From IMG/VR virus record IMGVR_UViG_3300021962_000028, positions 94,623 through 158,622 of that record: DNA of 64,000 nucleotides. One strand, 5' to 3'. The notes beneath the pieces were generated by a model that saw nothing but the letters and a program-made list of their open reading frames with translations, was not told the DNA's origin and searched no databases. Positions 1 to 64,000 of this stretch are shown piece after piece. The translations under genes were made by a program, and so were the position numbers. The stretch comes from a virus. Position 1 is the stretch's first letter. Every line of letters starts with the position of its first letter.

Positions 1-224
1 ATGACTTTCCAAACATTTTTTAACCCATTATTTTTAATATACTTAATATATTTAACATCATAATCCTCAAGATTATAAGGTTCTTTACTTCCATCATCAA
101 ATACGGTCACCAATATATTATATTGGGTATTTTTGAATATATCATCTAAAAGATTTTTTAACATCTCCTCCCGATTATAAGTTGTAATAATCACACAAAA
201 ATCGTATTTCTCTTTATCTTTCAT
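1..224 (-). CDS. Glycosyltransferase family 2, N-terminal part (runs off the window edge)
   Basis: Manual translation from ATG at 224: MKDKEKYDFCVIITTYNREEMLKNLLDDI...VTVFDDGS, the typical GT2 N-terminus. Confidence 0.8.
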   Translation of the reverse strand, partial: MKDKEKYDFCVIITTYNREEMLKNLLDDIFKNTQYNILVTVFDDGSKEPYNLEDYDVKYIKYIKNNGLKNVWKV

Positions 225-772
225 TAATGTAATATTGTAAATGTTTTTTTATCTTCACAAATTATAGATGAAGTTATGTTTTTATTTAGTTTTTCTGATA
301 AAAATATAGACATATTCTTATCATTTTCTCTATTAGTATCATCAATAATTATTGGTATGTCTGTTTTAAACATTTCATAATTATTAATAATATTAACTCT
401 GTTTTCCCCTATTGGACCGTCAATAAGTAATAAATTGTAATTGGTGGGTAATTCAGTTTTTAAAATTTCAACGTCGTACCATCCATCTACTAAAGGTGCG
501 TAGATATATTTTGAATCAGGTACTAAATCAACCCATTCAATATCGTGTTCAACACTATAAACATTATAAAATTTAACTAATTCTTTGGTACCATTACCAC
601 TACCTAATTCAAGAATAGTACTTCCTTTGGGTATGTTTTTAAAAATCCAATCAAACAGTTCTTTTGATATTGCCCAACCGCCAAATGAATCATAATTAAC
701 CTCACGTTTTAAGTCAGTGTTAGTAACTACTCTTTTTGTACCTACAACTCTTTTGTTGTTTATTCTATTCAT
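224..772 (-). CDS. Class I SAM-dependent methyltransferase
   Basis: ILELGSGNGT motif I, SVEHD, LLLIDGP. Confidence 0.75.
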   Translation of the reverse strand: MNRINNKRVVGTKRVVTNTDLKREVNYDSFGGWAISKELFDWIFKNIPKGSTILELGSGNGTKELVKFYNVYSVEHDIEWVDLVPDSKYIYAPLVDGWYDVEILKTELPTNYNLLLIDGPIGENRVNIINNYEMFKTDIPIIIDDTNRENDKNMSIFLSEKLNKNITSSIICEDKKTFTILH

Positions 773-825
773 TTAATAACATTTCTATTTATAATTATAA
801 GTATAATTATTTTTAAATCTATAAT

Positions 826-1650
826 ATGGTAAAAACAGTAGGAGTAGTTGGTAATGGTTTTGTTGGGGAAACTATTGCGTTTGCATTTAGCCCAACATCT
901 AACGTAAAAATCTATGACGTTAACCCATTGAAAACAACCCATACATTAGAAGAGGTTATGGGACAAGAATTTATTTTTGTATGTCTACCAACCCCAATGT
1001 TAAGTGATGGGTCTCAAGACATTTCATTTATTGAAGACTTCTTCGGTAGTGTAATTTATAATGAAAATACTGTTTTTATTATAAAATCAACTATACTACC
1101 AGGCACTACGGAGTCTTTAATTAAGAAGTACGGTCATAATATTGTTTTTTCACCTGAGTTTTTAACCGAGAGAACTGCTAAGTTAGATATGTTAACACAA
1201 TCAAGAATTATTTTAGGAGGTGAACCATCTTTAACTAAACGAGTTGAAGAATTATTCAATGACCGATTTATGAATAGACACATTATTCATACCGATTCTA
1301 AAACTGCTGAGTTTGTGAAATATATGAACAACACATTCTTTGCGGCAAAAGTTAGTTTGATGAACGAATATTATCGACTAAGTCAATTAATTGGTGTTAA
1401 TTGGGACGACGCACTTTATGGGTTCGCGTCCGATGGTAGAATTGGAGATTCCCACTTACACGTACCAGGTCCTGATGGTAAATTAGGGTTTGGAGGAACT
1501 TGTTTTCCAAAAGACATAAACGCACTTATCACAATGGCAAAAGAAGTGGGTTGTAATATGAATGTATTAGAGTCCGCGTGGAAAACTAATTTGGAAGTCA
1601 GACCTGAACAAGATTGGAAATCTTTAAAGGGTAGGGCGGTTTCAGAATAA
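826..1650 (+). CDS. ugd: UDP-glucose/GDP-mannose dehydrogenase family protein
   Basis: Rossmann GNGFVG, CLPTP, KSTILPGT, SPEFL, catalytic GFGGTCFPKD; no C-terminal domain. Confidence 0.85.
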   Translation: MVKTVGVVGNGFVGETIAFAFSPTSNVKIYDVNPLKTTHTLEEVMGQEFIFVCLPTPMLSDGSQDISFIEDFFGSVIYNENTVFIIKSTILPGTTESLIKKYGHNIVFSPEFLTERTAKLDMLTQSRIILGGEPSLTKRVEELFNDRFMNRHIIHTDSKTAEFVKYMNNTFFAAKVSLMNEYYRLSQLIGVNWDDALYGFASDGRIGDSHLHVPGPDGKLGFGGTCFPKDINALITMAKEVGCNMNVLESAWKTNLEVRPEQDWKSLKGRAVSE

Positions 1651-1682
1651 GGACATATTTATAAGAAAGAAAACCGTAAATT

Positions 1683-1787
1683 ATGAAAACGTATAACAAC
1701 ACAGGTCTTTTGATACAGGATAACATTATCACATCGTTATGTGGCAATGGTATAGTGACCTTACGCGGTTTAGATAAACAAAAATAA
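1683..1787 (+). CDS. Putative 34-aa leader peptide (MKTYNNTGLLIQDNIITSLCGNGIVTLRGLDKQK)
   Basis: Manual ORF downstream of ATATTTATA and upstream of a terminator; contains a sequence complementary to the terminator 5' arm. Confidence 0.45.
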   Translation: MKTYNNTGLLIQDNIITSLCGNGIVTLRGLDKQK

Positions 1788-1815
1788 GATTAGTTAAACT
1801 AAAAACGTATAAAAG

Positions 1816-1846
1816 AAAGGTCACAAGAAATTGTGACCTTTTTTTG
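1816..1846 (+). terminator. Rho-independent terminator (possible attenuator)
   Basis: AAAGGTCACAA-GAAA-TTGTGACCTTT followed by a T run. Confidence 0.8.
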
Positions 1847-1865
1847 TTTTATTAAAAAAATGTAT

Positions 1866-1873
1866 TAAATTTG
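1866..1873 (+). promoter_or_regulatory. Bacteroidota-type -7 promoter element (TAAATTTG)
   Basis: Matches TAnnTTTG, 7 nt before the HNH start codon; the same motif precedes many genes in the window. Confidence 0.6.
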
Positions 1874-1880
1874 TACAGTT

Positions 1881-2378
1881 ATGGATAGAGTATTAGTATT
1901 AAATGCGGATTACACTCCGTTAAACGTGACTTCGTCTCAAAGGGGATTCAAGTTAGTGTTTAAAGGTAAAGCGGAAGTCTTAAAGAGTTCCGATAACCCT
2001 ATCTATGCAGGATATCAAAATTTTGTTCGTCCATTAATTATACGTTTATTGAAGTATGTAAAATACCGAGTTAGAAATATTAGGGTTAACAGAAATAGAA
2101 TTTATAGACGGGATGGTGGAGAGTGTGTTTATTGTGGTTCAACAAAACAATTAACTTTGGACCACGTTATACCAAAGTCTAAAGGAGGTAAGAATACTTG
2201 GAGTAATTTGGTTACTTGTTGTCATAAGTGTAACTTATACAAAGCGGATAGAAATCCACAAGAAGCTGGTATGAATATGAGGACAAAACCGTATGAACCA
2301 AGTCTGTTCTCAGACGTATTGAATAATTCAATTGAACGTGTGTGGATTGATTATAAAAGTTCGATGGGATTTGATTAA
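1881..2378 (+). CDS. HNH endonuclease (McrA-like)
   Basis: VLVLNADY N-terminus, RDGGECVYCG, TLDHVIPKSKGG, NLVTCCHKCN. Confidence 0.9.
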   Translation: MDRVLVLNADYTPLNVTSSQRGFKLVFKGKAEVLKSSDNPIYAGYQNFVRPLIIRLLKYVKYRVRNIRVNRNRIYRRDGGECVYCGSTKQLTLDHVIPKSKGGKNTWSNLVTCCHKCNLYKADRNPQEAGMNMRTKPYEPSLFSDVLNNSIERVWIDYKSSMGFD

Positions 2379-2420
2379 TCCAAATTTATTTCGTACATTT
2401 GTACCATAGTTCTTTGAAAC

Positions 2421-2506
2421 GCTCGGGTGGTGGAATAGGTAGACACGTCAGACTTAAAATCTGATGGACCGTAAGGTCCGTGCGGGTTCGATTCCCGCCC
2501 CGAGTA
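2421..2506 (+). tRNA. tRNA-Leu (anticodon TAA)
   Basis: GCTCGGG/CCCGAGT acceptor stem, TCAGA-CTTAAAA-TCTGA anticodon arm, long variable arm, GGTTCGATTCC; no encoded CCA. Confidence 0.93.
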
Positions 2507-2720
2507 CTAAGAGTAAGGGATACTCTGAAAGTTTGGTAACGTTCTTTATAAATGTTATAGTTGTCGCCTTCCACGACTTTAGAGAGGGGGTTCGTCGGAT
2601 CCTGGACGTAACAAATCCACCGAGTATGTTTGACTTTTATGTGCGGGTAAGACCGTCTCGTGTTTTCAATAGGAAAACAGAAGAAAAATCCACTCACCGT
2701 AATCTCAGGTGGGTACTCAC

Positions 2721-2800
2721 ATCAGAGTGGTGGAATTGGTAGACACGTATGCCTTAGGAGCATATGCTACGGCGTGAGGGTTCGAGTCCCTCCTCTGATA
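2721..2800 (+). tRNA. tRNA-Leu (anticodon TAG)
   Basis: ATCAGAG/CTCTGAT acceptor stem, TATGC-CTTAGGA-GCATA anticodon arm, GGTTCGAGTCC. Confidence 0.92.
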
Positions 2801-2819
2801 CTAAATTTAAAATTTAAAT

Positions 2820-3494
2820 ATGGATAACGCAAAAGAATTTAAATCGTACTACACGAAACACTTGTATAAACCATCAAGTCATTTGGATTACTACTCAAAA
2901 CAAATTGAGAATTCTATGACTCCATACATTTTGGAAGAAAGAGAAATGAGGGCGACTCAAATCGACATCTTCTCAAGATTAATGAGAGACCGTATCTTAT
3001 GGGTCGCTGGTGAAGTTAATGATAATATGTCAACTATTGTTCAGGCTCAGTTAATGTTCTTGGATTCTGCGGACAGTACAGACATCACAATGCACATTGA
3101 TAGTCCAGGTGGGTCGGTTAAATCAGGTCTAAGTATGGTTGACGTTATGGATTACATTAAATGTGATATCCGTACAGTAAACACAGGTATGGCAGCATCA
3201 ATGGGTTCAGTATTGTTAGGTGCAGGAACAAAGGGAAAACGTTCTTCATTACGTTTCTCAAGAACAATGTTACACCAATCTTCAGGTGGGTTCCGTGGAA
3301 ATATCCAAGATGCGGAAATCGATATGAAAGAATGGAAAAAAATCAACGAGACACTATTTGAATTACTTGGTAGTTACTGTGATAAAACGGCAAAACAAGT
3401 AATGAAAGATGCAAGTCGTGACTTATGGTTATCTTCACAAGAGGCACTTAATTACGGTATCATTGATGAAATCGTAAAATCTAAGAAGGGGTAA
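2820..3494 (+). CDS. clpP: ATP-dependent Clp protease proteolytic subunit
   Basis: DIFSRLMRDRI, IDSPGGSV, GMAASMGS (catalytic Ser), MLHQ, YGIIDEI. Confidence 0.95.
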   Translation: MDNAKEFKSYYTKHLYKPSSHLDYYSKQIENSMTPYILEEREMRATQIDIFSRLMRDRILWVAGEVNDNMSTIVQAQLMFLDSADSTDITMHIDSPGGSVKSGLSMVDVMDYIKCDIRTVNTGMAASMGSVLLGAGTKGKRSSLRFSRTMLHQSSGGFRGNIQDAEIDMKEWKKINETLFELLGSYCDKTAKQVMKDASRDLWLSSQEALNYGIIDEIVKSKKG

Positions 3495-3500
3495 AATGAA

Positions 3501-3526
3501 AAAAGGAGGTCAAATGACCTCCTTTT
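3501..3526. terminator. Bidirectional terminator hairpin between convergent genes
   Basis: AAAAGGAGGTCA-AA-TGACCTCCTTTT. Confidence 0.7.
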
Positions 3527-3578
3527 CCACAGGAAAAATTACCCTCCTTTTTTTTATCTATTTATAATAAACAATCAA

Positions 3579-4268
3579 TTACGATTGAGTATCCGAGTCA
3601 GCAGGAATCAAAGAAGATTTCATAGAATCTAATTGATTACCGAATTTTTCAGACATCTTATCCACTAATGGACAAACAATACCTGAAATCTTTTCTTTAA
3701 CTTTGTCACCAAAGTCACTACTTTTAATCACGTCATATAATGAATTTCTAACAAAGTCCATAAAATCACCGCCCATACCTTTTTCATACTCTAATTGTCT
3801 TAGGTATGCCTCAGGAATAGATTCTGATATTTTTTCTGTTAAAAACTCACAATCTGAAAATAATTTAGGGACATCTTTTAAATCCGTATTACCTAAAGCG
3901 GTAATTAAGAAATTTTTAAGGAAATTGTTATCTTCAATTCCTAATTTTTCTAATATCCATCTAACTCCTTTTTCTTTAAATAATTCAACCACTGCATTAG
4001 TACTTCCACCAAATAAGTTACCTAAAACGGTGAAAACACTTTCAGCATTTTCTTTAATTAAATTACTATCAAAACCTTGTTTATGTAAGTAAATCATCTC
4101 AGAAAGAAGATTCACAAAAGTATCATCTAATTGTTTTTTAGTTTTAATCTTAGAAGATTCTGCAATCATTAAGAATCTTGTTTGAATTATCTTAGATTCA
4201 CCTAACAATCGATTTTTACTTTCTTTAGTTTCGATTAACTGTTTTCTTATATTATTTTTAAGACTCAT
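3579..4268 (-). CDS. Hypothetical helical protein with leader (IRKQLIE)
   Basis: ORF track; last gene of the minus-strand cluster. Confidence 0.7.
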   Translation of the reverse strand: MSLKNNIRKQLIETKESKNRLLGESKIIQTRFLMIAESSKIKTKKQLDDTFVNLLSEMIYLHKQGFDSNLIKENAESVFTVLGNLFGGSTNAVVELFKEKGVRWILEKLGIEDNNFLKNFLITALGNTDLKDVPKLFSDCEFLTEKISESIPEAYLRQLEYEKGMGGDFMDFVRNSLYDVIKSSDFGDKVKEKISGIVCPLVDKMSEKFGNQLDSMKSSLIPADSDTQS

Positions 4269-4285
4269 ATCTTTATATTCTTTTT

Positions 4286-5902
4286 TTATTGTAATGGTGG
4301 TTGGTCCATAGACTTCATAGAAGCAAAAGATACTTTATATCTATCTTCTAATCCTTCATCAGACAACGCACTTATTTGATTTCTATCTGTAATGATTCGT
4401 TTTCTAGCACAGTTAGCAACAACTTGTTTCATCGCTTTTAATTCACCAATTTCAAACGCTTCACAACTTGTAACACTTTCCGCTTTCTTCTTAAACAATC
4501 CTGTTTCTTGGTATTGTATACAATCTAATAATTTAGAAATTGTAGTTTTACAGAATTCTGCAGTTAACGTATTCCCTGCCATATATGCCGAAAGATTTTT
4601 ATCGATATTTGTTGTCGCGGCAGTTGTCATATTCTGACCCTTTATCACATACGCAGTGAATGGAACCGTAAACGGAGCTTTATCGAACTTAACCTCAGTA
4701 TAATTCATAATGTCTTGTTGAGGTGGGTTTGTTAAAGGATTCCAATTTGATTGATTACTTGTTTTCGCTAATTCGTTGGTTGCGGTAGTTATTGCACTTT
4801 TAAGTTGTGTAAAATTATCATTAACAACTGTAACATATCTTTGGTATTTTTCACCCATAGATGTATAAAAATCAATTAAATTTTCTAAGAAAGTCGCGTA
4901 ATATCCGAAACCATTACTTCTATATTTTGAATTAATACCTGAAATAACCGCTTCAGTGGCTTGTGTCAACTCAACAGAATTTAATCTATAATTACCTAAA
5001 ATAATTTTAAGCCCTAAATAATCATTAGTCTCTTTTACCATATCATAAGTTTCTGATTGGTCAGGTGTTAAATTAGACGCTTGATTACCTCCCATACCTA
5101 CAGGACCTACCGTGTAAGACGCTCCGTTATTATCTGTAATTGTTAAACCATTATTACAATTGTATAATAGATTAACTTTACCATTATCACCTTTAACCCC
5201 AACAGGTCTTGATACCGCTAAGTAATTACCACCCTGTCTCGGAGTTTTGGTAAAATAGATATCAACTTCAACACCTTTATTATCTTTTCCAACGGTATGG
5301 AACATTCCATAACCCTCAATTCTTTCAAATGACGTTACACAATTAGGGAAACCTGTTGCCCAATCACCTCCAGATGTTTGTTGATTAGTATTTGTACCAC
5401 CATAAGTAACTCTAACATCGTTGTCTCCATTACACGACCAAGTACCTGATGAATTATCACTTGTTGTGAATTTACCATCTTTACTGAATGTATATGTAAC
5501 ACTGTTAGCATTAACCACCCATTGTTTTTGAGTGTTTAATGAACCGCTTTGATTGTTAATATTAAGAATACATTTTTGAAAACCTTCTGCAGTACCCGCC
5601 TCAATATTACTTCTATTGGTGACATTAGAATTGTTTTGATTTTGATTTTGGTTTTGATTTTGGTTCTGATTTTGGTTCTGATTTTGGTTTTGATTTTGGT
5701 TTTGATTTTGGTTTTGATTTTGGTTAGTATTTCCTCCTTGGTCAAAAGGATTTCCCCCTTGGTCAAAAGGATTCCCCCCTTGGTCAAAAGGATTTTGTTC
5801 TACTAATACTTTACGCATACCCTCTATGTTATTTGGATTTTCATTTTCAAATAACTTATTAATGATTGAGGTTACGTTTGTTTTTTTATTTTTGTATCGC
5901 AT
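4286..5902 (-). CDS. Hypothetical protein with NPFDQGG x3 and (NQ)n low-complexity tract
   Basis: ORF track; start moved to ATG 5902, which overlaps the upstream gene end. Confidence 0.7.
   Translation of the reverse strand: MRYKNKKTNVTSIINKLFENENPNNIEGMRKVLVEQNPFDQGGNPFDQGGNPFDQGGNTNQNQNQNQNQNQNQNQNQNQNQNQNQNQNQNNSNVTNRSNIEAGTAEGFQKCILNINNQSGSLNTQKQWVVNANSVTYTFSKDGKFTTSDNSSGTWSCNGDNDVRVTYGGTNTNQQTSGGDWATGFPNCVTSFERIEGYGMFHTVGKDNKGVEVDIYFTKTPRQGGNYLAVSRPVGVKGDNGKVNLLYNCNNGLTITDNNGASYTVGPVGMGGNQASNLTPDQSETYDMVKETNDYLGLKIILGNYRLNSVELTQATEAVISGINSKYRSNGFGYYATFLENLIDFYTSMGEKYQRYVTVVNDNFTQLKSAITTATNELAKTSNQSNWNPLTNPPQQDIMNYTEVKFDKAPFTVPFTAYVIKGQNMTTAATTNIDKNLSAYMAGNTLTAEFCKTTISKLLDCIQYQETGLFKKKAESVTSCEAFEIGELKAMKQVVANCARKRIITDRNQISALSDEGLEDRYKVSFASMKSMDQPPLQ
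5635..5795 (-). repeat. Coding tandem repeats: 21-bp unit x3 (NPFDQGG) and 6-bp AAYCAR unit, about 15 copies
   Basis: Visible ttttgg/ttttga hexamers and ccttggtcaaaaggat repeats. Confidence 0.9.
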
Positions 5903-7751
5903 AAGTCCCATCAGATTGTTTTTTAAATTTAAGTTCAATTTCAACTCCTTGACTATTTTTACCTTTAGCGATAATTAAAGTCTTATCTGACCCGTCAATT
6001 TCATATGATGTCATAACATTTTTATACGTTGGGTACTGTTGGTCAAACCACGTTTTAAATTCTTGTTTGTTTGCATCACCCGTTTGATTTTGGTTTTTAT
6101 TTTGGTTTGGGTCAGGAGGTGTGCTAGATACCGTAGACATTTTATGAGGTGTTAGACTCTCACTTCCAGCACCAATCGCGGCGTCACTAGGTTCAAATTT
6201 AAAAGTTGTATAAAGTTTACCATCAACCGAAATCCCTGGGTCTAACTGTATAGTACCTTCTTTAGCGGATAATACAGTAACCTTAGGTGTTTCGGTTCTT
6301 AAACCAGCGTTTGCCGATGCGTCTTTAGCACCGAAAATTGATGTTCCGTTAATTTTTGGGTCATCATATTTTAAAAATTCACCAACTTTTTCAGTTATTT
6401 GTTCGTTTGAAAGTGGGGTTAAATCATCAATATACCCTGTAAATTTTTCTACAGTTTGTCCACTCTTCTTCCACATCCATCCGATAGCTCCCGTAAATAA
6501 AACCGCACTATGTAGACAAACTACACCAAACGCTTTCCACCATTCCTTAGTTCCCATTTCACCAAGTTGAATCACTTTTACGTAATTTTTACTTAGACCC
6601 TCAAAGAAATTTCTTGTTTGACCACCTAATTTAGTAAGTGTTGTAGGAGCTTTAAATCCTTTACTTTCCAAATACTTTTCAAATGTGGGGAATTTTTGTT
6701 TTTCTCTAAAATTTGTATATTTTTTATCGTATTCAGCCCATTGAGTTAGTAAATTCGCGGTATCTTTAATACTTGGAGAATCTAAGGTAATTAATCTAAT
6801 TTGTTCTTGAGTGAAAGCCCCTTTTTCACTTAACTGTATAAACCAAGCTGCTTCCTCTTCACTAAGTTTTGTAAAATCTTTACCTTTTAATTTGTTAAAC
6901 CATTCATTCGCACTAACCTTTAACTCAGAAGCGTTCATATTTGATATTTTCTCAGCGATTAATTCACTTGTACTTAATTCTTCAACAGTCTCTTCAGCCT
7001 CTTTTTCTCCGTTTTCAATAACATCGTTAATAATTTCGTCATTAATTTCACCTTCAATTTCACCTTCAATTTCACCTTCAATACCTTGTTCTACCGATTT
7101 ACCAAAAGGAGTTCCTCCCGCTTCCTCAACATTTTTACTAATTTTTGCAATTGCATTATCTAAATCATCGGTTAATTCTTTCTTAACAACGTCTGATAAA
7201 TCTACTTGAGATTCTACAGATTTTCTTAATTTAGTTAAATCTTCTAAAGTTTCGTTGGCAAAACCAATATATTCCGAATCAACTTTAGTTCCGAAAGATT
7301 CCATACTCGCAGCAACTTCACCTCTAACTTTTGTAAATGCGTTTGAGTTACGTACTCCAGTATTTAATATTTTTTCAATGGCTCCTGAACCTCCTGATTG
7401 TTCCAATTCTTTAAGTGCTTGTTTAACAAACGCGTTTTTAATTGTCGCTACTTCAGCTCTTTCAATTCCTTTCTCACCAATTTTCGCCAAATCTTCTAAA
7501 GTTCTAATCCCTGCCGATTCAAGTTTTTTAGATATACCTGATTCAGTATCTTTACTTAACGCCTCAATCGCTCTTTCGCCTGCTTGGGTTAAGGAGGTTT
7601 TTTCGGCAGATTCAATACCTTTTTCAGTACCTAAAAATAGTTTTTCAAGGGCACTTTCTCCGTATTTCGATAATGGAGATTCGGTTAATAATTTAATACC
7701 CATCATTTCTCTTATTCGGGATACTTCAGTAAGTAACATATTATTTTTCAT
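5886..7751 (-). CDS. Large hypothetical protein with leader, acidic linker (EGEI x3) and one hydrophobic segment
   Basis: ORF track; LLTEVSRIREMMG leader; GTATTTATA upstream. Confidence 0.75.
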   Translation of the reverse strand: MKNNMLLTEVSRIREMMGIKLLTESPLSKYGESALEKLFLGTEKGIESAEKTSLTQAGERAIEALSKDTESGISKKLESAGIRTLEDLAKIGEKGIERAEVATIKNAFVKQALKELEQSGGSGAIEKILNTGVRNSNAFTKVRGEVAASMESFGTKVDSEYIGFANETLEDLTKLRKSVESQVDLSDVVKKELTDDLDNAIAKISKNVEEAGGTPFGKSVEQGIEGEIEGEIEGEINDEIINDVIENGEKEAEETVEELSTSELIAEKISNMNASELKVSANEWFNKLKGKDFTKLSEEEAAWFIQLSEKGAFTQEQIRLITLDSPSIKDTANLLTQWAEYDKKYTNFREKQKFPTFEKYLESKGFKAPTTLTKLGGQTRNFFEGLSKNYVKVIQLGEMGTKEWWKAFGVVCLHSAVLFTGAIGWMWKKSGQTVEKFTGYIDDLTPLSNEQITEKVGEFLKYDDPKINGTSIFGAKDASANAGLRTETPKVTVLSAKEGTIQLDPGISVDGKLYTTFKFEPSDAAIGAGSESLTPHKMSTVSSTPPDPNQNKNQNQTGDANKQEFKTWFDQQYPTYKNVMTSYEIDGSDKTLIIAKGKNSQGVEIELKFKKQSDGTYAIQK

Positions 7752-7822
7752 ATCAATATTTTTTATTTATAAATACCTTAATAGGTCTAAATGTTTATTC
7801 TAATAGTTTATAATCTTTATAT

Positions 7823-9499
7823 TTAGTCAAAAGGGTTCGTCTCTGAATTTTGAGTTACAGGTGGTATTACCTGACTTTTAGACTTAGCAATTGAATCCAT
7901 AGCTTGTTGTCTCCTAATTCTATTTTTTTCAAATTCGTCAGCACTATTTTCAATATTTTGTAATTGTACTGAATAATATTCTTCAGCCGCCAACTTACTC
8001 TGTTTTACATCGGTTGACGTTTCTTCCCCAATTTTCTGAGCCGCCTCATAATTTTGTTTAATATTATCTAAATAAGTAATAGCCTCTTCTTGAGTAGGTT
8101 TACTTTCAGCCTCTTGTTTAATCTTAGTAAGTTCCTCTTGAGGCATTTCCTTACCGTAAAGTTTTTTGTAGGCAATTTTTACTCCTTCAGCACCTAATAT
8201 AATAGGTGTATCTACAGTTACTACTGCTTTACCCATTTTAACACTACCTTCTTTAATCTTAATACCAAATTTAGAAGCCTTTTGTGCAAAAGTTTTACCG
8301 ACAGTTGGATTTGTTGCGGCTTTAGCTGCATTAACCTTGTAAACTTCTTGAATAACCGTTTTAAATCCGTCGGGTTTTGTTTTTGCGGCTTTAGCAACAG
8401 TTTCATATAATTCTTGTGCGGGTTTTGACATACCTTCAAAAATCAATGGATTTGTACCATCAAACTTTCCTAAAGTTTCGACTATTTCTTTACATTCCGC
8501 TTCACCATATTTAACGGTGTTACCCAACCAACCTCTAATACCTGGTGCGTTATGTATAAGTGGTAACGCGGCAAATACAAATGACACTGTTGGGTCTAAA
8601 CCTCTGTCCATTTCATATAACCCGATACCTACGTTGAATGCTGCCTGAGTTAAGAAATCTAAACCTATCGTCACTAACTTGGCATTATTCATCACACTTA
8701 AGGCGGATGTTATTTCGGCCGATGCCGCAGTTGCAACCGCAACTCCTTCAGCTACCGCAACTCCCTCCGCAACAAAATAAGCCCCTACAATAATATCCGC
8801 AATACCTGCAGTTGCAATACCAATTAAAATTGCCCCACCAATCTGAACAATCCAACCGTATTCATCCCACCATTTATCACCAGTACTTCTTAAGTCGTCA
8901 GATGTCGGGGGTGAATAAGATACTTCTTTACCTCCTTCGGTTTTATAGTACCAAGGTTGCATAATCCAACCTCTATCATCCCTATCATTTTCGTTTTTAT
9001 AATGAATAGTCGCCCAATCGTAATTTTCGTCTTTTAATTCGATTAAGAAATGATAATTTTCGCCATTTTCGTGAGTAACTGTTGGTCCTGTTTTAAAGGA
9101 TTTAGGCCAATTCATCGCTGCAATTTCTTGCCAATACTTATTCGTCGGGAAAAATACTTTAGTCCCGTCATTCATTAATTTATACCAACCATATTTTGGG
9201 TCTTCTTTTAAACCTGGAAATAAAGTACCTGATGTGTCTGTATCTTTAAACATATCCCATTTAGTACCTTCAACTACGTCAATTTCTTGACCATTTAAAT
9301 AAGGCATTTTAATAGTAGTTCTTCTAGTCAAATAAGAACCGTCAGTGGTACCTCCAGGATTTTCTATAACACCATAGTTAGGTGCTCCTAAAACTGATTC
9401 GAGTATATTGATTTTTTTAATATTCTCGGTTAAAGTATCACCTACAGAATATTTCATTAATAATTTAATCCTATCTAAAGATTGTTCTTTATCACTCAT
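7823..9499 (-). CDS. Large hypothetical protein with Gly/Ala-rich hydrophobic helices
   Basis: ORF track; WIVQIGGAILIGIATAGIADIIVGAYFV segment. Confidence 0.75.
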   Translation of the reverse strand: MSDKEQSLDRIKLLMKYSVGDTLTENIKKINILESVLGAPNYGVIENPGGTTDGSYLTRRTTIKMPYLNGQEIDVVEGTKWDMFKDTDTSGTLFPGLKEDPKYGWYKLMNDGTKVFFPTNKYWQEIAAMNWPKSFKTGPTVTHENGENYHFLIELKDENYDWATIHYKNENDRDDRGWIMQPWYYKTEGGKEVSYSPPTSDDLRSTGDKWWDEYGWIVQIGGAILIGIATAGIADIIVGAYFVAEGVAVAEGVAVATAASAEITSALSVMNNAKLVTIGLDFLTQAAFNVGIGLYEMDRGLDPTVSFVFAALPLIHNAPGIRGWLGNTVKYGEAECKEIVETLGKFDGTNPLIFEGMSKPAQELYETVAKAAKTKPDGFKTVIQEVYKVNAAKAATNPTVGKTFAQKASKFGIKIKEGSVKMGKAVVTVDTPIILGAEGVKIAYKKLYGKEMPQEELTKIKQEAESKPTQEEAITYLDNIKQNYEAAQKIGEETSTDVKQSKLAAEEYYSVQLQNIENSADEFEKNRIRRQQAMDSIAKSKSQVIPPVTQNSETNPFD

Positions 9500-9510
9500 A
9501 CTTTTAAATA

Positions 9511-9750
9511 TTACGTTAATTGATTTGCAGGACCATCTCTTTTAACCCTATCAGGTCTTTTCTCATTTGAAATCGGGTTTGCAGGACCTCTTGTTAGTTT
9601 AGAACCAACAATTCCTGACCAAGTTGTAACGTTACTTCCACCACCAGTTGACCCTCCAGCAGGAGCGTCTTCCTCCTCAATTTCGGTCTTATCATTTGAT
9701 GTGGTGTATTTTTCCATCAAACGTATTAAATAATCAACGTCTATCCTCAT
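9511..9750 (-). CDS. Small hypothetical protein with two GPAN motifs
   Basis: ORF track; ATATTTATA upstream. Confidence 0.65.
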   Translation of the reverse strand: MRIDVDYLIRLMEKYTTSNDKTEIEEEDAPAGGSTGGGSNVTTWSGIVGSKLTRGPANPISNEKRPDRVKRDGPANQLT

Positions 9751-9802
9751 AATTATCTATAAATATTTTGTTTTTATGGAAAAAAATCAATACATTTGTC
9801 AT

Positions 9803-10309
9803 ATGAAAAATTTATTATTATTATTCGGGATTTTTGGTTTACTAATTTCTTGTGAGAAATACGAACAACCAACACTATTAAGTTTAAGTGGTGAGTATGT
9901 GATTGATAAAATTACATTTGAAAAAATAGATAACGCGGTAACTCCTGACGATACCATTTATCAACCTGGTACAATGTATATAAATCCTTTGGAAAGATTT
10001 CCTATGGATAGTATTAGTGTTGGGTTTACCAAATGGCATTTGGATTATTCAGTGATATCTATGAAACCAATACCGACAAATACGGGTCAATATATTTGGA
10101 CCAAACAATATTTCTATTCTGTAATTAACCATTATTCAAATTATGATTTAGGTTATTTAGATTTTAATTGTGAAGGTAGTAGACGAGTATTTAAAATTAT
10201 TGATGACCAAGCTGAGAGTATAACCTTAAGGTCCACAGGTCAGTGGGGTTATGCGGAAATAGGTCCTGATATTTCGGTTACATTACATTTAACCAGAATT
10301 GGTCCATAA
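9803..10309 (+). CDS. Putative lipoprotein
   Basis: MKNLLLLFGIFGLLISC lipobox; TACATTTG at 9791-9798. Confidence 0.7.
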   Translation: MKNLLLLFGIFGLLISCEKYEQPTLLSLSGEYVIDKITFEKIDNAVTPDDTIYQPGTMYINPLERFPMDSISVGFTKWHLDYSVISMKPIPTNTGQYIWTKQYFYSVINHYSNYDLGYLDFNCEGSRRVFKIIDDQAESITLRSTGQWGYAEIGPDISVTLHLTRIGP

Positions 10310-10339
10310 AAAAACCCTCAGAAATGAGGGTTTTTTATT

Positions 10340-10636
10340 TTAGTATAAGTCTTTAGTTGGTAGTCTTTCAGGGTATATCATATAGTATTCATTTAAGAAT
10401 GCCAATAATTCATCTTCATCAACACCATCGTCTAAGTTCTCAACATCATCTTCGTCATCTTCATCATAGAAGTCTAAATCTTCCATTATTAGATTATAAC
10501 CAAAATCATCAGATTCACTTAATTCTATTTCATCGACACGAATCTCGTCGTTATTGTCTTCATTAAGTCTAAACTTTACTTCAATAGTATCTATTGAATG
10601 ATTAACGTAGTATGATATAATTTCTACTATTTCCAT
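10340..10636 (-). CDS. Acidic hypothetical protein
   Basis: ORF track. Confidence 0.65.
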   Translation of the reverse strand: MEIVEIISYYVNHSIDTIEVKFRLNEDNNDEIRVDEIELSESDDFGYNLIMEDLDFYDEDDEDDVENLDDGVDEDELLAFLNEYYMIYPERLPTKDLY

Positions 10637-10687
10637 AAAATATTATTTATAACAATAAAATATCTCAAAAAAATTAAAAATCCACTT

Positions 10688-11143
10688 TTAATTATATTTT
10701 TTAAATCTTTTGAACATATCTAAAGATTCCTGTAATTTCTCTTTGAAGTTGTCTTCTACTGAATCGTCCTCTAAGTATTCCGAGTTCATTTCTTCTTCCA
10801 TTCCACCACATTCAGTACATTCTTCTTCCTCAACGTAGTCAAACTCATCAGAACCTCCAATACCTTTAACTTGACCGTGTCCACATTCACAAACCTCTTC
10901 GTATAATCCACACTCATCACAAACGTTCTTAGATTCTTTCATATACATTTTATTGTTGTATTTTGACACATTACCTAAATGGTCTATCTGTAACCCATCT
11001 TTGTCATTTGCAAAATCTTGGGTATATAATGGAGTCATATTAGATTGTTGGTTATTTGTTGCATAACCGTCATACACTGTTTTGTGTTTATCTAATATGT
11101 TCTCTTTTTCTTCTTTTGTTATTGCTAAAAATAATCCGCTCAT
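10688..11143 (-). CDS. Hypothetical protein with CxxC motifs and ITKEEK leader
   Basis: CDECG, CECG, CTECG; ATATTTATA upstream. Confidence 0.65.
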   Translation of the reverse strand: MSGLFLAITKEEKENILDKHKTVYDGYATNNQQSNMTPLYTQDFANDKDGLQIDHLGNVSKYNNKMYMKESKNVCDECGLYEEVCECGHGQVKGIGGSDEFDYVEEEECTECGGMEEEMNSEYLEDDSVEDNFKEKLQESLDMFKRFKKYN

Positions 11144-11280
11144 AATTTTTGTTTTTTTATATAAATATATTGACCTCTTGATTAATGTTTGTTATGTTTG
11201 ATATATAAGAATTGGGGAAGGGTTTTTGGTTTAATATCTTGGTAACTTATTTCTCTTTAATACTCTTCCCATTCTTTCTT

Positions 11281-11862
11281 TTAGTGGATTTTAATCCAAT
11301 AATTGAGCATTAGGGATGCGTACCTTTGAATATATCGATTAATTACGTTAATATCCATCTCTTTACCCTCTTTCTCAAGAACTTTCATAACACCTTTAAC
11401 CATTTCGTGTTGAGCTTTGTCTGCTAAGTCCAAAACTTCTTCAAATGATTCTTCATCACCAATATTCTTGTATTTAAATTCGTGTTCAATTCTTTCTTTA
11501 CCAAGATAAAGATACGGGGAAGCCCCGAACATATTAGTTATTCCTGACTCTCTTACCTTTTCCAAATATTGACCCAAAAATCTTGTATTAAAATTTTCAA
11601 CAATAGTTTTATTGTCAATAAACCATTTTGCTTTATCAAATGAATTTTCTTGAATAGGCTCTAATTTTCTCCAAGCGTCTGTTACAGATAATAAAGATAA
11701 TTGACTACCGTCCTCCCATCTAACACTATAAATCACTCCGTCCTTCTCAAAAGGGTCTCTACTTACTTTAATGACAGTACCTTTACTACCTGGCGACATC
11801 ATTTCACCTTCCATATGTAGTAACATTACTTTATCATCAACTTGTAACTCGGGATTTATCAT
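11281..11862 (-). CDS. Two-domain protein (DUF4314-like SH3 fold plus DUF5049-like)
   Basis: GSKGTVIKV...VRWEDGSQLSL and LEKVRESGITNMF, recognised by eye. Confidence 0.55.
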   Translation of the reverse strand: MINPELQVDDKVMLLHMEGEMMSPGSKGTVIKVSRDPFEKDGVIYSVRWEDGSQLSLLSVTDAWRKLEPIQENSFDKAKWFIDNKTIVENFNTRFLGQYLEKVRESGITNMFGASPYLYLGKERIEHEFKYKNIGDEESFEEVLDLADKAQHEMVKGVMKVLEKEGKEMDINVINRYIQRYASLMLNYWIKIH

Positions 11863-11905
11863 ATCTTTTTTTAATAATAAATATATTCATTATATTTATT
11901 GTTGT

Positions 11906-12526
11906 ATGAAAGTATTAATAACAGAGAATCAATATCGAACAATTCTATTAGAATCGTCTAAAAACTCATTAAATAATGTTTTAGAGGATTTAAAAGAGTT
12001 TGCAACAATGGTTATTGAAAAAACTCAACAGGATGTTGGAGTTAACTTAAAGATGTTATTAATATGGGGTGCTGGTGTAGGTGGAGTAATGGCTCCGTTA
12101 AATGAATTCATTCAGAATGGTGACTTCAATTTAAATGATTTTCAAATCGCATCTATATTATGTGCAACTACGGCAATTCTTTATGGTGAAAGTAAAAGTG
12201 TTATAAACGAATTACTTAAAGTTATAAAAGACGAGGGGATTGTAGATGAATTCAACAGAGTTTTATCGAAAGGTACTAAATTAAAGAAAGTATTTCTTAA
12301 TTTCATTCAAAGTCTTAATATGACTTTATCAAGTGTAACTAACATTATGAGTTACGCATTTATTATCCCTATTTTACCTATATTATGGGATATGTCTCAA
12401 ACAGGTGTTACTAAACCAGAGGTTAAAGAAATTGTGATTAGATTAATGTCATTTGGGTTAACCGCAATTTCAGGGAACACATTAAGAGAACTAGTGACAA
12501 AATTAGTCAACCGATTTAGGGACTAA
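11906..12526 (+). CDS. Hypothetical protein with MKVLITENQY leader and hydrophobic segments
   Basis: Start moved to the ATG after ATATTTATT. Confidence 0.7.
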   Translation: MKVLITENQYRTILLESSKNSLNNVLEDLKEFATMVIEKTQQDVGVNLKMLLIWGAGVGGVMAPLNEFIQNGDFNLNDFQIASILCATTAILYGESKSVINELLKVIKDEGIVDEFNRVLSKGTKLKKVFLNFIQSLNMTLSSVTNIMSYAFIIPILPILWDMSQTGVTKPEVKEIVIRLMSFGLTAISGNTLRELVTKLVNRFRD

Positions 12527-13303
12527 TTTTCTAAAGTACTCTTCAATTTCATTCTCATCCATATCACCACCAGAATATAAATGAACTTTTTTACCACATA
12601 TTCTTTCAGGTATCAAATATAATGACAGATAATTTTCTTCGGTTTCACCCATACTAAACGCATCTGAAAATACCTGACGATAGGCCTCACCTTCCATAAA
12701 ATATCTAAGTTCTTCTAACTCGGTGTCGGTACTTTCCATCAATAATGTATATAACGACTCAACTAAATCTTGACTTACTGAAGTAATAACAACTTTTTTA
12801 TCTGAGTCATATCGTTTTAGTATTATTTTATCAATATTAAAACCACAATTAACAGTCACCTGATAGGAATGATTTTCAATATCATATAACCCGTCATACT
12901 TAACAATGAACATAACACCAAAGTCCTGATATGAAATACCAAAATCAGGTATTTTCTTAAACATACTTTCTAACTTATTCTCAAGTTTTAAAGGTAGATA
13001 ATAGTCACTTCCTTTAATTGGGGTCCCATTAACATAAATCCTATCTAAATTTACTGTCATATTACCTGACGAATCAATAAATTTAATTTTTTCATTAATT
13101 ATGTTATAAGCAAAAAATTCTAACATATAATGATTCCATCCTCTACCTTCAGGTACGGTACAATTAACATCTATTGATAATGTATCTTTTTTATGACCAG
13201 TATTATGAAACTTAAAGATAATTCCATTATCTTCATAATCTTTATGTGTCAATAACCTCTCAAGTAACTTGTACTCATTATCAGGAATATAATTATTTTC
13301 CAT
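12503..13303 (-). CDS. Hypothetical protein
   Basis: ORF track; overlaps upstream gene. Confidence 0.65.
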   Translation of the reverse strand: MENNYIPDNEYKLLERLLTHKDYEDNGIIFKFHNTGHKKDTLSIDVNCTVPEGRGWNHYMLEFFAYNIINEKIKFIDSSGNMTVNLDRIYVNGTPIKGSDYYLPLKLENKLESMFKKIPDFGISYQDFGVMFIVKYDGLYDIENHSYQVTVNCGFNIDKIILKRYDSDKKVVITSVSQDLVESLYTLLMESTDTELEELRYFMEGEAYRQVFSDAFSMGETEENYLSLYLIPERICGKKVHLYSGGDMDENEIEEYFRKLVPKSVD

Positions 13304-14282
13304 CTCGATAGTACTGTAATATTCTTTGGATTACCTTTTCTTGATGTTTATCATCTAAGGTATGTTTAGACTTGTTATTATTAAACCATTCCCGAGCACT
13401 TTGCTCAAACGGTTGTTTTCTTAACTTAGATATCCTTTTAAGACCCGCAACCTGAGCGTCTAACTCGTGTGGTTGTACGTAGTATTTTTTAGGGTTATTT
13501 GTAGTTTTTTTAGGTTTTTCATCACCTCTCTCCGCCTGTATTAAATGTTGTAGTTCGTGTCTAACTGTCTCATTTAAACTACCAACCAAGTCGTACATTT
13601 TTTGGGGGAAGTCGTTTTCATTATAAACTATTTCAATTTCCATAGTATCCTCATCATCATAATACCCCCCATCAAGTTCATAACCATCTACATCATCCGA
13701 CTTAACAATAGTTAGCTCAAGATTAAAATTAGTTTTTAAATTTGGGAAAGAATATGTGATGTCTTCACTAATATCTTCAGGTAATACATAATCACCTTCG
13801 CCCTGGCTTTTAAACACCCTAACGATGTCCTCAACAACTTTTCTAACTACGTTTCTTTTTTCTGATTTAGTTTCTTTAATCATTTCAGGATTTGATTCAA
13901 ATGGGTTATATTGTTTACCAACATATTCAATAGATTCTACACTAGGGTCGTCTTTAATACTAAAATGTTGTAAAACTCTCCAAATATATTGTGTTAACTC
14001 TCTAGTAAAATGATAGGACCTGTCCCAACATTTATTTCTTGTATCACAGTTGTCAAGTAAATCTGATAATTGGTGTGGAGTAAATTCTGTAACATAAACT
14101 TTTACCCCTACGTGATTTCTTGGTTCTCCCATATGTAATAATTCCACATCATTAACCAATTCTATCTTAAATGAACATTTAATAATGAAGTCAGGGGCTC
14201 CACTAACAAATGGACCCTCATATTGAAAGACTTTGTCTTTTATTACTCTATTAACTATTTTATATAAATCTTCATTATTCAT
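13293..14282 (-). CDS. Protein with C-terminal HExxH zincin-like domain
   Basis: VRHELQH...YYVQPHELDA. Confidence 0.6.
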   Translation of the reverse strand: MNNEDLYKIVNRVIKDKVFQYEGPFVSGAPDFIIKCSFKIELVNDVELLHMGEPRNHVGVKVYVTEFTPHQLSDLLDNCDTRNKCWDRSYHFTRELTQYIWRVLQHFSIKDDPSVESIEYVGKQYNPFESNPEMIKETKSEKRNVVRKVVEDIVRVFKSQGEGDYVLPEDISEDITYSFPNLKTNFNLELTIVKSDDVDGYELDGGYYDDEDTMEIEIVYNENDFPQKMYDLVGSLNETVRHELQHLIQAERGDEKPKKTTNNPKKYYVQPHELDAQVAGLKRISKLRKQPFEQSAREWFNNNKSKHTLDDKHQEKVIQRILQYYRDGK

Positions 14283-14293
14283 ACTAATAAATA

Positions 14294-14752
14294 CTATCGA
14301 TAGTAGGTTCCGTACCTATAAGGAATAGAAATTCCAAAACCAATATACGGTATGTCACTAACACCAACAGTAACAGATACATCCCATATGTCCTTATTAC
14401 GGGTTAAAAGTTTTATTGGTTGTAGTTTAACCATAACATCAGGGTAAAAAACAGGGTCTGGACCAATAGTTAAATCTGTTTTAACTCCTGCACCTAAAAC
14501 CACTCCACACTTTAAAAGTCCATAGGTTATACCTATTCTGTTAAAATAAGCATAAGGTGTGCGATAGATATAAGGATTTGAAGTCGCACCTATCTTATAG
14601 TAAGCGCCAATATAAAACCCAAAGTTATCATCGTTGATATTTTCAAACGAACAGATTACACTTCTATCTTCAGGAATAACGGTTAAACCTGAATATTGTC
14701 CGTACGACGGAACACTAATTAAAATCAAAAGGAATAATATTATTTTTTTCAT
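14294..14752 (-). CDS. Exported protein, possible small outer-membrane beta-barrel
   Basis: Signal peptide ending SYG-Q; alternating hydrophobic strands. Confidence 0.55.
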   Translation of the reverse strand: MKKIILFLLILISVPSYGQYSGLTVIPEDRSVICSFENINDDNFGFYIGAYYKIGATSNPYIYRTPYAYFNRIGITYGLLKCGVVLGAGVKTDLTIGPDPVFYPDVMVKLQPIKLLTRNKDIWDVSVTVGVSDIPYIGFGISIPYRYGTYYR

Positions 14753-14808
14753 ACTACAAAAATACGATTTTATTTCTTATTTTACAAAAATATTTATAAC
14801 TTTGTACT

Positions 14809-15039
14809 ATGAATAAACAAAATAACATTAAACCAGAGAAACCTACTAAATTCGAGAGAGTTTATGAGGATGAAGATACGATTAGTATTTGGAAATATGA
14901 TTTGAAAAAAACAACAACAGGTCCTGTTGAGGTTGAGATTAAATATAAGAAGGGGTATGTTCATCCTAAACCTGAGAAGAAAAAAACTTTAAAGGATTTG
15001 GTTGATGAGGAGAAAAAGTCTAAGAAGAAAGGGTCTTAA
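14809..15039 (+). CDS. Small basic hypothetical protein
   Basis: ORF track; TAACTTTG immediately upstream. Confidence 0.65.
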   Translation: MNKQNNIKPEKPTKFERVYEDEDTISIWKYDLKKTTTGPVEVEIKYKKGYVHPKPEKKKTLKDLVDEEKKSKKKGS

Positions 15040-15607
15040 TTCTTTGTTCTATGGATTTTTTCATTATTAACAAATCCTGTAACTCTCTATTTTGAGATTC
15101 TGTTAAAACTTTTTTAGGCTTTCTTGACTCAACTAATGATGGTTTTCCAATATCATAAATTTCCCAATCACCTGATTCTGAGTCATATGTATCTTCATCT
15201 CTAAATTCACCATCATAGTAATCAAATCCGTGTGGGTCGTTATAAATGAACCCACTAACATAATCTTTAGAATAAGTATTAATACGATGTAAATATTTTT
15301 CTGTCGAAGATTTTCTAACGTCAACAGTTATGATAACAGGAAACACCATCATTTTAGGGATAGTAATGTCACCCTCACCATTAAAGTTATGGTTGTCCTG
15401 ATATAATTTCCAAAAAAACCCGTAGTCCTCCCAATTAATATCCATAATACCAAATTTCTTAAGCGAGGTATCAATTAACCCTAAAATAGTGTCATCATAA
15501 ACCTCATCATCAGTCCAACTAATATTTTCTTCAGTTGCTTGTTTATCGATTTCTTTGATAATCATTTTCAATATTGATACGGGTAATTCGTTTTCAAATC
15601 GTCTCAT
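15020..15607 (-). CDS. Hypothetical protein
   Basis: ORF track; GTATTTATT upstream. Confidence 0.65.
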   Translation of the reverse strand: MRRFENELPVSILKMIIKEIDKQATEENISWTDDEVYDDTILGLIDTSLKKFGIMDINWEDYGFFWKLYQDNHNFNGEGDITIPKMMVFPVIITVDVRKSSTEKYLHRINTYSKDYVSGFIYNDPHGFDYYDGEFRDEDTYDSESGDWEIYDIGKPSLVESRKPKKVLTESQNRELQDLLIMKKSIEQRIKTLSS

Positions 15608-15654
15608 ACAAATAAATACTTTGGAAATAAAAAAACCACCCGAAGGTGGTTCTT

Positions 15655-16353
15655 TTAATCATTACCCAAAAAAGTAACTTTGTTTGTGATTGGGTCCCAA
15701 TCAATATTCCAAGGAGTATGAGCGTAAAGATATCTTTCGTTCAATACTGATGCGTTGAAGTAATGAGTGTGTCCGTCAAAGTAGTGACCGTACCCAGTGT
15801 GGATATGACCACAAACGTGAATCTTTGGTTTGATAGTTTTAATTCTTTCAGCCAATAATTCACAACCTAAATGGTCTCCTCTGCGACCTTCAACATCATC
15901 CAAGAACCCCCAAGCTGGACCGTGAGTGATTAGGATGTCAGTATCCTCAGGAATCGCATTCCATTTTTCTAATAACTCAGAACCATTTTTAGGTAAATTG
16001 AACGCCCAATTATAAAATTCAGGTTGCCAAGGACTACCGTAAACTTTAACCATTTGTTTGTCATCACCAACTTTCAACCAATCATCTTGTAAATAATCAA
16101 CTGTTTTGTAAGAGTTTACAATTTGCATTGCTTTCTCAACGTTGTTTTGGAATCCCCAATCGTGATTACCCGCAATAAAGATTTTATGGTCGTAATTATC
16201 GATTTTATCAAACCATTTACAAAATTCGGTAATCTCGTGCTCATAACCCATAGAAGACATATCCCCTGCGTGGATTAACAAATCACCACCAGGTAAATCC
16301 TGAGTTATGTGTTTGTGTTTTGTGTGCGTATCTGATATAAATGTTATTTTCAT
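15655..16353 (-). CDS. Calcineurin-like metallophosphoesterase (MPPED-like)
   Basis: ISDTH, HAGD, AGNHD, LITHGP, CGHIH. Confidence 0.9.
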   Translation of the reverse strand: MKITFISDTHTKHKHITQDLPGGDLLIHAGDMSSMGYEHEITEFCKWFDKIDNYDHKIFIAGNHDWGFQNNVEKAMQIVNSYKTVDYLQDDWLKVGDDKQMVKVYGSPWQPEFYNWAFNLPKNGSELLEKWNAIPEDTDILITHGPAWGFLDDVEGRRGDHLGCELLAERIKTIKPKIHVCGHIHTGYGHYFDGHTHYFNASVLNERYLYAHTPWNIDWDPITNKVTFLGND

Positions 16354-16376
16354 AGTACAAATATAATAAAATTATT

Positions 16377-16976
16377 TTAATCCCACCAACCTTTTATTCC
16401 CGAACCATCAAATTGTTCGTACCAATCTTTATCTTTATCAAATTTTGAAGTGTCTTGACCTTTCAAAATTGTAAAAAGTTCATCCCATTCCTGATTCTCA
16501 ATTTCACGAGCCCTGTCAAATACTTTACGATTGTGAATTTTTTCTTCTTCAGTATCTTTATCGATTAAACGACTATAACCTGGTTTATCCTCAATAGGTT
16601 CAAACTCCCAATCGTGATGTACTATTTCACCAAGTTCTTTTTCCGCCATCTCAATGTAGTTATCCTGATTGTAATTTTTAATTAACTCAATCGCTCTACG
16701 CATCGCGGCAACTTTCTTTAAACGAGATTCATCAATTTCATTTCCGTGTTTCTCAACAGTGTCAGAAATGTTAGTTAGACCAATCTCAAGGAATTTTAAA
16801 GTTCCGTGATGGTCAAACCAATAATGACTCCATAACGCTTTTCTAAATGTCCAAACATTCTTGAAAAATCTTGGTAAGTCATATCTGAATAACTCGTATG
16901 TTTTATACCACCAAGTTTGGTGTCGTATTAATGTCTTAAGACTATCCCCAAAACTATCTGCAAATCCTACCTTCAT
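16377..16976 (-). CDS. Hypothetical phage protein ending WWD
   Basis: ORF track; TATCTTTG upstream. Confidence 0.7.
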   Translation of the reverse strand: MKVGFADSFGDSLKTLIRHQTWWYKTYELFRYDLPRFFKNVWTFRKALWSHYWFDHHGTLKFLEIGLTNISDTVEKHGNEIDESRLKKVAAMRRAIELIKNYNQDNYIEMAEKELGEIVHHDWEFEPIEDKPGYSRLIDKDTEEEKIHNRKVFDRAREIENQEWDELFTILKGQDTSKFDKDKDWYEQFDGSGIKGWWD

Positions 16977-17125
16977 AACTTTAATTTTTTACAAAGATAG
17001 TAAATTTAAACCAAATACCAAATAAAAAAGACCTAAGATTTCTCTCAGGTCTTTCGATACAGGATATATATAGACACCCAAAGAAGGGCGGATGTTTTAA
17101 TAAATATAACAAATTTTTAAAAAAA

Positions 17126-17560
17126 TCAATCTTCAGAGTCTTCTAAACCCAATTTTTTTGATATTTGGGGTAATAATTCTTCATTAAACTCAATACCGTG
17201 TCTTTCTTTGAAGTGTTTCAATAATAATTCAATAGGTTTTTCATATCCGTGATGTTGTAAAATAACGTACGCACCTAAATCCGCTTCAAGTTCTTCTCTC
17301 TCGTCTCTTGGGCCTGAATGGTCTAAAAGTATGTGAGAAACTTCGTGAGCTTCAATGAATTTTAAAACTCCCTCATTACCCTCGTCCATTAATACCTCAC
17401 CATCAATAATGACCAAATTTTTATTTGGTACCATAAACCCGTAACCATATTCGTTAAAATATTCTTTCACTTGAGGGTATAATGGGTCGTCATTGAATAC
17501 CACAACGATAGTTACGTCTGGTAAAAACTCGCTTTTATATTCTAATTGTGTTTGTTCCAT
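17126..17560 (-). CDS. HExxH metallopeptidase-like protein
   Basis: EAHEVSH...EELEAD. Confidence 0.6.
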   Translation of the reverse strand: MEQTQLEYKSEFLPDVTIVVVFNDDPLYPQVKEYFNEYGYGFMVPNKNLVIIDGEVLMDEGNEGVLKFIEAHEVSHILLDHSGPRDEREELEADLGAYVILQHHGYEKPIELLLKHFKERHGIEFNEELLPQISKKLGLEDSED

Positions 17561-17580
17561 AATTTAAAAAATGGGGTGGT

Positions 17581-17808
17581 TTAGTTCCACCCCAAGGTAT
17601 TTCTTTTGTGCGCTAAGATAATCTGAAACTTTTCATCATATTCGTATGTTAGTTTATCCATTTGACTATCCTTTGATTTCAATAAATTTGACCATTTATA
17701 TTTAAATTGTTTATAACACTTTTCAGTGGTGTCTAACTGACCTTGTTTTGTACAAGACTCTAATACGTTGATTATCCAATCATAATCTTTTTTGAAATTT
17801 TCAATCAT
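17581..17808 (-). CDS. Hypothetical protein
   Basis: ORF track; start moved to ATG 17808. Confidence 0.6.
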   Translation of the reverse strand: MIENFKKDYDWIINVLESCTKQGQLDTTEKCYKQFKYKWSNLLKSKDSQMDKLTYEYDEKFQIILAHKRNTLGWN

Positions 17809-17870
17809 ATATGTGTTATTATTAATTATACAAAACAAAGATACGTATTTTTTTTTAAATCAACTAAATT

Positions 17871-18692
17871 TTATACTAAAAGTGAATAATATTCTTTAAA
17901 ATGTTTTAATCTGTCGGCTAAACCGATTGTTCCACCATTAACTCTTTTTGTCACCGCAGTAACTGTTGCATCATCAGCACCTTTATCACATATCGCCCAT
18001 AACTTGTTAGAATCAAAGAAAAAAGCCGCAGATGCTAAAGGATATTTTGTCGCAACTAAATCAGGATTTGATACCGTATCTTCACCAATAAATTTTGCGA
18101 AGTTAGTATAGTTTGATTTACCTGTTAATTGAATGTATCCTCTACCACGGAATTTATAACCTTCTTTAGACGCTTCATCACCATTACCCATTCTACTACC
18201 GTAAACACGAGATGCAATTTTTTCAGGTTGTCTTGCATAAGACTCTGCTAAGTTACCTGGAAAATATTTGCCAAAGATTTTTTTAAGACCATCAGCAGAA
18301 TAATTAACGTTTTCACTAACCGCTTTGAACCCTCCACTCTCGTGACCACATTGTGCTAAGAAATGTGCTAATCTTAATGGTGTGGTAATATTGAATTTAG
18401 CTGCGGTTTCAGGAATCTGAGCAATAACCGCATCAGGAATATGACCTTTTAATTTTTCTAATTTTAATGGACCTCCTGTTGGGATTACAACATCTTCTTT
18501 AATTACCTCACCCGCAAACATTTTACTCCAAGTGCCATCACCAACGATACCATCGGCGGTTAATCCATTGGCCGCCTGCCATTGTTTAACTTTTGTTTCA
18601 GTACCAGGACCAAAATCTCCATCGGCAGTTAGACCTAATTTTGATTGTAATTTTTTTACGTCTTCACCTTTAGAACCTTTTTTTAATAACAT
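17871..18692 (-). CDS. Endolysin: peptidoglycan-binding domain plus glycoside hydrolase family 19
   Basis: LKKGSKGEDVKKLQ...DGIVG; AHFLAQCGHESG, FRGRGYIQLTG, TKRVNGG. Confidence 0.9.
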   Translation of the reverse strand: MLLKKGSKGEDVKKLQSKLGLTADGDFGPGTETKVKQWQAANGLTADGIVGDGTWSKMFAGEVIKEDVVIPTGGPLKLEKLKGHIPDAVIAQIPETAAKFNITTPLRLAHFLAQCGHESGGFKAVSENVNYSADGLKKIFGKYFPGNLAESYARQPEKIASRVYGSRMGNGDEASKEGYKFRGRGYIQLTGKSNYTNFAKFIGEDTVSNPDLVATKYPLASAAFFFDSNKLWAICDKGADDATVTAVTKRVNGGTIGLADRLKHFKEYYSLLV

Positions 18693-18751
18693 TGTTTTAA
18701 TATTTTATAATAGTTTATTTACTATAAATATTTAAAAAACAACATTATATC

Positions 18752-19153
18752 CTATATTACACCTTTTCTCTTTAAATACGCTCTACATTTTGGGTACTGT
18801 GATTTCTCAAACTTCCTCGCGTCAATTTCTAAAGGATGGTTTTCATAATCATACTCCTCACACAATTTAGAATATTGTGACATATTATTTATTTTAGGCA
18901 TTTGTAGAAAATGTCTATATTCGTGAATAACTGTTCGGATAATTAACGTCTCAGTTTCACATACTAACGGGAAAACAGTTATAACTCTATTATAATATAA
19001 ACCGTAATTATATTTGTTGGATTTATTGAATGAGACCTTTAAAGAGGGTTCCAATGTTTTAAGTGGGTTACCAAACTTGCTAAGACACCATATGAAAGTT
19101 TCTTTAGCGATTTCTTTACATTGTTGTTTAGTTAAAAATTTTCCCGTTTTCAT
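18752..19153 (-). CDS. HExxH metallopeptidase-like protein
   Basis: TVIHEYRH...HPLEIDA. Confidence 0.6.
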   Translation of the reverse strand: MKTGKFLTKQQCKEIAKETFIWCLSKFGNPLKTLEPSLKVSFNKSNKYNYGLYYNRVITVFPLVCETETLIIRTVIHEYRHFLQMPKINNMSQYSKLCEEYDYENHPLEIDARKFEKSQYPKCRAYLKRKGVI

Positions 19154-19196
19154 AACACAAAGATACGAAAAATGGTTTAAATTAACAAAAAAACTT

Positions 19197-20894
19197 TTAA
19201 TAACCTAAAATAGTGTTATTTGAATATCCTGTGTTAATTAAATAATAATTTGCACTACCTCCACTCACTGGTGATGAAATGGTAATACTTTGTACACCTG
19301 GATATGTACTTCTTAAGTCATTTGTTGACGTATTAATTATTGAAAATTGGGATGAGGTAAATAATCTAACGCTTGGTAGTGAGGGTCCCCAACTTGAAAA
19401 TCTTCCATTCTTTTTCATAAAAATGTAATACTCGTCAGATACCGTAATATTACCATCATTATTAACATCGTACTTATAAAAATCTAAAGAAGTGAAGGAC
19501 CTAGTTATTGCTTTTGTAGCGGCACCTATTGCGTCAATATTTTGTAGACCTGTAATTGTGGTAGGAGCGTCTAATTGAATATACCACTCAACTGATGGGT
19601 TAGTGGATTCATTAATTGTGTATTTACCTGTAACATCCGTATATACGGTTTTAAATAACACCCAAGGTGTGAAGGTAACTATATAATCAAATTCAAGTAC
19701 ATAAGGTAACGAAACATTATTAGGTAAGTCGTTCCATAGACCCGCACCAACGAATTGTGCGTAATCTTCACCCCCCGCATTATTTGGTTCTCCACCATTC
19801 CAAGATAGATATGGGTTTATACCAAACCTGTAAGATAGTGACATATAATTTCTATTTATCTCATCCGAAGTTAAAGAAGTGTTATATACTTGGAATGAGC
19901 CTAATCTGAACGACCCATAACCACCGTGACCCATATGAGTCCCATCCGCCAATCCTAGTGCAAACACTTGGTCACCCCCACCATTTAAATGAGGTGCTAA
20001 TCTATTAAACGTTGAACTACCAAAAGACACTCCATTTTTATATCCTGTCATTGTTGACCCATCATAGGTTAACGCCACCATACACCACTGATTTAATGTA
20101 ATACTTGTGGATATTTGAGTAATTCCCGTTCCATTCCAAAAACCACATCTTAATGTATTACCACCTGTAATTTCAATAACTGACTCGTGCCATCCTGAGG
20201 TTGTCGATGTCGTACCCAATTCATCTAATATAATACCATTACCTGTTGGGTACACCCATAGTATTAATGTAATGACTTTTGAATTTGTGAAATGACTTGT
20301 TAAACTTGGTGTAATACCATAGTTATTAACACCATTAAATGTTAGGTATTTTCCCCCGCCTGTAGTTAGAACTGGTGAATTATATAATGTAATATTTTTT
20401 GAATTTTTTAAATCCGTTAAAACACTACCTGAATTATAACTATTAACATCGTAATTGTTGGTTTGAGTGGTTGTTACATAATTCTCAGTCCACCTCCACC
20501 CACCTAAGGGTTCTGAATAAAAGGCTCCTGTTTTATCCTGATAATAACCTATCCACCCTGAAGGCCAAGTGTTAAAAAGAAAATTTTTCTCGGAAACATC
20601 TGATATTGTCGCCAAATGCCCGTTCATATTTTCACAAGCGGTTTTTGCATCTAACCAAAACATTGAGCCTGTTGAACGATAATATGAGTGACCGTTATAG
20701 TTGGTTTGAGACGTAAATCCGTTTAATGATGGTGTTGTTCGCTTATATAATTTCACAGGAACATTCGACGCTCCAACCCCATTTGAATTGTAGATATACC
20801 CTGAATAAGTAAAATTTTGACCCATCACAACATTGGTGAAGAACAAAACCAAAACACATATAATGTTTCTAACCTTAGATTTTATTAACTGCAT
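19197..20894 (-). CDS. Exported protein: C-type lectin domain with inserted LamG/ConA-like domain and C-terminal dockerin-like module
   Basis: Signal peptide; GHSYY...WLDAKTAC...WIG; LamG-like WCMVALTYDGSTMTGYKNG; GEPNN and WNDLP; DVNNDGNITVSD. Confidence 0.75.
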   Translation of the reverse strand: MQLIKSKVRNIICVLVLFFTNVVMGQNFTYSGYIYNSNGVGASNVPVKLYKRTTPSLNGFTSQTNYNGHSYYRSTGSMFWLDAKTACENMNGHLATISDVSEKNFLFNTWPSGWIGYYQDKTGAFYSEPLGGWRWTENYVTTTQTNNYDVNSYNSGSVLTDLKNSKNITLYNSPVLTTGGGKYLTFNGVNNYGITPSLTSHFTNSKVITLILWVYPTGNGIILDELGTTSTTSGWHESVIEITGGNTLRCGFWNGTGITQISTSITLNQWCMVALTYDGSTMTGYKNGVSFGSSTFNRLAPHLNGGGDQVFALGLADGTHMGHGGYGSFRLGSFQVYNTSLTSDEINRNYMSLSYRFGINPYLSWNGGEPNNAGGEDYAQFVGAGLWNDLPNNVSLPYVLEFDYIVTFTPWVLFKTVYTDVTGKYTINESTNPSVEWYIQLDAPTTITGLQNIDAIGAATKAITRSFTSLDFYKYDVNNDGNITVSDEYYIFMKKNGRFSSWGPSLPSVRLFTSSQFSIINTSTNDLRSTYPGVQSITISSPVSGGSANYYLINTGYSNNTILGY

Positions 20895-21327
20895 TAATTA
20901 AAGCCTTTTTCAAACCTGCCGAAAATGAAGATTTTTCAAATGGTATATTTTCATCTTGTAATTCAATAAAAGTTGATTTGACATCAATTTTACTCTCCCC
21001 AACACCAATATAATCTTTATCGTCGATAGTCACTCTTAATGTTACTATAGTAACCTTTCTTTTTTTCTCGAATGGACCTATTGAGATACCAGTAGTTGGT
21101 GCCTCAATACTTTCAATCACAACTGAAACAGGTTTACCGTCTTCACATATGGAATATTTTTCAGATAATACCTCTTCAGTTATTTGTTTTACCCCCAATG
21201 TAAATCGTTTAGGGCTAATCCCTTGAATACTGTCTTTAGTTTGAACACTTTTAACAGTAAAACACGACTGAGAGTAAGATGTTATTGACATTAAAGTCGT
21301 CAATGTAATTAATAATAATATTTTCAT
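20875..21327 (-). CDS. Exported protein, distant CsgG/TolB-N-like fold
   Basis: Signal peptide; resembles the 23275 protein (LGVKQITEE, GVGES, SAGLKKAL). Confidence 0.5.
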   Translation of the reverse strand: MKILLLITLTTLMSITSYSQSCFTVKSVQTKDSIQGISPKRFTLGVKQITEEVLSEKYSICEDGKPVSVVIESIEAPTTGISIGPFEKKRKVTIVTLRVTIDDKDYIGVGESKIDVKSTFIELQDENIPFEKSSFSAGLKKALINAVNKI

Positions 21328-21328
21328 T

Positions 21329-22921
21329 TTATAATAAAGCTTTAGCTCCAAGTAATACTTGGTAATTTAATGTGGCATCTTTTACTTGTTGTACACCACT
21401 GAAACTTAAATTTAATTTAAATTTACTACTTATTCGATAATCAAATGCGGTGAATGGTACTGCTAACCATCCTGATTCGTACCACAACCCTTCATAATAA
21501 TATACATATGGTGAGTATACAAATACTAACATAGTTGTGTTATTTATTTTTTTAGTAACTTTAAAAGTACCTATTAATCCACCTAATGCCGATAAACTTT
21601 GGAATCTTGCGGAACCTAAGTTACCTGTCGTGTAATTAACCCCTAAAGTACCTGTAATATTTTTATATTTATAAGATTCCATTATTGAGGTTGTGTTGAA
21701 AAAATCCTTTTCAAAGTTCAACATTGATGAATTAGCAATAATTGATGTTAAATTTTTTCTTCGGTATCCCGCGAAAAAAGTGATGTTTGAATTGTTAATA
21801 GAACTAGTAAAATTAAGTAACGCACCTCTAACAAATGTATTATCGGTGTTTGACTTTGTGAAACTCATATTAACTCTAAACTGTTGAGCTTCGTCACCCG
21901 ACGCACTACTAATCGCTACAATATCACCCGTTAATAAAATCCCACCTTGTTTTGCATTCGCAACTTTAGATTTAACTTGGGCCGAGTTAGATGATGAGGT
22001 TTTGGTCATATCATTTAACTTATCCTCATTTGGGGTTTCATTCCCGTTGTTAGTAGTGTTACCACCTGAACCTTGAGAATTACCTCCATTTGTCGTTACA
22101 GACGATTGAGTCGTTTGACTTCCTCCTTGAGTTGGGTTACCTGTATTTGTAGTGTTTCCTCCTGTTGTTGACGTTGTAGTTCCTTGACTTGAATTACCTC
22201 CTCCAGTGTTTTGGTTATTTCCATTACTTGTTTGTGATTGCGGGTTCGTTTGATTTCCTCCAGAAGTAGATGAACCTCCTCCATTGTTATTTGTGGTACC
22301 ATTATTTTGTGTTTGATTGTTAATGGTCGACGAACCTGAATTTGAGGTTGTCTGACCGTTAGAACCACCACTTTGATTTGAATTTCCGTTGGTTGTTCCG
22401 TTGGTTGTTTGAGGACTAGACCCCTGAGAACCACCATTTTGTGTGGTTGTCTGTGTATTCCCTCCGATGGTTGATGAACCCTGATTAGGTTTAGATTTAT
22501 TATCTTCAGAGTTGGACTTTTCCTTAGCTTCGATAATACCTCCGATATTCGAACCACCGATTGATGATATGTCGTTTAACGCGGATAAAACATTTGTTAA
22601 AACCGCAATATTGTTAGCCGCAATAATTGCATTCATTGTTGTATTTTGATATAATGCAACACCACTACAAGGACCCGAAGGATTTGATGAATTAATTTGA
22701 GTAATCCATTGCTCCAAAGCACCTGATTGTAATTGAGTGGGGGTAAAACTTTGCACCTGACCATAATACATTAAGGCAACATTTCCATTAGGGTTATTAA
22801 TGAAAAGTTCTTTAATTTTATTAGTACAGGGGTCCGTATATGTATACGAAAACCCCTGTCCAAATACCATTAATGTTGTGAACAGAAAACTTAGTGTTAT
22901 TAAAATTTTCTTAATGTTCAT
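21329..22921 (-). CDS. Exported protein: N-terminal domain, long G/N/T/Q/S linker, C-terminal predicted beta-barrel
   Basis: Signal peptide; amphipathic strands ending YQVLLGAKALL. Confidence 0.6.
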   Translation of the reverse strand: MNIKKILITLSFLFTTLMVFGQGFSYTYTDPCTNKIKELFINNPNGNVALMYYGQVQSFTPTQLQSGALEQWITQINSSNPSGPCSGVALYQNTTMNAIIAANNIAVLTNVLSALNDISSIGGSNIGGIIEAKEKSNSEDNKSKPNQGSSTIGGNTQTTTQNGGSQGSSPQTTNGTTNGNSNQSGGSNGQTTSNSGSSTINNQTQNNGTTNNNGGGSSTSGGNQTNPQSQTSNGNNQNTGGGNSSQGTTTSTTGGNTTNTGNPTQGGSQTTQSSVTTNGGNSQGSGGNTTNNGNETPNEDKLNDMTKTSSSNSAQVKSKVANAKQGGILLTGDIVAISSASGDEAQQFRVNMSFTKSNTDNTFVRGALLNFTSSINNSNITFFAGYRRKNLTSIIANSSMLNFEKDFFNTTSIMESYKYKNITGTLGVNYTTGNLGSARFQSLSALGGLIGTFKVTKKINNTTMLVFVYSPYVYYYEGLWYESGWLAVPFTAFDYRISSKFKLNLSFSGVQQVKDATLNYQVLLGAKALL

Positions 22922-22922
22922 C

Positions 22923-23270
22923 TTAAACGTCTGTAGTGTTCGATAAAGACACACCGTCTTCTTCGTCAACCTTTTGAATTAACATTTTATCTCTGTCCTC
23001 AGAATTGAACCAGTAATCAACAACTTTATTTAAGTTACCTACGAATGCTCCTAAAAGGATTAATAACATTTCTTTCCAATCCTCTTTAATTTCAATACCA
23101 AAGAATACCGCGGAATTAATTCCTGCAATTATAAAGAAAAACAAACCTAATACGATGGCAGTAATTCTCCAACGATTAGATTGCATTTGTTGTAACATAT
23201 AATAGAAACGATTTTTATCTTCTACTTTCACCATTTTGGTTTCACCCATTAATAAACTTTTTAAACTCAT
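22923..23270 (-). CDS. Small two-TM membrane protein
   Basis: Two hydrophobic helices then VVDYWFNS. Confidence 0.65.
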   Translation of the reverse strand: MSLKSLLMGETKMVKVEDKNRFYYMLQQMQSNRWRITAIVLGLFFFIIAGINSAVFFGIEIKEDWKEMLLILLGAFVGNLNKVVDYWFNSEDRDKMLIQKVDEEDGVSLSNTTDV

Positions 23271-23274
23271 TTTT

Positions 23275-23991
23275 TTAAGATTTAAAGACACCCTTTTTTA
23301 TTAATTTTGACACAACTCTTGACGATGCCGTTTCAAGAGCCTTTTTTGTCGAAATACCTATAGTTGATTGATTAAATTTGATATCATCAACATCTGACAA
23401 CAATGATGATGTTTTAACCGTTGACGCCTCACCTAAACCACTACCTGTGTAAATTTCGCCCGTTTCAGCGTCCACAAATCTTACTTGTAAACCTAAACGA
23501 GTTATTTGAGTTGTTTTTGCACCATCAGAAGCTTTAATGACTTCATCTTCAGACACTGAAAAATCATATACTTCGATGTACACAAAATATTTAGCTAAAA
23601 TTACATTACCTTTAACTTCTATTTTATTACTCGAAATCCCTTTATCTGATGCTTTGTCTTGAGCAATCATTTTTTGTTTAATTTCCTCTTTATCTTCAGT
23701 AAATTTAAATCTATCTGTTGATTCAAGATATTCTAAAACTATGTTAGCAACACCTAATCCCACTCTTTTATCTTTAAGTTCAGGATACATAGAATATAGT
23801 TCTTCATTAATACCAATTTTAAGAACTTGGATAGGTATTACGATAGTATCAGTATAGTCTGATACTACAGAAATGGATTGTTTCTTTTCAAAATCCGCTT
23901 GATACTGTTCGGTTTTAACCGTACCTATTTGACCACTTACTTTACAAGAAAGTAATATTATGGGTAATAGGGTATACAATAACTTTTTCAT
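23275..23991 (-). CDS. CsgG/HfaB-like lipoprotein
   Basis: LLSC lipobox; LGVANIVLEYL...RF, LGLQVRFVDAETGEI. Confidence 0.65.
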   Translation of the reverse strand: MKKLLYTLLPIILLSCKVSGQIGTVKTEQYQADFEKKQSISVVSDYTDTIVIPIQVLKIGINEELYSMYPELKDKRVGLGVANIVLEYLESTDRFKFTEDKEEIKQKMIAQDKASDKGISSNKIEVKGNVILAKYFVYIEVYDFSVSEDEVIKASDGAKTTQITRLGLQVRFVDAETGEIYTGSGLGEASTVKTSSLLSDVDDIKFNQSTIGISTKKALETASSRVVSKLIKKGVFKS

Positions 23992-24329
23992 TACCAAGAA
24001 TCCTCTTCTTTTTTAACAGGTTTAGCAGGTTCAGTTGTCTGAGCTGCAGGTTTTTCAATAATACGTTCTTTAATGATTGTATTTGTACCACCACCGTTTT
24101 CAACTTTTTGTTTATTTTCTTGATTTTGTTGTACGTTAACTATAACTGGTGCGGGTGCCGCAGTTTGTTCTGTTTTAGGTTCTTCTTTTTCTTCTGAATG
24201 ACCACCAAATAACATTGTTGATACCCATACCCCACCGCCAGCAATTACTGTAGTTAGTGTTCCGATTATTGTTTTCTTTAACCCTGACCAAGTTCCATCT
24301 GATTCAGGTACGTTTGTTTCCTCTGACAT
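23991..24329 (-). CDS. Single-TM membrane protein with Pro/Ala/Glu-rich tail
   Basis: IIGTLTTVIAGGGVWVSTMLFG. Confidence 0.65.
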   Translation of the reverse strand: MSEETNVPESDGTWSGLKKTIIGTLTTVIAGGGVWVSTMLFGGHSEEKEEPKTEQTAAPAPVIVNVQQNQENKQKVENGGGTNTIIKERIIEKPAAQTTEPAKPVKKEEDSW

Positions 24330-24397
24330 AATATTTGTTTGTTTTAATTTAGTTTATTGTTTAAAGGCTAAGAGGTCACAAATTGTGACCTCATTTA

Positions 24398-26299
24398 TTA
24401 TTTTAAAATTATTTTACTTGTTAGTTGTATGTCACTTCGTTTAAGAACCGCAACATAAACACCTGCAGGTAAATAACCAAGGTTAGTACTGTACTGATAA
24501 TCACCTTCAGGCATCTTATCATTAACCATTACTTTATATTCTTTACCATCAACACCGTAAACCGATAACCTAACGTTACCATATTCTTTTACTTCAAATT
24601 TAACAGTAACATAATCTTGGGTCGGGTTAGGGTACACTATCATACCATCAATACTTGTCATATTTCCATTTATCATTTTGTAAACTTGAATAACTCCGTT
24701 AGTAGGTGTTATTTCCAAATCTTTACATTGGTTGTCACCAGCGAATTTATCGGTAGTCCAAAGAGGACTTTCGTCCCATAAATTTTGTGGTTGTTTTGCG
24801 ATAAATTTTAAAGTCACCACTTCATCGTTATTACGAATAGGTTTTAAATGATTACTATTATCGTAACCACCCCAAGTAATAATGTTATCATTAGTATTCA
24901 AGTATGTTAACCAACTTGATGCTGATGATTTAGAATCAATACCTTTGAATTCTAATAATGTGTCATTATATTTTAACCCAAACTGTAATGAACCTAAGTC
25001 AGTACCACTTGTAAAAACTTTTACAGGTATATTAACTAGATTACCTTCTTGTACTGATAATCTCGGTACGTTAACTTCTATCGAAGTTGTTGGGAAATCA
25101 TACTCAACTCTATTGTCAATCACATTATATATTTGAGATTCAACACCAGGTTGAGGGTTAATTAAAACCTCAATCGGGGTCACACGAGCCATATGATAAC
25201 CTGTTCCGTTAGCGTCACCAGGTACTAACACGTAGAATGTTGGGGATGGTGCTCCCGCAATAATATTAAATGTGAAGTTGGTTGTACCAGGGATTGATGA
25301 CAAATAGTTTGTGGATGAACCGTTAATTGTCGTGTATTCAGACGCAGTGAAGAATTTAACATCTTTAACACTGTTAGGCCAAACTGAGAATCTACCTGAG
25401 ATTCTACCAAATACACCGTAAGCGTCCGATATAGTTATATTATTATCACCGTTAACATCCGCAGCGTAGTAATCAAACCCTGTCGGTGTTTGAGTTCCTA
25501 ATACATAGTCATTAACTTTTTGAGCATCAGCCGTAGAAATAACATTACCTACTGACATAGTATCACCAACAATTTTAATACGAACATCATAACCTGTAGT
25601 ATCAACCGCAATATCGTTAAACGCGAAGATACCTGAGTTATTAGTTAATGTACTAGTTACTGATGTCCAAGACCCACTAGGTCTAAGTTTTTTCTCAAGA
25701 CCAACTGTTAAGTTTTTAGCCCCTGTACCTGTAACGTTTGTAAACGTACCCGTAAAAGAAAATGTCTGAGGTAACATAACCCCACCAAAGTTTTGTAAGG
25801 TTAACGAATTATCAGTACCATCTTGTTTTGTAGAAATAGATGGATATGTGTTTATACCACTAAACGACATATTACCTACAGATGTTAATGATGAGAATCC
25901 TGCGATATGTTGTAATTTCAATTGTACAAATGCACCGTCAGGAATCTCAAAAGTAGATAAACTACCTGTATAAGATAATGTAATTGTTACATAACCATTT
26001 GCAGGGTTATCTACATATTGTAAATACTGAGAATACGATGTGTTTAATGAGGTAACTGTGTCGACACCTGAAAAGGCAAGTTTGTCGTAGTATACTCTGA
26101 ATTGAGCCGCGGTAATTAGAGTTGTAGTGTTATTGTAGAAACACAAACCTACGTTAGTAAAACCAGCTGCCGACGGTGCCAATTGGTAATTTGAATCTAA
26201 CGTAACGAAGACCCCTGTTGTGGTCGGGGTAGGACACGTTTGAGAGAATCCGATTGCACTCATTAATAGAAATGAGGCAACCGCTAAGAGTTTTTTCAT
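24398..26299 (-). CDS. Exported protein: two cohesin-like domains, dockerin-like module, T9SS type-A C-terminal sorting domain
   Basis: Signal peptide; AAQFRVYYD and SLQFGLKYN strands; AADVNGDNNITISD; VYPNP...LSVYGVDGK...LPAGVY...SKIILK. Confidence 0.8.
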   Translation of the reverse strand: MKKLLAVASFLLMSAIGFSQTCPTPTTTGVFVTLDSNYQLAPSAAGFTNVGLCFYNNTTTLITAAQFRVYYDKLAFSGVDTVTSLNTSYSQYLQYVDNPANGYVTITLSYTGSLSTFEIPDGAFVQLKLQHIAGFSSLTSVGNMSFSGINTYPSISTKQDGTDNSLTLQNFGGVMLPQTFSFTGTFTNVTGTGAKNLTVGLEKKLRPSGSWTSVTSTLTNNSGIFAFNDIAVDTTGYDVRIKIVGDTMSVGNVISTADAQKVNDYVLGTQTPTGFDYYAADVNGDNNITISDAYGVFGRISGRFSVWPNSVKDVKFFTASEYTTINGSSTNYLSSIPGTTNFTFNIIAGAPSPTFYVLVPGDANGTGYHMARVTPIEVLINPQPGVESQIYNVIDNRVEYDFPTTSIEVNVPRLSVQEGNLVNIPVKVFTSGTDLGSLQFGLKYNDTLLEFKGIDSKSSASSWLTYLNTNDNIITWGGYDNSNHLKPIRNNDEVVTLKFIAKQPQNLWDESPLWTTDKFAGDNQCKDLEITPTNGVIQVYKMINGNMTSIDGMIVYPNPTQDYVTVKFEVKEYGNVRLSVYGVDGKEYKVMVNDKMPEGDYQYSTNLGYLPAGVYVAVLKRSDIQLTSKIILK

Positions 26300-26520
26300 A
26301 GTTTAATATCTTGGTAATTTATTTCCTAATAAATATTTTATTTATACGGATTATTACATTAAACTATTAAACTATTTCTAAAAATGGGAAAATTATTACT
26401 TTAAAAGTAATTATATGTGTAAAAATTATGAGAAGTATTATATATAAAACCTACCTTACCACTACAAGAGTAATGATTTACTCAATTGACATTATGCAAA
26501 GATTTTTTTTAATTTAAAAA

Positions 26521-27312
26521 TTACACCATACCCGTGGTTTGGTAATAGTTTTTAAGGTCACCAACTGTTAGGGGAGTTCCTTTTTCCTTACCTAAAACTC
26601 TATTAAACACAGGATTAGCATCCGCAACTGTTTTTGCCGATAAATCTCTACTTTTTAAAACAAAATCGTCCGATTTACCTGCTGCAATAGGGAAAAAATT
26701 ATATATGTATAAATCTTCAGGTTCTTTTATCTTACCATTCTCATAACCTTTAACCCAAAAGTCTTTAATTGCATCCATCTGAGCACTTAAATCATTTCTT
26801 AGGTCTTCTAAAGAGTATGATTTACCATTAATTGTTTTTGTACCTCCACCACTAGGACAAAATTGAATTAAACCAACACAACCAATACTATTTTTGATTT
26901 TAGGGTCTAATCCCGATTCGTGGTTCATTAACTTAATTATATATTTTTCATCAATATTAATTGCGTTGGATATTTCTTCTAACTTTTCTTGGAAAATCTT
27001 ATTATCAAGTAATTTTTGACCTTTTTCACTAATGTTATCCAATTCTAAATCTTTTAATTCTTTTTCTGAATCAGGACCTTTGAATAAATCTTTTAGTTTT
27101 TTAATAATACTAGTTTCCTCATCTTTTTTATCACCATCTAAGTCAATTGATTTAATTTTTTTAACTAAATCAGTGCCTTTCAAATAATCAACGGCTTTTG
27201 ACCCTAAGTCTTTAATATCATCAATTAAATCTTCATTAACTGAAGATTCTTGCAAATTAGATAGTTTTCTAAATCGATTTATCTCTTCTAATATTTTCTT
27301 ATTGTCATTCAT
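26521..27312 (-). CDS. Lysozyme-like / lytic transglycosylase domain protein with leader
   Basis: LMNHESGLDP...GLIQF; EEINRFRKL leader. Confidence 0.7.
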   Translation of the reverse strand: MNDNKKILEEINRFRKLSNLQESSVNEDLIDDIKDLGSKAVDYLKGTDLVKKIKSIDLDGDKKDEETSIIKKLKDLFKGPDSEKELKDLELDNISEKGQKLLDNKIFQEKLEEISNAINIDEKYIIKLMNHESGLDPKIKNSIGCVGLIQFCPSGGGTKTINGKSYSLEDLRNDLSAQMDAIKDFWVKGYENGKIKEPEDLYIYNFFPIAAGKSDDFVLKSRDLSAKTVADANPVFNRVLGKEKGTPLTVGDLKNYYQTTGMV

Positions 27313-27317
27313 AGTAT

Positions 27318-27536
27318 CTACTCTTTTTTAGAATAAATATCATCAGGATTAGAATTATCAAGAATCTTAACTACATACAAATCTAATAACAACGCATAAA
27401 CGTACCACTGAGCCTCATCTAAAGAAATTTCTGGATTATTAAACGACACCTTTAAATAATAGAATAATTTAAAAACCAGATACAACCTAACCACAACTAT
27501 CAATGCGGTAAACATTATTTTAAGTATTCTTATCAT
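27318..27536 (-). CDS. Small membrane protein
   Basis: Two hydrophobic stretches. Confidence 0.55.
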   Translation of the reverse strand: MIRILKIMFTALIVVVRLYLVFKLFYYLKVSFNNPEISLDEAQWYVYALLLDLYVVKILDNSNPDDIYSKKE

Positions 27537-27940
27537 AATTTAAATTCAAATCTATTACGCATTATTTCTAATTTATCTTCAGGAACTCCGTGTACATTTT
27601 CACCACCGTGTCTATTTTCAACCACAATAGTAAAAACAGTATATCCCCATTCTTTCGCCATTTCAATATACGGGACCATTTCCCATTCTTGAGTAAATGT
27701 GTTAGACACCACAATTACATTGTTTAGGTTACCTGTTGTGTAGTTAATTAACATCGCGTTACTAACTTGTCCCTGACACCATTTATGGGCATCTTTTAAT
27801 TTAGTCACGTCAAATTTATATTCTCCGTCAACCATAAAATATTGGTCGGCCTCAAAATGAACACCACCTAATGTTTTTGCAAAAGTAGTTTTACCACTAC
27901 CTGGTATCCCTCTAACTATATATAATATTTTTTTTCCCAT
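27533..27940 (-). CDS. P-loop kinase (AAA_33 / polynucleotide kinase-like)
   Basis: RGIPGSGKTT, EADQYF, VSNT, NVHGVP. Confidence 0.85.
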   Translation of the reverse strand: MGKKILYIVRGIPGSGKTTFAKTLGGVHFEADQYFMVDGEYKFDVTKLKDAHKWCQGQVSNAMLINYTTGNLNNVIVVSNTFTQEWEMVPYIEMAKEWGYTVFTIVVENRHGGENVHGVPEDKLEIMRNRFEFKL

Positions 27941-28020
27941 ATTTTAGTATTTAACCACAAATGTAATGTTTTATTATGGTTAAATCAAATAATTCCGATA
28001 TTTATTTTAAAATGAAAACT

Positions 28021-28386
28021 ATGGACTTAGAAAGTATAATCAAACAAGTTTTACGTGAAGAATTTGGAACTAATAAATTCATTTATGAAGATGAATTTGG
28101 TTCAGTAGAACAAACAACAATAACTGAAGCTGAGTATAAAGGAAGAAAAGTTCAGTTAGGTAAAATAATGCAAGGTGACGTTAAGAAATTTAAAGTATAC
28201 GTTAAAAACGATAAAGGAAACGTTGTTAAAGTTAACTTTGGGTTTGGTGGTAAATCTGCCAAGGGTAAACGAATGGTCATCAAGAAAAATAACCCTGAAA
28301 GAAGAAAAAGTTTTAGAGCGAGAATGAGATGTGATAATCCAGGTCCTAGATGGAAACCACGTTATTGGGCGTGTAGAACTTGGTAA
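28021..28386 (+). CDS. Basic viral-type protein with leader
   Basis: IIKQVLREE...ITEAEY; KVNFG...RRKSFRARMRC...YWACRTW; start 28012 or 28021. Confidence 0.7.
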   Translation: MDLESIIKQVLREEFGTNKFIYEDEFGSVEQTTITEAEYKGRKVQLGKIMQGDVKKFKVYVKNDKGNVVKVNFGFGGKSAKGKRMVIKKNNPERRKSFRARMRCDNPGPRWKPRYWACRTW

Positions 28387-28421
28387 TAATATAAAAACCC
28401 CCTTAATTGGGGGTTTTTTAT

Positions 28422-29561
28422 TTATATCGATTCCCGAGGTACATCATCGGGATACATTTGAACAACTCTCCCACCATTTTCTTGGTGTGTTCTCTCCACC
28501 AAATTCTCAAGTATATTATTCAGTCTATTAATTATAGGCTCCCCAACGTCATAACCCATAGATTCTTCCATAGATTCTTCCATAGATTCTTCCATAGATT
28601 CTTCCATTACCATTTCACCTATTGACCTATCTATCTCCTCATTTGTTATATCAACTTGGATATTTTCCAAAATTCTCAAAGGCCTTTCAATATCCATACC
28701 CACGGCTCTTGGAATCTCCCTATTAGACATTCTCTTTTGACCATAATATTCGTTTTCTAACCACAATAGTTGTCTATTTCGTTCTTCGTCAGTTAAACTA
28801 TTCCAATTAGATACTTTGACATTATGGAATTGGTCTTTAAAGATATCCATAATATTATTAGGTAATCCTGTTTCTAACGAGTCAATTCTTTGGTCCACAA
28901 TATCCCAAAAAGAAGTTTCTCTTTCGTACGATGAATCAAGGTTTTTGAACCCCGCAACTTTATTTCCTGTTTTTTTATTAATTACATAGATTAAGATACC
29001 TCTTTTTACGTATTTGTAATAGTAGTCAGGTTCTCTATCAGATGCGGTACACCATTTAGTAGACGCTCCGTATTTTTTAGATGATAAGTAGGATAAAGGT
29101 TTTAAAACTAACCATTCATCATTTTCAAACAATTTTTCAATTTGTTTTTCCATTTCTTTGTCAACTAATTTTAAGTCGGCTAAAGACATTTGTAACTCTA
29201 ATTCTTCAAATGTTTTATATGAAGTTAAATCGGAATTTTCAATTAACTTTCTTTCATTCATCTCAATGAATTTAGTTAAAGTTGTATAGTTACTATACCC
29301 GATAAAATCACTAATAACTCTATGATAATTTTGTAATTCAAAAAATGACATATCATTAACTTTATCTTCAGATATTTTGTATTCACGTATTAATTCGTTA
29401 CGAATATCACTAGCGTGAGATTCTTTAGATTCAAACTTATGTTTGATTAAATTAACCATCATCTCAGTATATTTTGGTTTAATTACCAAATTATTCATAA
29501 GGTCAATAAGATTAATCCCGAATAAAGGATTTTGTTTTTTTAATTCATCAATTCTAGACAT
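28422..29561 (-). CDS. Hypothetical protein with a WCT domain shared with the 38723 protein
   Basis: YGASTKWCTA...YYKY...LIYVINK. Confidence 0.7.
   Translation of the reverse strand: MSRIDELKKQNPLFGINLIDLMNNLVIKPKYTEMMVNLIKHKFESKESHASDIRNELIREYKISEDKVNDMSFFELQNYHRVISDFIGYSNYTTLTKFIEMNERKLIENSDLTSYKTFEELELQMSLADLKLVDKEMEKQIEKLFENDEWLVLKPLSYLSSKKYGASTKWCTASDREPDYYYKYVKRGILIYVINKKTGNKVAGFKNLDSSYERETSFWDIVDQRIDSLETGLPNNIMDIFKDQFHNVKVSNWNSLTDEERNRQLLWLENEYYGQKRMSNREIPRAVGMDIERPLRILENIQVDITNEEIDRSIGEMVMEESMEESMEESMEESMGYDVGEPIINRLNNILENLVERTHQENGGRVVQMYPDDVPRESI
28556..28607 (-). repeat. 12-bp coding tandem repeat x4 (MEES)
   Basis: ccatagattctt repeated four times. Confidence 0.9.
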
Positions 29562-29573
29562 TTTTAATATATA

Positions 29574-30599
29574 TTATTTGTTAAAACGTTTAAGTGCGTT
29601 TTCAGTTATGAAAACAAATTCAGAATCTTTAAATGATTCTAATGTTAGTGAGTTAGTGTATGACATCGCAGATTTCAAATAATCCTTGAAGTTTGTAACC
29701 CATTGCTCCAAAGTATAATCAATTTTATTTGATTTAGAAATACCCTCTGAGGTTTTTAACACTCCTTTATTCCATTTTCTCTGAACATCTTTAGTACTCA
29801 TTCCTCTAAAAGATTTGTACATATATTTTCTAAATTTAGGGTATCTATACCATATGTATTCTGACTGACTATTGGTTAAGTTGATTTTATTAAACAATCT
29901 AGTTTGTCCGCAAGATTCTAAACATTTATTTAAAACTCCTCCCAACATAACATAATCAGCACCTAACGCAAGAGCTTTAATTATATCATCATAATTTCTA
30001 AACCCTCCATCAGCAACAATTTTAGTATCATACCCATTCTCTTTTTTAATCTGATAACATTCGTGAATTAATGATGCCATAGGATAATGAATACCTGTAT
30101 TTGCCGAGGTCAAACAACCTGAACCTCCACCAATTCCCACTCTCACATAATCAACTCCAATTTTTGAAAGTTGTTTATACGTTTTAGGATTGGCAATATT
30201 CCCAACCATTAAAGTATGTAATGATTTATCTCTGTTTTTGATGAATTTTTTACATAAATCGTGTAATTTTTTAATATGACCATTGGCAATATCTACTAAA
30301 ATATTAACCTTCATATTAATCTCTTCTCTTAAATAAAAATTAACAATGGTCTCGAATTCATCTAATGAAACTGAATAAAATGTATCGTCAACCATATCTT
30401 CACCTCTAGGTAAACACACAGGAATTTTTTGGTTTAAATATTTTCTATAGTTGTCTAAATCAACAACGGTATCCATAGGGGATACCATTATAGGTAATTC
30501 TCCATTTTCATTTAAAATATTAACTTCACTTCTACTACTAATTGAGGAAATTGTTTCTGGAATTATTGTTATGTCTTTAAAGTCAAATTTTTTTTTCAT
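29574..30599 (-). CDS. guaC: GMP reductase / IMPDH family protein (no CBS domain)
   Basis: PMDTV, DIANGH, RVGIGGGSGCLT, IVADGG, FRGMS, SEG; DxANG and SEG favour GMP reductase. Confidence 0.7.
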   Translation of the reverse strand: MKKKFDFKDITIIPETISSISSRSEVNILNENGELPIMVSPMDTVVDLDNYRKYLNQKIPVCLPRGEDMVDDTFYSVSLDEFETIVNFYLREEINMKVNILVDIANGHIKKLHDLCKKFIKNRDKSLHTLMVGNIANPKTYKQLSKIGVDYVRVGIGGGSGCLTSANTGIHYPMASLIHECYQIKKENGYDTKIVADGGFRNYDDIIKALALGADYVMLGGVLNKCLESCGQTRLFNKINLTNSQSEYIWYRYPKFRKYMYKSFRGMSTKDVQRKWNKGVLKTSEGISKSNKIDYTLEQWVTNFKDYLKSAMSYTNSLTLESFKDSEFVFITENALKRFNK

Positions 30600-30759
30600 T
30601 ATCTTTTTTTATTATTTGTTTTGTTTGGAATATACAACATATTCAATCATATAAAACTATTTATTAGTAAACAAGCCTCCTCATTAAATTGGGGACTTTT
30701 AGGACCGTTACCGTTGTGGTAACAAACGAAAAGGGGAATTCGCTACTCCCCTTTTTACT

Positions 30760-30906
30760 TTAAAAAAATACCCCCCAAATCTTTAAGAAGACCCACTTAG
30801 CAATATACACACAAGACATTAGCATTACTAATGACAAACCAACTATTAATCCGACTAAACTTAGTCCGACAGTTGTTAATCCTATTTTCATCAATTTTGA
30901 GTTCAT
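30760..30906 (-). CDS. 48-aa hydrophobic peptide
   Basis: Manual ORF MNSKLMKIGLTTVGLSLVGL...; TATCTTAG upstream. Confidence 0.5.
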   Translation of the reverse strand: MNSKLMKIGLTTVGLSLVGLIVGLSLVMLMSCVYIAKWVFLKIWGVFF

Positions 30907-30930
30907 ACTGCTAAGATATAATAATTTTTT

Positions 30931-31344
30931 TTATTCGCCAAAATTATTTTCCTCAATTAATCTTGCAATTCTACTTCTACCCTTTTCATTAATTGGGATT
31001 GGATTACCTTCCTCGTCAATTCTAACAAATCTGATATGTGTTTTTAAAACAACCGCCTGATTACCTGTGTAAACATTATGGGCTCTTGCCTCCATATATA
31101 AACTAACTGAAGTATTACCTAATTTACTTGGGTACCCATAGATTTTTAAAAGTTGACCCTCTTTTGCGGGTTTCTCAAAAAAACATTTATCGATAGATAC
31201 TGTGACCATTCTTGGTGAGTCACATAATTGCATTGAATAACCCGCGGCTGCGGCGTCAATCCAGGCCAAAAGTTTTCCTCCAAATAAGTTTCCGTGAAAA
31301 CCTAAATCGGATTTTTTAATTGGGTGAGTGTTTAAAAGTTCCAT
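30931..31344 (-). CDS. Acyl-CoA thioesterase (hotdog fold, YciA-like)
   Basis: DLGFHGNLFGGKLLAWID, VTVSID, FVRIDEEG. Confidence 0.88.
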   Translation of the reverse strand: MELLNTHPIKKSDLGFHGNLFGGKLLAWIDAAAAGYSMQLCDSPRMVTVSIDKCFFEKPAKEGQLLKIYGYPSKLGNTSVSLYMEARAHNVYTGNQAVVLKTHIRFVRIDEEGNPIPINEKGRSRIARLIEENNFGE

Positions 31345-31410
31345 AACCCAAATATAATAAAAAACCCCCGATGAATCAAAGGGGGTTTTAATTTTTTTAG
31401 AAGAAATATA

Positions 31411-31683
31411 TTAATTAGTTTCCTCTTCTTTAGTTGCGTTTGCAACATCTTTTTTCATTGCAATAAATTTATCCGCAGAAGATAAACCTAAACAACCAAA
31501 TGCTAATAATGCAACTGCGTTAACTAAAGAATCCGCAGGTTTAATATCCCCGTGAGAATAACTGTTCACATACATAGTAATACATAGTGTTAATGCACAT
31601 ACAATACCTACAAATCTTTTAGATGAAGGTATTCCGTTTTCGTCTTTAAAAAGTCCTGAGACCCAGTCAATAATTTTTTTCAT
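31411..31683 (-). CDS. Two-TM membrane protein, holin candidate
   Basis: SSKRF then two TM helices and a charged C-tail; GTATTTATA upstream. Confidence 0.5.
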   Translation of the reverse strand: MKKIIDWVSGLFKDENGIPSSKRFVGIVCALTLCITMYVNSYSHGDIKPADSLVNAVALLAFGCLGLSSADKFIAMKKDVANATKEEETN

Positions 31684-31727
31684 ATCTTGGTAGTTTTTAT
31701 ACCTATAAATACTTTCAAAAACTAAAA

Positions 31728-32025
31728 AAGGGAGACCGTCGTCTCCCTTGTACTTTCCCCGTCAGGAAATTTTTAGAAATTTTACTTAGGACTTCTTAGT
31801 TCCTGTGTGGGTTGAACATCCACCACTTTTATTTAGGAAGAAAAGTGAGTAAAAAACCTGGCAACTTTAAACTTATTTTAGTGTACACTAGGATGTAGTT
31901 AAGGTATTTCCAACCTATAAACCTTATCACTTTGCGTTCGTTTTGTCTTTTAGTTTTGAGAGGTTGGACAAAATCTGCGGGTGTAGTGATTGAAAACCCT
32001 TGAAAAAGAATACCTCTGTTCAATA
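31728..32025 (-). ncRNA. Candidate structured ncRNA, about 290 nt
   Basis: Run of hairpins ending in a terminator; no convincing ORF. Confidence 0.4.
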
Positions 32026-32070
32026 TTTAAATGATAAGTACATTATTTTAAAATGTCAAATCTTTTTTTG

Positions 32071-32144
32071 TGGTAGGGATTGGAATCGAACCAATGGCAC
32101 ACCGTTGTTCAAACGGATGCTCTGCCTTCTGAGCTACCTCTACC
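32071..32144 (-). tRNA. tRNA-Phe-like (anticodon GAA), atypical
   Basis: GGTAGAG acceptor, TAGCTCAG..GG..AGAGC D arm, loop TTGAACA, GGTTCGATTCC; C37, U27:U43 and A6:C67 mismatches. Confidence 0.75.
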
Positions 32145-32225
32145 AAATGTTTTAAAGAACAACAATATAAAGATAATAACTTTTTTTCAATCAGTCAAAT
32201 TTTAAACAAAAAAAAAGGAAGATTT

Positions 32226-32357
32226 TCATCTTCCTTGTCCTCTGTAATTTTTTTCAGATTTGTCGTGTTTGTTACGTTTTTTTTGGTACTTACCTTTTTT
32301 CTTTTTACCGAAAGAAACTTTCATACCATTAGATGAACTGCCTTTAGTCTTCGCCAT
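32226..32357 (-). CDS. 43-aa Lys-rich peptide ending YRGQGR
   Basis: Manual ORF MAKTKGSSSNGMKVSFGKKKKGKYQKKRNKHDKSEKNYRGQGR. Confidence 0.65.
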   Translation of the reverse strand: MAKTKGSSSNGMKVSFGKKKKGKYQKKRNKHDKSEKNYRGQGR

Positions 32358-32369
32358 TTTCTAATTTTA

Positions 32370-33383
32370 TTACTCAAATTTTATGTGAACGTATTCACCT
32401 AGTGGACCTGCGGCTTTTAACACATAAGGAGCACTATTCAATTCGGGAATTGCGTTTTTCAACTCATTATACGTTTTATATGCCTTAGCCTTACACAACT
32501 GTAGATTACCTGTTCCATCGTCATTGTTTCCAACAACTAAATCATCATAGTTCATAGTATCCGACCACTTTGGTTTAGTCCCGTCATTATCAATATGTCC
32601 AGCAGGTACTTTAGATGTTGATGCGTTAATCATAAGTCGATTAATTTTACCCCCATCCGCAATATGTTTTTTAATAGTGTCAATAAATGATGCGGTATGT
32701 AAATTGTGAGGAGTATCACTATTTTCCGCGAAAAAATCACCAATATTATACGTTTTTGGTAATTTTAACATATTTTGATTAACCCCAAAATCTTTTAAAG
32801 ATATTGGTTGTCCGTGCATTGAGACCTCAAGTCGAATACCATAATCCTTACCGTGTTTAAATGCCGATTGTTGGAAGAATATCTTATTTCCTGGTTTTGC
32901 GTCGATGGTATTTAATCTACCCTCAACACCATCAGGGAATTCTGTACCAACAACAAACCCACCTAAGGTTGGTGCCATATATTTTTGAGAATAAAACACA
33001 ATTGGTAACATACTACCGAAGTTGGCAATCGCTTCATTTTTACCGTAGATATACTTACCGTAATTAATTGCATTTTTCATTTTTTGGTCAAAATTAAGAC
33101 CTGATAATTCTTTCCCTTTAATATTTTCATCGTCAACTTCTTGAGTCTTTTGAGTCCACTCTGCGGATATTTCATTTGTGGACGGGAATTCAACTGACAT
33201 ATTAGGACTTAACTCTCCTGTTGATTTATCCGCCAAACACATTCTACCATTATCAACATAAAAATAAAAACCACCAAGAGCGAAATATTCCCCTGCGTGA
33301 TTTAAACTGTCATCGTGTTCCTTAATAACTCTAGTGACAATTCTTCTTAAGTCAGATTCGGTTAATTTTATAATTTTTTTCAT
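32370..33383 (-). CDS. Leader protein with possible degenerate OmpA-like C-terminal domain
   Basis: MKKIIKLTESDLRRIV; INASTS...NLQLCKAKA resembles NxxLSxxRA. Confidence 0.55.
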   Translation of the reverse strand: MKKIIKLTESDLRRIVTRVIKEHDDSLNHAGEYFALGGFYFYVDNGRMCLADKSTGELSPNMSVEFPSTNEISAEWTQKTQEVDDENIKGKELSGLNFDQKMKNAINYGKYIYGKNEAIANFGSMLPIVFYSQKYMAPTLGGFVVGTEFPDGVEGRLNTIDAKPGNKIFFQQSAFKHGKDYGIRLEVSMHGQPISLKDFGVNQNMLKLPKTYNIGDFFAENSDTPHNLHTASFIDTIKKHIADGGKINRLMINASTSKVPAGHIDNDGTKPKWSDTMNYDDLVVGNNDDGTGNLQLCKAKAYKTYNELKNAIPELNSAPYVLKAAGPLGEYVHIKFE

Positions 33384-33423
33384 AATATACTGTTGTTTAT
33401 AAATACTTGTCTACATACGAATG

Positions 33424-33819
33424 TTATTCGTATAATTTATCTTCAATCTCTTTATGGCTTTTAGCAAATTTCTTAATTAGAATTCCTGCGACCGCGTTTG
33501 CGTGATTTTCGGACCACCCTCCTATTTTTAATTTTTTCATAGAATCGGTTAACCCCATTTTCTGATGTTGATACTCGTGGACCCATTCGTGAGCCAAAGT
33601 TCTTAGAACATCTATAAACATTCTACCATCCTTCAAGACTTTAATGTGATGTTTTTTCATTCTAACACCCGTTGTCATATTTTCATCCTTATTGTTATTA
33701 AAATCAACAGTAATATCATCATTTAACGGAAGTTCTTTATTTAAAAATTTAAAAAATTCGTCAATTAAAGGATATTCTTCCTGACTAATATTACCCTTAT
33801 GTTTAATTTTAACCTTCAT
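33424..33819 (-). CDS. HExxH metallopeptidase-like protein
   Basis: LRTLAHEWVH...ENHANA; start moved to ATG 33819. Confidence 0.65.
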   Translation of the reverse strand: MKVKIKHKGNISQEEYPLIDEFFKFLNKELPLNDDITVDFNNNKDENMTTGVRMKKHHIKVLKDGRMFIDVLRTLAHEWVHEYQHQKMGLTDSMKKLKIGGWSENHANAVAGILIKKFAKSHKEIEDKLYE

Positions 33820-33856
33820 ACTATATAAATACCAAGAATTTATTATATTTATTGGT

Positions 33857-34438
33857 ATGTCTAATAATATAGTTGATTTTATAAAAAAACAAGATAATCT
33901 ATTTGATGCCGCAAAGTATTTTGGGGGTATAAATAAATTACGTGAACTATCAAAAAATAATGACGAATTAAAATCTTTCATTAAAAGTTTATCCGAGGGT
34001 CGGTTATCCATTAAAGCTAGTAACGGTAAAAGATACTATTTTGATTTTAATATCTTAGATTTTGATATTGATGATTATGATGCGGACCAACATATTATGA
34101 TTATTGCGGATTTAATAATTGATTATCCTAATTTAACTAATGATGAATTATTAACTATAGGTAAATGGGCTTCTGAATATCTTGAAGATGATTCCCCATA
34201 CGAAATTTCAACACCTGAGGGGTTATTTGATGATGATGTACACTCGTATTATAGAGTAACTGTTAGAGAAGTTAATAGTGAAAAGGTTCCTTGGGAACAA
34301 GAAAGGTTATTAGATGACCCTGATTTAATTATACCTGATGAAACTGTTGAAGAGTTAATTCAGAAAAGTAAAATATCTAAAGAACCTGTAACTGAATCGT
34401 TAATTCAATTACGAAATTTATTTAATAAAGTTCTTTAA
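33857..34438 (+). CDS. Hypothetical protein
   Basis: ORF track; ATATTTATT upstream. Confidence 0.7.
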   Translation: MSNNIVDFIKKQDNLFDAAKYFGGINKLRELSKNNDELKSFIKSLSEGRLSIKASNGKRYYFDFNILDFDIDDYDADQHIMIIADLIIDYPNLTNDELLTIGKWASEYLEDDSPYEISTPEGLFDDDVHSYYRVTVREVNSEKVPWEQERLLDDPDLIIPDETVEELIQKSKISKEPVTESLIQLRNLFNKVL

Positions 34439-34672
34439 CTTTCTAACCAAGTTATGGTAACCTCTTCTAGATGTTGGTGACAACCAAAAATACAATCCAA
34501 AGAACAACCCCGAAAGGCAATAGAAAATTAAATCCGTAGTCCAATAAGACCCTGTCCACTTCATTATTAGTGCAAACAGAGCGTCGAACCCTAACGGATT
34601 GAAGAACGTTGCGAGGATTAAACTCGTCATCGCCAATTTTCTCTTTATGTTTTTCTTCCCTATAACTGTCAC
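34418..34672 (-). CDS. Small membrane protein
   Basis: FFNPLGFDALF...IFYCLSGLFFGLYF. Confidence 0.55.
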   Translation of the reverse strand: MTVIGKKNIKRKLAMTSLILATFFNPLGFDALFALIMKWTGSYWTTDLIFYCLSGLFFGLYFWLSPTSRRGYHNLVRKLKNFIK

Positions 34673-34761
34673 TGTCCATAAAATAATATCTAAAGATTTA
34701 TCTCTTTCGAGTACTTTTAAAAAGTTGTTTACAATAAATATAACAATAATATATTTAATAG

Positions 34762-35691
34762 TGAAACCTTGTTACTGAGGTCCACCCGTTTTTATGACGG
34801 TTGAGTTGGGTAGATACCAACGAAGTGGGGTTCAATAAACATAAAAATTAAAATAAGGAAAAATGTATTATCAAACAAAAACTGCAACGCCTTGTGCGTT
34901 CATCACAAAAGACAAACAACGTCTTAAACAATTTGGACAAAATGTCTATCTTAAAAATGGGGCGGAATTCGAACTAGAATTATTTAACCCATCTCAATCA
35001 ACAGTATTATCAAAAATTAAAATTAACGGAAATTACCTTTCAGGTGGTGGTATTGTTATTAAACCTGGCCAAAGAATATATCTTGAAAGATATTTGGACG
35101 ATGCGAAAAAATTCAAATTTGAAACTTATGAAGTCGATGGTACTTCTAATGAAGTCTTAGAAGCAATATCATCTAACGGTGATGTAATTATTGAGTTTTA
35201 TGAAGAGTATATTAAACCAAACTATTCACAACCTGTCTTGGTTAATAATTTAAAAAATTATCCATCCACAAACCCATATCCTTACTATGGGCCAACATTT
35301 ACAACAACAGGTGGGGTAGGGTTTAACACCTCATCGGTTAATTACTCATCAACAAATATAGTGTCATCTTACCACAGTAATTCAAGTAACACATTCGAGG
35401 GTCCAAATAAAAGAGATATTCCAAGAAGTAGAAAACTTAAAAGTTTAGAAACAGGTAGGGTTGAGAAAGGTGGTAATAGTAACCAATCTTTTAAAACCGT
35501 TAACTTAGATTTTAATTCTTGGACGGTATCAAAATCTGTTTGGAAAATTTTACCTGAATCGGTTAAACCATATGAAGTAAAAGATTTAAAAGTTTACTGT
35601 ACTGAATGTGGTAGTAAGAGAAAAAAAGATTCTCATAAATTTTGTCCATCCTGCGGAACAAAATATTAATTAAAATAATAACAAGGTTTCA
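34762..35691. repeat. 13-bp perfect inverted repeat bracketing one gene
   Basis: TGAAACCTTGTTA at 34762-34774 and TAACAAGGTTTCA at 35679-35691. Confidence 0.85.
34863..35669 (+). CDS. Beta-rich protein with C-terminal zinc ribbon
   Basis: CTECG...FCPSCG at the C-terminus. Confidence 0.75.
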   Translation: MYYQTKTATPCAFITKDKQRLKQFGQNVYLKNGAEFELELFNPSQSTVLSKIKINGNYLSGGGIVIKPGQRIYLERYLDDAKKFKFETYEVDGTSNEVLEAISSNGDVIIEFYEEYIKPNYSQPVLVNNLKNYPSTNPYPYYGPTFTTTGGVGFNTSSVNYSSTNIVSSYHSNSSNTFEGPNKRDIPRSRKLKSLETGRVEKGGNSNQSFKTVNLDFNSWTVSKSVWKILPESVKPYEVKDLKVYCTECGSKRKKDSHKFCPSCGTKY

Positions 35692-35754
35692 AACCCCCAC
35701 TCAAAAGGTGGGGGTTCTTTTTTTTACTAACTCATATTTATATTAAAAAAAGTT

Positions 35755-36351
35755 ATGAGTTACACAAGAGAACAAATTGAATCCGCAGTAAAATCAAAAG
35801 GTTATGTTTGGTTTGAGGGCGCAAAAGACTTCGATGTTAATATCGTTGGGGTTAGAAACTCGGCAACGGGTGATAAAGTTACAAACGTATTTGACGACAC
35901 TATGACTGTGTCTTACAAAGAGGGTGGAGTATGGAAATTCCATCAATGGAATATCACAACTGACCCAGGTAAAAAGGCGATGTTAGAATACCATAACGCT
36001 AATGGTGTTGCAAGATTGGTTGAAGGTCAATATCGTGGCTCACATACTATCGGTTTACACCAAGGAAAGTACGAAGCGTTAAGACAGGCTAAAAACGTTA
36101 AAGTATATCGAGATAAAGATAAAGATATGCAATACGATGAGAACGTAATTCAAGAAGGAATATTTGGAATTAATATTCACCGTAGTTCTGCAACAGGTAC
36201 GTCGACATTTGTTGAAAACTGGTCTGAAGGATGTCAAGTATTTGCAAATGTAAAAGATTTTGATTCTTTTATGTCAATTTGTAAAAAAGCTAGAGACATT
36301 CACGGTAATAGTTTCACTTACACACTAATAGAATCATCTGACATTAAATAA
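35755..36351 (+). CDS. Putative peptidoglycan L,D-peptidase (YkuD-like His/Cys motif)
   Basis: GINIH...WSEGCQV; ATATTTATA upstream. Confidence 0.6.
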   Translation: MSYTREQIESAVKSKGYVWFEGAKDFDVNIVGVRNSATGDKVTNVFDDTMTVSYKEGGVWKFHQWNITTDPGKKAMLEYHNANGVARLVEGQYRGSHTIGLHQGKYEALRQAKNVKVYRDKDKDMQYDENVIQEGIFGINIHRSSATGTSTFVENWSEGCQVFANVKDFDSFMSICKKARDIHGNSFTYTLIESSDIK

Positions 36352-36377
36352 AAAAACCCCCGAAAGGGGGTTTTTTG

Positions 36378-36596
36378 TTATCTTTTAGGTAAATTTTTAA
36401 ACAAACTACCAATAATTTTCATTGATTCCGCCATTTGTTTTGGGTCTCCAATATTAGGAGAGTTACCAATAAATGGGTTATTATTTACCTTATTTACTAT
36501 TTTTTTACCAAATTTCTTCCAAATATAGACGATTCCGACTAAAAAAGTTAATAAAATTAAACACAATACCGTTAAAATAAAATTCAAATAGACCAT
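36378..36596 (-). CDS. Small single-TM protein
   Basis: N-terminal hydrophobic helix. Confidence 0.6.
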   Translation of the reverse strand: MVYLNFILTVLCLILLTFLVGIVYIWKKFGKKIVNKVNNNPFIGNSPNIGDPKQMAESMKIIGSLFKNLPKR

Positions 36597-36664
36597 AATT
36601 ACATTTTTATCTAAACATAGTAGACAAAAATTAATAAATCAAGTACCTCGTAAATAAGTTAATA

Positions 36665-37522
36665 TTACTTACAAGATTTTTTAGCAATCTCCACCTGTTC
36701 GTCAGATAAATTATGAGCTAACACATATTCATCCCAAGTAAATCCATTATATCGACTTGCCTCATTTTTAATTACACCATCCACTAAATAATTACAATAA
36801 AAATTATTGGCATCTTTTTGTTTTGTATCATTTTCGTTAACATCGGTTGTCGTGCTCGTATTTGTTGTGGTAGAATTTGTTGTAGAATTAGACTGCGGAT
36901 TTGTAACAGTTATTGTCGAATTTTCAGGTTTTTTATTTAACTCGTAATTATAATTTTTTTGTTGACTTTTAAGTAAATTGTCAGATTCCGATGAGGTTTT
37001 TGGTTTCACAGGTTCTTGAAATTTAGGAGGGCCTACAATATCACCAAGTTGGGATTGTACACTATTATCTGTCGACTTAACCCATCCTGAAGTTACTTTA
37101 CTATTCCAAACATACGTTTTATCGTCAAGTTGTCCTGATAAATCGCTTAATTTTACAGGTCCCATTTGTTTACCATCTTTATAATAATACCACCCGTCCT
37201 CAACTTTGTTAGAACCCCCACTATTATTCGCATTATTATTAGCGTTTAATCTAACTAAAAAAGCGTCCTTATATGATTGCCAAACACCATTAGTTGCAAC
37301 ACCATATGTTCCCATATCTTTTTCAGGTAAAGTACCGCCATTAAACCATTTAGGGTCTTCTCCGTTCATATATTTTTGAAACGCGATTATTTTATCCTTA
37401 GTGTCTAATTCGGCTGGTGGAGTAAACGTTTGTTCATTTAATGATGAATTTTTAGAACCGTATATCGTTCTAATGTGACTTCTATCGTTTTCTGTAATAA
37501 CTAATGCTAAACTATTTTTCAT
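36665..37522 (-). CDS. Leader protein with GYF_2 (DUF4339)-like domain
   Basis: WYYYKDGKQMGPV...TYVW...W. Confidence 0.65.
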   Translation of the reverse strand: MKNSLALVITENDRSHIRTIYGSKNSSLNEQTFTPPAELDTKDKIIAFQKYMNGEDPKWFNGGTLPEKDMGTYGVATNGVWQSYKDAFLVRLNANNNANNSGGSNKVEDGWYYYKDGKQMGPVKLSDLSGQLDDKTYVWNSKVTSGWVKSTDNSVQSQLGDIVGPPKFQEPVKPKTSSESDNLLKSQQKNYNYELNKKPENSTITVTNPQSNSTTNSTTTNTSTTTDVNENDTKQKDANNFYCNYLVDGVIKNEASRYNGFTWDEYVLAHNLSDEQVEIAKKSCK

Positions 37523-37524
37523 AT

Positions 37525-38073
37525 TTAATTTGTTTTATAATCAGGACCCGCCATCGTTATCCCTCTCGACGAACTAGGTGTACCATTACCACCTTTTTCA
37601 GTTTTCTTTTTATCTTGTTGAAGCATATAAAACCATTCAGGTGCAAAACAATTACGTTTACTATCTACATTTCCGTAATACCCTGAAAAGTTTAAAGTTT
37701 CTTTAGTTTTATCTCTCCTGAAACAAGCGGTAAATTTTTGACCTTTCCAAGAGAATGACCGAGTTCCATTAGGTGCCCCAACATTCTGAATATCATAAAT
37801 CATTTTTTTTTGTAAGTTTAAACATTCTTCTGAAGATATGTTGTAAAACTTACTACTTGGGTTTTTTATGGCTTTATTACAATATTCTTGGAATACGTCA
37901 GCGTTTATTTTATCAAAAGAAGATGGAAGGGCTCCTATAGTACTAATATTAGTAATACTTTCACCTCCAAATATACTAGGTAATGGTCTACCCATATAGT
38001 CAACATAACTACCTTCTGTAGTTTGTTCTTCCGCTTCTAATAAAACCTTTCTTATTATTTTTCTAATATTCAT
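37525..38073 (-). CDS. Hypothetical protein with IRKVLLE leader
   Basis: ORF track. Confidence 0.7.
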   Translation of the reverse strand: MNIRKIIRKVLLEAEEQTTEGSYVDYMGRPLPSIFGGESITNISTIGALPSSFDKINADVFQEYCNKAIKNPSSKFYNISSEECLNLQKKMIYDIQNVGAPNGTRSFSWKGQKFTACFRRDKTKETLNFSGYYGNVDSKRNCFAPEWFYMLQQDKKKTEKGGNGTPSSSRGITMAGPDYKTN

Positions 38074-38103
38074 TTTTAATAATATTACTATAAATACTTA
38101 ACT

Positions 38104-38412
38104 TTAATCAAATCGATTAACATCAATATAGTATTTTATTGTTCTTCTTGCGATGTTAGTATCTAAATTTGGGAACTCGTCTTCAATCTCGTTGAAAATT
38201 CGACTAACTAAGTATTTTTTATTATCATCCAAATTTCTACCCTTATCGTCAATCATAATAGCCCTATGGACAAACGGTTTGTCCCCAAAGTTATATTCTG
38301 TTTTATGTATTGGGAAATGTCTTTTAAGATAGTTTAAAAGTCTTTTGTCGGTATTATCTGTATACTTACTGATAATGTCTTTTTTCTCCTCCTCTGTGAT
38401 AATAAGTCTCAT
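38104..38412 (-). CDS. Hypothetical protein with IITEEEK leader
   Basis: ORF track. Confidence 0.7.
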   Translation of the reverse strand: MRLIITEEEKKDIISKYTDNTDKRLLNYLKRHFPIHKTEYNFGDKPFVHRAIMIDDKGRNLDDNKKYLVSRIFNEIEDEFPNLDTNIARRTIKYYIDVNRFD

Positions 38413-38456
38413 AGTTATAAATACACTTAATTCTAATTATAGTTATAATTATCAAT

Positions 38457-38726
38457 ATGAAAAGAATGCTTGAACATCTTATTAATGTAATCCAAAGGGA
38501 AGACCTCGAACTAATGTTTGGTAAGGGGAGTAAGGTGGTTGTAGAATCTGTAACATATTCCACAAATACAAAAAAAATCGTAATCCATTCTAAAGTACTT
38601 GCAACTGATGTTGATGACTCAATAGACATTTTCCCAACAGGTTTAAATATGTTAGTAAACGAGGGTTGGAAATATATGGGATATAACGAAGAATTAACTT
38701 TAATAAACTCGTTAGACGTTCTTTAG
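38457..38726 (+). CDS. Hypothetical protein
   Basis: ORF track. Confidence 0.6.
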   Translation: MKRMLEHLINVIQREDLELMFGKGSKVVVESVTYSTNTKKIVIHSKVLATDVDDSIDIFPTGLNMLVNEGWKYMGYNEELTLINSLDVL

Positions 38727-40516
38727 AAACTCTTAGTATAGAATCCTGACCCCTCATTGTTAAACTTGTCTTGGAATCCTTCAGGTAGTTTAGGTTCTGA
38801 ACCTTTTAAATTAATAAACATTAAGTTTGGTAAATTTAATACTGATGACGGAATACTTTCTAAGTTAGGATTGTCAGGTAATGCTAAGAATGATAAATTA
38901 GATAATTGACCTACTTCTTCAGGAATACTACTTACACAATTCATTAATAATAGAGCTTCTAAATTTTTAAATCGACTAATACTTTTAGGTAATGCGAATG
39001 TAAAATTATCTTTTGATTTATTATTAAATAAGAAATTAGTAATATCTGATGGTAAACTCGCGAATAATTCATCAAATCCATATAACGCAACAAATTTAGA
39101 TGAGTTACCGCTAGGGTATTCAATTTCAACTTTAGTTCCGTTAACCGCCAAATCTTTACCAAATTTAGGTTTCATTTCTTCCTTAAGTTTTCTTAACATA
39201 GGTGTGTTAAGTAACGCAATGTCTTCAGTACTTAATTGATTAACATTAGTTTGTTTTAATTTTTCAATTTTCTTACCAATATAATATCTAATCACTTCAG
39301 GTTCTGAAGACCCAATCATACTTGTACTTAAACTCATACCTAAAGCAATGTATTTTTTCTTTAAATCAGGTGTTAAATGAGCATATTGTTCGTCAGAAAG
39401 TCTAGGACTGTTATATTCTAACCACATCTCAACCTCCTGAGGTGAGTTAAAAGACTTCATAGGGTTGTCACCAACTCTGGCGTTTCTAACCGTATTGATT
39501 AACTGTCTTTCTTCTTGTGTGAGAGGTTTTGGTTCAAAAATATACTCTAATCCTTCTAATTTTGGAACTTTTGACACAATTTCACTAAATGGTATATTTG
39601 TACTACCACCATATCTACCTGAGTTAGATTTATCAGCCATAGACATTCTACCATTTGGGTCCACAAGGATTACCGTGGCGAAGTTTAAATCATCGAATGG
39701 TTTGTCCTCATCGATTACGTAATAAAGTGTTCTCTCGTGACCTAATCTGTAGTTATAATACATATTTCCACTACCTTCACGACTTGTACACCAACCTCGA
39801 CCGTTTCTTAATCTAATACATTGGTCTTTAGTTAGTGGTGCGAAAATTTTTAATCCATTTTCATCATATTTTAAATCAATGTTTCCAAAATCTTCTTTTT
39901 CTTTATCGGAAGCACTTTTCTTTCCTTGTAAACCATCTAAAAGGTGTTCTAATTCACTAAAAGACATCTTGTCAATACCTTTAGTATCAAAAGGAATTAA
40001 GTCGAAATTTTCCCCATAAGAATCAATATAATAAAGTATTTGGTCTTGAGTTAAATTAGGATTTTCTTTAGAAAACTTATTAATCATTTTCTTAGTTAAT
40101 AGTCTTGGATATAAATCGTCAACCATTTTAACTAAATTTAAAAAACTATACTTTAAAATGTTTTGTTTTTCTTTTGGTAATTCAGATTGAATTTCTAAAA
40201 ACTTTTTGATATATCTCTTAAGGTTATTATTTTCAATACCCTTTTCTTTTTTCTTAAATTCAGTAAAGATATCATCCATACTTCTCGCAGATTGTTTGGA
40301 CTGAATTAAAGATTTTAAATCATTATAAGAATATCTCATAATATCTCTCTTCTCAGCAGGCAAACCTTGTTTGTATCTGTCAAATAAATCGATATTAGAA
40401 ATTATTTCTTCACGGCTATCTGTAGTGTCAGCACTAAATTTGGAGTATAACTGATTTTTAACTTTTTCAGAAACCTCCAGTATAATATTTTTACTTAATA
40501 AGTTTAATAATTTCAT
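38723..40516 (-). CDS. Protein with helical repeats, WCT domain and C-terminal leucine-rich repeats
   Basis: LPKSISRFKNLEALLL, IPEEVGQLSNLSFLAL, IPSSVLNLPNLMFINL. Confidence 0.75.
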   Translation of the reverse strand: MKLLNLLSKNIILEVSEKVKNQLYSKFSADTTDSREEIISNIDLFDRYKQGLPAEKRDIMRYSYNDLKSLIQSKQSARSMDDIFTEFKKKEKGIENNNLKRYIKKFLEIQSELPKEKQNILKYSFLNLVKMVDDLYPRLLTKKMINKFSKENPNLTQDQILYYIDSYGENFDLIPFDTKGIDKMSFSELEHLLDGLQGKKSASDKEKEDFGNIDLKYDENGLKIFAPLTKDQCIRLRNGRGWCTSREGSGNMYYNYRLGHERTLYYVIDEDKPFDDLNFATVILVDPNGRMSMADKSNSGRYGGSTNIPFSEIVSKVPKLEGLEYIFEPKPLTQEERQLINTVRNARVGDNPMKSFNSPQEVEMWLEYNSPRLSDEQYAHLTPDLKKKYIALGMSLSTSMIGSSEPEVIRYYIGKKIEKLKQTNVNQLSTEDIALLNTPMLRKLKEEMKPKFGKDLAVNGTKVEIEYPSGNSSKFVALYGFDELFASLPSDITNFLFNNKSKDNFTFALPKSISRFKNLEALLLMNCVSSIPEEVGQLSNLSFLALPDNPNLESIPSSVLNLPNLMFINLKGSEPKLPEGFQDKFNNEGSGFYTKSF

Positions 40517-40599
40517 TATAATAATAATTTAAAAAATATAGTAATCTAGTTGCACTAGAAAGCTATAACTAGTAATAAATATCTATTTTTTGCAAAATT

Positions 40600-40836
40600 C
40601 TAATCTCTGAACACATTAAATTCATATCCTGTATATAAACTTAGTTTTTCACTGACATCTATTGATTGACTCGGGTATGAATTCATAGTAACTCCAATAA
40701 ATATTGCAGGGGTATCATCAACCCATTCTTGATTCTCGTTTAATTGTTGTCTTGGTAATACCTCAAAAGAAATAATCTCCATACCCAAGTCAGGGTACAG
40801 AGATTTTAAAATTTTTTCAACTAAGGGTTTATCCAT
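40600..40836 (-). CDS. Hypothetical protein
   Basis: ORF track. Confidence 0.6.
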   Translation of the reverse strand: MDKPLVEKILKSLYPDLGMEIISFEVLPRQQLNENQEWVDDTPAIFIGVTMNSYPSQSIDVSEKLSLYTGYEFNVFRD

Positions 40837-40872
40837 AGTCAAATAATAAATGTTATTGTATAATAATAAAGA

Positions 40873-41472
40873 TTACGGTTTTTTAGAAGTCACCATATCT
40901 TCAATTGACAACGCAATACCTTTACCGTATTCATTCCTTCTTGAAGGTTTCTCTTTAATAAAATAATCGTAACCTGTAATTACTTCTCCGTCTTTAAGTG
41001 GATGCCCGTCACCTTTAGTGTCTAACATACCTTTGATAGGTAAATCCCCACTTACTCTTAATTTTCCTTTAGTTGGTATTCCTTCATCATTAACAAAAAA
41101 TATCCAATTACCTTTCGCTCTTTCCATTGAAGGTGTGATTAATCTAGCCACATTATTTCCATTAAGACCTTCATCATTATTTTTAAAGTTTGCATTACTT
41201 TCATTATAACTTACACCTAGTTCATCCAAAGTAGGTAATTGTTTACCAGTATCGACAACTCTTCCTATTGAACCATCTTTTTTGTATTCTTTCATCCAAA
41301 CATCAAAACTATCTCCGTTAGAAATAAAATATAACTCTTCGGCAACTGTAGGTTCATTAACACCATCGTTCCTTCTGAAAATATAATCAAACGTTGGTAG
41401 GGCGTTTTCTGAAATAACCTTTCTAACAATCCTAACTAAGTCAGATTCTGTTAACTTTATAACTTTTTTCAT
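40873..41472 (-). CDS. Hypothetical protein with MKKVIKLTESDL leader
   Basis: Start moved to ATG 41472. Confidence 0.7.
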   Translation of the reverse strand: MKKVIKLTESDLVRIVRKVISENALPTFDYIFRRNDGVNEPTVAEELYFISNGDSFDVWMKEYKKDGSIGRVVDTGKQLPTLDELGVSYNESNANFKNNDEGLNGNNVARLITPSMERAKGNWIFFVNDEGIPTKGKLRVSGDLPIKGMLDTKGDGHPLKDGEVITGYDYFIKEKPSRRNEYGKGIALSIEDMVTSKKP

Positions 41473-41555
41473 TAAATTTTGTTTTATAGTAATAAATATT
41501 TTGGTTTTTAGAAAAAAAGTAGTATCTTCGTATTGTATAATTAAATAAGTCCTAT

Positions 41556-41954
41556 ATGAAAAAAGTAATCTCATTAATCGCCTTCCTTTTTGTAGTACAA
41601 TTTGGATTCTCTCAAGTTTTCTACAACCAAACTTCTAAAAATTTACGTTACGCAGGTGGTATGAGACCTGAGGTAATGGAATTACTCACTCCTGATGAAA
41701 AAACTATGTTGAATGACTGCATTGTTGAGTGTGGTGTTAACCCTGATTCTGTTGTATGGGTTACTAAAGAAGTGTACGATAAGTTGGATAACCCTGATTA
41801 TTACAATACTAAAGTTGTTTATAAAACAACTTCTAATCGATTAGGTGGTGTAAATGAGTATATTGGCCAAAATACCTTGGAAAAACCTCAATTTATGGTC
41901 TTTATAGACCGATATAATGGTGAATTTGAGGTAATCCTACAAATGTATCATTAA
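41556..41954 (+). CDS. Exported protein
   Basis: Signal peptide ending GFS-Q. Confidence 0.65.
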   Translation: MKKVISLIAFLFVVQFGFSQVFYNQTSKNLRYAGGMRPEVMELLTPDEKTMLNDCIVECGVNPDSVVWVTKEVYDKLDNPDYYNTKVVYKTTSNRLGGVNEYIGQNTLEKPQFMVFIDRYNGEFEVILQMYH

Positions 41955-41987
41955 AACAAAAAACCCTCATTACTGAGGGTTTTTTTA

Positions 41988-42377
41988 TTATTTTTCTTTT
42001 CCTGTTGAACAATCAACTTCCCAATTGGCTTGTTTCTGTCCATTATACTCTAAAATAGACCAACATCTACCTGTCATTGGGATATCAGCCCCTAAACAAG
42101 TACCAATACTATCACTTTCTCCATTATTAAATACATCTTTACCAACTCTAGGTTCTTTAATAAAGGTAATTACAGGTTTACCGTCTTCAGATACAATATC
42201 GGTTAAAGTGTAACTTTCAGGGTCGATAAGAGCTTCCCCACCTTCACATCTTTGGTAATAAATGTCACCTAAAGAGTCCTCAACAGTTTTTTGTTGTGGT
42301 TGTTCTGAAATTACTACACCTCTTTTGTAACCAAGAAGGTATTTCATCTCGTGTATTTCGTTAATGACTGACCTCAT
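41988..42377 (-). CDS. Hypothetical protein with INEIHEMK leader
   Basis: Start moved to ATG 42377. Confidence 0.65.
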   Translation of the reverse strand: MRSVINEIHEMKYLLGYKRGVVISEQPQQKTVEDSLGDIYYQRCEGGEALIDPESYTLTDIVSEDGKPVITFIKEPRVGKDVFNNGESDSIGTCLGADIPMTGRCWSILEYNGQKQANWEVDCSTGKEK

Positions 42378-42378
42378 A

Positions 42379-42657
42379 TTATGATAATTTATAAAGTTCT
42401 TTATCTCCAACTCTACAAAGTTTAGGACATCCATTTTCCATAACCATCATAACAACTCTACCATCAGTATTAAATATTTTACCACCAATAGTTTTCGCTA
42501 ATTCAAATTCTGAACAGTTTGGTTGTGATGTTTGTTTTACGCATTTTTCAGAATCAGTACCTGTAGGTGCCGCAGGTGCCGCAGGTTGTTCTAATATTAC
42601 ACTTTTGATTAACTGAGTTAATTCTCTCTCGTTAAGTCTTACTATTCTTTTTGCCAT
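42379..42657 (-). CDS. Small Cys-containing protein with RLNERELTQLIKSVILE leader
   Basis: ORF track. Confidence 0.7.
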   Translation of the reverse strand: MAKRIVRLNERELTQLIKSVILEQPAAPAAPTGTDSEKCVKQTSQPNCSEFELAKTIGGKIFNTDGRVVMMVMENGCPKLCRVGDKELYKLS

Positions 42658-42724
42658 AATTTTATAATTTTTTATTATAAATATCTATAGAAACAAAAAA
42701 CCCCACTTAATTGTGGGGATTTTT

Positions 42725-42910
42725 TTATTCAAATAAATTTCTAATTTTTGCCATTATCTCAACTTGTCGGTTCTCTAAAGTCCTAACTTTTTGAATCTGT
42801 TCCTGATTTAATTCAAAATTCTCTGATTTAATATCTGAGATTTGATTTGAAAGTCGTCTATGTTCGTTTAGAAGGTTTCCGTAGTCTTGGGCTTTTTGTT
42901 CTTGGTTCAT
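42725..42910 (-). CDS. Small coiled-coil protein
   Basis: ORF track. Confidence 0.6.
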   Translation of the reverse strand: MNQEQKAQDYGNLLNEHRRLSNQISDIKSENFELNQEQIQKVRTLENRQVEIMAKIRNLFE

Positions 42911-42956
42911 AATTTCTTTTTTTATAATAATAATTCTTTTAGTGATTTAATAAATA

Positions 42957-43337
42957 CTAATCCTGTTCTTTTGTAACTGATTTAATGGGTATTTTTACAG
43001 GATAAACACTATTAAACCATTCTTTTAATAACGGCTCAAAATAATCACCAAACATTATGATAATGTTTCTAAAGTCCCATTCGGAGTATCTTAATATCGG
43101 AAGTTCAAGGTCTTCACCAGCGTCCCCTCTGTCGTATTGTACTTGTAATATCCAAGAGTCATCTTCCCATCCATCTTCAATATCCTCATAATAATTAAAG
43201 ACATCTAAATCAACATACCTATTTTTTTCGTGAACCCAAAAATCATAACTTCTTTCACCCTCATCTAAATTAGAATAATTCCCCATTACCGTAGTAAAGA
43301 CTTTAAGTAATTGTTCGTTTGTAACTTTATAATCCAT
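42957..43337 (-). CDS. WF-family paralog
   Basis: C-terminal LLKEWFNSVY. Confidence 0.65.
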   Translation of the reverse strand: MDYKVTNEQLLKVFTTVMGNYSNLDEGERSYDFWVHEKNRYVDLDVFNYYEDIEDGWEDDSWILQVQYDRGDAGEDLELPILRYSEWDFRNIIIMFGDYFEPLLKEWFNSVYPVKIPIKSVTKEQD

Positions 43338-43338
43338 A

Positions 43339-44184
43339 TTAATTGTCTACTCTAACGATTTCAGGACTGTATCCTAAATCTCTCACTAATTCACGTGCTT
43401 TATCGGTAACCTCACGTTGTGTGGAATATCCACAACTACTTTGGAATACTAATTTAAGTTTAATATTAAAATTGTTACGTTCGTACCTGATTGAGTGTAT
43501 CCGAGAACCTCCTGGTATTTGTTTAATCTCCTTTTTAATCACTTTATTAAGAACTTTTTTAATCCATTCTTCCTCACCTATCATATTTGGACTACTACTA
43601 AATCTAAAATCTAATAATCCGTGAGATGGATTACCGTAAGACACTCCTAAAAAGTGTTCAAAATTATCTCTTAACGTACTACTAATTTTATTAATTGCTC
43701 GATACTCTTCAGTAGTTATATTTGAGTTAACAAATTTATTAAAATCGACATCAACACTACCGTACACCATATAAGGTCTTTCTTCCTCAAATTTAATAGT
43801 AACAAAATCAGGCAAATCTAAATTTTTAACTAAAATTTGTATCCCTTTCTTATATTTTTCAGTAAATTTATCTTTTTTAGCTAAAGATGGTAGTTTATGT
43901 AGACCTTTTTCAACCATTTCTTTACCCGCTGAAGCCATTTTAGCTGCAGGTCCACCGTATGACCTCGCATAAAGGTCAAATTCTTTACAAAATTCTTCAA
44001 AATAAGTCCTAACAATTAGTGACATAGGGTATCCACCGATGTCATCACCGTGTTTTTCTTTAACCCAAGGTCTAAACTTATGAATAAAAACCTCAATAAA
44101 GTCCTCATCGGAGTAATCGTTGAGGTGAATTTCGGTTATAACCTGTTTAACCACACTGTTTATGTCAAAATTGTTGTAATTCAT
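43339..44184 (-). CDS. Hypothetical protein
   Basis: ORF track; VKQVITE leader. Confidence 0.7.
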   Translation of the reverse strand: MNYNNFDINSVVKQVITEIHLNDYSDEDFIEVFIHKFRPWVKEKHGDDIGGYPMSLIVRTYFEEFCKEFDLYARSYGGPAAKMASAGKEMVEKGLHKLPSLAKKDKFTEKYKKGIQILVKNLDLPDFVTIKFEEERPYMVYGSVDVDFNKFVNSNITTEEYRAINKISSTLRDNFEHFLGVSYGNPSHGLLDFRFSSSPNMIGEEEWIKKVLNKVIKKEIKQIPGGSRIHSIRYERNNFNIKLKLVFQSSCGYSTQREVTDKARELVRDLGYSPEIVRVDN

Positions 44185-44210
44185 ACTGATAAATACTCAA
44201 TAATTTTTAA

Positions 44211-44591
44211 TTATGCGTAATTTACAGTTCGGTTATTATGATAATTGTCCTTAATATACTGTTTACGATATAAATCAATAAAGTGTCCATCCTCTTTTAC
44301 AAAAAAAATAGAATCTATTTTATCAAATAGAGTAGGTGCGAATGATAATAACATTTCCCCTATGGTTACATAGTCAAAAATATCCCCATTTGTAAGTTTA
44401 AACGTTGGATTAAAGGTTTGAGGGTCATAAACCATATATGGATTGATATTCAAAGCCTCAACACTATAAGTCCAAGTATGAGGTAAATCCATATCAGTAT
44501 GATTCTTCCATTGTGGATGCAAATGAAATTCCAACCCAGGGTATAGGGTTTTTAAAAAGAATTCTATTTGTTGAATTGTGGTCATATCCAC
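44211..44591 (-). CDS. Hypothetical protein
   Basis: ORF track; TATCTTTG upstream. Confidence 0.6.
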   Translation of the reverse strand: MDMTTIQQIEFFLKTLYPGLEFHLHPQWKNHTDMDLPHTWTYSVEALNINPYMVYDPQTFNPTFKLTNGDIFDYVTIGEMLLSFAPTLFDKIDSIFFVKEDGHFIDLYRKQYIKDNYHNNRTVNYA

Positions 44592-44622
44592 AAAGATACA
44601 AATAAATTAAAGACAAAACAAA

Positions 44623-45006
44623 TTATTTTGTGATGTAGGGAACAATCCCTTTACAATGTTCTTCAGTATTAATAAGAAATTTATCACTAAAAATCATCTT
44701 GTGATGTTCAAATATATTTGTGTTGGGAATTACCGATGTTATGATTAAAAACAACATATTAGAAAAATCAATCCCAATATTTTGATTATGTTCATTATTT
44801 TCAGGATTTAATGAAAAATCAATACAAATAACAAAATCTAAAGTGGGTACTAAATATGTTTGTCTATTAGGGTTAAATAATGAATTGAAAGATTCGGGTG
44901 TTACTCCTACATATTTGGCGTCAGGATACTTAGATAACAGGGTTTTTGAGAGAAGTCTCATAACCATTTCGTAATTGTCCTTAATTTCTTTTGAGTACCA
45001 TTTCAT
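44623..45006 (-). CDS. Hypothetical protein
   Basis: ORF track. Confidence 0.6.
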   Translation of the reverse strand: MKWYSKEIKDNYEMVMRLLSKTLLSKYPDAKYVGVTPESFNSLFNPNRQTYLVPTLDFVICIDFSLNPENNEHNQNIGIDFSNMLFLIITSVIPNTNIFEHHKMIFSDKFLINTEEHCKGIVPYITK

Positions 45007-45007
45007 A

Positions 45008-45475
45008 TTAACAAATCGGCATTTGTTTTATCTTCACCTTACCAAATATATCTGAAATAATGACATTTAACAACCCTCCATTCGGTTTTGTTCTAATATA
45101 TTCATATAATTTATCCACCATTTCTTTTGGAACGGTAACATTTGGACCAATCATCTTCAATAACAGTCCCATACCACCTGTTTTTTGTTGTTCCCAATTA
45201 TCGTGAACATATTTGATTGCTTCTCCCTCAGGCATTTTACTATCGGCACTAATCTTCACCAATAAATCATCAATTTGACCATAAATCGGTTTTAAATATC
45301 CGTCCACGTTACCACAAATTTTATTAACAGGGGTATTTTCCAATATGTCCCCCATAGAATTAACCATATTACTGATAATATCTTTATAATTGAACAAATT
45401 AAACCCTGTTTTCTCTTGTTCGTGTAGTCTCAAAATTGATTTCTTTTCCTCCTCGGTGATTATAAATTTTCCCAT
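45008..45475 (-). CDS. Hypothetical protein with MGKFIITEEEK leader
   Basis: ORF track. Confidence 0.7.
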   Translation of the reverse strand: MGKFIITEEEKKSILRLHEQEKTGFNLFNYKDIISNMVNSMGDILENTPVNKICGNVDGYLKPIYGQIDDLLVKISADSKMPEGEAIKYVHDNWEQQKTGGMGLLLKMIGPNVTVPKEMVDKLYEYIRTKPNGGLLNVIISDIFGKVKIKQMPIC

Positions 45476-45560
45476 AATAAATTATATTACCATAAATAGT
45501 TAAATAAACAAAAAACCCCACTCATAAGAATGGGGTTTAATTTTTTTTTCGTTAATTAGA

Positions 45561-45812
45561 TTACGCTTTAACTGTGCTTTCGATAACGTCATATCTATCA
45601 ACACCTTCCATATACAAACCACCGTTTGTATTATCTGCAATGTATTGTTCAACTTGTTCGAAAGTCATACCAGCAAACTGTGGAAAGTTTGCAGTAACGA
45701 AATCGAATTTAGTTCTCAATGTATGAGTACTTTCTGTAGTATCACCATCTTCAATACGAGTTATTTGCCAAGTCGTAGCTGCCGCCAATGTAGTAATTAA
45801 ATTTTCTTCCAT
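45561..45812 (-). CDS. Hypothetical protein
   Basis: ORF track; own promoter motif and terminator. Confidence 0.65.
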   Translation of the reverse strand: MEENLITTLAAATTWQITRIEDGDTTESTHTLRTKFDFVTANFPQFAGMTFEQVEQYIADNTNGGLYMEGVDRYDVIESTVKA

Positions 45813-45865
45813 AATAATGTTTTTTGTTTATCATAAATATTCAGATATCGTGGAAATCCACCACG

Positions 45866-46975
45866 TTATCTTAAATTTGTTAATGGTGGGTTCTTAAAGA
45901 TTGCGAAGTGATTATTTTCCACTCTATAGTTTTTATTATCAAATATCAATAATCCTTTAGGACCCGCAAAGATGAGGTATTGTACTGGTTTACTCTTATA
46001 GTTTTTCATTTGATAGGAGTTCACAACATACTCTTTGGTATTCTCATCAACCTTATACCAACTAAGTGGTTTAACCTGAGCATAACTCTCACCACTTTCA
46101 GTAGTAATTTCAAGGTCCTTACCGTCATATCTATCTTGTTTTGAACCCGAACAGAATTGTTTAATGTTCTTTGGGTCAATATTATACGGAGACTCAGTTA
46201 ATTTCTTAATTGCCAAGTTTTCAGTTTTGGTTCCCGAGTCATATGATTTAAGATTAATCTCAACAAGTTCTTCCATATACTTACCTCCCTTGAACAATCC
46301 TTCCGCATTATCATAAATCCATTGTTGGAAACTTTTAATACTAACTCCATCAGGGGTTTCCATATTATTAAACACTCCACGCATATACCATTCAATAAGT
46401 TTTTTGATAACCATTGGATTGGTGTCAAAATAATTAAGGATTGACCAAGCTTGACCTGGTATGTTTGTGTTTGGAATATCAATTAATCCGTCTTCACTAT
46501 TACAAATACCTTCACTATCGGTAAACCTATTTTTTCCAATATTACTTGGATATAATTTGTACAACGTGTCCAACATAAACTTAGGAAATCCTGAACTTGA
46601 TTTTTTCAAGAAATTCTCATCCAATTTAATATCGTGAGTTTCTAAAGTTTTCTTAATCTTGTCATACTCATCACTCAAAATATAAGGGGCTCCCGTAGAT
46701 TTTGTAAAATTAATTTTATCTACAGTGAAGTCAAACGCCTCCTTAGTTAAAACATTACTAAGTTTAACGGTAGAATTCGAATTGGCGTCTTTCATCTCCT
46801 TAATCTTCTCCGCATCTTCCTTAGACATTCCGTTTATATAAACAAATGATTTTTGATTTTTCGTATCAGGATTAAAGTTAGTAAAACGTACGACAATCTC
46901 ATTCGGAAATTCAATCTCCGTCTGTTGTTCAATAATTAAATTTTTATACTGACTCTCAGTTATTACTATCTTCAT
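45866..46975 (-). CDS. Leader protein with putative C-terminal PD-(D/E)XK nuclease-like domain
   Basis: MKIVITESQY; GTKTE...DRYDGKDL...AQVK. Confidence 0.5.
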   Translation of the reverse strand: MKIVITESQYKNLIIEQQTEIEFPNEIVVRFTNFNPDTKNQKSFVYINGMSKEDAEKIKEMKDANSNSTVKLSNVLTKEAFDFTVDKINFTKSTGAPYILSDEYDKIKKTLETHDIKLDENFLKKSSSGFPKFMLDTLYKLYPSNIGKNRFTDSEGICNSEDGLIDIPNTNIPGQAWSILNYFDTNPMVIKKLIEWYMRGVFNNMETPDGVSIKSFQQWIYDNAEGLFKGGKYMEELVEINLKSYDSGTKTENLAIKKLTESPYNIDPKNIKQFCSGSKQDRYDGKDLEITTESGESYAQVKPLSWYKVDENTKEYVVNSYQMKNYKSKPVQYLIFAGPKGLLIFDNKNYRVENNHFAIFKNPPLTNLR

Positions 46976-47238
46976 ACAATTTTTATTTATAAATACTTCG
47001 ACCTCCTTGTTTAGGATGACCAATTAATAGTTTACAGTAGACAGTTTACTGTAAACAGTCAATAGTCCAATAAATACCCGAAGGGGTTCGGACGGTCGGA
47101 AACGTCGGGGGGTAGGGGGGGACCGAGAAAATTCCGACGAAGTCGGTGAACGGTTACTGGCATACAATCAAAAGTATGAAATTATTCTACCAAACATAAA
47201 AAACCCCCACAATAAGTGAGGGTTATGTGATGAGGTTC

Positions 47239-47499
47239 TTATTCCCCGTCGAAGATGATACCCATTTCCTCACCGTAGATTTTATCTCTACGAATGTCCA
47301 TCTGATTTAACTCCTCTTCCAAGTTATCATAATACTCCTCGTTAGTAGGTTTCATTTCATAGGCGTTAGAACGGATGTATTCTTTCATCTCATCTTCGGT
47401 CATACCCTCCAATTCAGGGTAATTGTCTGTATCAACCTCAAGTGGCTCTCGGCAGATAAACGTACAGTAGGACTCAGTCCCGTAAACATTAATTTTCAT
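47239..47499 (-). CDS. Acidic hypothetical protein
   Basis: ORF track. Confidence 0.65.
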   Translation of the reverse strand: MKINVYGTESYCTFICREPLEVDTDNYPELEGMTEDEMKEYIRSNAYEMKPTNEEYYDNLEEELNQMDIRRDKIYGEEMGIIFDGE

Positions 47500-47530
47500 A
47501 TATAGTTGTTTTTGTTAATTATACAAATTA

Positions 47531-48166
47531 TTAATCACACTGACAAGTACCGTCCCCACCATTATCGGGGTGACACTTACAAAGATTAGGGTTATATTCA
47601 ATAACAGGTTCCTCCTTAAAGATAAAAACGTTAGAAGATTTTCCAACACTATCCAAATAGTCATAGACTTCCAACTCCTGACCCTTATACTGAATCCCAT
47701 CAATAATCTCCCAAAAACCTTCGGGGGTGTCAATAACATTCTGAGTATAAGTGAAGTCGACAATCTCGGGAACAACATCAGATTCAAAATCATAAGAGAA
47801 GATTCCACCCTTGTTCTCATCAACAGTAAAGAACACATCCTCAGTCTTAGTAGGGAAGACATCATACGATGTCAACTCAACATCGGAGGGGATTACCTCA
47901 TCGATATCAAATTTCAAAACAACATCACCATTTGCATCAATCAATTCAAAGTGAACGGTACCGTTATTAAACGGTCGGTTAATGTGAACCAAATCACCAT
48001 CCCAAATATCAAACTCCATCTCGTCATCGATGTCGAATCGAATCTCCCATAGTTCTTCGACCCCACGGTCCTCCTTTAGTTTTTCAATCTGTTCAGTTTC
48101 ATTTTTAGAGAGGGATTTCCCAATGAACTCCCCACTCCATCCGTAAGTATTTAATGTGTATTTCAT
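47531..48166 (-). CDS. Acidic hypothetical protein with Cys-rich tail
   Basis: ORF track. Confidence 0.65.
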   Translation of the reverse strand: MKYTLNTYGWSGEFIGKSLSKNETEQIEKLKEDRGVEELWEIRFDIDDEMEFDIWDGDLVHINRPFNNGTVHFELIDANGDVVLKFDIDEVIPSDVELTSYDVFPTKTEDVFFTVDENKGGIFSYDFESDVVPEIVDFTYTQNVIDTPEGFWEIIDGIQYKGQELEVYDYLDSVGKSSNVFIFKEEPVIEYNPNLCKCHPDNGGDGTCQCD

Positions 48167-48169
48167 AAG

Positions 48170-48421
48170 TTATTTGTTTTGATGAATTGGGTTTTTACAA
48201 TTACCCTTATGTGAACCCCATTGTTGTTTACCAGCTCCAACGACAATGTACTCACAACCTTCCAAACTATAGACTCTATAATTTTGGTCGTAGTATTCTG
48301 AGGTGTTATCCAACTCCATTCGATGAGGGTTGGGGGCATATGGTTTATCCTCACAGGACATAAACAATAGAGCGGCACCCAATACCATAAGTGCAATTCC
48401 AATAAACAATATTTTCTTCAT
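48170..48421 (-). CDS. Putative lipoprotein
   Basis: LFMSC lipobox; GCEY...HKGNCKNPIH. Confidence 0.65.
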   Translation of the reverse strand: MKKILFIGIALMVLGAALLFMSCEDKPYAPNPHRMELDNTSEYYDQNYRVYSLEGCEYIVVGAGKQQWGSHKGNCKNPIHQNK

Positions 48422-48425
48422 ATAT

Positions 48426-48788
48426 TTAAAAATTAATTTTCCCTTTATATTCTCTTTTTATTTTATCCAAATATTCCTGCATCCCAATAAGACACTGTTT
48501 ATAATCAGTAACCTCTCCCAACTTGAAACGGATATTCTCTTCCTCTCTCTTGAATAAATCCATAATGGAATTATTAATATCAGATAGAATCTCCTGATAT
48601 ATACGTTCTTTATCTCTATGTTCTTTTACTTGGGATTCCAATTCAAACACCTCGCCCTCCAATCTCTGTATCTCACTCTCTTGGAAGAACTCATCCATTT
48701 CCACATTCTTATGGTTATCGATGAATTCCTTAAGTCCCCGTTTTTTCTCCTCACCAAAGATATCCTCTAACTTAATCTCTTTTCCCAT
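48426..48788 (-). CDS. Coiled-coil hypothetical protein
   Basis: ORF track. Confidence 0.6.
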   Translation of the reverse strand: MGKEIKLEDIFGEEKKRGLKEFIDNHKNVEMDEFFQESEIQRLEGEVFELESQVKEHRDKERIYQEILSDINNSIMDLFKREEENIRFKLGEVTDYKQCLIGMQEYLDKIKREYKGKINF

Positions 48789-48936
48789 TTCCAAATTTAT
48801 AAAAGTTTAAAAACATCATCATCCCCAAACACAAATTGGTCATAGGGTGTAACAATCTATCGTTATATTCATAACACAATACATTCCCCAAGATAACTAA
48901 CAAGATACCCAAAATCAAAAACACTTTCTTTATCAT
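48772..48936 (-). CDS. 54-aa two-TM peptide
   Basis: Manual ORF MIKKVFLILGILLVILG...; TACCTTTG upstream. Confidence 0.5.
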   Translation of the reverse strand: MIKKVFLILGILLVILGNVLCYEYNDRLLHPMTNLCLGMMMFLNFYKFGNGKRD

Positions 48937-49084
48937 CACTACTTTTTTACAAAGGTAGTAAATTATATAAAATTTTCCAAAAATTTTTTTTCAGTATTTG
49001 AGGTCAAAATAAAAAGGGGGGTCGTGTTTATAGAAAATAAAAAATCCCCACCTATAAAGATGGGGATTAGTTAACACTCTTCGT

Positions 49085-49171
49085 TCATTTACCCTTAACA
49101 ATATCGTACCCGACTACTAAGGTTATAAGGAATACAATTACAATAAAAAAATAAAAACCATTCTCTTCCAT
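49085..49171 (-). CDS. 28-aa single-TM micropeptide
   Basis: Manual ORF MEENGFYFFIVIVFLITLVVGYDIVKGK. Confidence 0.4.
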   Translation of the reverse strand: MEENGFYFFIVIVFLITLVVGYDIVKGK

Positions 49172-49176
49172 TGTAA

Positions 49177-58487: not shown

Positions 58488-59402
58488 ATGAATTTTGTAA
58501 TTAACGAATCTCAATTATTCTTATTGTTGGACAGTGTCTTCCCTGACTTGTCTGTTAAGAAAATACGTTCACGAAATTCTGCCCATACTTACATTATCGA
58601 ATCTAATGATGATGAGATGTTTCACTATGAGAATGGTACTCTTAATGTTAACCCTGACTTTGTTAAAATGTTAAATAGGTTTGCACCTATCAAAATAACT
58701 GACGATATTATATCCACTCTTGGTAAATGGATTCATAAGAAGGCGGGGTTAAAACCTAGAACTATTTGGATTGGTCTTAAATCATACGATGTTAGTAATA
58801 GTATGAATGAATCGTTTGATAAATTACGTGCAAGAAGATTTATGCACATTGCTAACGATTATTTTGAATCGTTGTCACCATCAGATGTTTGTAACTATTG
58901 GAAATCTGAGGAAGTTGAGGATTACGTTAATGAAACTATGTCTGAAATGGTTCGTTTCATTACTGATGAATATCCTGATGTTTCTGCTGAGGATTGGCAC
59001 GACACCTATGATGGTATCTATGGGATGTTGGAAGGTGTTGGTTATTCTAATAAGGTAAGAGATTTCTTTTACGACTCTTTAGATAACTGTAATCTAAATG
59101 AATCTGAGGAAAAAAGAATTAAGAGATTTGACAGAAGTCTTGTAAAAGATTACGGTAAGTACGGTAAAAAAATTGAGTCTTTAGCTCGTACATACTTAGA
59201 TGATATGGGAAAATCTATCTGTGATTTAGTTTGTTTATGTTCAGAGGTTAACGGTAAAGAAAATTATATTGTATTAATTATCTCATCACACTACTTATCA
59301 TCAAATTTTGAAACAAAGCTAACTAATTATATCACTAACTTTATTCCCGTAGATGTTTGGGTTATGGTAAATGTTAATCACCACTGTAATAGTTTGGATT
59401 AG
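58488..59402 (+). CDS. Apparent three-module fusion with internal xNES junctions
   Basis: MNFVINESQ; internal SMNES and NLNES. Confidence 0.65.
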   Translation: MNFVINESQLFLLLDSVFPDLSVKKIRSRNSAHTYIIESNDDEMFHYENGTLNVNPDFVKMLNRFAPIKITDDIISTLGKWIHKKAGLKPRTIWIGLKSYDVSNSMNESFDKLRARRFMHIANDYFESLSPSDVCNYWKSEEVEDYVNETMSEMVRFITDEYPDVSAEDWHDTYDGIYGMLEGVGYSNKVRDFFYDSLDNCNLNESEEKRIKRFDRSLVKDYGKYGKKIESLARTYLDDMGKSICDLVCLCSEVNGKENYIVLIISSHYLSSNFETKLTNYITNFIPVDVWVMVNVNHHCNSLD

Positions 59403-59427
59403 TGGAAAATAACTTCCATTTTTATCA

Positions 59428-59799
59428 TTATAGTGGAAAATAATTACCGTTTTCGATTGGTTCCCCCTCTATAATGGAAAATTCTCCTCGTAAGTACTCT
59501 AAGAATACACCCTTATCATTTACATATGTAATATACTCAGGGTTGTGATACCCCGAGTTTATTAAACTTATTCTTTTTTCACACTGTAAGTACCACAGGG
59601 CTAACTTTAATGATTTCGTCATTGTTTCGTATACATCCCCGAACTCGTGGTTGTCGTTAAACCATCCTGTCTGTGTGTTGTGGTTTCTAAACTCTATAGA
59701 GAAACATAAATTAGTTCCGTCTTTATAATGTTCTGCGTTGTAATGAATGTAAACGCCATTATCTTCTAACGTTTTATAAGTTTCTAAGGTAACCTCCAT
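59428..59799 (-). CDS. Hypothetical protein
   Basis: ORF track. Confidence 0.65.
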   Translation of the reverse strand: MEVTLETYKTLEDNGVYIHYNAEHYKDGTNLCFSIEFRNHNTQTGWFNDNHEFGDVYETMTKSLKLALWYLQCEKRISLINSGYHNPEYITYVNDKGVFLEYLRGEFSIIEGEPIENGNYFPL

Positions 59800-59837
59800 A
59801 AATAAATGTTTAGTAATAAATATTTAACATTTGTTGA

Positions 59838-60119
59838 TTAATCGTTATTCTCCATATGATTGTACATTAACCTCATCACCCACGCATTCTCAAACTCATA
59901 CATTCCACATACAGTAGACGCTTCATCTAAAGTATCATAGTAGTTTATATTACCATCCTTATCTTTCATATAGTCCATATTTCTAAGGTCTATAATGACG
60001 TACTTGTATTTCTGTTGACTTAACGTTTCCATTATCTGTCTCGTTAAATGCCCTGCGGTCTTGGTCCCATCATTACTCCATCGAATGATAAGATTTTCTA
60101 TTTCAGAATATAATTCCAT
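59838..60119 (-). CDS. Hypothetical protein
   Basis: ORF track. Confidence 0.6.
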   Translation of the reverse strand: MELYSEIENLIIRWSNDGTKTAGHLTRQIMETLSQQKYKYVIIDLRNMDYMKDKDGNINYYDTLDEASTVCGMYEFENAWVMRLMYNHMENND

Positions 60120-60120
60120 A

Positions 60121-60801
60121 TTATAAATCTAATACTAAGTACTCGTCACTTGTTCCTAAACAATCAATTAAGATTAAGTTATCTTCTTCCATTACGGTAA
60201 CTCCTTTAACTTGAGTGTGTCCTACAATACATATGATGTCATCCACCATATCTTTAACTAATGATTGAGGTCTAACCCATATTGGTGTTTGGGTTATATC
60301 GTTACCTCCGTAACTGTAATTATCACCCATTGTGAATTTGAATTTAGTAATATCATTACGGAACAACTCGTTAACCGAGTCTTCTAAATTATTCATATCG
60401 ATATTATTGTTATTCGCCCACGTTTTGGTTAACCCAGCGTGACTGAAGAAGTAACTACTATATTGATAACACATCTGTAACAATCCCTCATCTACTGCAG
60501 GTTGTAACACACTGTTAATGTCTTTGGCATAACCAAACTGATAAGATGAATATGTTTCATTTACCCCATTTAAATAATGGAAGTCGTGATTCCCTATTAA
60601 TAGAACAACCTTACTTGGATTGTCTCTCTTAAATTGTACAATCTCTTTAAAGTTTTCTATCTGTCGGTTGGCACTATAACCTCCGTCTTTGGCATCGAAA
60701 TAATCCCCGATAAACACAATCATATCGGCATCTTTCTGTTCTACAACAATCTCTTTCCACTTACTTCTTCCGTGGGTATCCCCTAACGCAACTATTTTCA
60801 T
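60121..60801 (-). CDS. Calcineurin-like metallophosphoesterase
   Basis: GDTHG, GDYFD, GNHD, SHAG, VGHT. Confidence 0.9.
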   Translation of the reverse strand: MKIVALGDTHGRSKWKEIVVEQKDADMIVFIGDYFDAKDGGYSANRQIENFKEIVQFKRDNPSKVVLLIGNHDFHYLNGVNETYSSYQFGYAKDINSVLQPAVDEGLLQMCYQYSSYFFSHAGLTKTWANNNNIDMNNLEDSVNELFRNDITKFKFTMGDNYSYGGNDITQTPIWVRPQSLVKDMVDDIICIVGHTQVKGVTVMEEDNLILIDCLGTSDEYLVLDL

Positions 60802-60912
60802 AACACTAATATATAATTTTCACACAACACCAAAATATAACTTTTGTACATTGTTATAGACAAATATACAACCATAGTTTGGTATAATCAATATTTTGTC
60901 TATCTTTGTCCT

Positions 60913-61428
60913 ATGGAAATGGATTTATCAAAATATAGCATAGATGAACTTGTTGAGTTGCGTAACACAATTAATGGTGTAATTAGTGACTATAGAGACG
61001 GTTACTTCTATATCTGTAACGTTCGTTCATACGGTCGTAATTGGGTTGATAAGTGGATTCACAATACCCACACTCTTCAGGAATTATGTTATCAATATGA
61101 TGGTGAAGATGGAATCGTTGATGTATTCTCTAACAACCCTGACTTATCTAAGATAGATAACTATGGTAATGTTATGTATGTCCCTACTATCGAGGATTAT
61201 GAGAAGTCCAAAAAATACGATTTTTTAGTTAGAATTATTCCCGAAGCCGAGGAGACCTTGGCCGAATGGGGAAATCGTGATAACATACCATTTCAGTATC
61301 GTCCGAGATTTGAACCATTTTATACTCGTGAAGTTATTGACAGATTTAAATCAGAATTAGAGAATTTTGATATGTCTTTTGTCGCACCTGTCCCTGTAAA
61401 AAGAATTTATGACGATGAAGAGGAATAA
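60913..61428 (+). CDS. Hypothetical protein
   Basis: Start moved to the ATG after TATCTTTG (60901-60908). Confidence 0.65.
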   Translation: MEMDLSKYSIDELVELRNTINGVISDYRDGYFYICNVRSYGRNWVDKWIHNTHTLQELCYQYDGEDGIVDVFSNNPDLSKIDNYGNVMYVPTIEDYEKSKKYDFLVRIIPEAEETLAEWGNRDNIPFQYRPRFEPFYTREVIDRFKSELENFDMSFVAPVPVKRIYDDEEE

Positions 61429-61500
61429 AATCTGTCGTTGTGCGGCTACCGTTCCGTAATCCCCCAACCCCCTTTTTTATTTTCCATATATTTATTCTAT

Positions 61501-61851
61501 ATGAAGTACCTCATCACAGAATCCAAAATGGATAGTGTTATTGTTAATTACTTAACACATTATATTCACCCTGACTATAATTGGGGTCCTGAGTTGCACG
61601 ATTTCTATCAGGAAGATGTTAAGAAATATGGAATGTATGATTTCCTTATTAATGATGATGTCGCCTACACTTATCACGGTTATCAAGGTTATGCTGGTAG
61701 TGATGAAGTTGAAGAGATTGGTATTTTATATATTCAAAAATGGTTAGTTGATAAACTAACAACCTTATTTGGTAATTTTTGGATACCTATTTTTGAGAAA
61801 TGGTTTGAGGAAAACTCAGGTCTTAAAGTTAAAAAAATGATTGCAGAATAA
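61501..61851 (+). CDS. WF-family paralog
   Basis: MKYLITESKM; FEKWFEENSGLKV. Confidence 0.7.
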   Translation: MKYLITESKMDSVIVNYLTHYIHPDYNWGPELHDFYQEDVKKYGMYDFLINDDVAYTYHGYQGYAGSDEVEEIGILYIQKWLVDKLTTLFGNFWIPIFEKWFEENSGLKVKKMIAE

Positions 61852-61855
61852 TACT

Positions 61856-62344
61856 ATGAAAGGATTAATTAAAAAAGTACTAAAAGAATCTACGGAAGAA
61901 TTACTTAGATACCGTAAATTGTTCAGTGATTTTGAAATACCTGAAGAAGGTCTTAAAGGTAATGAAAATGGAGCAACTAATGTTGATGATTTCTTTTGGA
62001 ATTTTGTTGATATGGCGAACTATAAATCGGATAATGATTATAGAAGAATTAGTGACATATTAAAAGATTTAAATAAGTTTGCAGGTGTACCTGCTGAAAA
62101 GATACTTATTCTCGCTAAAGTACTTAATTTCAAAACAAAAGCCATCGATAAAAAATGGGGTGACGACATTTATAATGTTGGTGATGATAGTTGGTCAGAC
62201 CTTAGATGTGATGTAGTATCTCGTGGAAAAGAATTCTATAATAAATCTTTGGTCGATTATGATTTAGTCCAACGTATGGCAAATGAAGACGACTATAAAG
62301 AATCTTTTTCCTACGCAATACCTTATACCAGTGATTTAATTTAA
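61856..62344 (+). CDS. DUF4240-like protein with leader
   Basis: FFWNFVD...DDSWSDLRCDVVSRGKEFY. Confidence 0.55.
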   Translation: MKGLIKKVLKESTEELLRYRKLFSDFEIPEEGLKGNENGATNVDDFFWNFVDMANYKSDNDYRRISDILKDLNKFAGVPAEKILILAKVLNFKTKAIDKKWGDDIYNVGDDSWSDLRCDVVSRGKEFYNKSLVDYDLVQRMANEDDYKESFSYAIPYTSDLI

Positions 62345-62348
62345 TTAT

Positions 62349-63029
62349 ATGAAAAATAACTTACTAACCGAAATTAATAGATTTAAAACCCTTTCAAATA
62401 TTAATGAACCACAAAACATTAATGAACAAGAGTTATTGAATAATATTAAAAACCTAATCTCTATCGCATCTGACAATGTAAAAGATAATGAAACGTATAA
62501 AGACTTAATGTCTTTCTTTAAGTCAGTAACTTCTGATGAATCATCCGATGATGAAGTAATATCAGGTAGTTATAGTGCTGAAGGACAAAAGAACGCATAT
62601 GACGCATTACACTCATTCCAATCTCGAGTGTCAGATAAGTTTGGAGGTAAAATCAATACAAAGGTGAAGGAAGGTATTGAACGGTATAAAGATTTAAATG
62701 ATGTTGAATCAGTAGATATTAAAAAGGTTGAGATTGGCATCGACCCTGATACTTTAACTGTAGATTGGGAAGTAACTATAGGTCCAAGTAATGATGGTTA
62801 TACATACGAAGAATTTGATAGTAGAGGAAGTGCTGGCGGTGGTGAATCTGCGGTTGATGGTCAATTAAATCGTATGCACTCACTTCATTCAGGAACACCT
62901 AAATTAGTATATCATTATAATGAAACAATACCCGTATGTTTCAATTCAGACGGAACTAAAAAAACTAATGGTTGTAGTGGTAAAATTAACATACAACAAA
63001 AGTTCTTTAAATACGGTAAGAAAATATGA
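62349..63029 (+). CDS. Hypothetical protein with LLTEINRFK leader
   Basis: ORF track. Confidence 0.7.
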   Translation: MKNNLLTEINRFKTLSNINEPQNINEQELLNNIKNLISIASDNVKDNETYKDLMSFFKSVTSDESSDDEVISGSYSAEGQKNAYDALHSFQSRVSDKFGGKINTKVKEGIERYKDLNDVESVDIKKVEIGIDPDTLTVDWEVTIGPSNDGYTYEEFDSRGSAGGGESAVDGQLNRMHSLHSGTPKLVYHYNETIPVCFNSDGTKKTNGCSGKINIQQKFFKYGKKI

Positions 63030-63325
63030 AATACGTTATAACCGAAAATCAATATAAGTTAATCAGAAGAGAATCTGATATGGAACGTAGGATTGATAGA
63101 TTACTTATGATGGCGAAACTTCAAAATGATTTATATTTTGTACCTTTAGACCATCTAATCTTACATATCGCAGATAATGTCGCAGTCGAGATGGCAAACG
63201 AATCTAATGTTGAGGGTGATGACTATATCACATTTAGAAATCAAATAAAACAATATATTCGTAGTAATTTTTACGGACATATTAAAGACTTTTTGGAGAA
63301 AAATAAAGAGAAATATGTCAGCTAA
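63026..63325 (+). CDS. Hypothetical protein with MKYVITENQY leader
   Basis: ORF track. Confidence 0.7.
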   Translation: MKYVITENQYKLIRRESDMERRIDRLLMMAKLQNDLYFVPLDHLILHIADNVAVEMANESNVEGDDYITFRNQIKQYIRSNFYGHIKDFLEKNKEKYVS

Positions 63326-63650
63326 GAAAACAATTAACTTAATCACAAACTTAATTGAGAAGTTAGTAATACCTAAGTTCCCCGTAATTGATAGTATTGA
63401 GAATATTGAACACTTCTCATCAGGGTTCAGAGGTGATTCTTACTTTGTTAACATAATAACATCAGAATGTTTAAGTATGGAAGAACAGGTTAGTATCGAC
63501 ACCTTAGTTAAACAGTTGTTTAAAATGGCATCTTTAGATTCATCAAATGATAACTCATTTAAATTAGAGTCTGATGATATCAAAGTATTCTTTGACTGTC
63601 AAGATGGTGAGGGGTTTAACTTCCACTCACCATACGGTTACAAACACTAA
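63315..63650 (+). CDS. Hypothetical protein
   Basis: ORF track. Confidence 0.6.
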   Translation: MSAKKTINLITNLIEKLVIPKFPVIDSIENIEHFSSGFRGDSYFVNIITSECLSMEEQVSIDTLVKQLFKMASLDSSNDNSFKLESDDIKVFFDCQDGEGFNFHSPYGYKH

Positions 63651-63991
63651 CTATTTAAACCCCAATTCATACCTTTGGTTGTCTTTACACCAAATTCAAT
63701 AGTCTCGTTAAGATATTCATTAAACGGTTTTGTTCTGTCATCTTTACCGTGGTAATAGTTACCCCAATCTCTATTTCCATCTTGTGCTGGTAGTGGTTGT
63801 ATCTCTTTAATACCATTCCTAAGTATTTCTCTTATGTATCCACATTCACCACTAGGGAAGTTAGTTGGGTTGGTTTCTTTAATTCCATTTTTAACGGTAT
63901 CTTCAACATCTTCTTTACTAAAGAATTTATCAACGTATGGCGTTCCCATCATAAACCCTTCGTGACTTTCTAACGCGGGTTTTGTTTTCAC
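63647..63991 (-). CDS. Hypothetical protein (may start beyond the window)
   Basis: ORF track. Confidence 0.55.
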   Translation of the reverse strand: MKTKPALESHEGFMMGTPYVDKFFSKEDVEDTVKNGIKETNPTNFPSGECGYIREILRNGIKEIQPLPAQDGNRDWGNYYHGKDDRTKPFNEYLNETIEFGVKTTKGMNWGLNS

Positions 63992-64000
63992 CCCATTTTG

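Follow-up and report, generated by a model that had tools for sequence, protein, structure and literature searches.

The final 64 kb of a 159-kb genome fragment from an uncultured T4-related jumbo phage of Bacteroidota encode a diverse set of proteins that begin with one of a few short, interchangeable peptides, 7 to 25 residues long and ending in glutamate. From the sequences and by analogy, we lean towards reading these tags as an enlarged version of the capsid-targeting, protease-removed propeptide of phage T4. The window, which is the whole stretch of DNA analysed (64,000 nucleotides), contains 33 to 34 tagged genes (Table 1), close to the approximately 35 of the original prediction. All 27 of the genes listed there begin as claimed; for minus-strand genes, the number given is in some cases the lower coordinate and in others the true start (46975, 50217, 41472, and 42377). 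The phage is T4-like, with a complete genome of roughly 300 kb. A T4-type head module, located upstream of the window in the same record, includes genes for the portal and large terminase along with the capsid protein and prohead protease genes. Elsewhere in the record, some tagged genes sit amid tail and fibre genes.

Table 1 Tagged genes and related features. Coordinates refer to the window unless marked as genome coordinates, from which 94,622 is subtracted to give window coordinates. Arrows mark predicted cuts.
Feature	Coordinates	Strand	Basis or remark
gp23 capsid protein	genome 57041-58852		Pfam Gp23 PF07068, E 1.6e-74
gp21-type prohead protease, Peptidase_S77	genome 60821-61549	-	PF03420, E 1.4e-22, 80.6 bits vs curated cut-off 27
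Candidate Clp-type AAA+ ATPase	genome 72974-74998		N-terminus resembles this family
ClpP	2820-3494		Pfam, E 2.7e-58
229 aa, weak class C-like start (..RKQLIE↓T)	3579-4268	-	Marginal member, outside regexes
621 aa, class D plus A tag ..MLLTE↓VSRIREMMGIKLLTE↓S	5886-7751	-	TATTTAT upstream; no Pfam domain found
558 aa, class D-like tag end ..DTLTE↓N	7823-9499	-	Operon behind TATTTAT of gene 9511-9750
206 aa, class A tag MKVLITE↓NQYRTILLE↓S	11906-12526	+	TATTTAT upstream
263 aa, class D tag (..ILEEINRFRKLSNLQE↓S) on SLT lytic transglycosylase domain	26521-27312	-	Pfam SLT, E 1.1e-5, above curated cut-off
121 aa, class C tag ..IIKQVLRE↓E	28021-28386	+	Regex-caught
337 aa, class B tag MKKIIKLTE↓SDLRRIVTRVIKE↓H	32370-33383	-	Regex-caught
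285 aa, class A tag ..LALVITE↓N, GYF_2 domain	36665-37522	-	Pfam, regex
182 aa, class C tag ..IIRKVLLE↓A	37525-38073	-	Regex-caught
102 aa, class A tag MRLIITE↓EEKK	38104-38412	-	Regex-caught
199 aa, class B tag MKKVIKLTE↓SDLVRIVRKVISE↓N	40873-41472	-	Regex-caught
About 129 aa (internal Met start), tag MRSVINE↓IHEMKYLLGYKRGVVISE↓Q	41988-42377	-	Like tag type in relative G001
92 aa, class B-like tag MAKRIVRLNE↓RELTQLIKSVILE↓Q	42379-42657	-	Regex-caught
126 aa, degenerate class A start (MDYKVTNEQ)	42957-43337	-	Weak BLASTP similarity to small-family 61501, E 5e-4
281 aa, class C tag ..SVVKQVITE↓I	43339-44184	-	Regex-caught
155 aa, class A tag MGKFIITE↓EEKKSILRLHE↓Q	45008-45475	-	Regex-caught
369 aa, class A tag MKIVITE↓SQYKNLIIE↓Q	45866-46975	-	No Pfam or PHROG match
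249 aa, class A tag MGKFIITE↓EDKKHIRGLYE↓S	49468-50217	-	Regex-caught
121 aa, small family, tag MKYLITE↓S	52411-52776	+	N-terminus, family profile
Two small-family genes, degenerate tags MEYIITKA, MDYIIPQE	53853-54164, 54170-54472	+	Glu not in register
358 aa, polyphosphate kinase 2, class D tag MRNLVTE↓VSKMKKIMGLDE↓A, ~110-aa N-terminal extension	54489-55565	+	Pfam PPK2, E 2.4e-71, residues 115-338
100 aa, small family, degenerate start MRYQVSHTQ	55570-55872	+	Family similarity
Three abutting genes, each with MKYIITE↓S start	55874-56197, 56199-56609, 56609-56938	+	N-termini
Class D tag MKLQE↓NIHRIQTMMGLINE↓S	56940-57263	+	N-terminus
Class D tag MNLHE↓NIQRIKDMMISE↓E	57272-58045	+	N-terminus
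146 aa, tag MKYVITE↓S	58047-58487	+	N-terminus
304 aa, tag MNFVINE↓S, N-terminal part belongs to small family	58488-59402	+	Family profile
116 aa, small family, tag MKYLITE↓S	61501-61851	+	N-terminus; AF2-modelled protein
162 aa, class C tag MKGLIKKVLKE↓S	61856-62344	+	N-terminus
226 aa, class D tag ..NLLTE↓INRFKTLSNINE↓P	62349-63029	+	Regex-caught
99 aa, tag MKYVITE↓NQYKLIRRE↓S	63026-63325	+	Regex-caught

Motif enrichment was calculated over the 201 open reading frames of at least 60 aa in the whole 159-kb record, and the 29 genes caught by the class regexes were compared with the 172 others. The first 25 residues contain 19 copies of the class A core, [ILV][ILV][TSN]E[ENSDQRK], and all remaining sequence contains 20. 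An even spread would place 4.2 copies at the N-termini (binomial p = 3e-9), and 500 shuffles of the proteins gave 1.4 ± 1.2 (maximum 6). Classes B and C are N-terminal in 8/8 occurrences in the same set, where MKY[ILV]ITE forms the start of seven proteins. The four classes are variants of one theme, in which two hydrophobic residues precede T/N-E; in many tags an amphipathic helix comes next and closes with a second [ILV]-x-E. The consensus at the tag end is Y/I at P5, I/L/V at P4, I/L at P3, T/N at P2, E at P1, and S/N/E at P1', with I or L at P3 in 55 of 56 tags and E at P1 in all 56.

This consensus resembles a site in the capsid protein. The maturation site of T4 gp23 is E65↓A66, as given by the 456-residue mature chain and the 521-residue precursor, and in an alignment of T4 gp23, gp23 of phage immuto, and the gp23 described here, it coincides with the invariant E60 and A61 of F-L-I-N-E↓A. 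The corresponding site in the capsid protein of the complete relative G001 is Y-L-I-N-E↓A. The capsid cut site predicted in this way, L-I-N-E↓A, and the tag ends are alike in shape. Peptidase_S77 is encoded by all of the complete (≥90%) tag-bearing genomes tested, 11/11 in two sets (5/5 and 6/6), which are not independent observations because the genomes all come from one clade.

The sequence TATTTAT is found within 45 nt upstream of 18 of the 29 tagged genes compared with 35 of the 172 others (odds ratio 6.4, p = 1e-5), and each of the remaining 11 is downstream of a TATTTAT gene on the same strand, in operons. The host-type sequence TAnnTTTG precedes 0/29 tagged genes and 16/172 others, so the association between leader and promoter that had been noted is borne out. 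The genes for sheath, tube, scaffold, gp21, and fibres likewise follow TATTTAT, and the tagged genes may be expressed late, together with these structural genes. Such timing would suit any virion or late role, and an alternative that we regard as unlikely is that the tags serve as helices for docking or oligomerisation in a different late assembly (tail, baseplate, fibres, or a cytoplasmic factory), staying uncut and sending no protein into the capsid. The amphipathic helices of classes B to D and the position of some tagged genes among tail and fibre genes would fit this role, as would an AF2 prediction for the small-protein family that makes up part of class A, where the helix directly after the tag packs on the domain and belongs to the fold (pLDDT about 90). 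However, in the model of the 61501 protein, residues 1-5 have a pLDDT <50 and the helix spans residues 6-21; the 7-residue MKYIITE is non-helical in the model and dispensable for the small-family fold, for which no match was found in the PDB with this model. In addition, all of the tags end in the motif that aligns with the capsid cut site, and conservation ends exactly after the glutamate, both of which argue against uncut docking helices. For gene 32370-33383, orthologues vary most at residues 23-29, directly after the tag, and a low-confidence AF2 model has a helix at residues 9-21.

Tags are separable modules. They head PPK2, SLT, GYF, Zn-ribbon, and pterin-dehydratase-like proteins, and in IMG/VR the MKYIITE tag heads 57 BLAST clusters. 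For the class B tag, at least 8,068 representative clusters match at E ≤ 0.001, in nearly all cases from residue 1, and the matching sequences diverge straight after E-Q/N. Of the best 150 matches, 31 also carry whole tags at junctions between domains inside the protein, as do the proteins P0014, P0016, and P0018. Relatives ~90% identical to the tagged PPK2 (54489) are fused to lysozyme-type domains over an I-N-E↓Q junction, ..N-I-N-E↓Q-S, that is followed by a class D-like helix, with lysozyme, Hydrolase_2, and Phage_lysozyme2 as the fusion partners. The putative cargo thus includes peptidoglycan hydrolases, as an SLT domain here and as lysozyme-type fusions in relatives. Homologues are present in G001 for 7/29 tagged genes compared with 85/172 others (p = 0.015), and by this measure the tagged genes are hypervariable among related phages, resembling in this the internal-protein loci of T-even phages. 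Relatives of two tagged proteins were not found in cultured phages. The nearest cultured phage, the Flavobacterium phage immuto, has three related tags, and no virion proteome was found in the papers located that mention it.

The breadth of these proteins bears on a second alternative, that there is no tag system and that the shared N-termini reflect one expanded superfamily with a conserved first helix and chance occurrences of [ILV]-x-E. Nine window genes (52411, 53853, 54170, 55570, 56199, 56609, 58488, 61501, and the leaderless 53440) do form a single family of small proteins that have a C-terminal domain in common, so that the earlier description of the downstream domains as unrelated holds for PPK2, SLT, and GYF but not for these class A genes. 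I/L-x-E is also common in this Ile/Lys/Glu-rich proteome, with 626 sites that are only 1.7-fold denser at N-termini. T-E-S-Q/D flanked by hydrophobic residues is a usual way for a helix to begin, and because the post-tag helix is part of the small-family fold, the resemblance of classes A and B could partly reflect this generic start (a T-E-S-Q/D capping box). A single superfamily nevertheless seems distinctly improbable, given the different proteins and the number of clusters that the tags head, their recurrence at internal junctions, and the evidently different folds of the PPK2 and SLT regions behind them. Leaderless paralogues point the same way: a profile built from the C-terminal domain of the small family alone recovered ~150 members, mostly starting MKY[ILV]I[TS]E, and ~15 leaderless paralogues begin 0-2 residues from the predicted cut. 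Certain paralogues lack the glutamate or the entire tag, and several family members are strongly acidic.

It is less probable still that some other phage enzyme recognises the tags, which would then serve as a degron for ClpP and a Clp ATPase, a chaperone handle, or the leader of a maturase. The record does encode ClpP and a candidate Clp-type AAA+ protein, but ClpP was not found in G002, a complete tag-bearing genome, and whole tags at internal junctions are ill-suited to an N-degron. Radical_SAM (PF04055) had no match in this record or any of four near-complete relatives, whereas the control genomes all matched, and no maturase-like gene was seen among ten neighbouring genes. Finally, conservation at the level of nucleic acid, as a translation-start enhancer or a mobile cassette of promoter and first codons, is very improbable: the first codons of tagged genes are extremely A+T-rich behind the shared promoter, the three abutting genes at 55874-56938 are near-identical over their first 20 bases, and codon bias is seen at Tyr3 and Ile5, but whole tags occur inside proteins, remote from starts, and tag variants preserve residue class rather than bases. 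Synonymous codons in the tag, including those for Lys, Ile4, Thr, and Glu, vary much as in gene bodies, and the tags are therefore selected at the protein level.

From the parallel with T4, we infer that tagged proteins are loaded into the capsid by scaffold binding, cleaved, and ejected. Late genes transcribed from TATTTAT would yield proteins headed by one of the few interchangeable tags: MKYIITE↓S (7 residues), ..IIKKVL.E↓, ..LTE↓..RI..MMG(L/I).E↓S, or, for class B, a 22-residue amphipathic helix between two cut sites, MKKIIKLTE↓SDLRRIV.RVI.E↓Q. The tag would bind the scaffolding core during prohead assembly, thereby enclosing the protein, and the gp21-type protease would cut after glutamate in hydrophobic-x-Glu motifs, trimming the capsid protein at L-I-N-E60↓A61, degrading the scaffold, and freeing the cargo, which would stay with the DNA and enter the host upon infection. 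We see about an even chance that the whole clade of Bacteroidota jumbo phages (~260-320 kb) uses this tag code, at N-termini and polyprotein junctions, to fill the capsid with dozens of fast-evolving proteins from each genome for delivery with the DNA, the cargo comprising thousands of families that include PPK2 and wall hydrolases. If so, proteins injected with the DNA by a large group of environmental jumbo phages would be identifiable by a simple sequence rule; these proteins are the likeliest to disarm host defences or seize the cell in the first minutes. The tag would mark a very large set of injected effectors; one class alone is on at least 8,000 clusters, almost none with known function. 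Being short and self-removing, the tags could also be used to load the heads of Bacteroidota phages with foreign proteins, as the T4 tag is in E. coli.

The principle of capsid targeting in T4 has been known since the 1990s. There, propeptides of 10-19 residues target proteins to the core and gp21 removes them, and in the internal proteins of T-even phages the tag is the sole feature in common. IPII and IPIII of T4 carry the tag MKTYQEFIAE (checked in NC_000866). Like the propeptides of IPI, IPII, IPIII, gp24, and Alt, the tags described here are short, start with M-K, and end in hydrophobic-x-Glu; they head otherwise unrelated, fast-evolving proteins, are predicted from the shared TATTTAT to be expressed late, and accompany a Peptidase_S77 protease and a gp23-family capsid protein with an aligned cut site. 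The analogy that had been drawn with T4 thus gains from the protease, cut-site shape, modularity, promoter, hypervariability, and hydrolase cargo, and is weakened by the loss of the tag or its glutamate in some paralogues and by cargo that is not basic (median pI 6.0, compared with 5.5 in the untagged genes; p = 0.66) and includes PPK2, SLT enzymes, and a large acidic paralogue family. The T4 system, known by experiment where this one is known from sequences, has one tag class rather than several and a handful of cargo genes (three internal proteins) rather than 30-50 per genome, and here the tags double as internal junctions of multi-domain proteins. Beyond the M-K start and I-x-E end, no similarity to MKTYQEFIAE was found, so the tag is either analogous or diverged beyond recognition. 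In phiKZ, 201phi2-1, and SPN3US, many head-internal proteins are likewise cut after glutamate in a short motif by gp175/gp245 proteases, their propeptides have several redundant sites, and the diverged SPN3US paralogues gp53 and gp54 retain identical N-terminal propeptides. However, that motif is S/A/G-x-E rather than one with Ile/Leu at P3, most of the propeptides exceed 100 residues, and the virions there contain RNA polymerases and an inner body, whereas the head here, with direct Gp23 and Peptidase_S77 Pfam matches, is nearer to T4. The comparison with phiKZ gp175 in the original prediction is less close than that with T4 gp21, as the protease here matches Peptidase_S77. Encapsulin cargo peptides are also short and portable and address unrelated enzymes into an HK97-fold shell, but they bind the shell protein, are usually C-terminal, are not cut off by a protease, and serve a compartment without DNA. 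The several unrelated Dar anti-restriction proteins of P1 enter the head as it assembles and are delivered along with the DNA, but P1 is not T4-like and Dar loading needs ordered partner proteins rather than one shared clip-off tag. A literature search found no published description of such a multi-class tag system, and relative to the established T4 principle the new elements would be the scale, the existence of several tag classes, and the role of tags as junctions in fusion proteins.

The observation that many proteins of this phage share short leaders ending in glutamate was confirmed: all 27 gene starts listed in the original prediction carry the motif assigned to them, and the window holds 33-34 tagged genes when degenerate members are included, with 3 more upstream in the record and ~30 in a complete 309-kb relative. 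The four classes of tag, here with a slash at the predicted cut, are A (MKYIITE/S type), B (MKKIIKLTE/SDLRRIV.RVI.E/Q type), C (..IIKKVL.E/) and D (..LTE/..RI..MMG(L/I).E/S). They follow one design, hydrophobic-hydrophobic-Thr/Asn-Glu, often with an amphipathic helix next that closes with a second [ILV]-x-Glu 8-15 residues on. The motifs depend strongly on position: across the 201 proteins of the record, 19 copies of the class A core fall within residues 1-25, compared with 4.2 for an even spread and 1.4 in shuffles, and classes B and C are confined to N-termini. The proposed link to promoter class also held: TATTTAT lies at most 45 nt upstream of 18 of 29 tagged genes and of 35 of the remaining 172 (odds ratio 6.4, p = 1e-5), 11 further tagged genes are in operons behind a TATTTAT, and no tagged gene follows TAnnTTTG. 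Because TATTTAT also lies upstream of sheath, tube, scaffold, protease, and fibre genes, it can be read as the late-type promoter of the phage.

The source record of 158,622 bp, whose final 64 kb form the window, has a completeness of 53% (CheckV) and the DNA a G+C content of ~32%. Complete tag-bearing IMG/VR genomes span 257-322 kb, and the record therefore covers roughly half a genome of this kind. Against 50,697 cultured-phage records, megablast with 12 kb gave no match at the DNA level and tblastn with two tagged proteins gave no match. Judged by its capsid protein, the phage is closest among cultured phages to Flavobacterium phage immuto and Microcystis phage Mel-JY01 (~42% identity), and the host-type TAnnTTTG promoters point to a host among the Bacteroidota. 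A T4-type head module is found in the same record. Several ORFs listed at tRNA positions are probably not genes.

Features of the record, its window, and phage immuto (MW353176)
Feature	Coordinates	Strand	Remarks
gp23-family capsid protein	genome 57041-58852		PF07068 E 1.6e-74
gp21-family prohead protease	genome 60821-61549		Peptidase_S77 E 1.4e-22, exceeds curated cut-off
506-aa scaffold protein	genome 58884-60404
T4-type portal and large terminase	upstream of window		head module
674-aa ORF	genome 72974-74998	+	outside window; N-terminus reads like a Clp-type AAA+ ATPase
tRNA-Leu genes (anticodons taa, tag)	window 2421-2507, 2721-2801	+
ClpP	window 2820-3494	+	Pfam E 2.7e-58
IMP dehydrogenase / GMP reductase-type gene	window 29574-30599	-	PF00478 E 3.3e-39; within phage late region
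tRNA-Phe gene	window 32070-32144	-
597-aa protein	window 38723-40516	-	C-terminal leucine-rich-repeat match weak (PF23598, below cut-off); amid tagged genes
Polyphosphate kinase 2 (PPK2), tagged	window 54489-55565		N-terminal extension ~110 residues
SLT lytic transglycosylase, tagged
GYF_2 protein, tagged
Three immuto proteins with related N-terminal tags	L130:24977-25402, L130:25470-25865, L132:11631-12095		immuto35A_41, MIKLIDLLTES..; immuto35A_42 and immuto35A_187, MKKQILSEQF.RMQ.LAGIITES..

The tags resemble the site at which the head protease is expected to cut the capsid protein. In T4, the mature capsid chain has 456 residues and the precursor 521, which places the cut after Glu65. Alignment of the capsid proteins of T4, immuto, and the present phage equates F-L-T-E/A of T4 with F-L-I-N-E60/A61 here and I-V-S-E/A in immuto, with Glu and Ala invariant, and the capsid of the complete tag-bearing relative G001 has Y-L-I-N-E/A. 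The consensus of the tags matches this shape (P5 Y/I, P4 I/L/V, P3 I/L, P2 T/N, P1 E, P1' S/N/E), and individual tags include G-L-I-N-E/S and F-V-I-N-E/S. Substrates in the T4 record are MKTYQEFIAE/A (IPII, IPIII), ..LLRE/S (gp24), and ..FLTE/A (gp23). Peptidase_S77 is present in all 11 of the complete (at least 90%) IMG/VR genomes carrying MKYIITE or class B tags and absent only from fragments, although this link is a property of one clade and not of independent lineages. Short ORFs with 28-34% identity to capsid residues 429-572 occur in a minus-strand frame of G001 opening at 26182 and in the IMG/VR loci L057, L029, and L041; these may be pieces of a gp24-like vertex protein or domains derived from the capsid.

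Four results agree that the tags are separable modules. AlphaFold gave a model for one member of the small family (mean pLDDT 77) in which residues 1-5 lack structure and Thr6 opens the first helix. A profile of this family built without the first 22 residues recovered ~150 distinct members from the record, a complete relative, and IMG/VR loci; most begin MKY[ILV]I[TS]E, while ~15 begin at the helix, 0-2 residues from the predicted cut, and their open frame hides no leader. This C-terminal-domain search gives the unbiased view of MKYIITE conservation, as the near-invariance of the motif in alignment A2 is partly by construction, 44 of its 50 rows having been chosen by that pattern. A back-translated MKYIITE scan of IMG/VR found more than 119 loci, often tandem arrays, and 131 non-redundant carrier proteins fell into 57 BLAST clusters that include what read like Zn-ribbon proteins and two pterin-4a-carbinolamine dehydratases. 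Among 1.84 billion representatives, a class B profile of 32 N-terminal residues had matches in 8,068 clusters (E <= 0.001); in the best 150 of these, most matches start at residue 1 and similarity ends directly behind ..V-I-x-E-Q/N. A word-indexed homologue search with the first 40 residues returned mainly orthologues among the 30 candidates collected. The 2,130-aa database protein P0023, with 13 weak stretches, contains no tag by regular expression and was treated as a coiled-coil false positive. The AF2 model of a 337-aa class B protein, built with 13 close orthologues, has a mean pLDDT of 46 and is usable only for helix 9-21.

Conservation of the tag could in principle act on DNA or RNA rather than on the peptide. 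Across 133 distinct MKYIITE genes (loci L010-L128), Tyr3 is TAC in 55% compared with 18% in gene bodies, and Ile5 is ATA in 62% compared with 33%, a moderate bias that may reflect avoidance of the promoter-like TATTTAT. For Lys, Ile4, Thr, and Glu, codon usage in the tag is as variable as in gene bodies, and on this ground conservation at the DNA or RNA level was rejected. Whole tags also occur inside proteins: 31 of the best 150 class B matches have an internal second copy with the basic-hydrophobic prefix kept, and three database proteins (P0014, P0016, P0018) have two or three copies each. For class B, these internal copies exclude explanations based on the start codon or on an N-degron, and they fit a peptide recognized wherever it is placed. 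Strict dependence on the phage's own ClpP, which occurs in 4 of 5 complete relatives, was rejected because one complete tag-bearing genome lacks ClpP. A radical-SAM maturase link was dismissed, as Radical-SAM is absent from the record and four near-complete relatives, and ten neighboring genes encode no maturase-like domain.

The downstream proteins had been described as unrelated, which is true only in part: nine window genes, encoding proteins of ~100-130 residues, form one family with a common C-terminal domain, whereas the rest differ from one another. Many tagged proteins have no match in Pfam or PHROG, and a PHROGs search with ten of them gave nothing useful save PPK2; the small family had no usable match in ESM Atlas, and its model none in the PDB by Foldseek at E <= 0.001. 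The closest relatives of the PPK2 (~90% identical) have 550-600 residues, with one of three wall-hydrolase domains behind PPK2: Phage_lysozyme (PF00959), Hydrolase_2 (PF07486), or Phage_lysozyme2 (PF18013), as in P0174, P0179, and P0205. The join reads ..P-N-I-N-E/Q-S and continues into a class D-like helix, so that a tag lies at the junction. The hydrolase domains are swapped at the same ..N-I-N-E/Q junction, at which the gene of the present phage ends in a stop codon. A wall hydrolase needed when infection begins has to be carried by the particle itself, in keeping with delivery by the virion.

The best available interpretation, which we believe somewhat more than we doubt, is that the tags would direct a diverse cargo to the head, as originally proposed, and that the head protease would then remove them; several independent lines of sequence evidence back this reading, each step of which is inferred. 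Against it, the cargo is not basic, the Glu or the entire tag is missing from some paralogues, and hydrophobic-x-Glu is frequent in this proteome. Our literature search found no paper describing the tag system. Immuto also carries a Peptidase_S77 gene, and its three tagged proteins make this nearest cultured phage a practical test system. According to the literature, propeptides of 10-19 residues direct T4 proteins to the scaffolding core before gp21 cuts them off, and the tag is the sole common feature of T-even internal proteins. Asp in place of the Glu stops processing in T4 yet leaves targeting intact. Only 7 of 29 tagged genes, compared with 85 of the remaining 172, have a homologue in G001 (p = 0.015), and the tagged ones do so at lower identity; the tagged genes thus turn over fast, as do the internal-protein loci of T-even phages.
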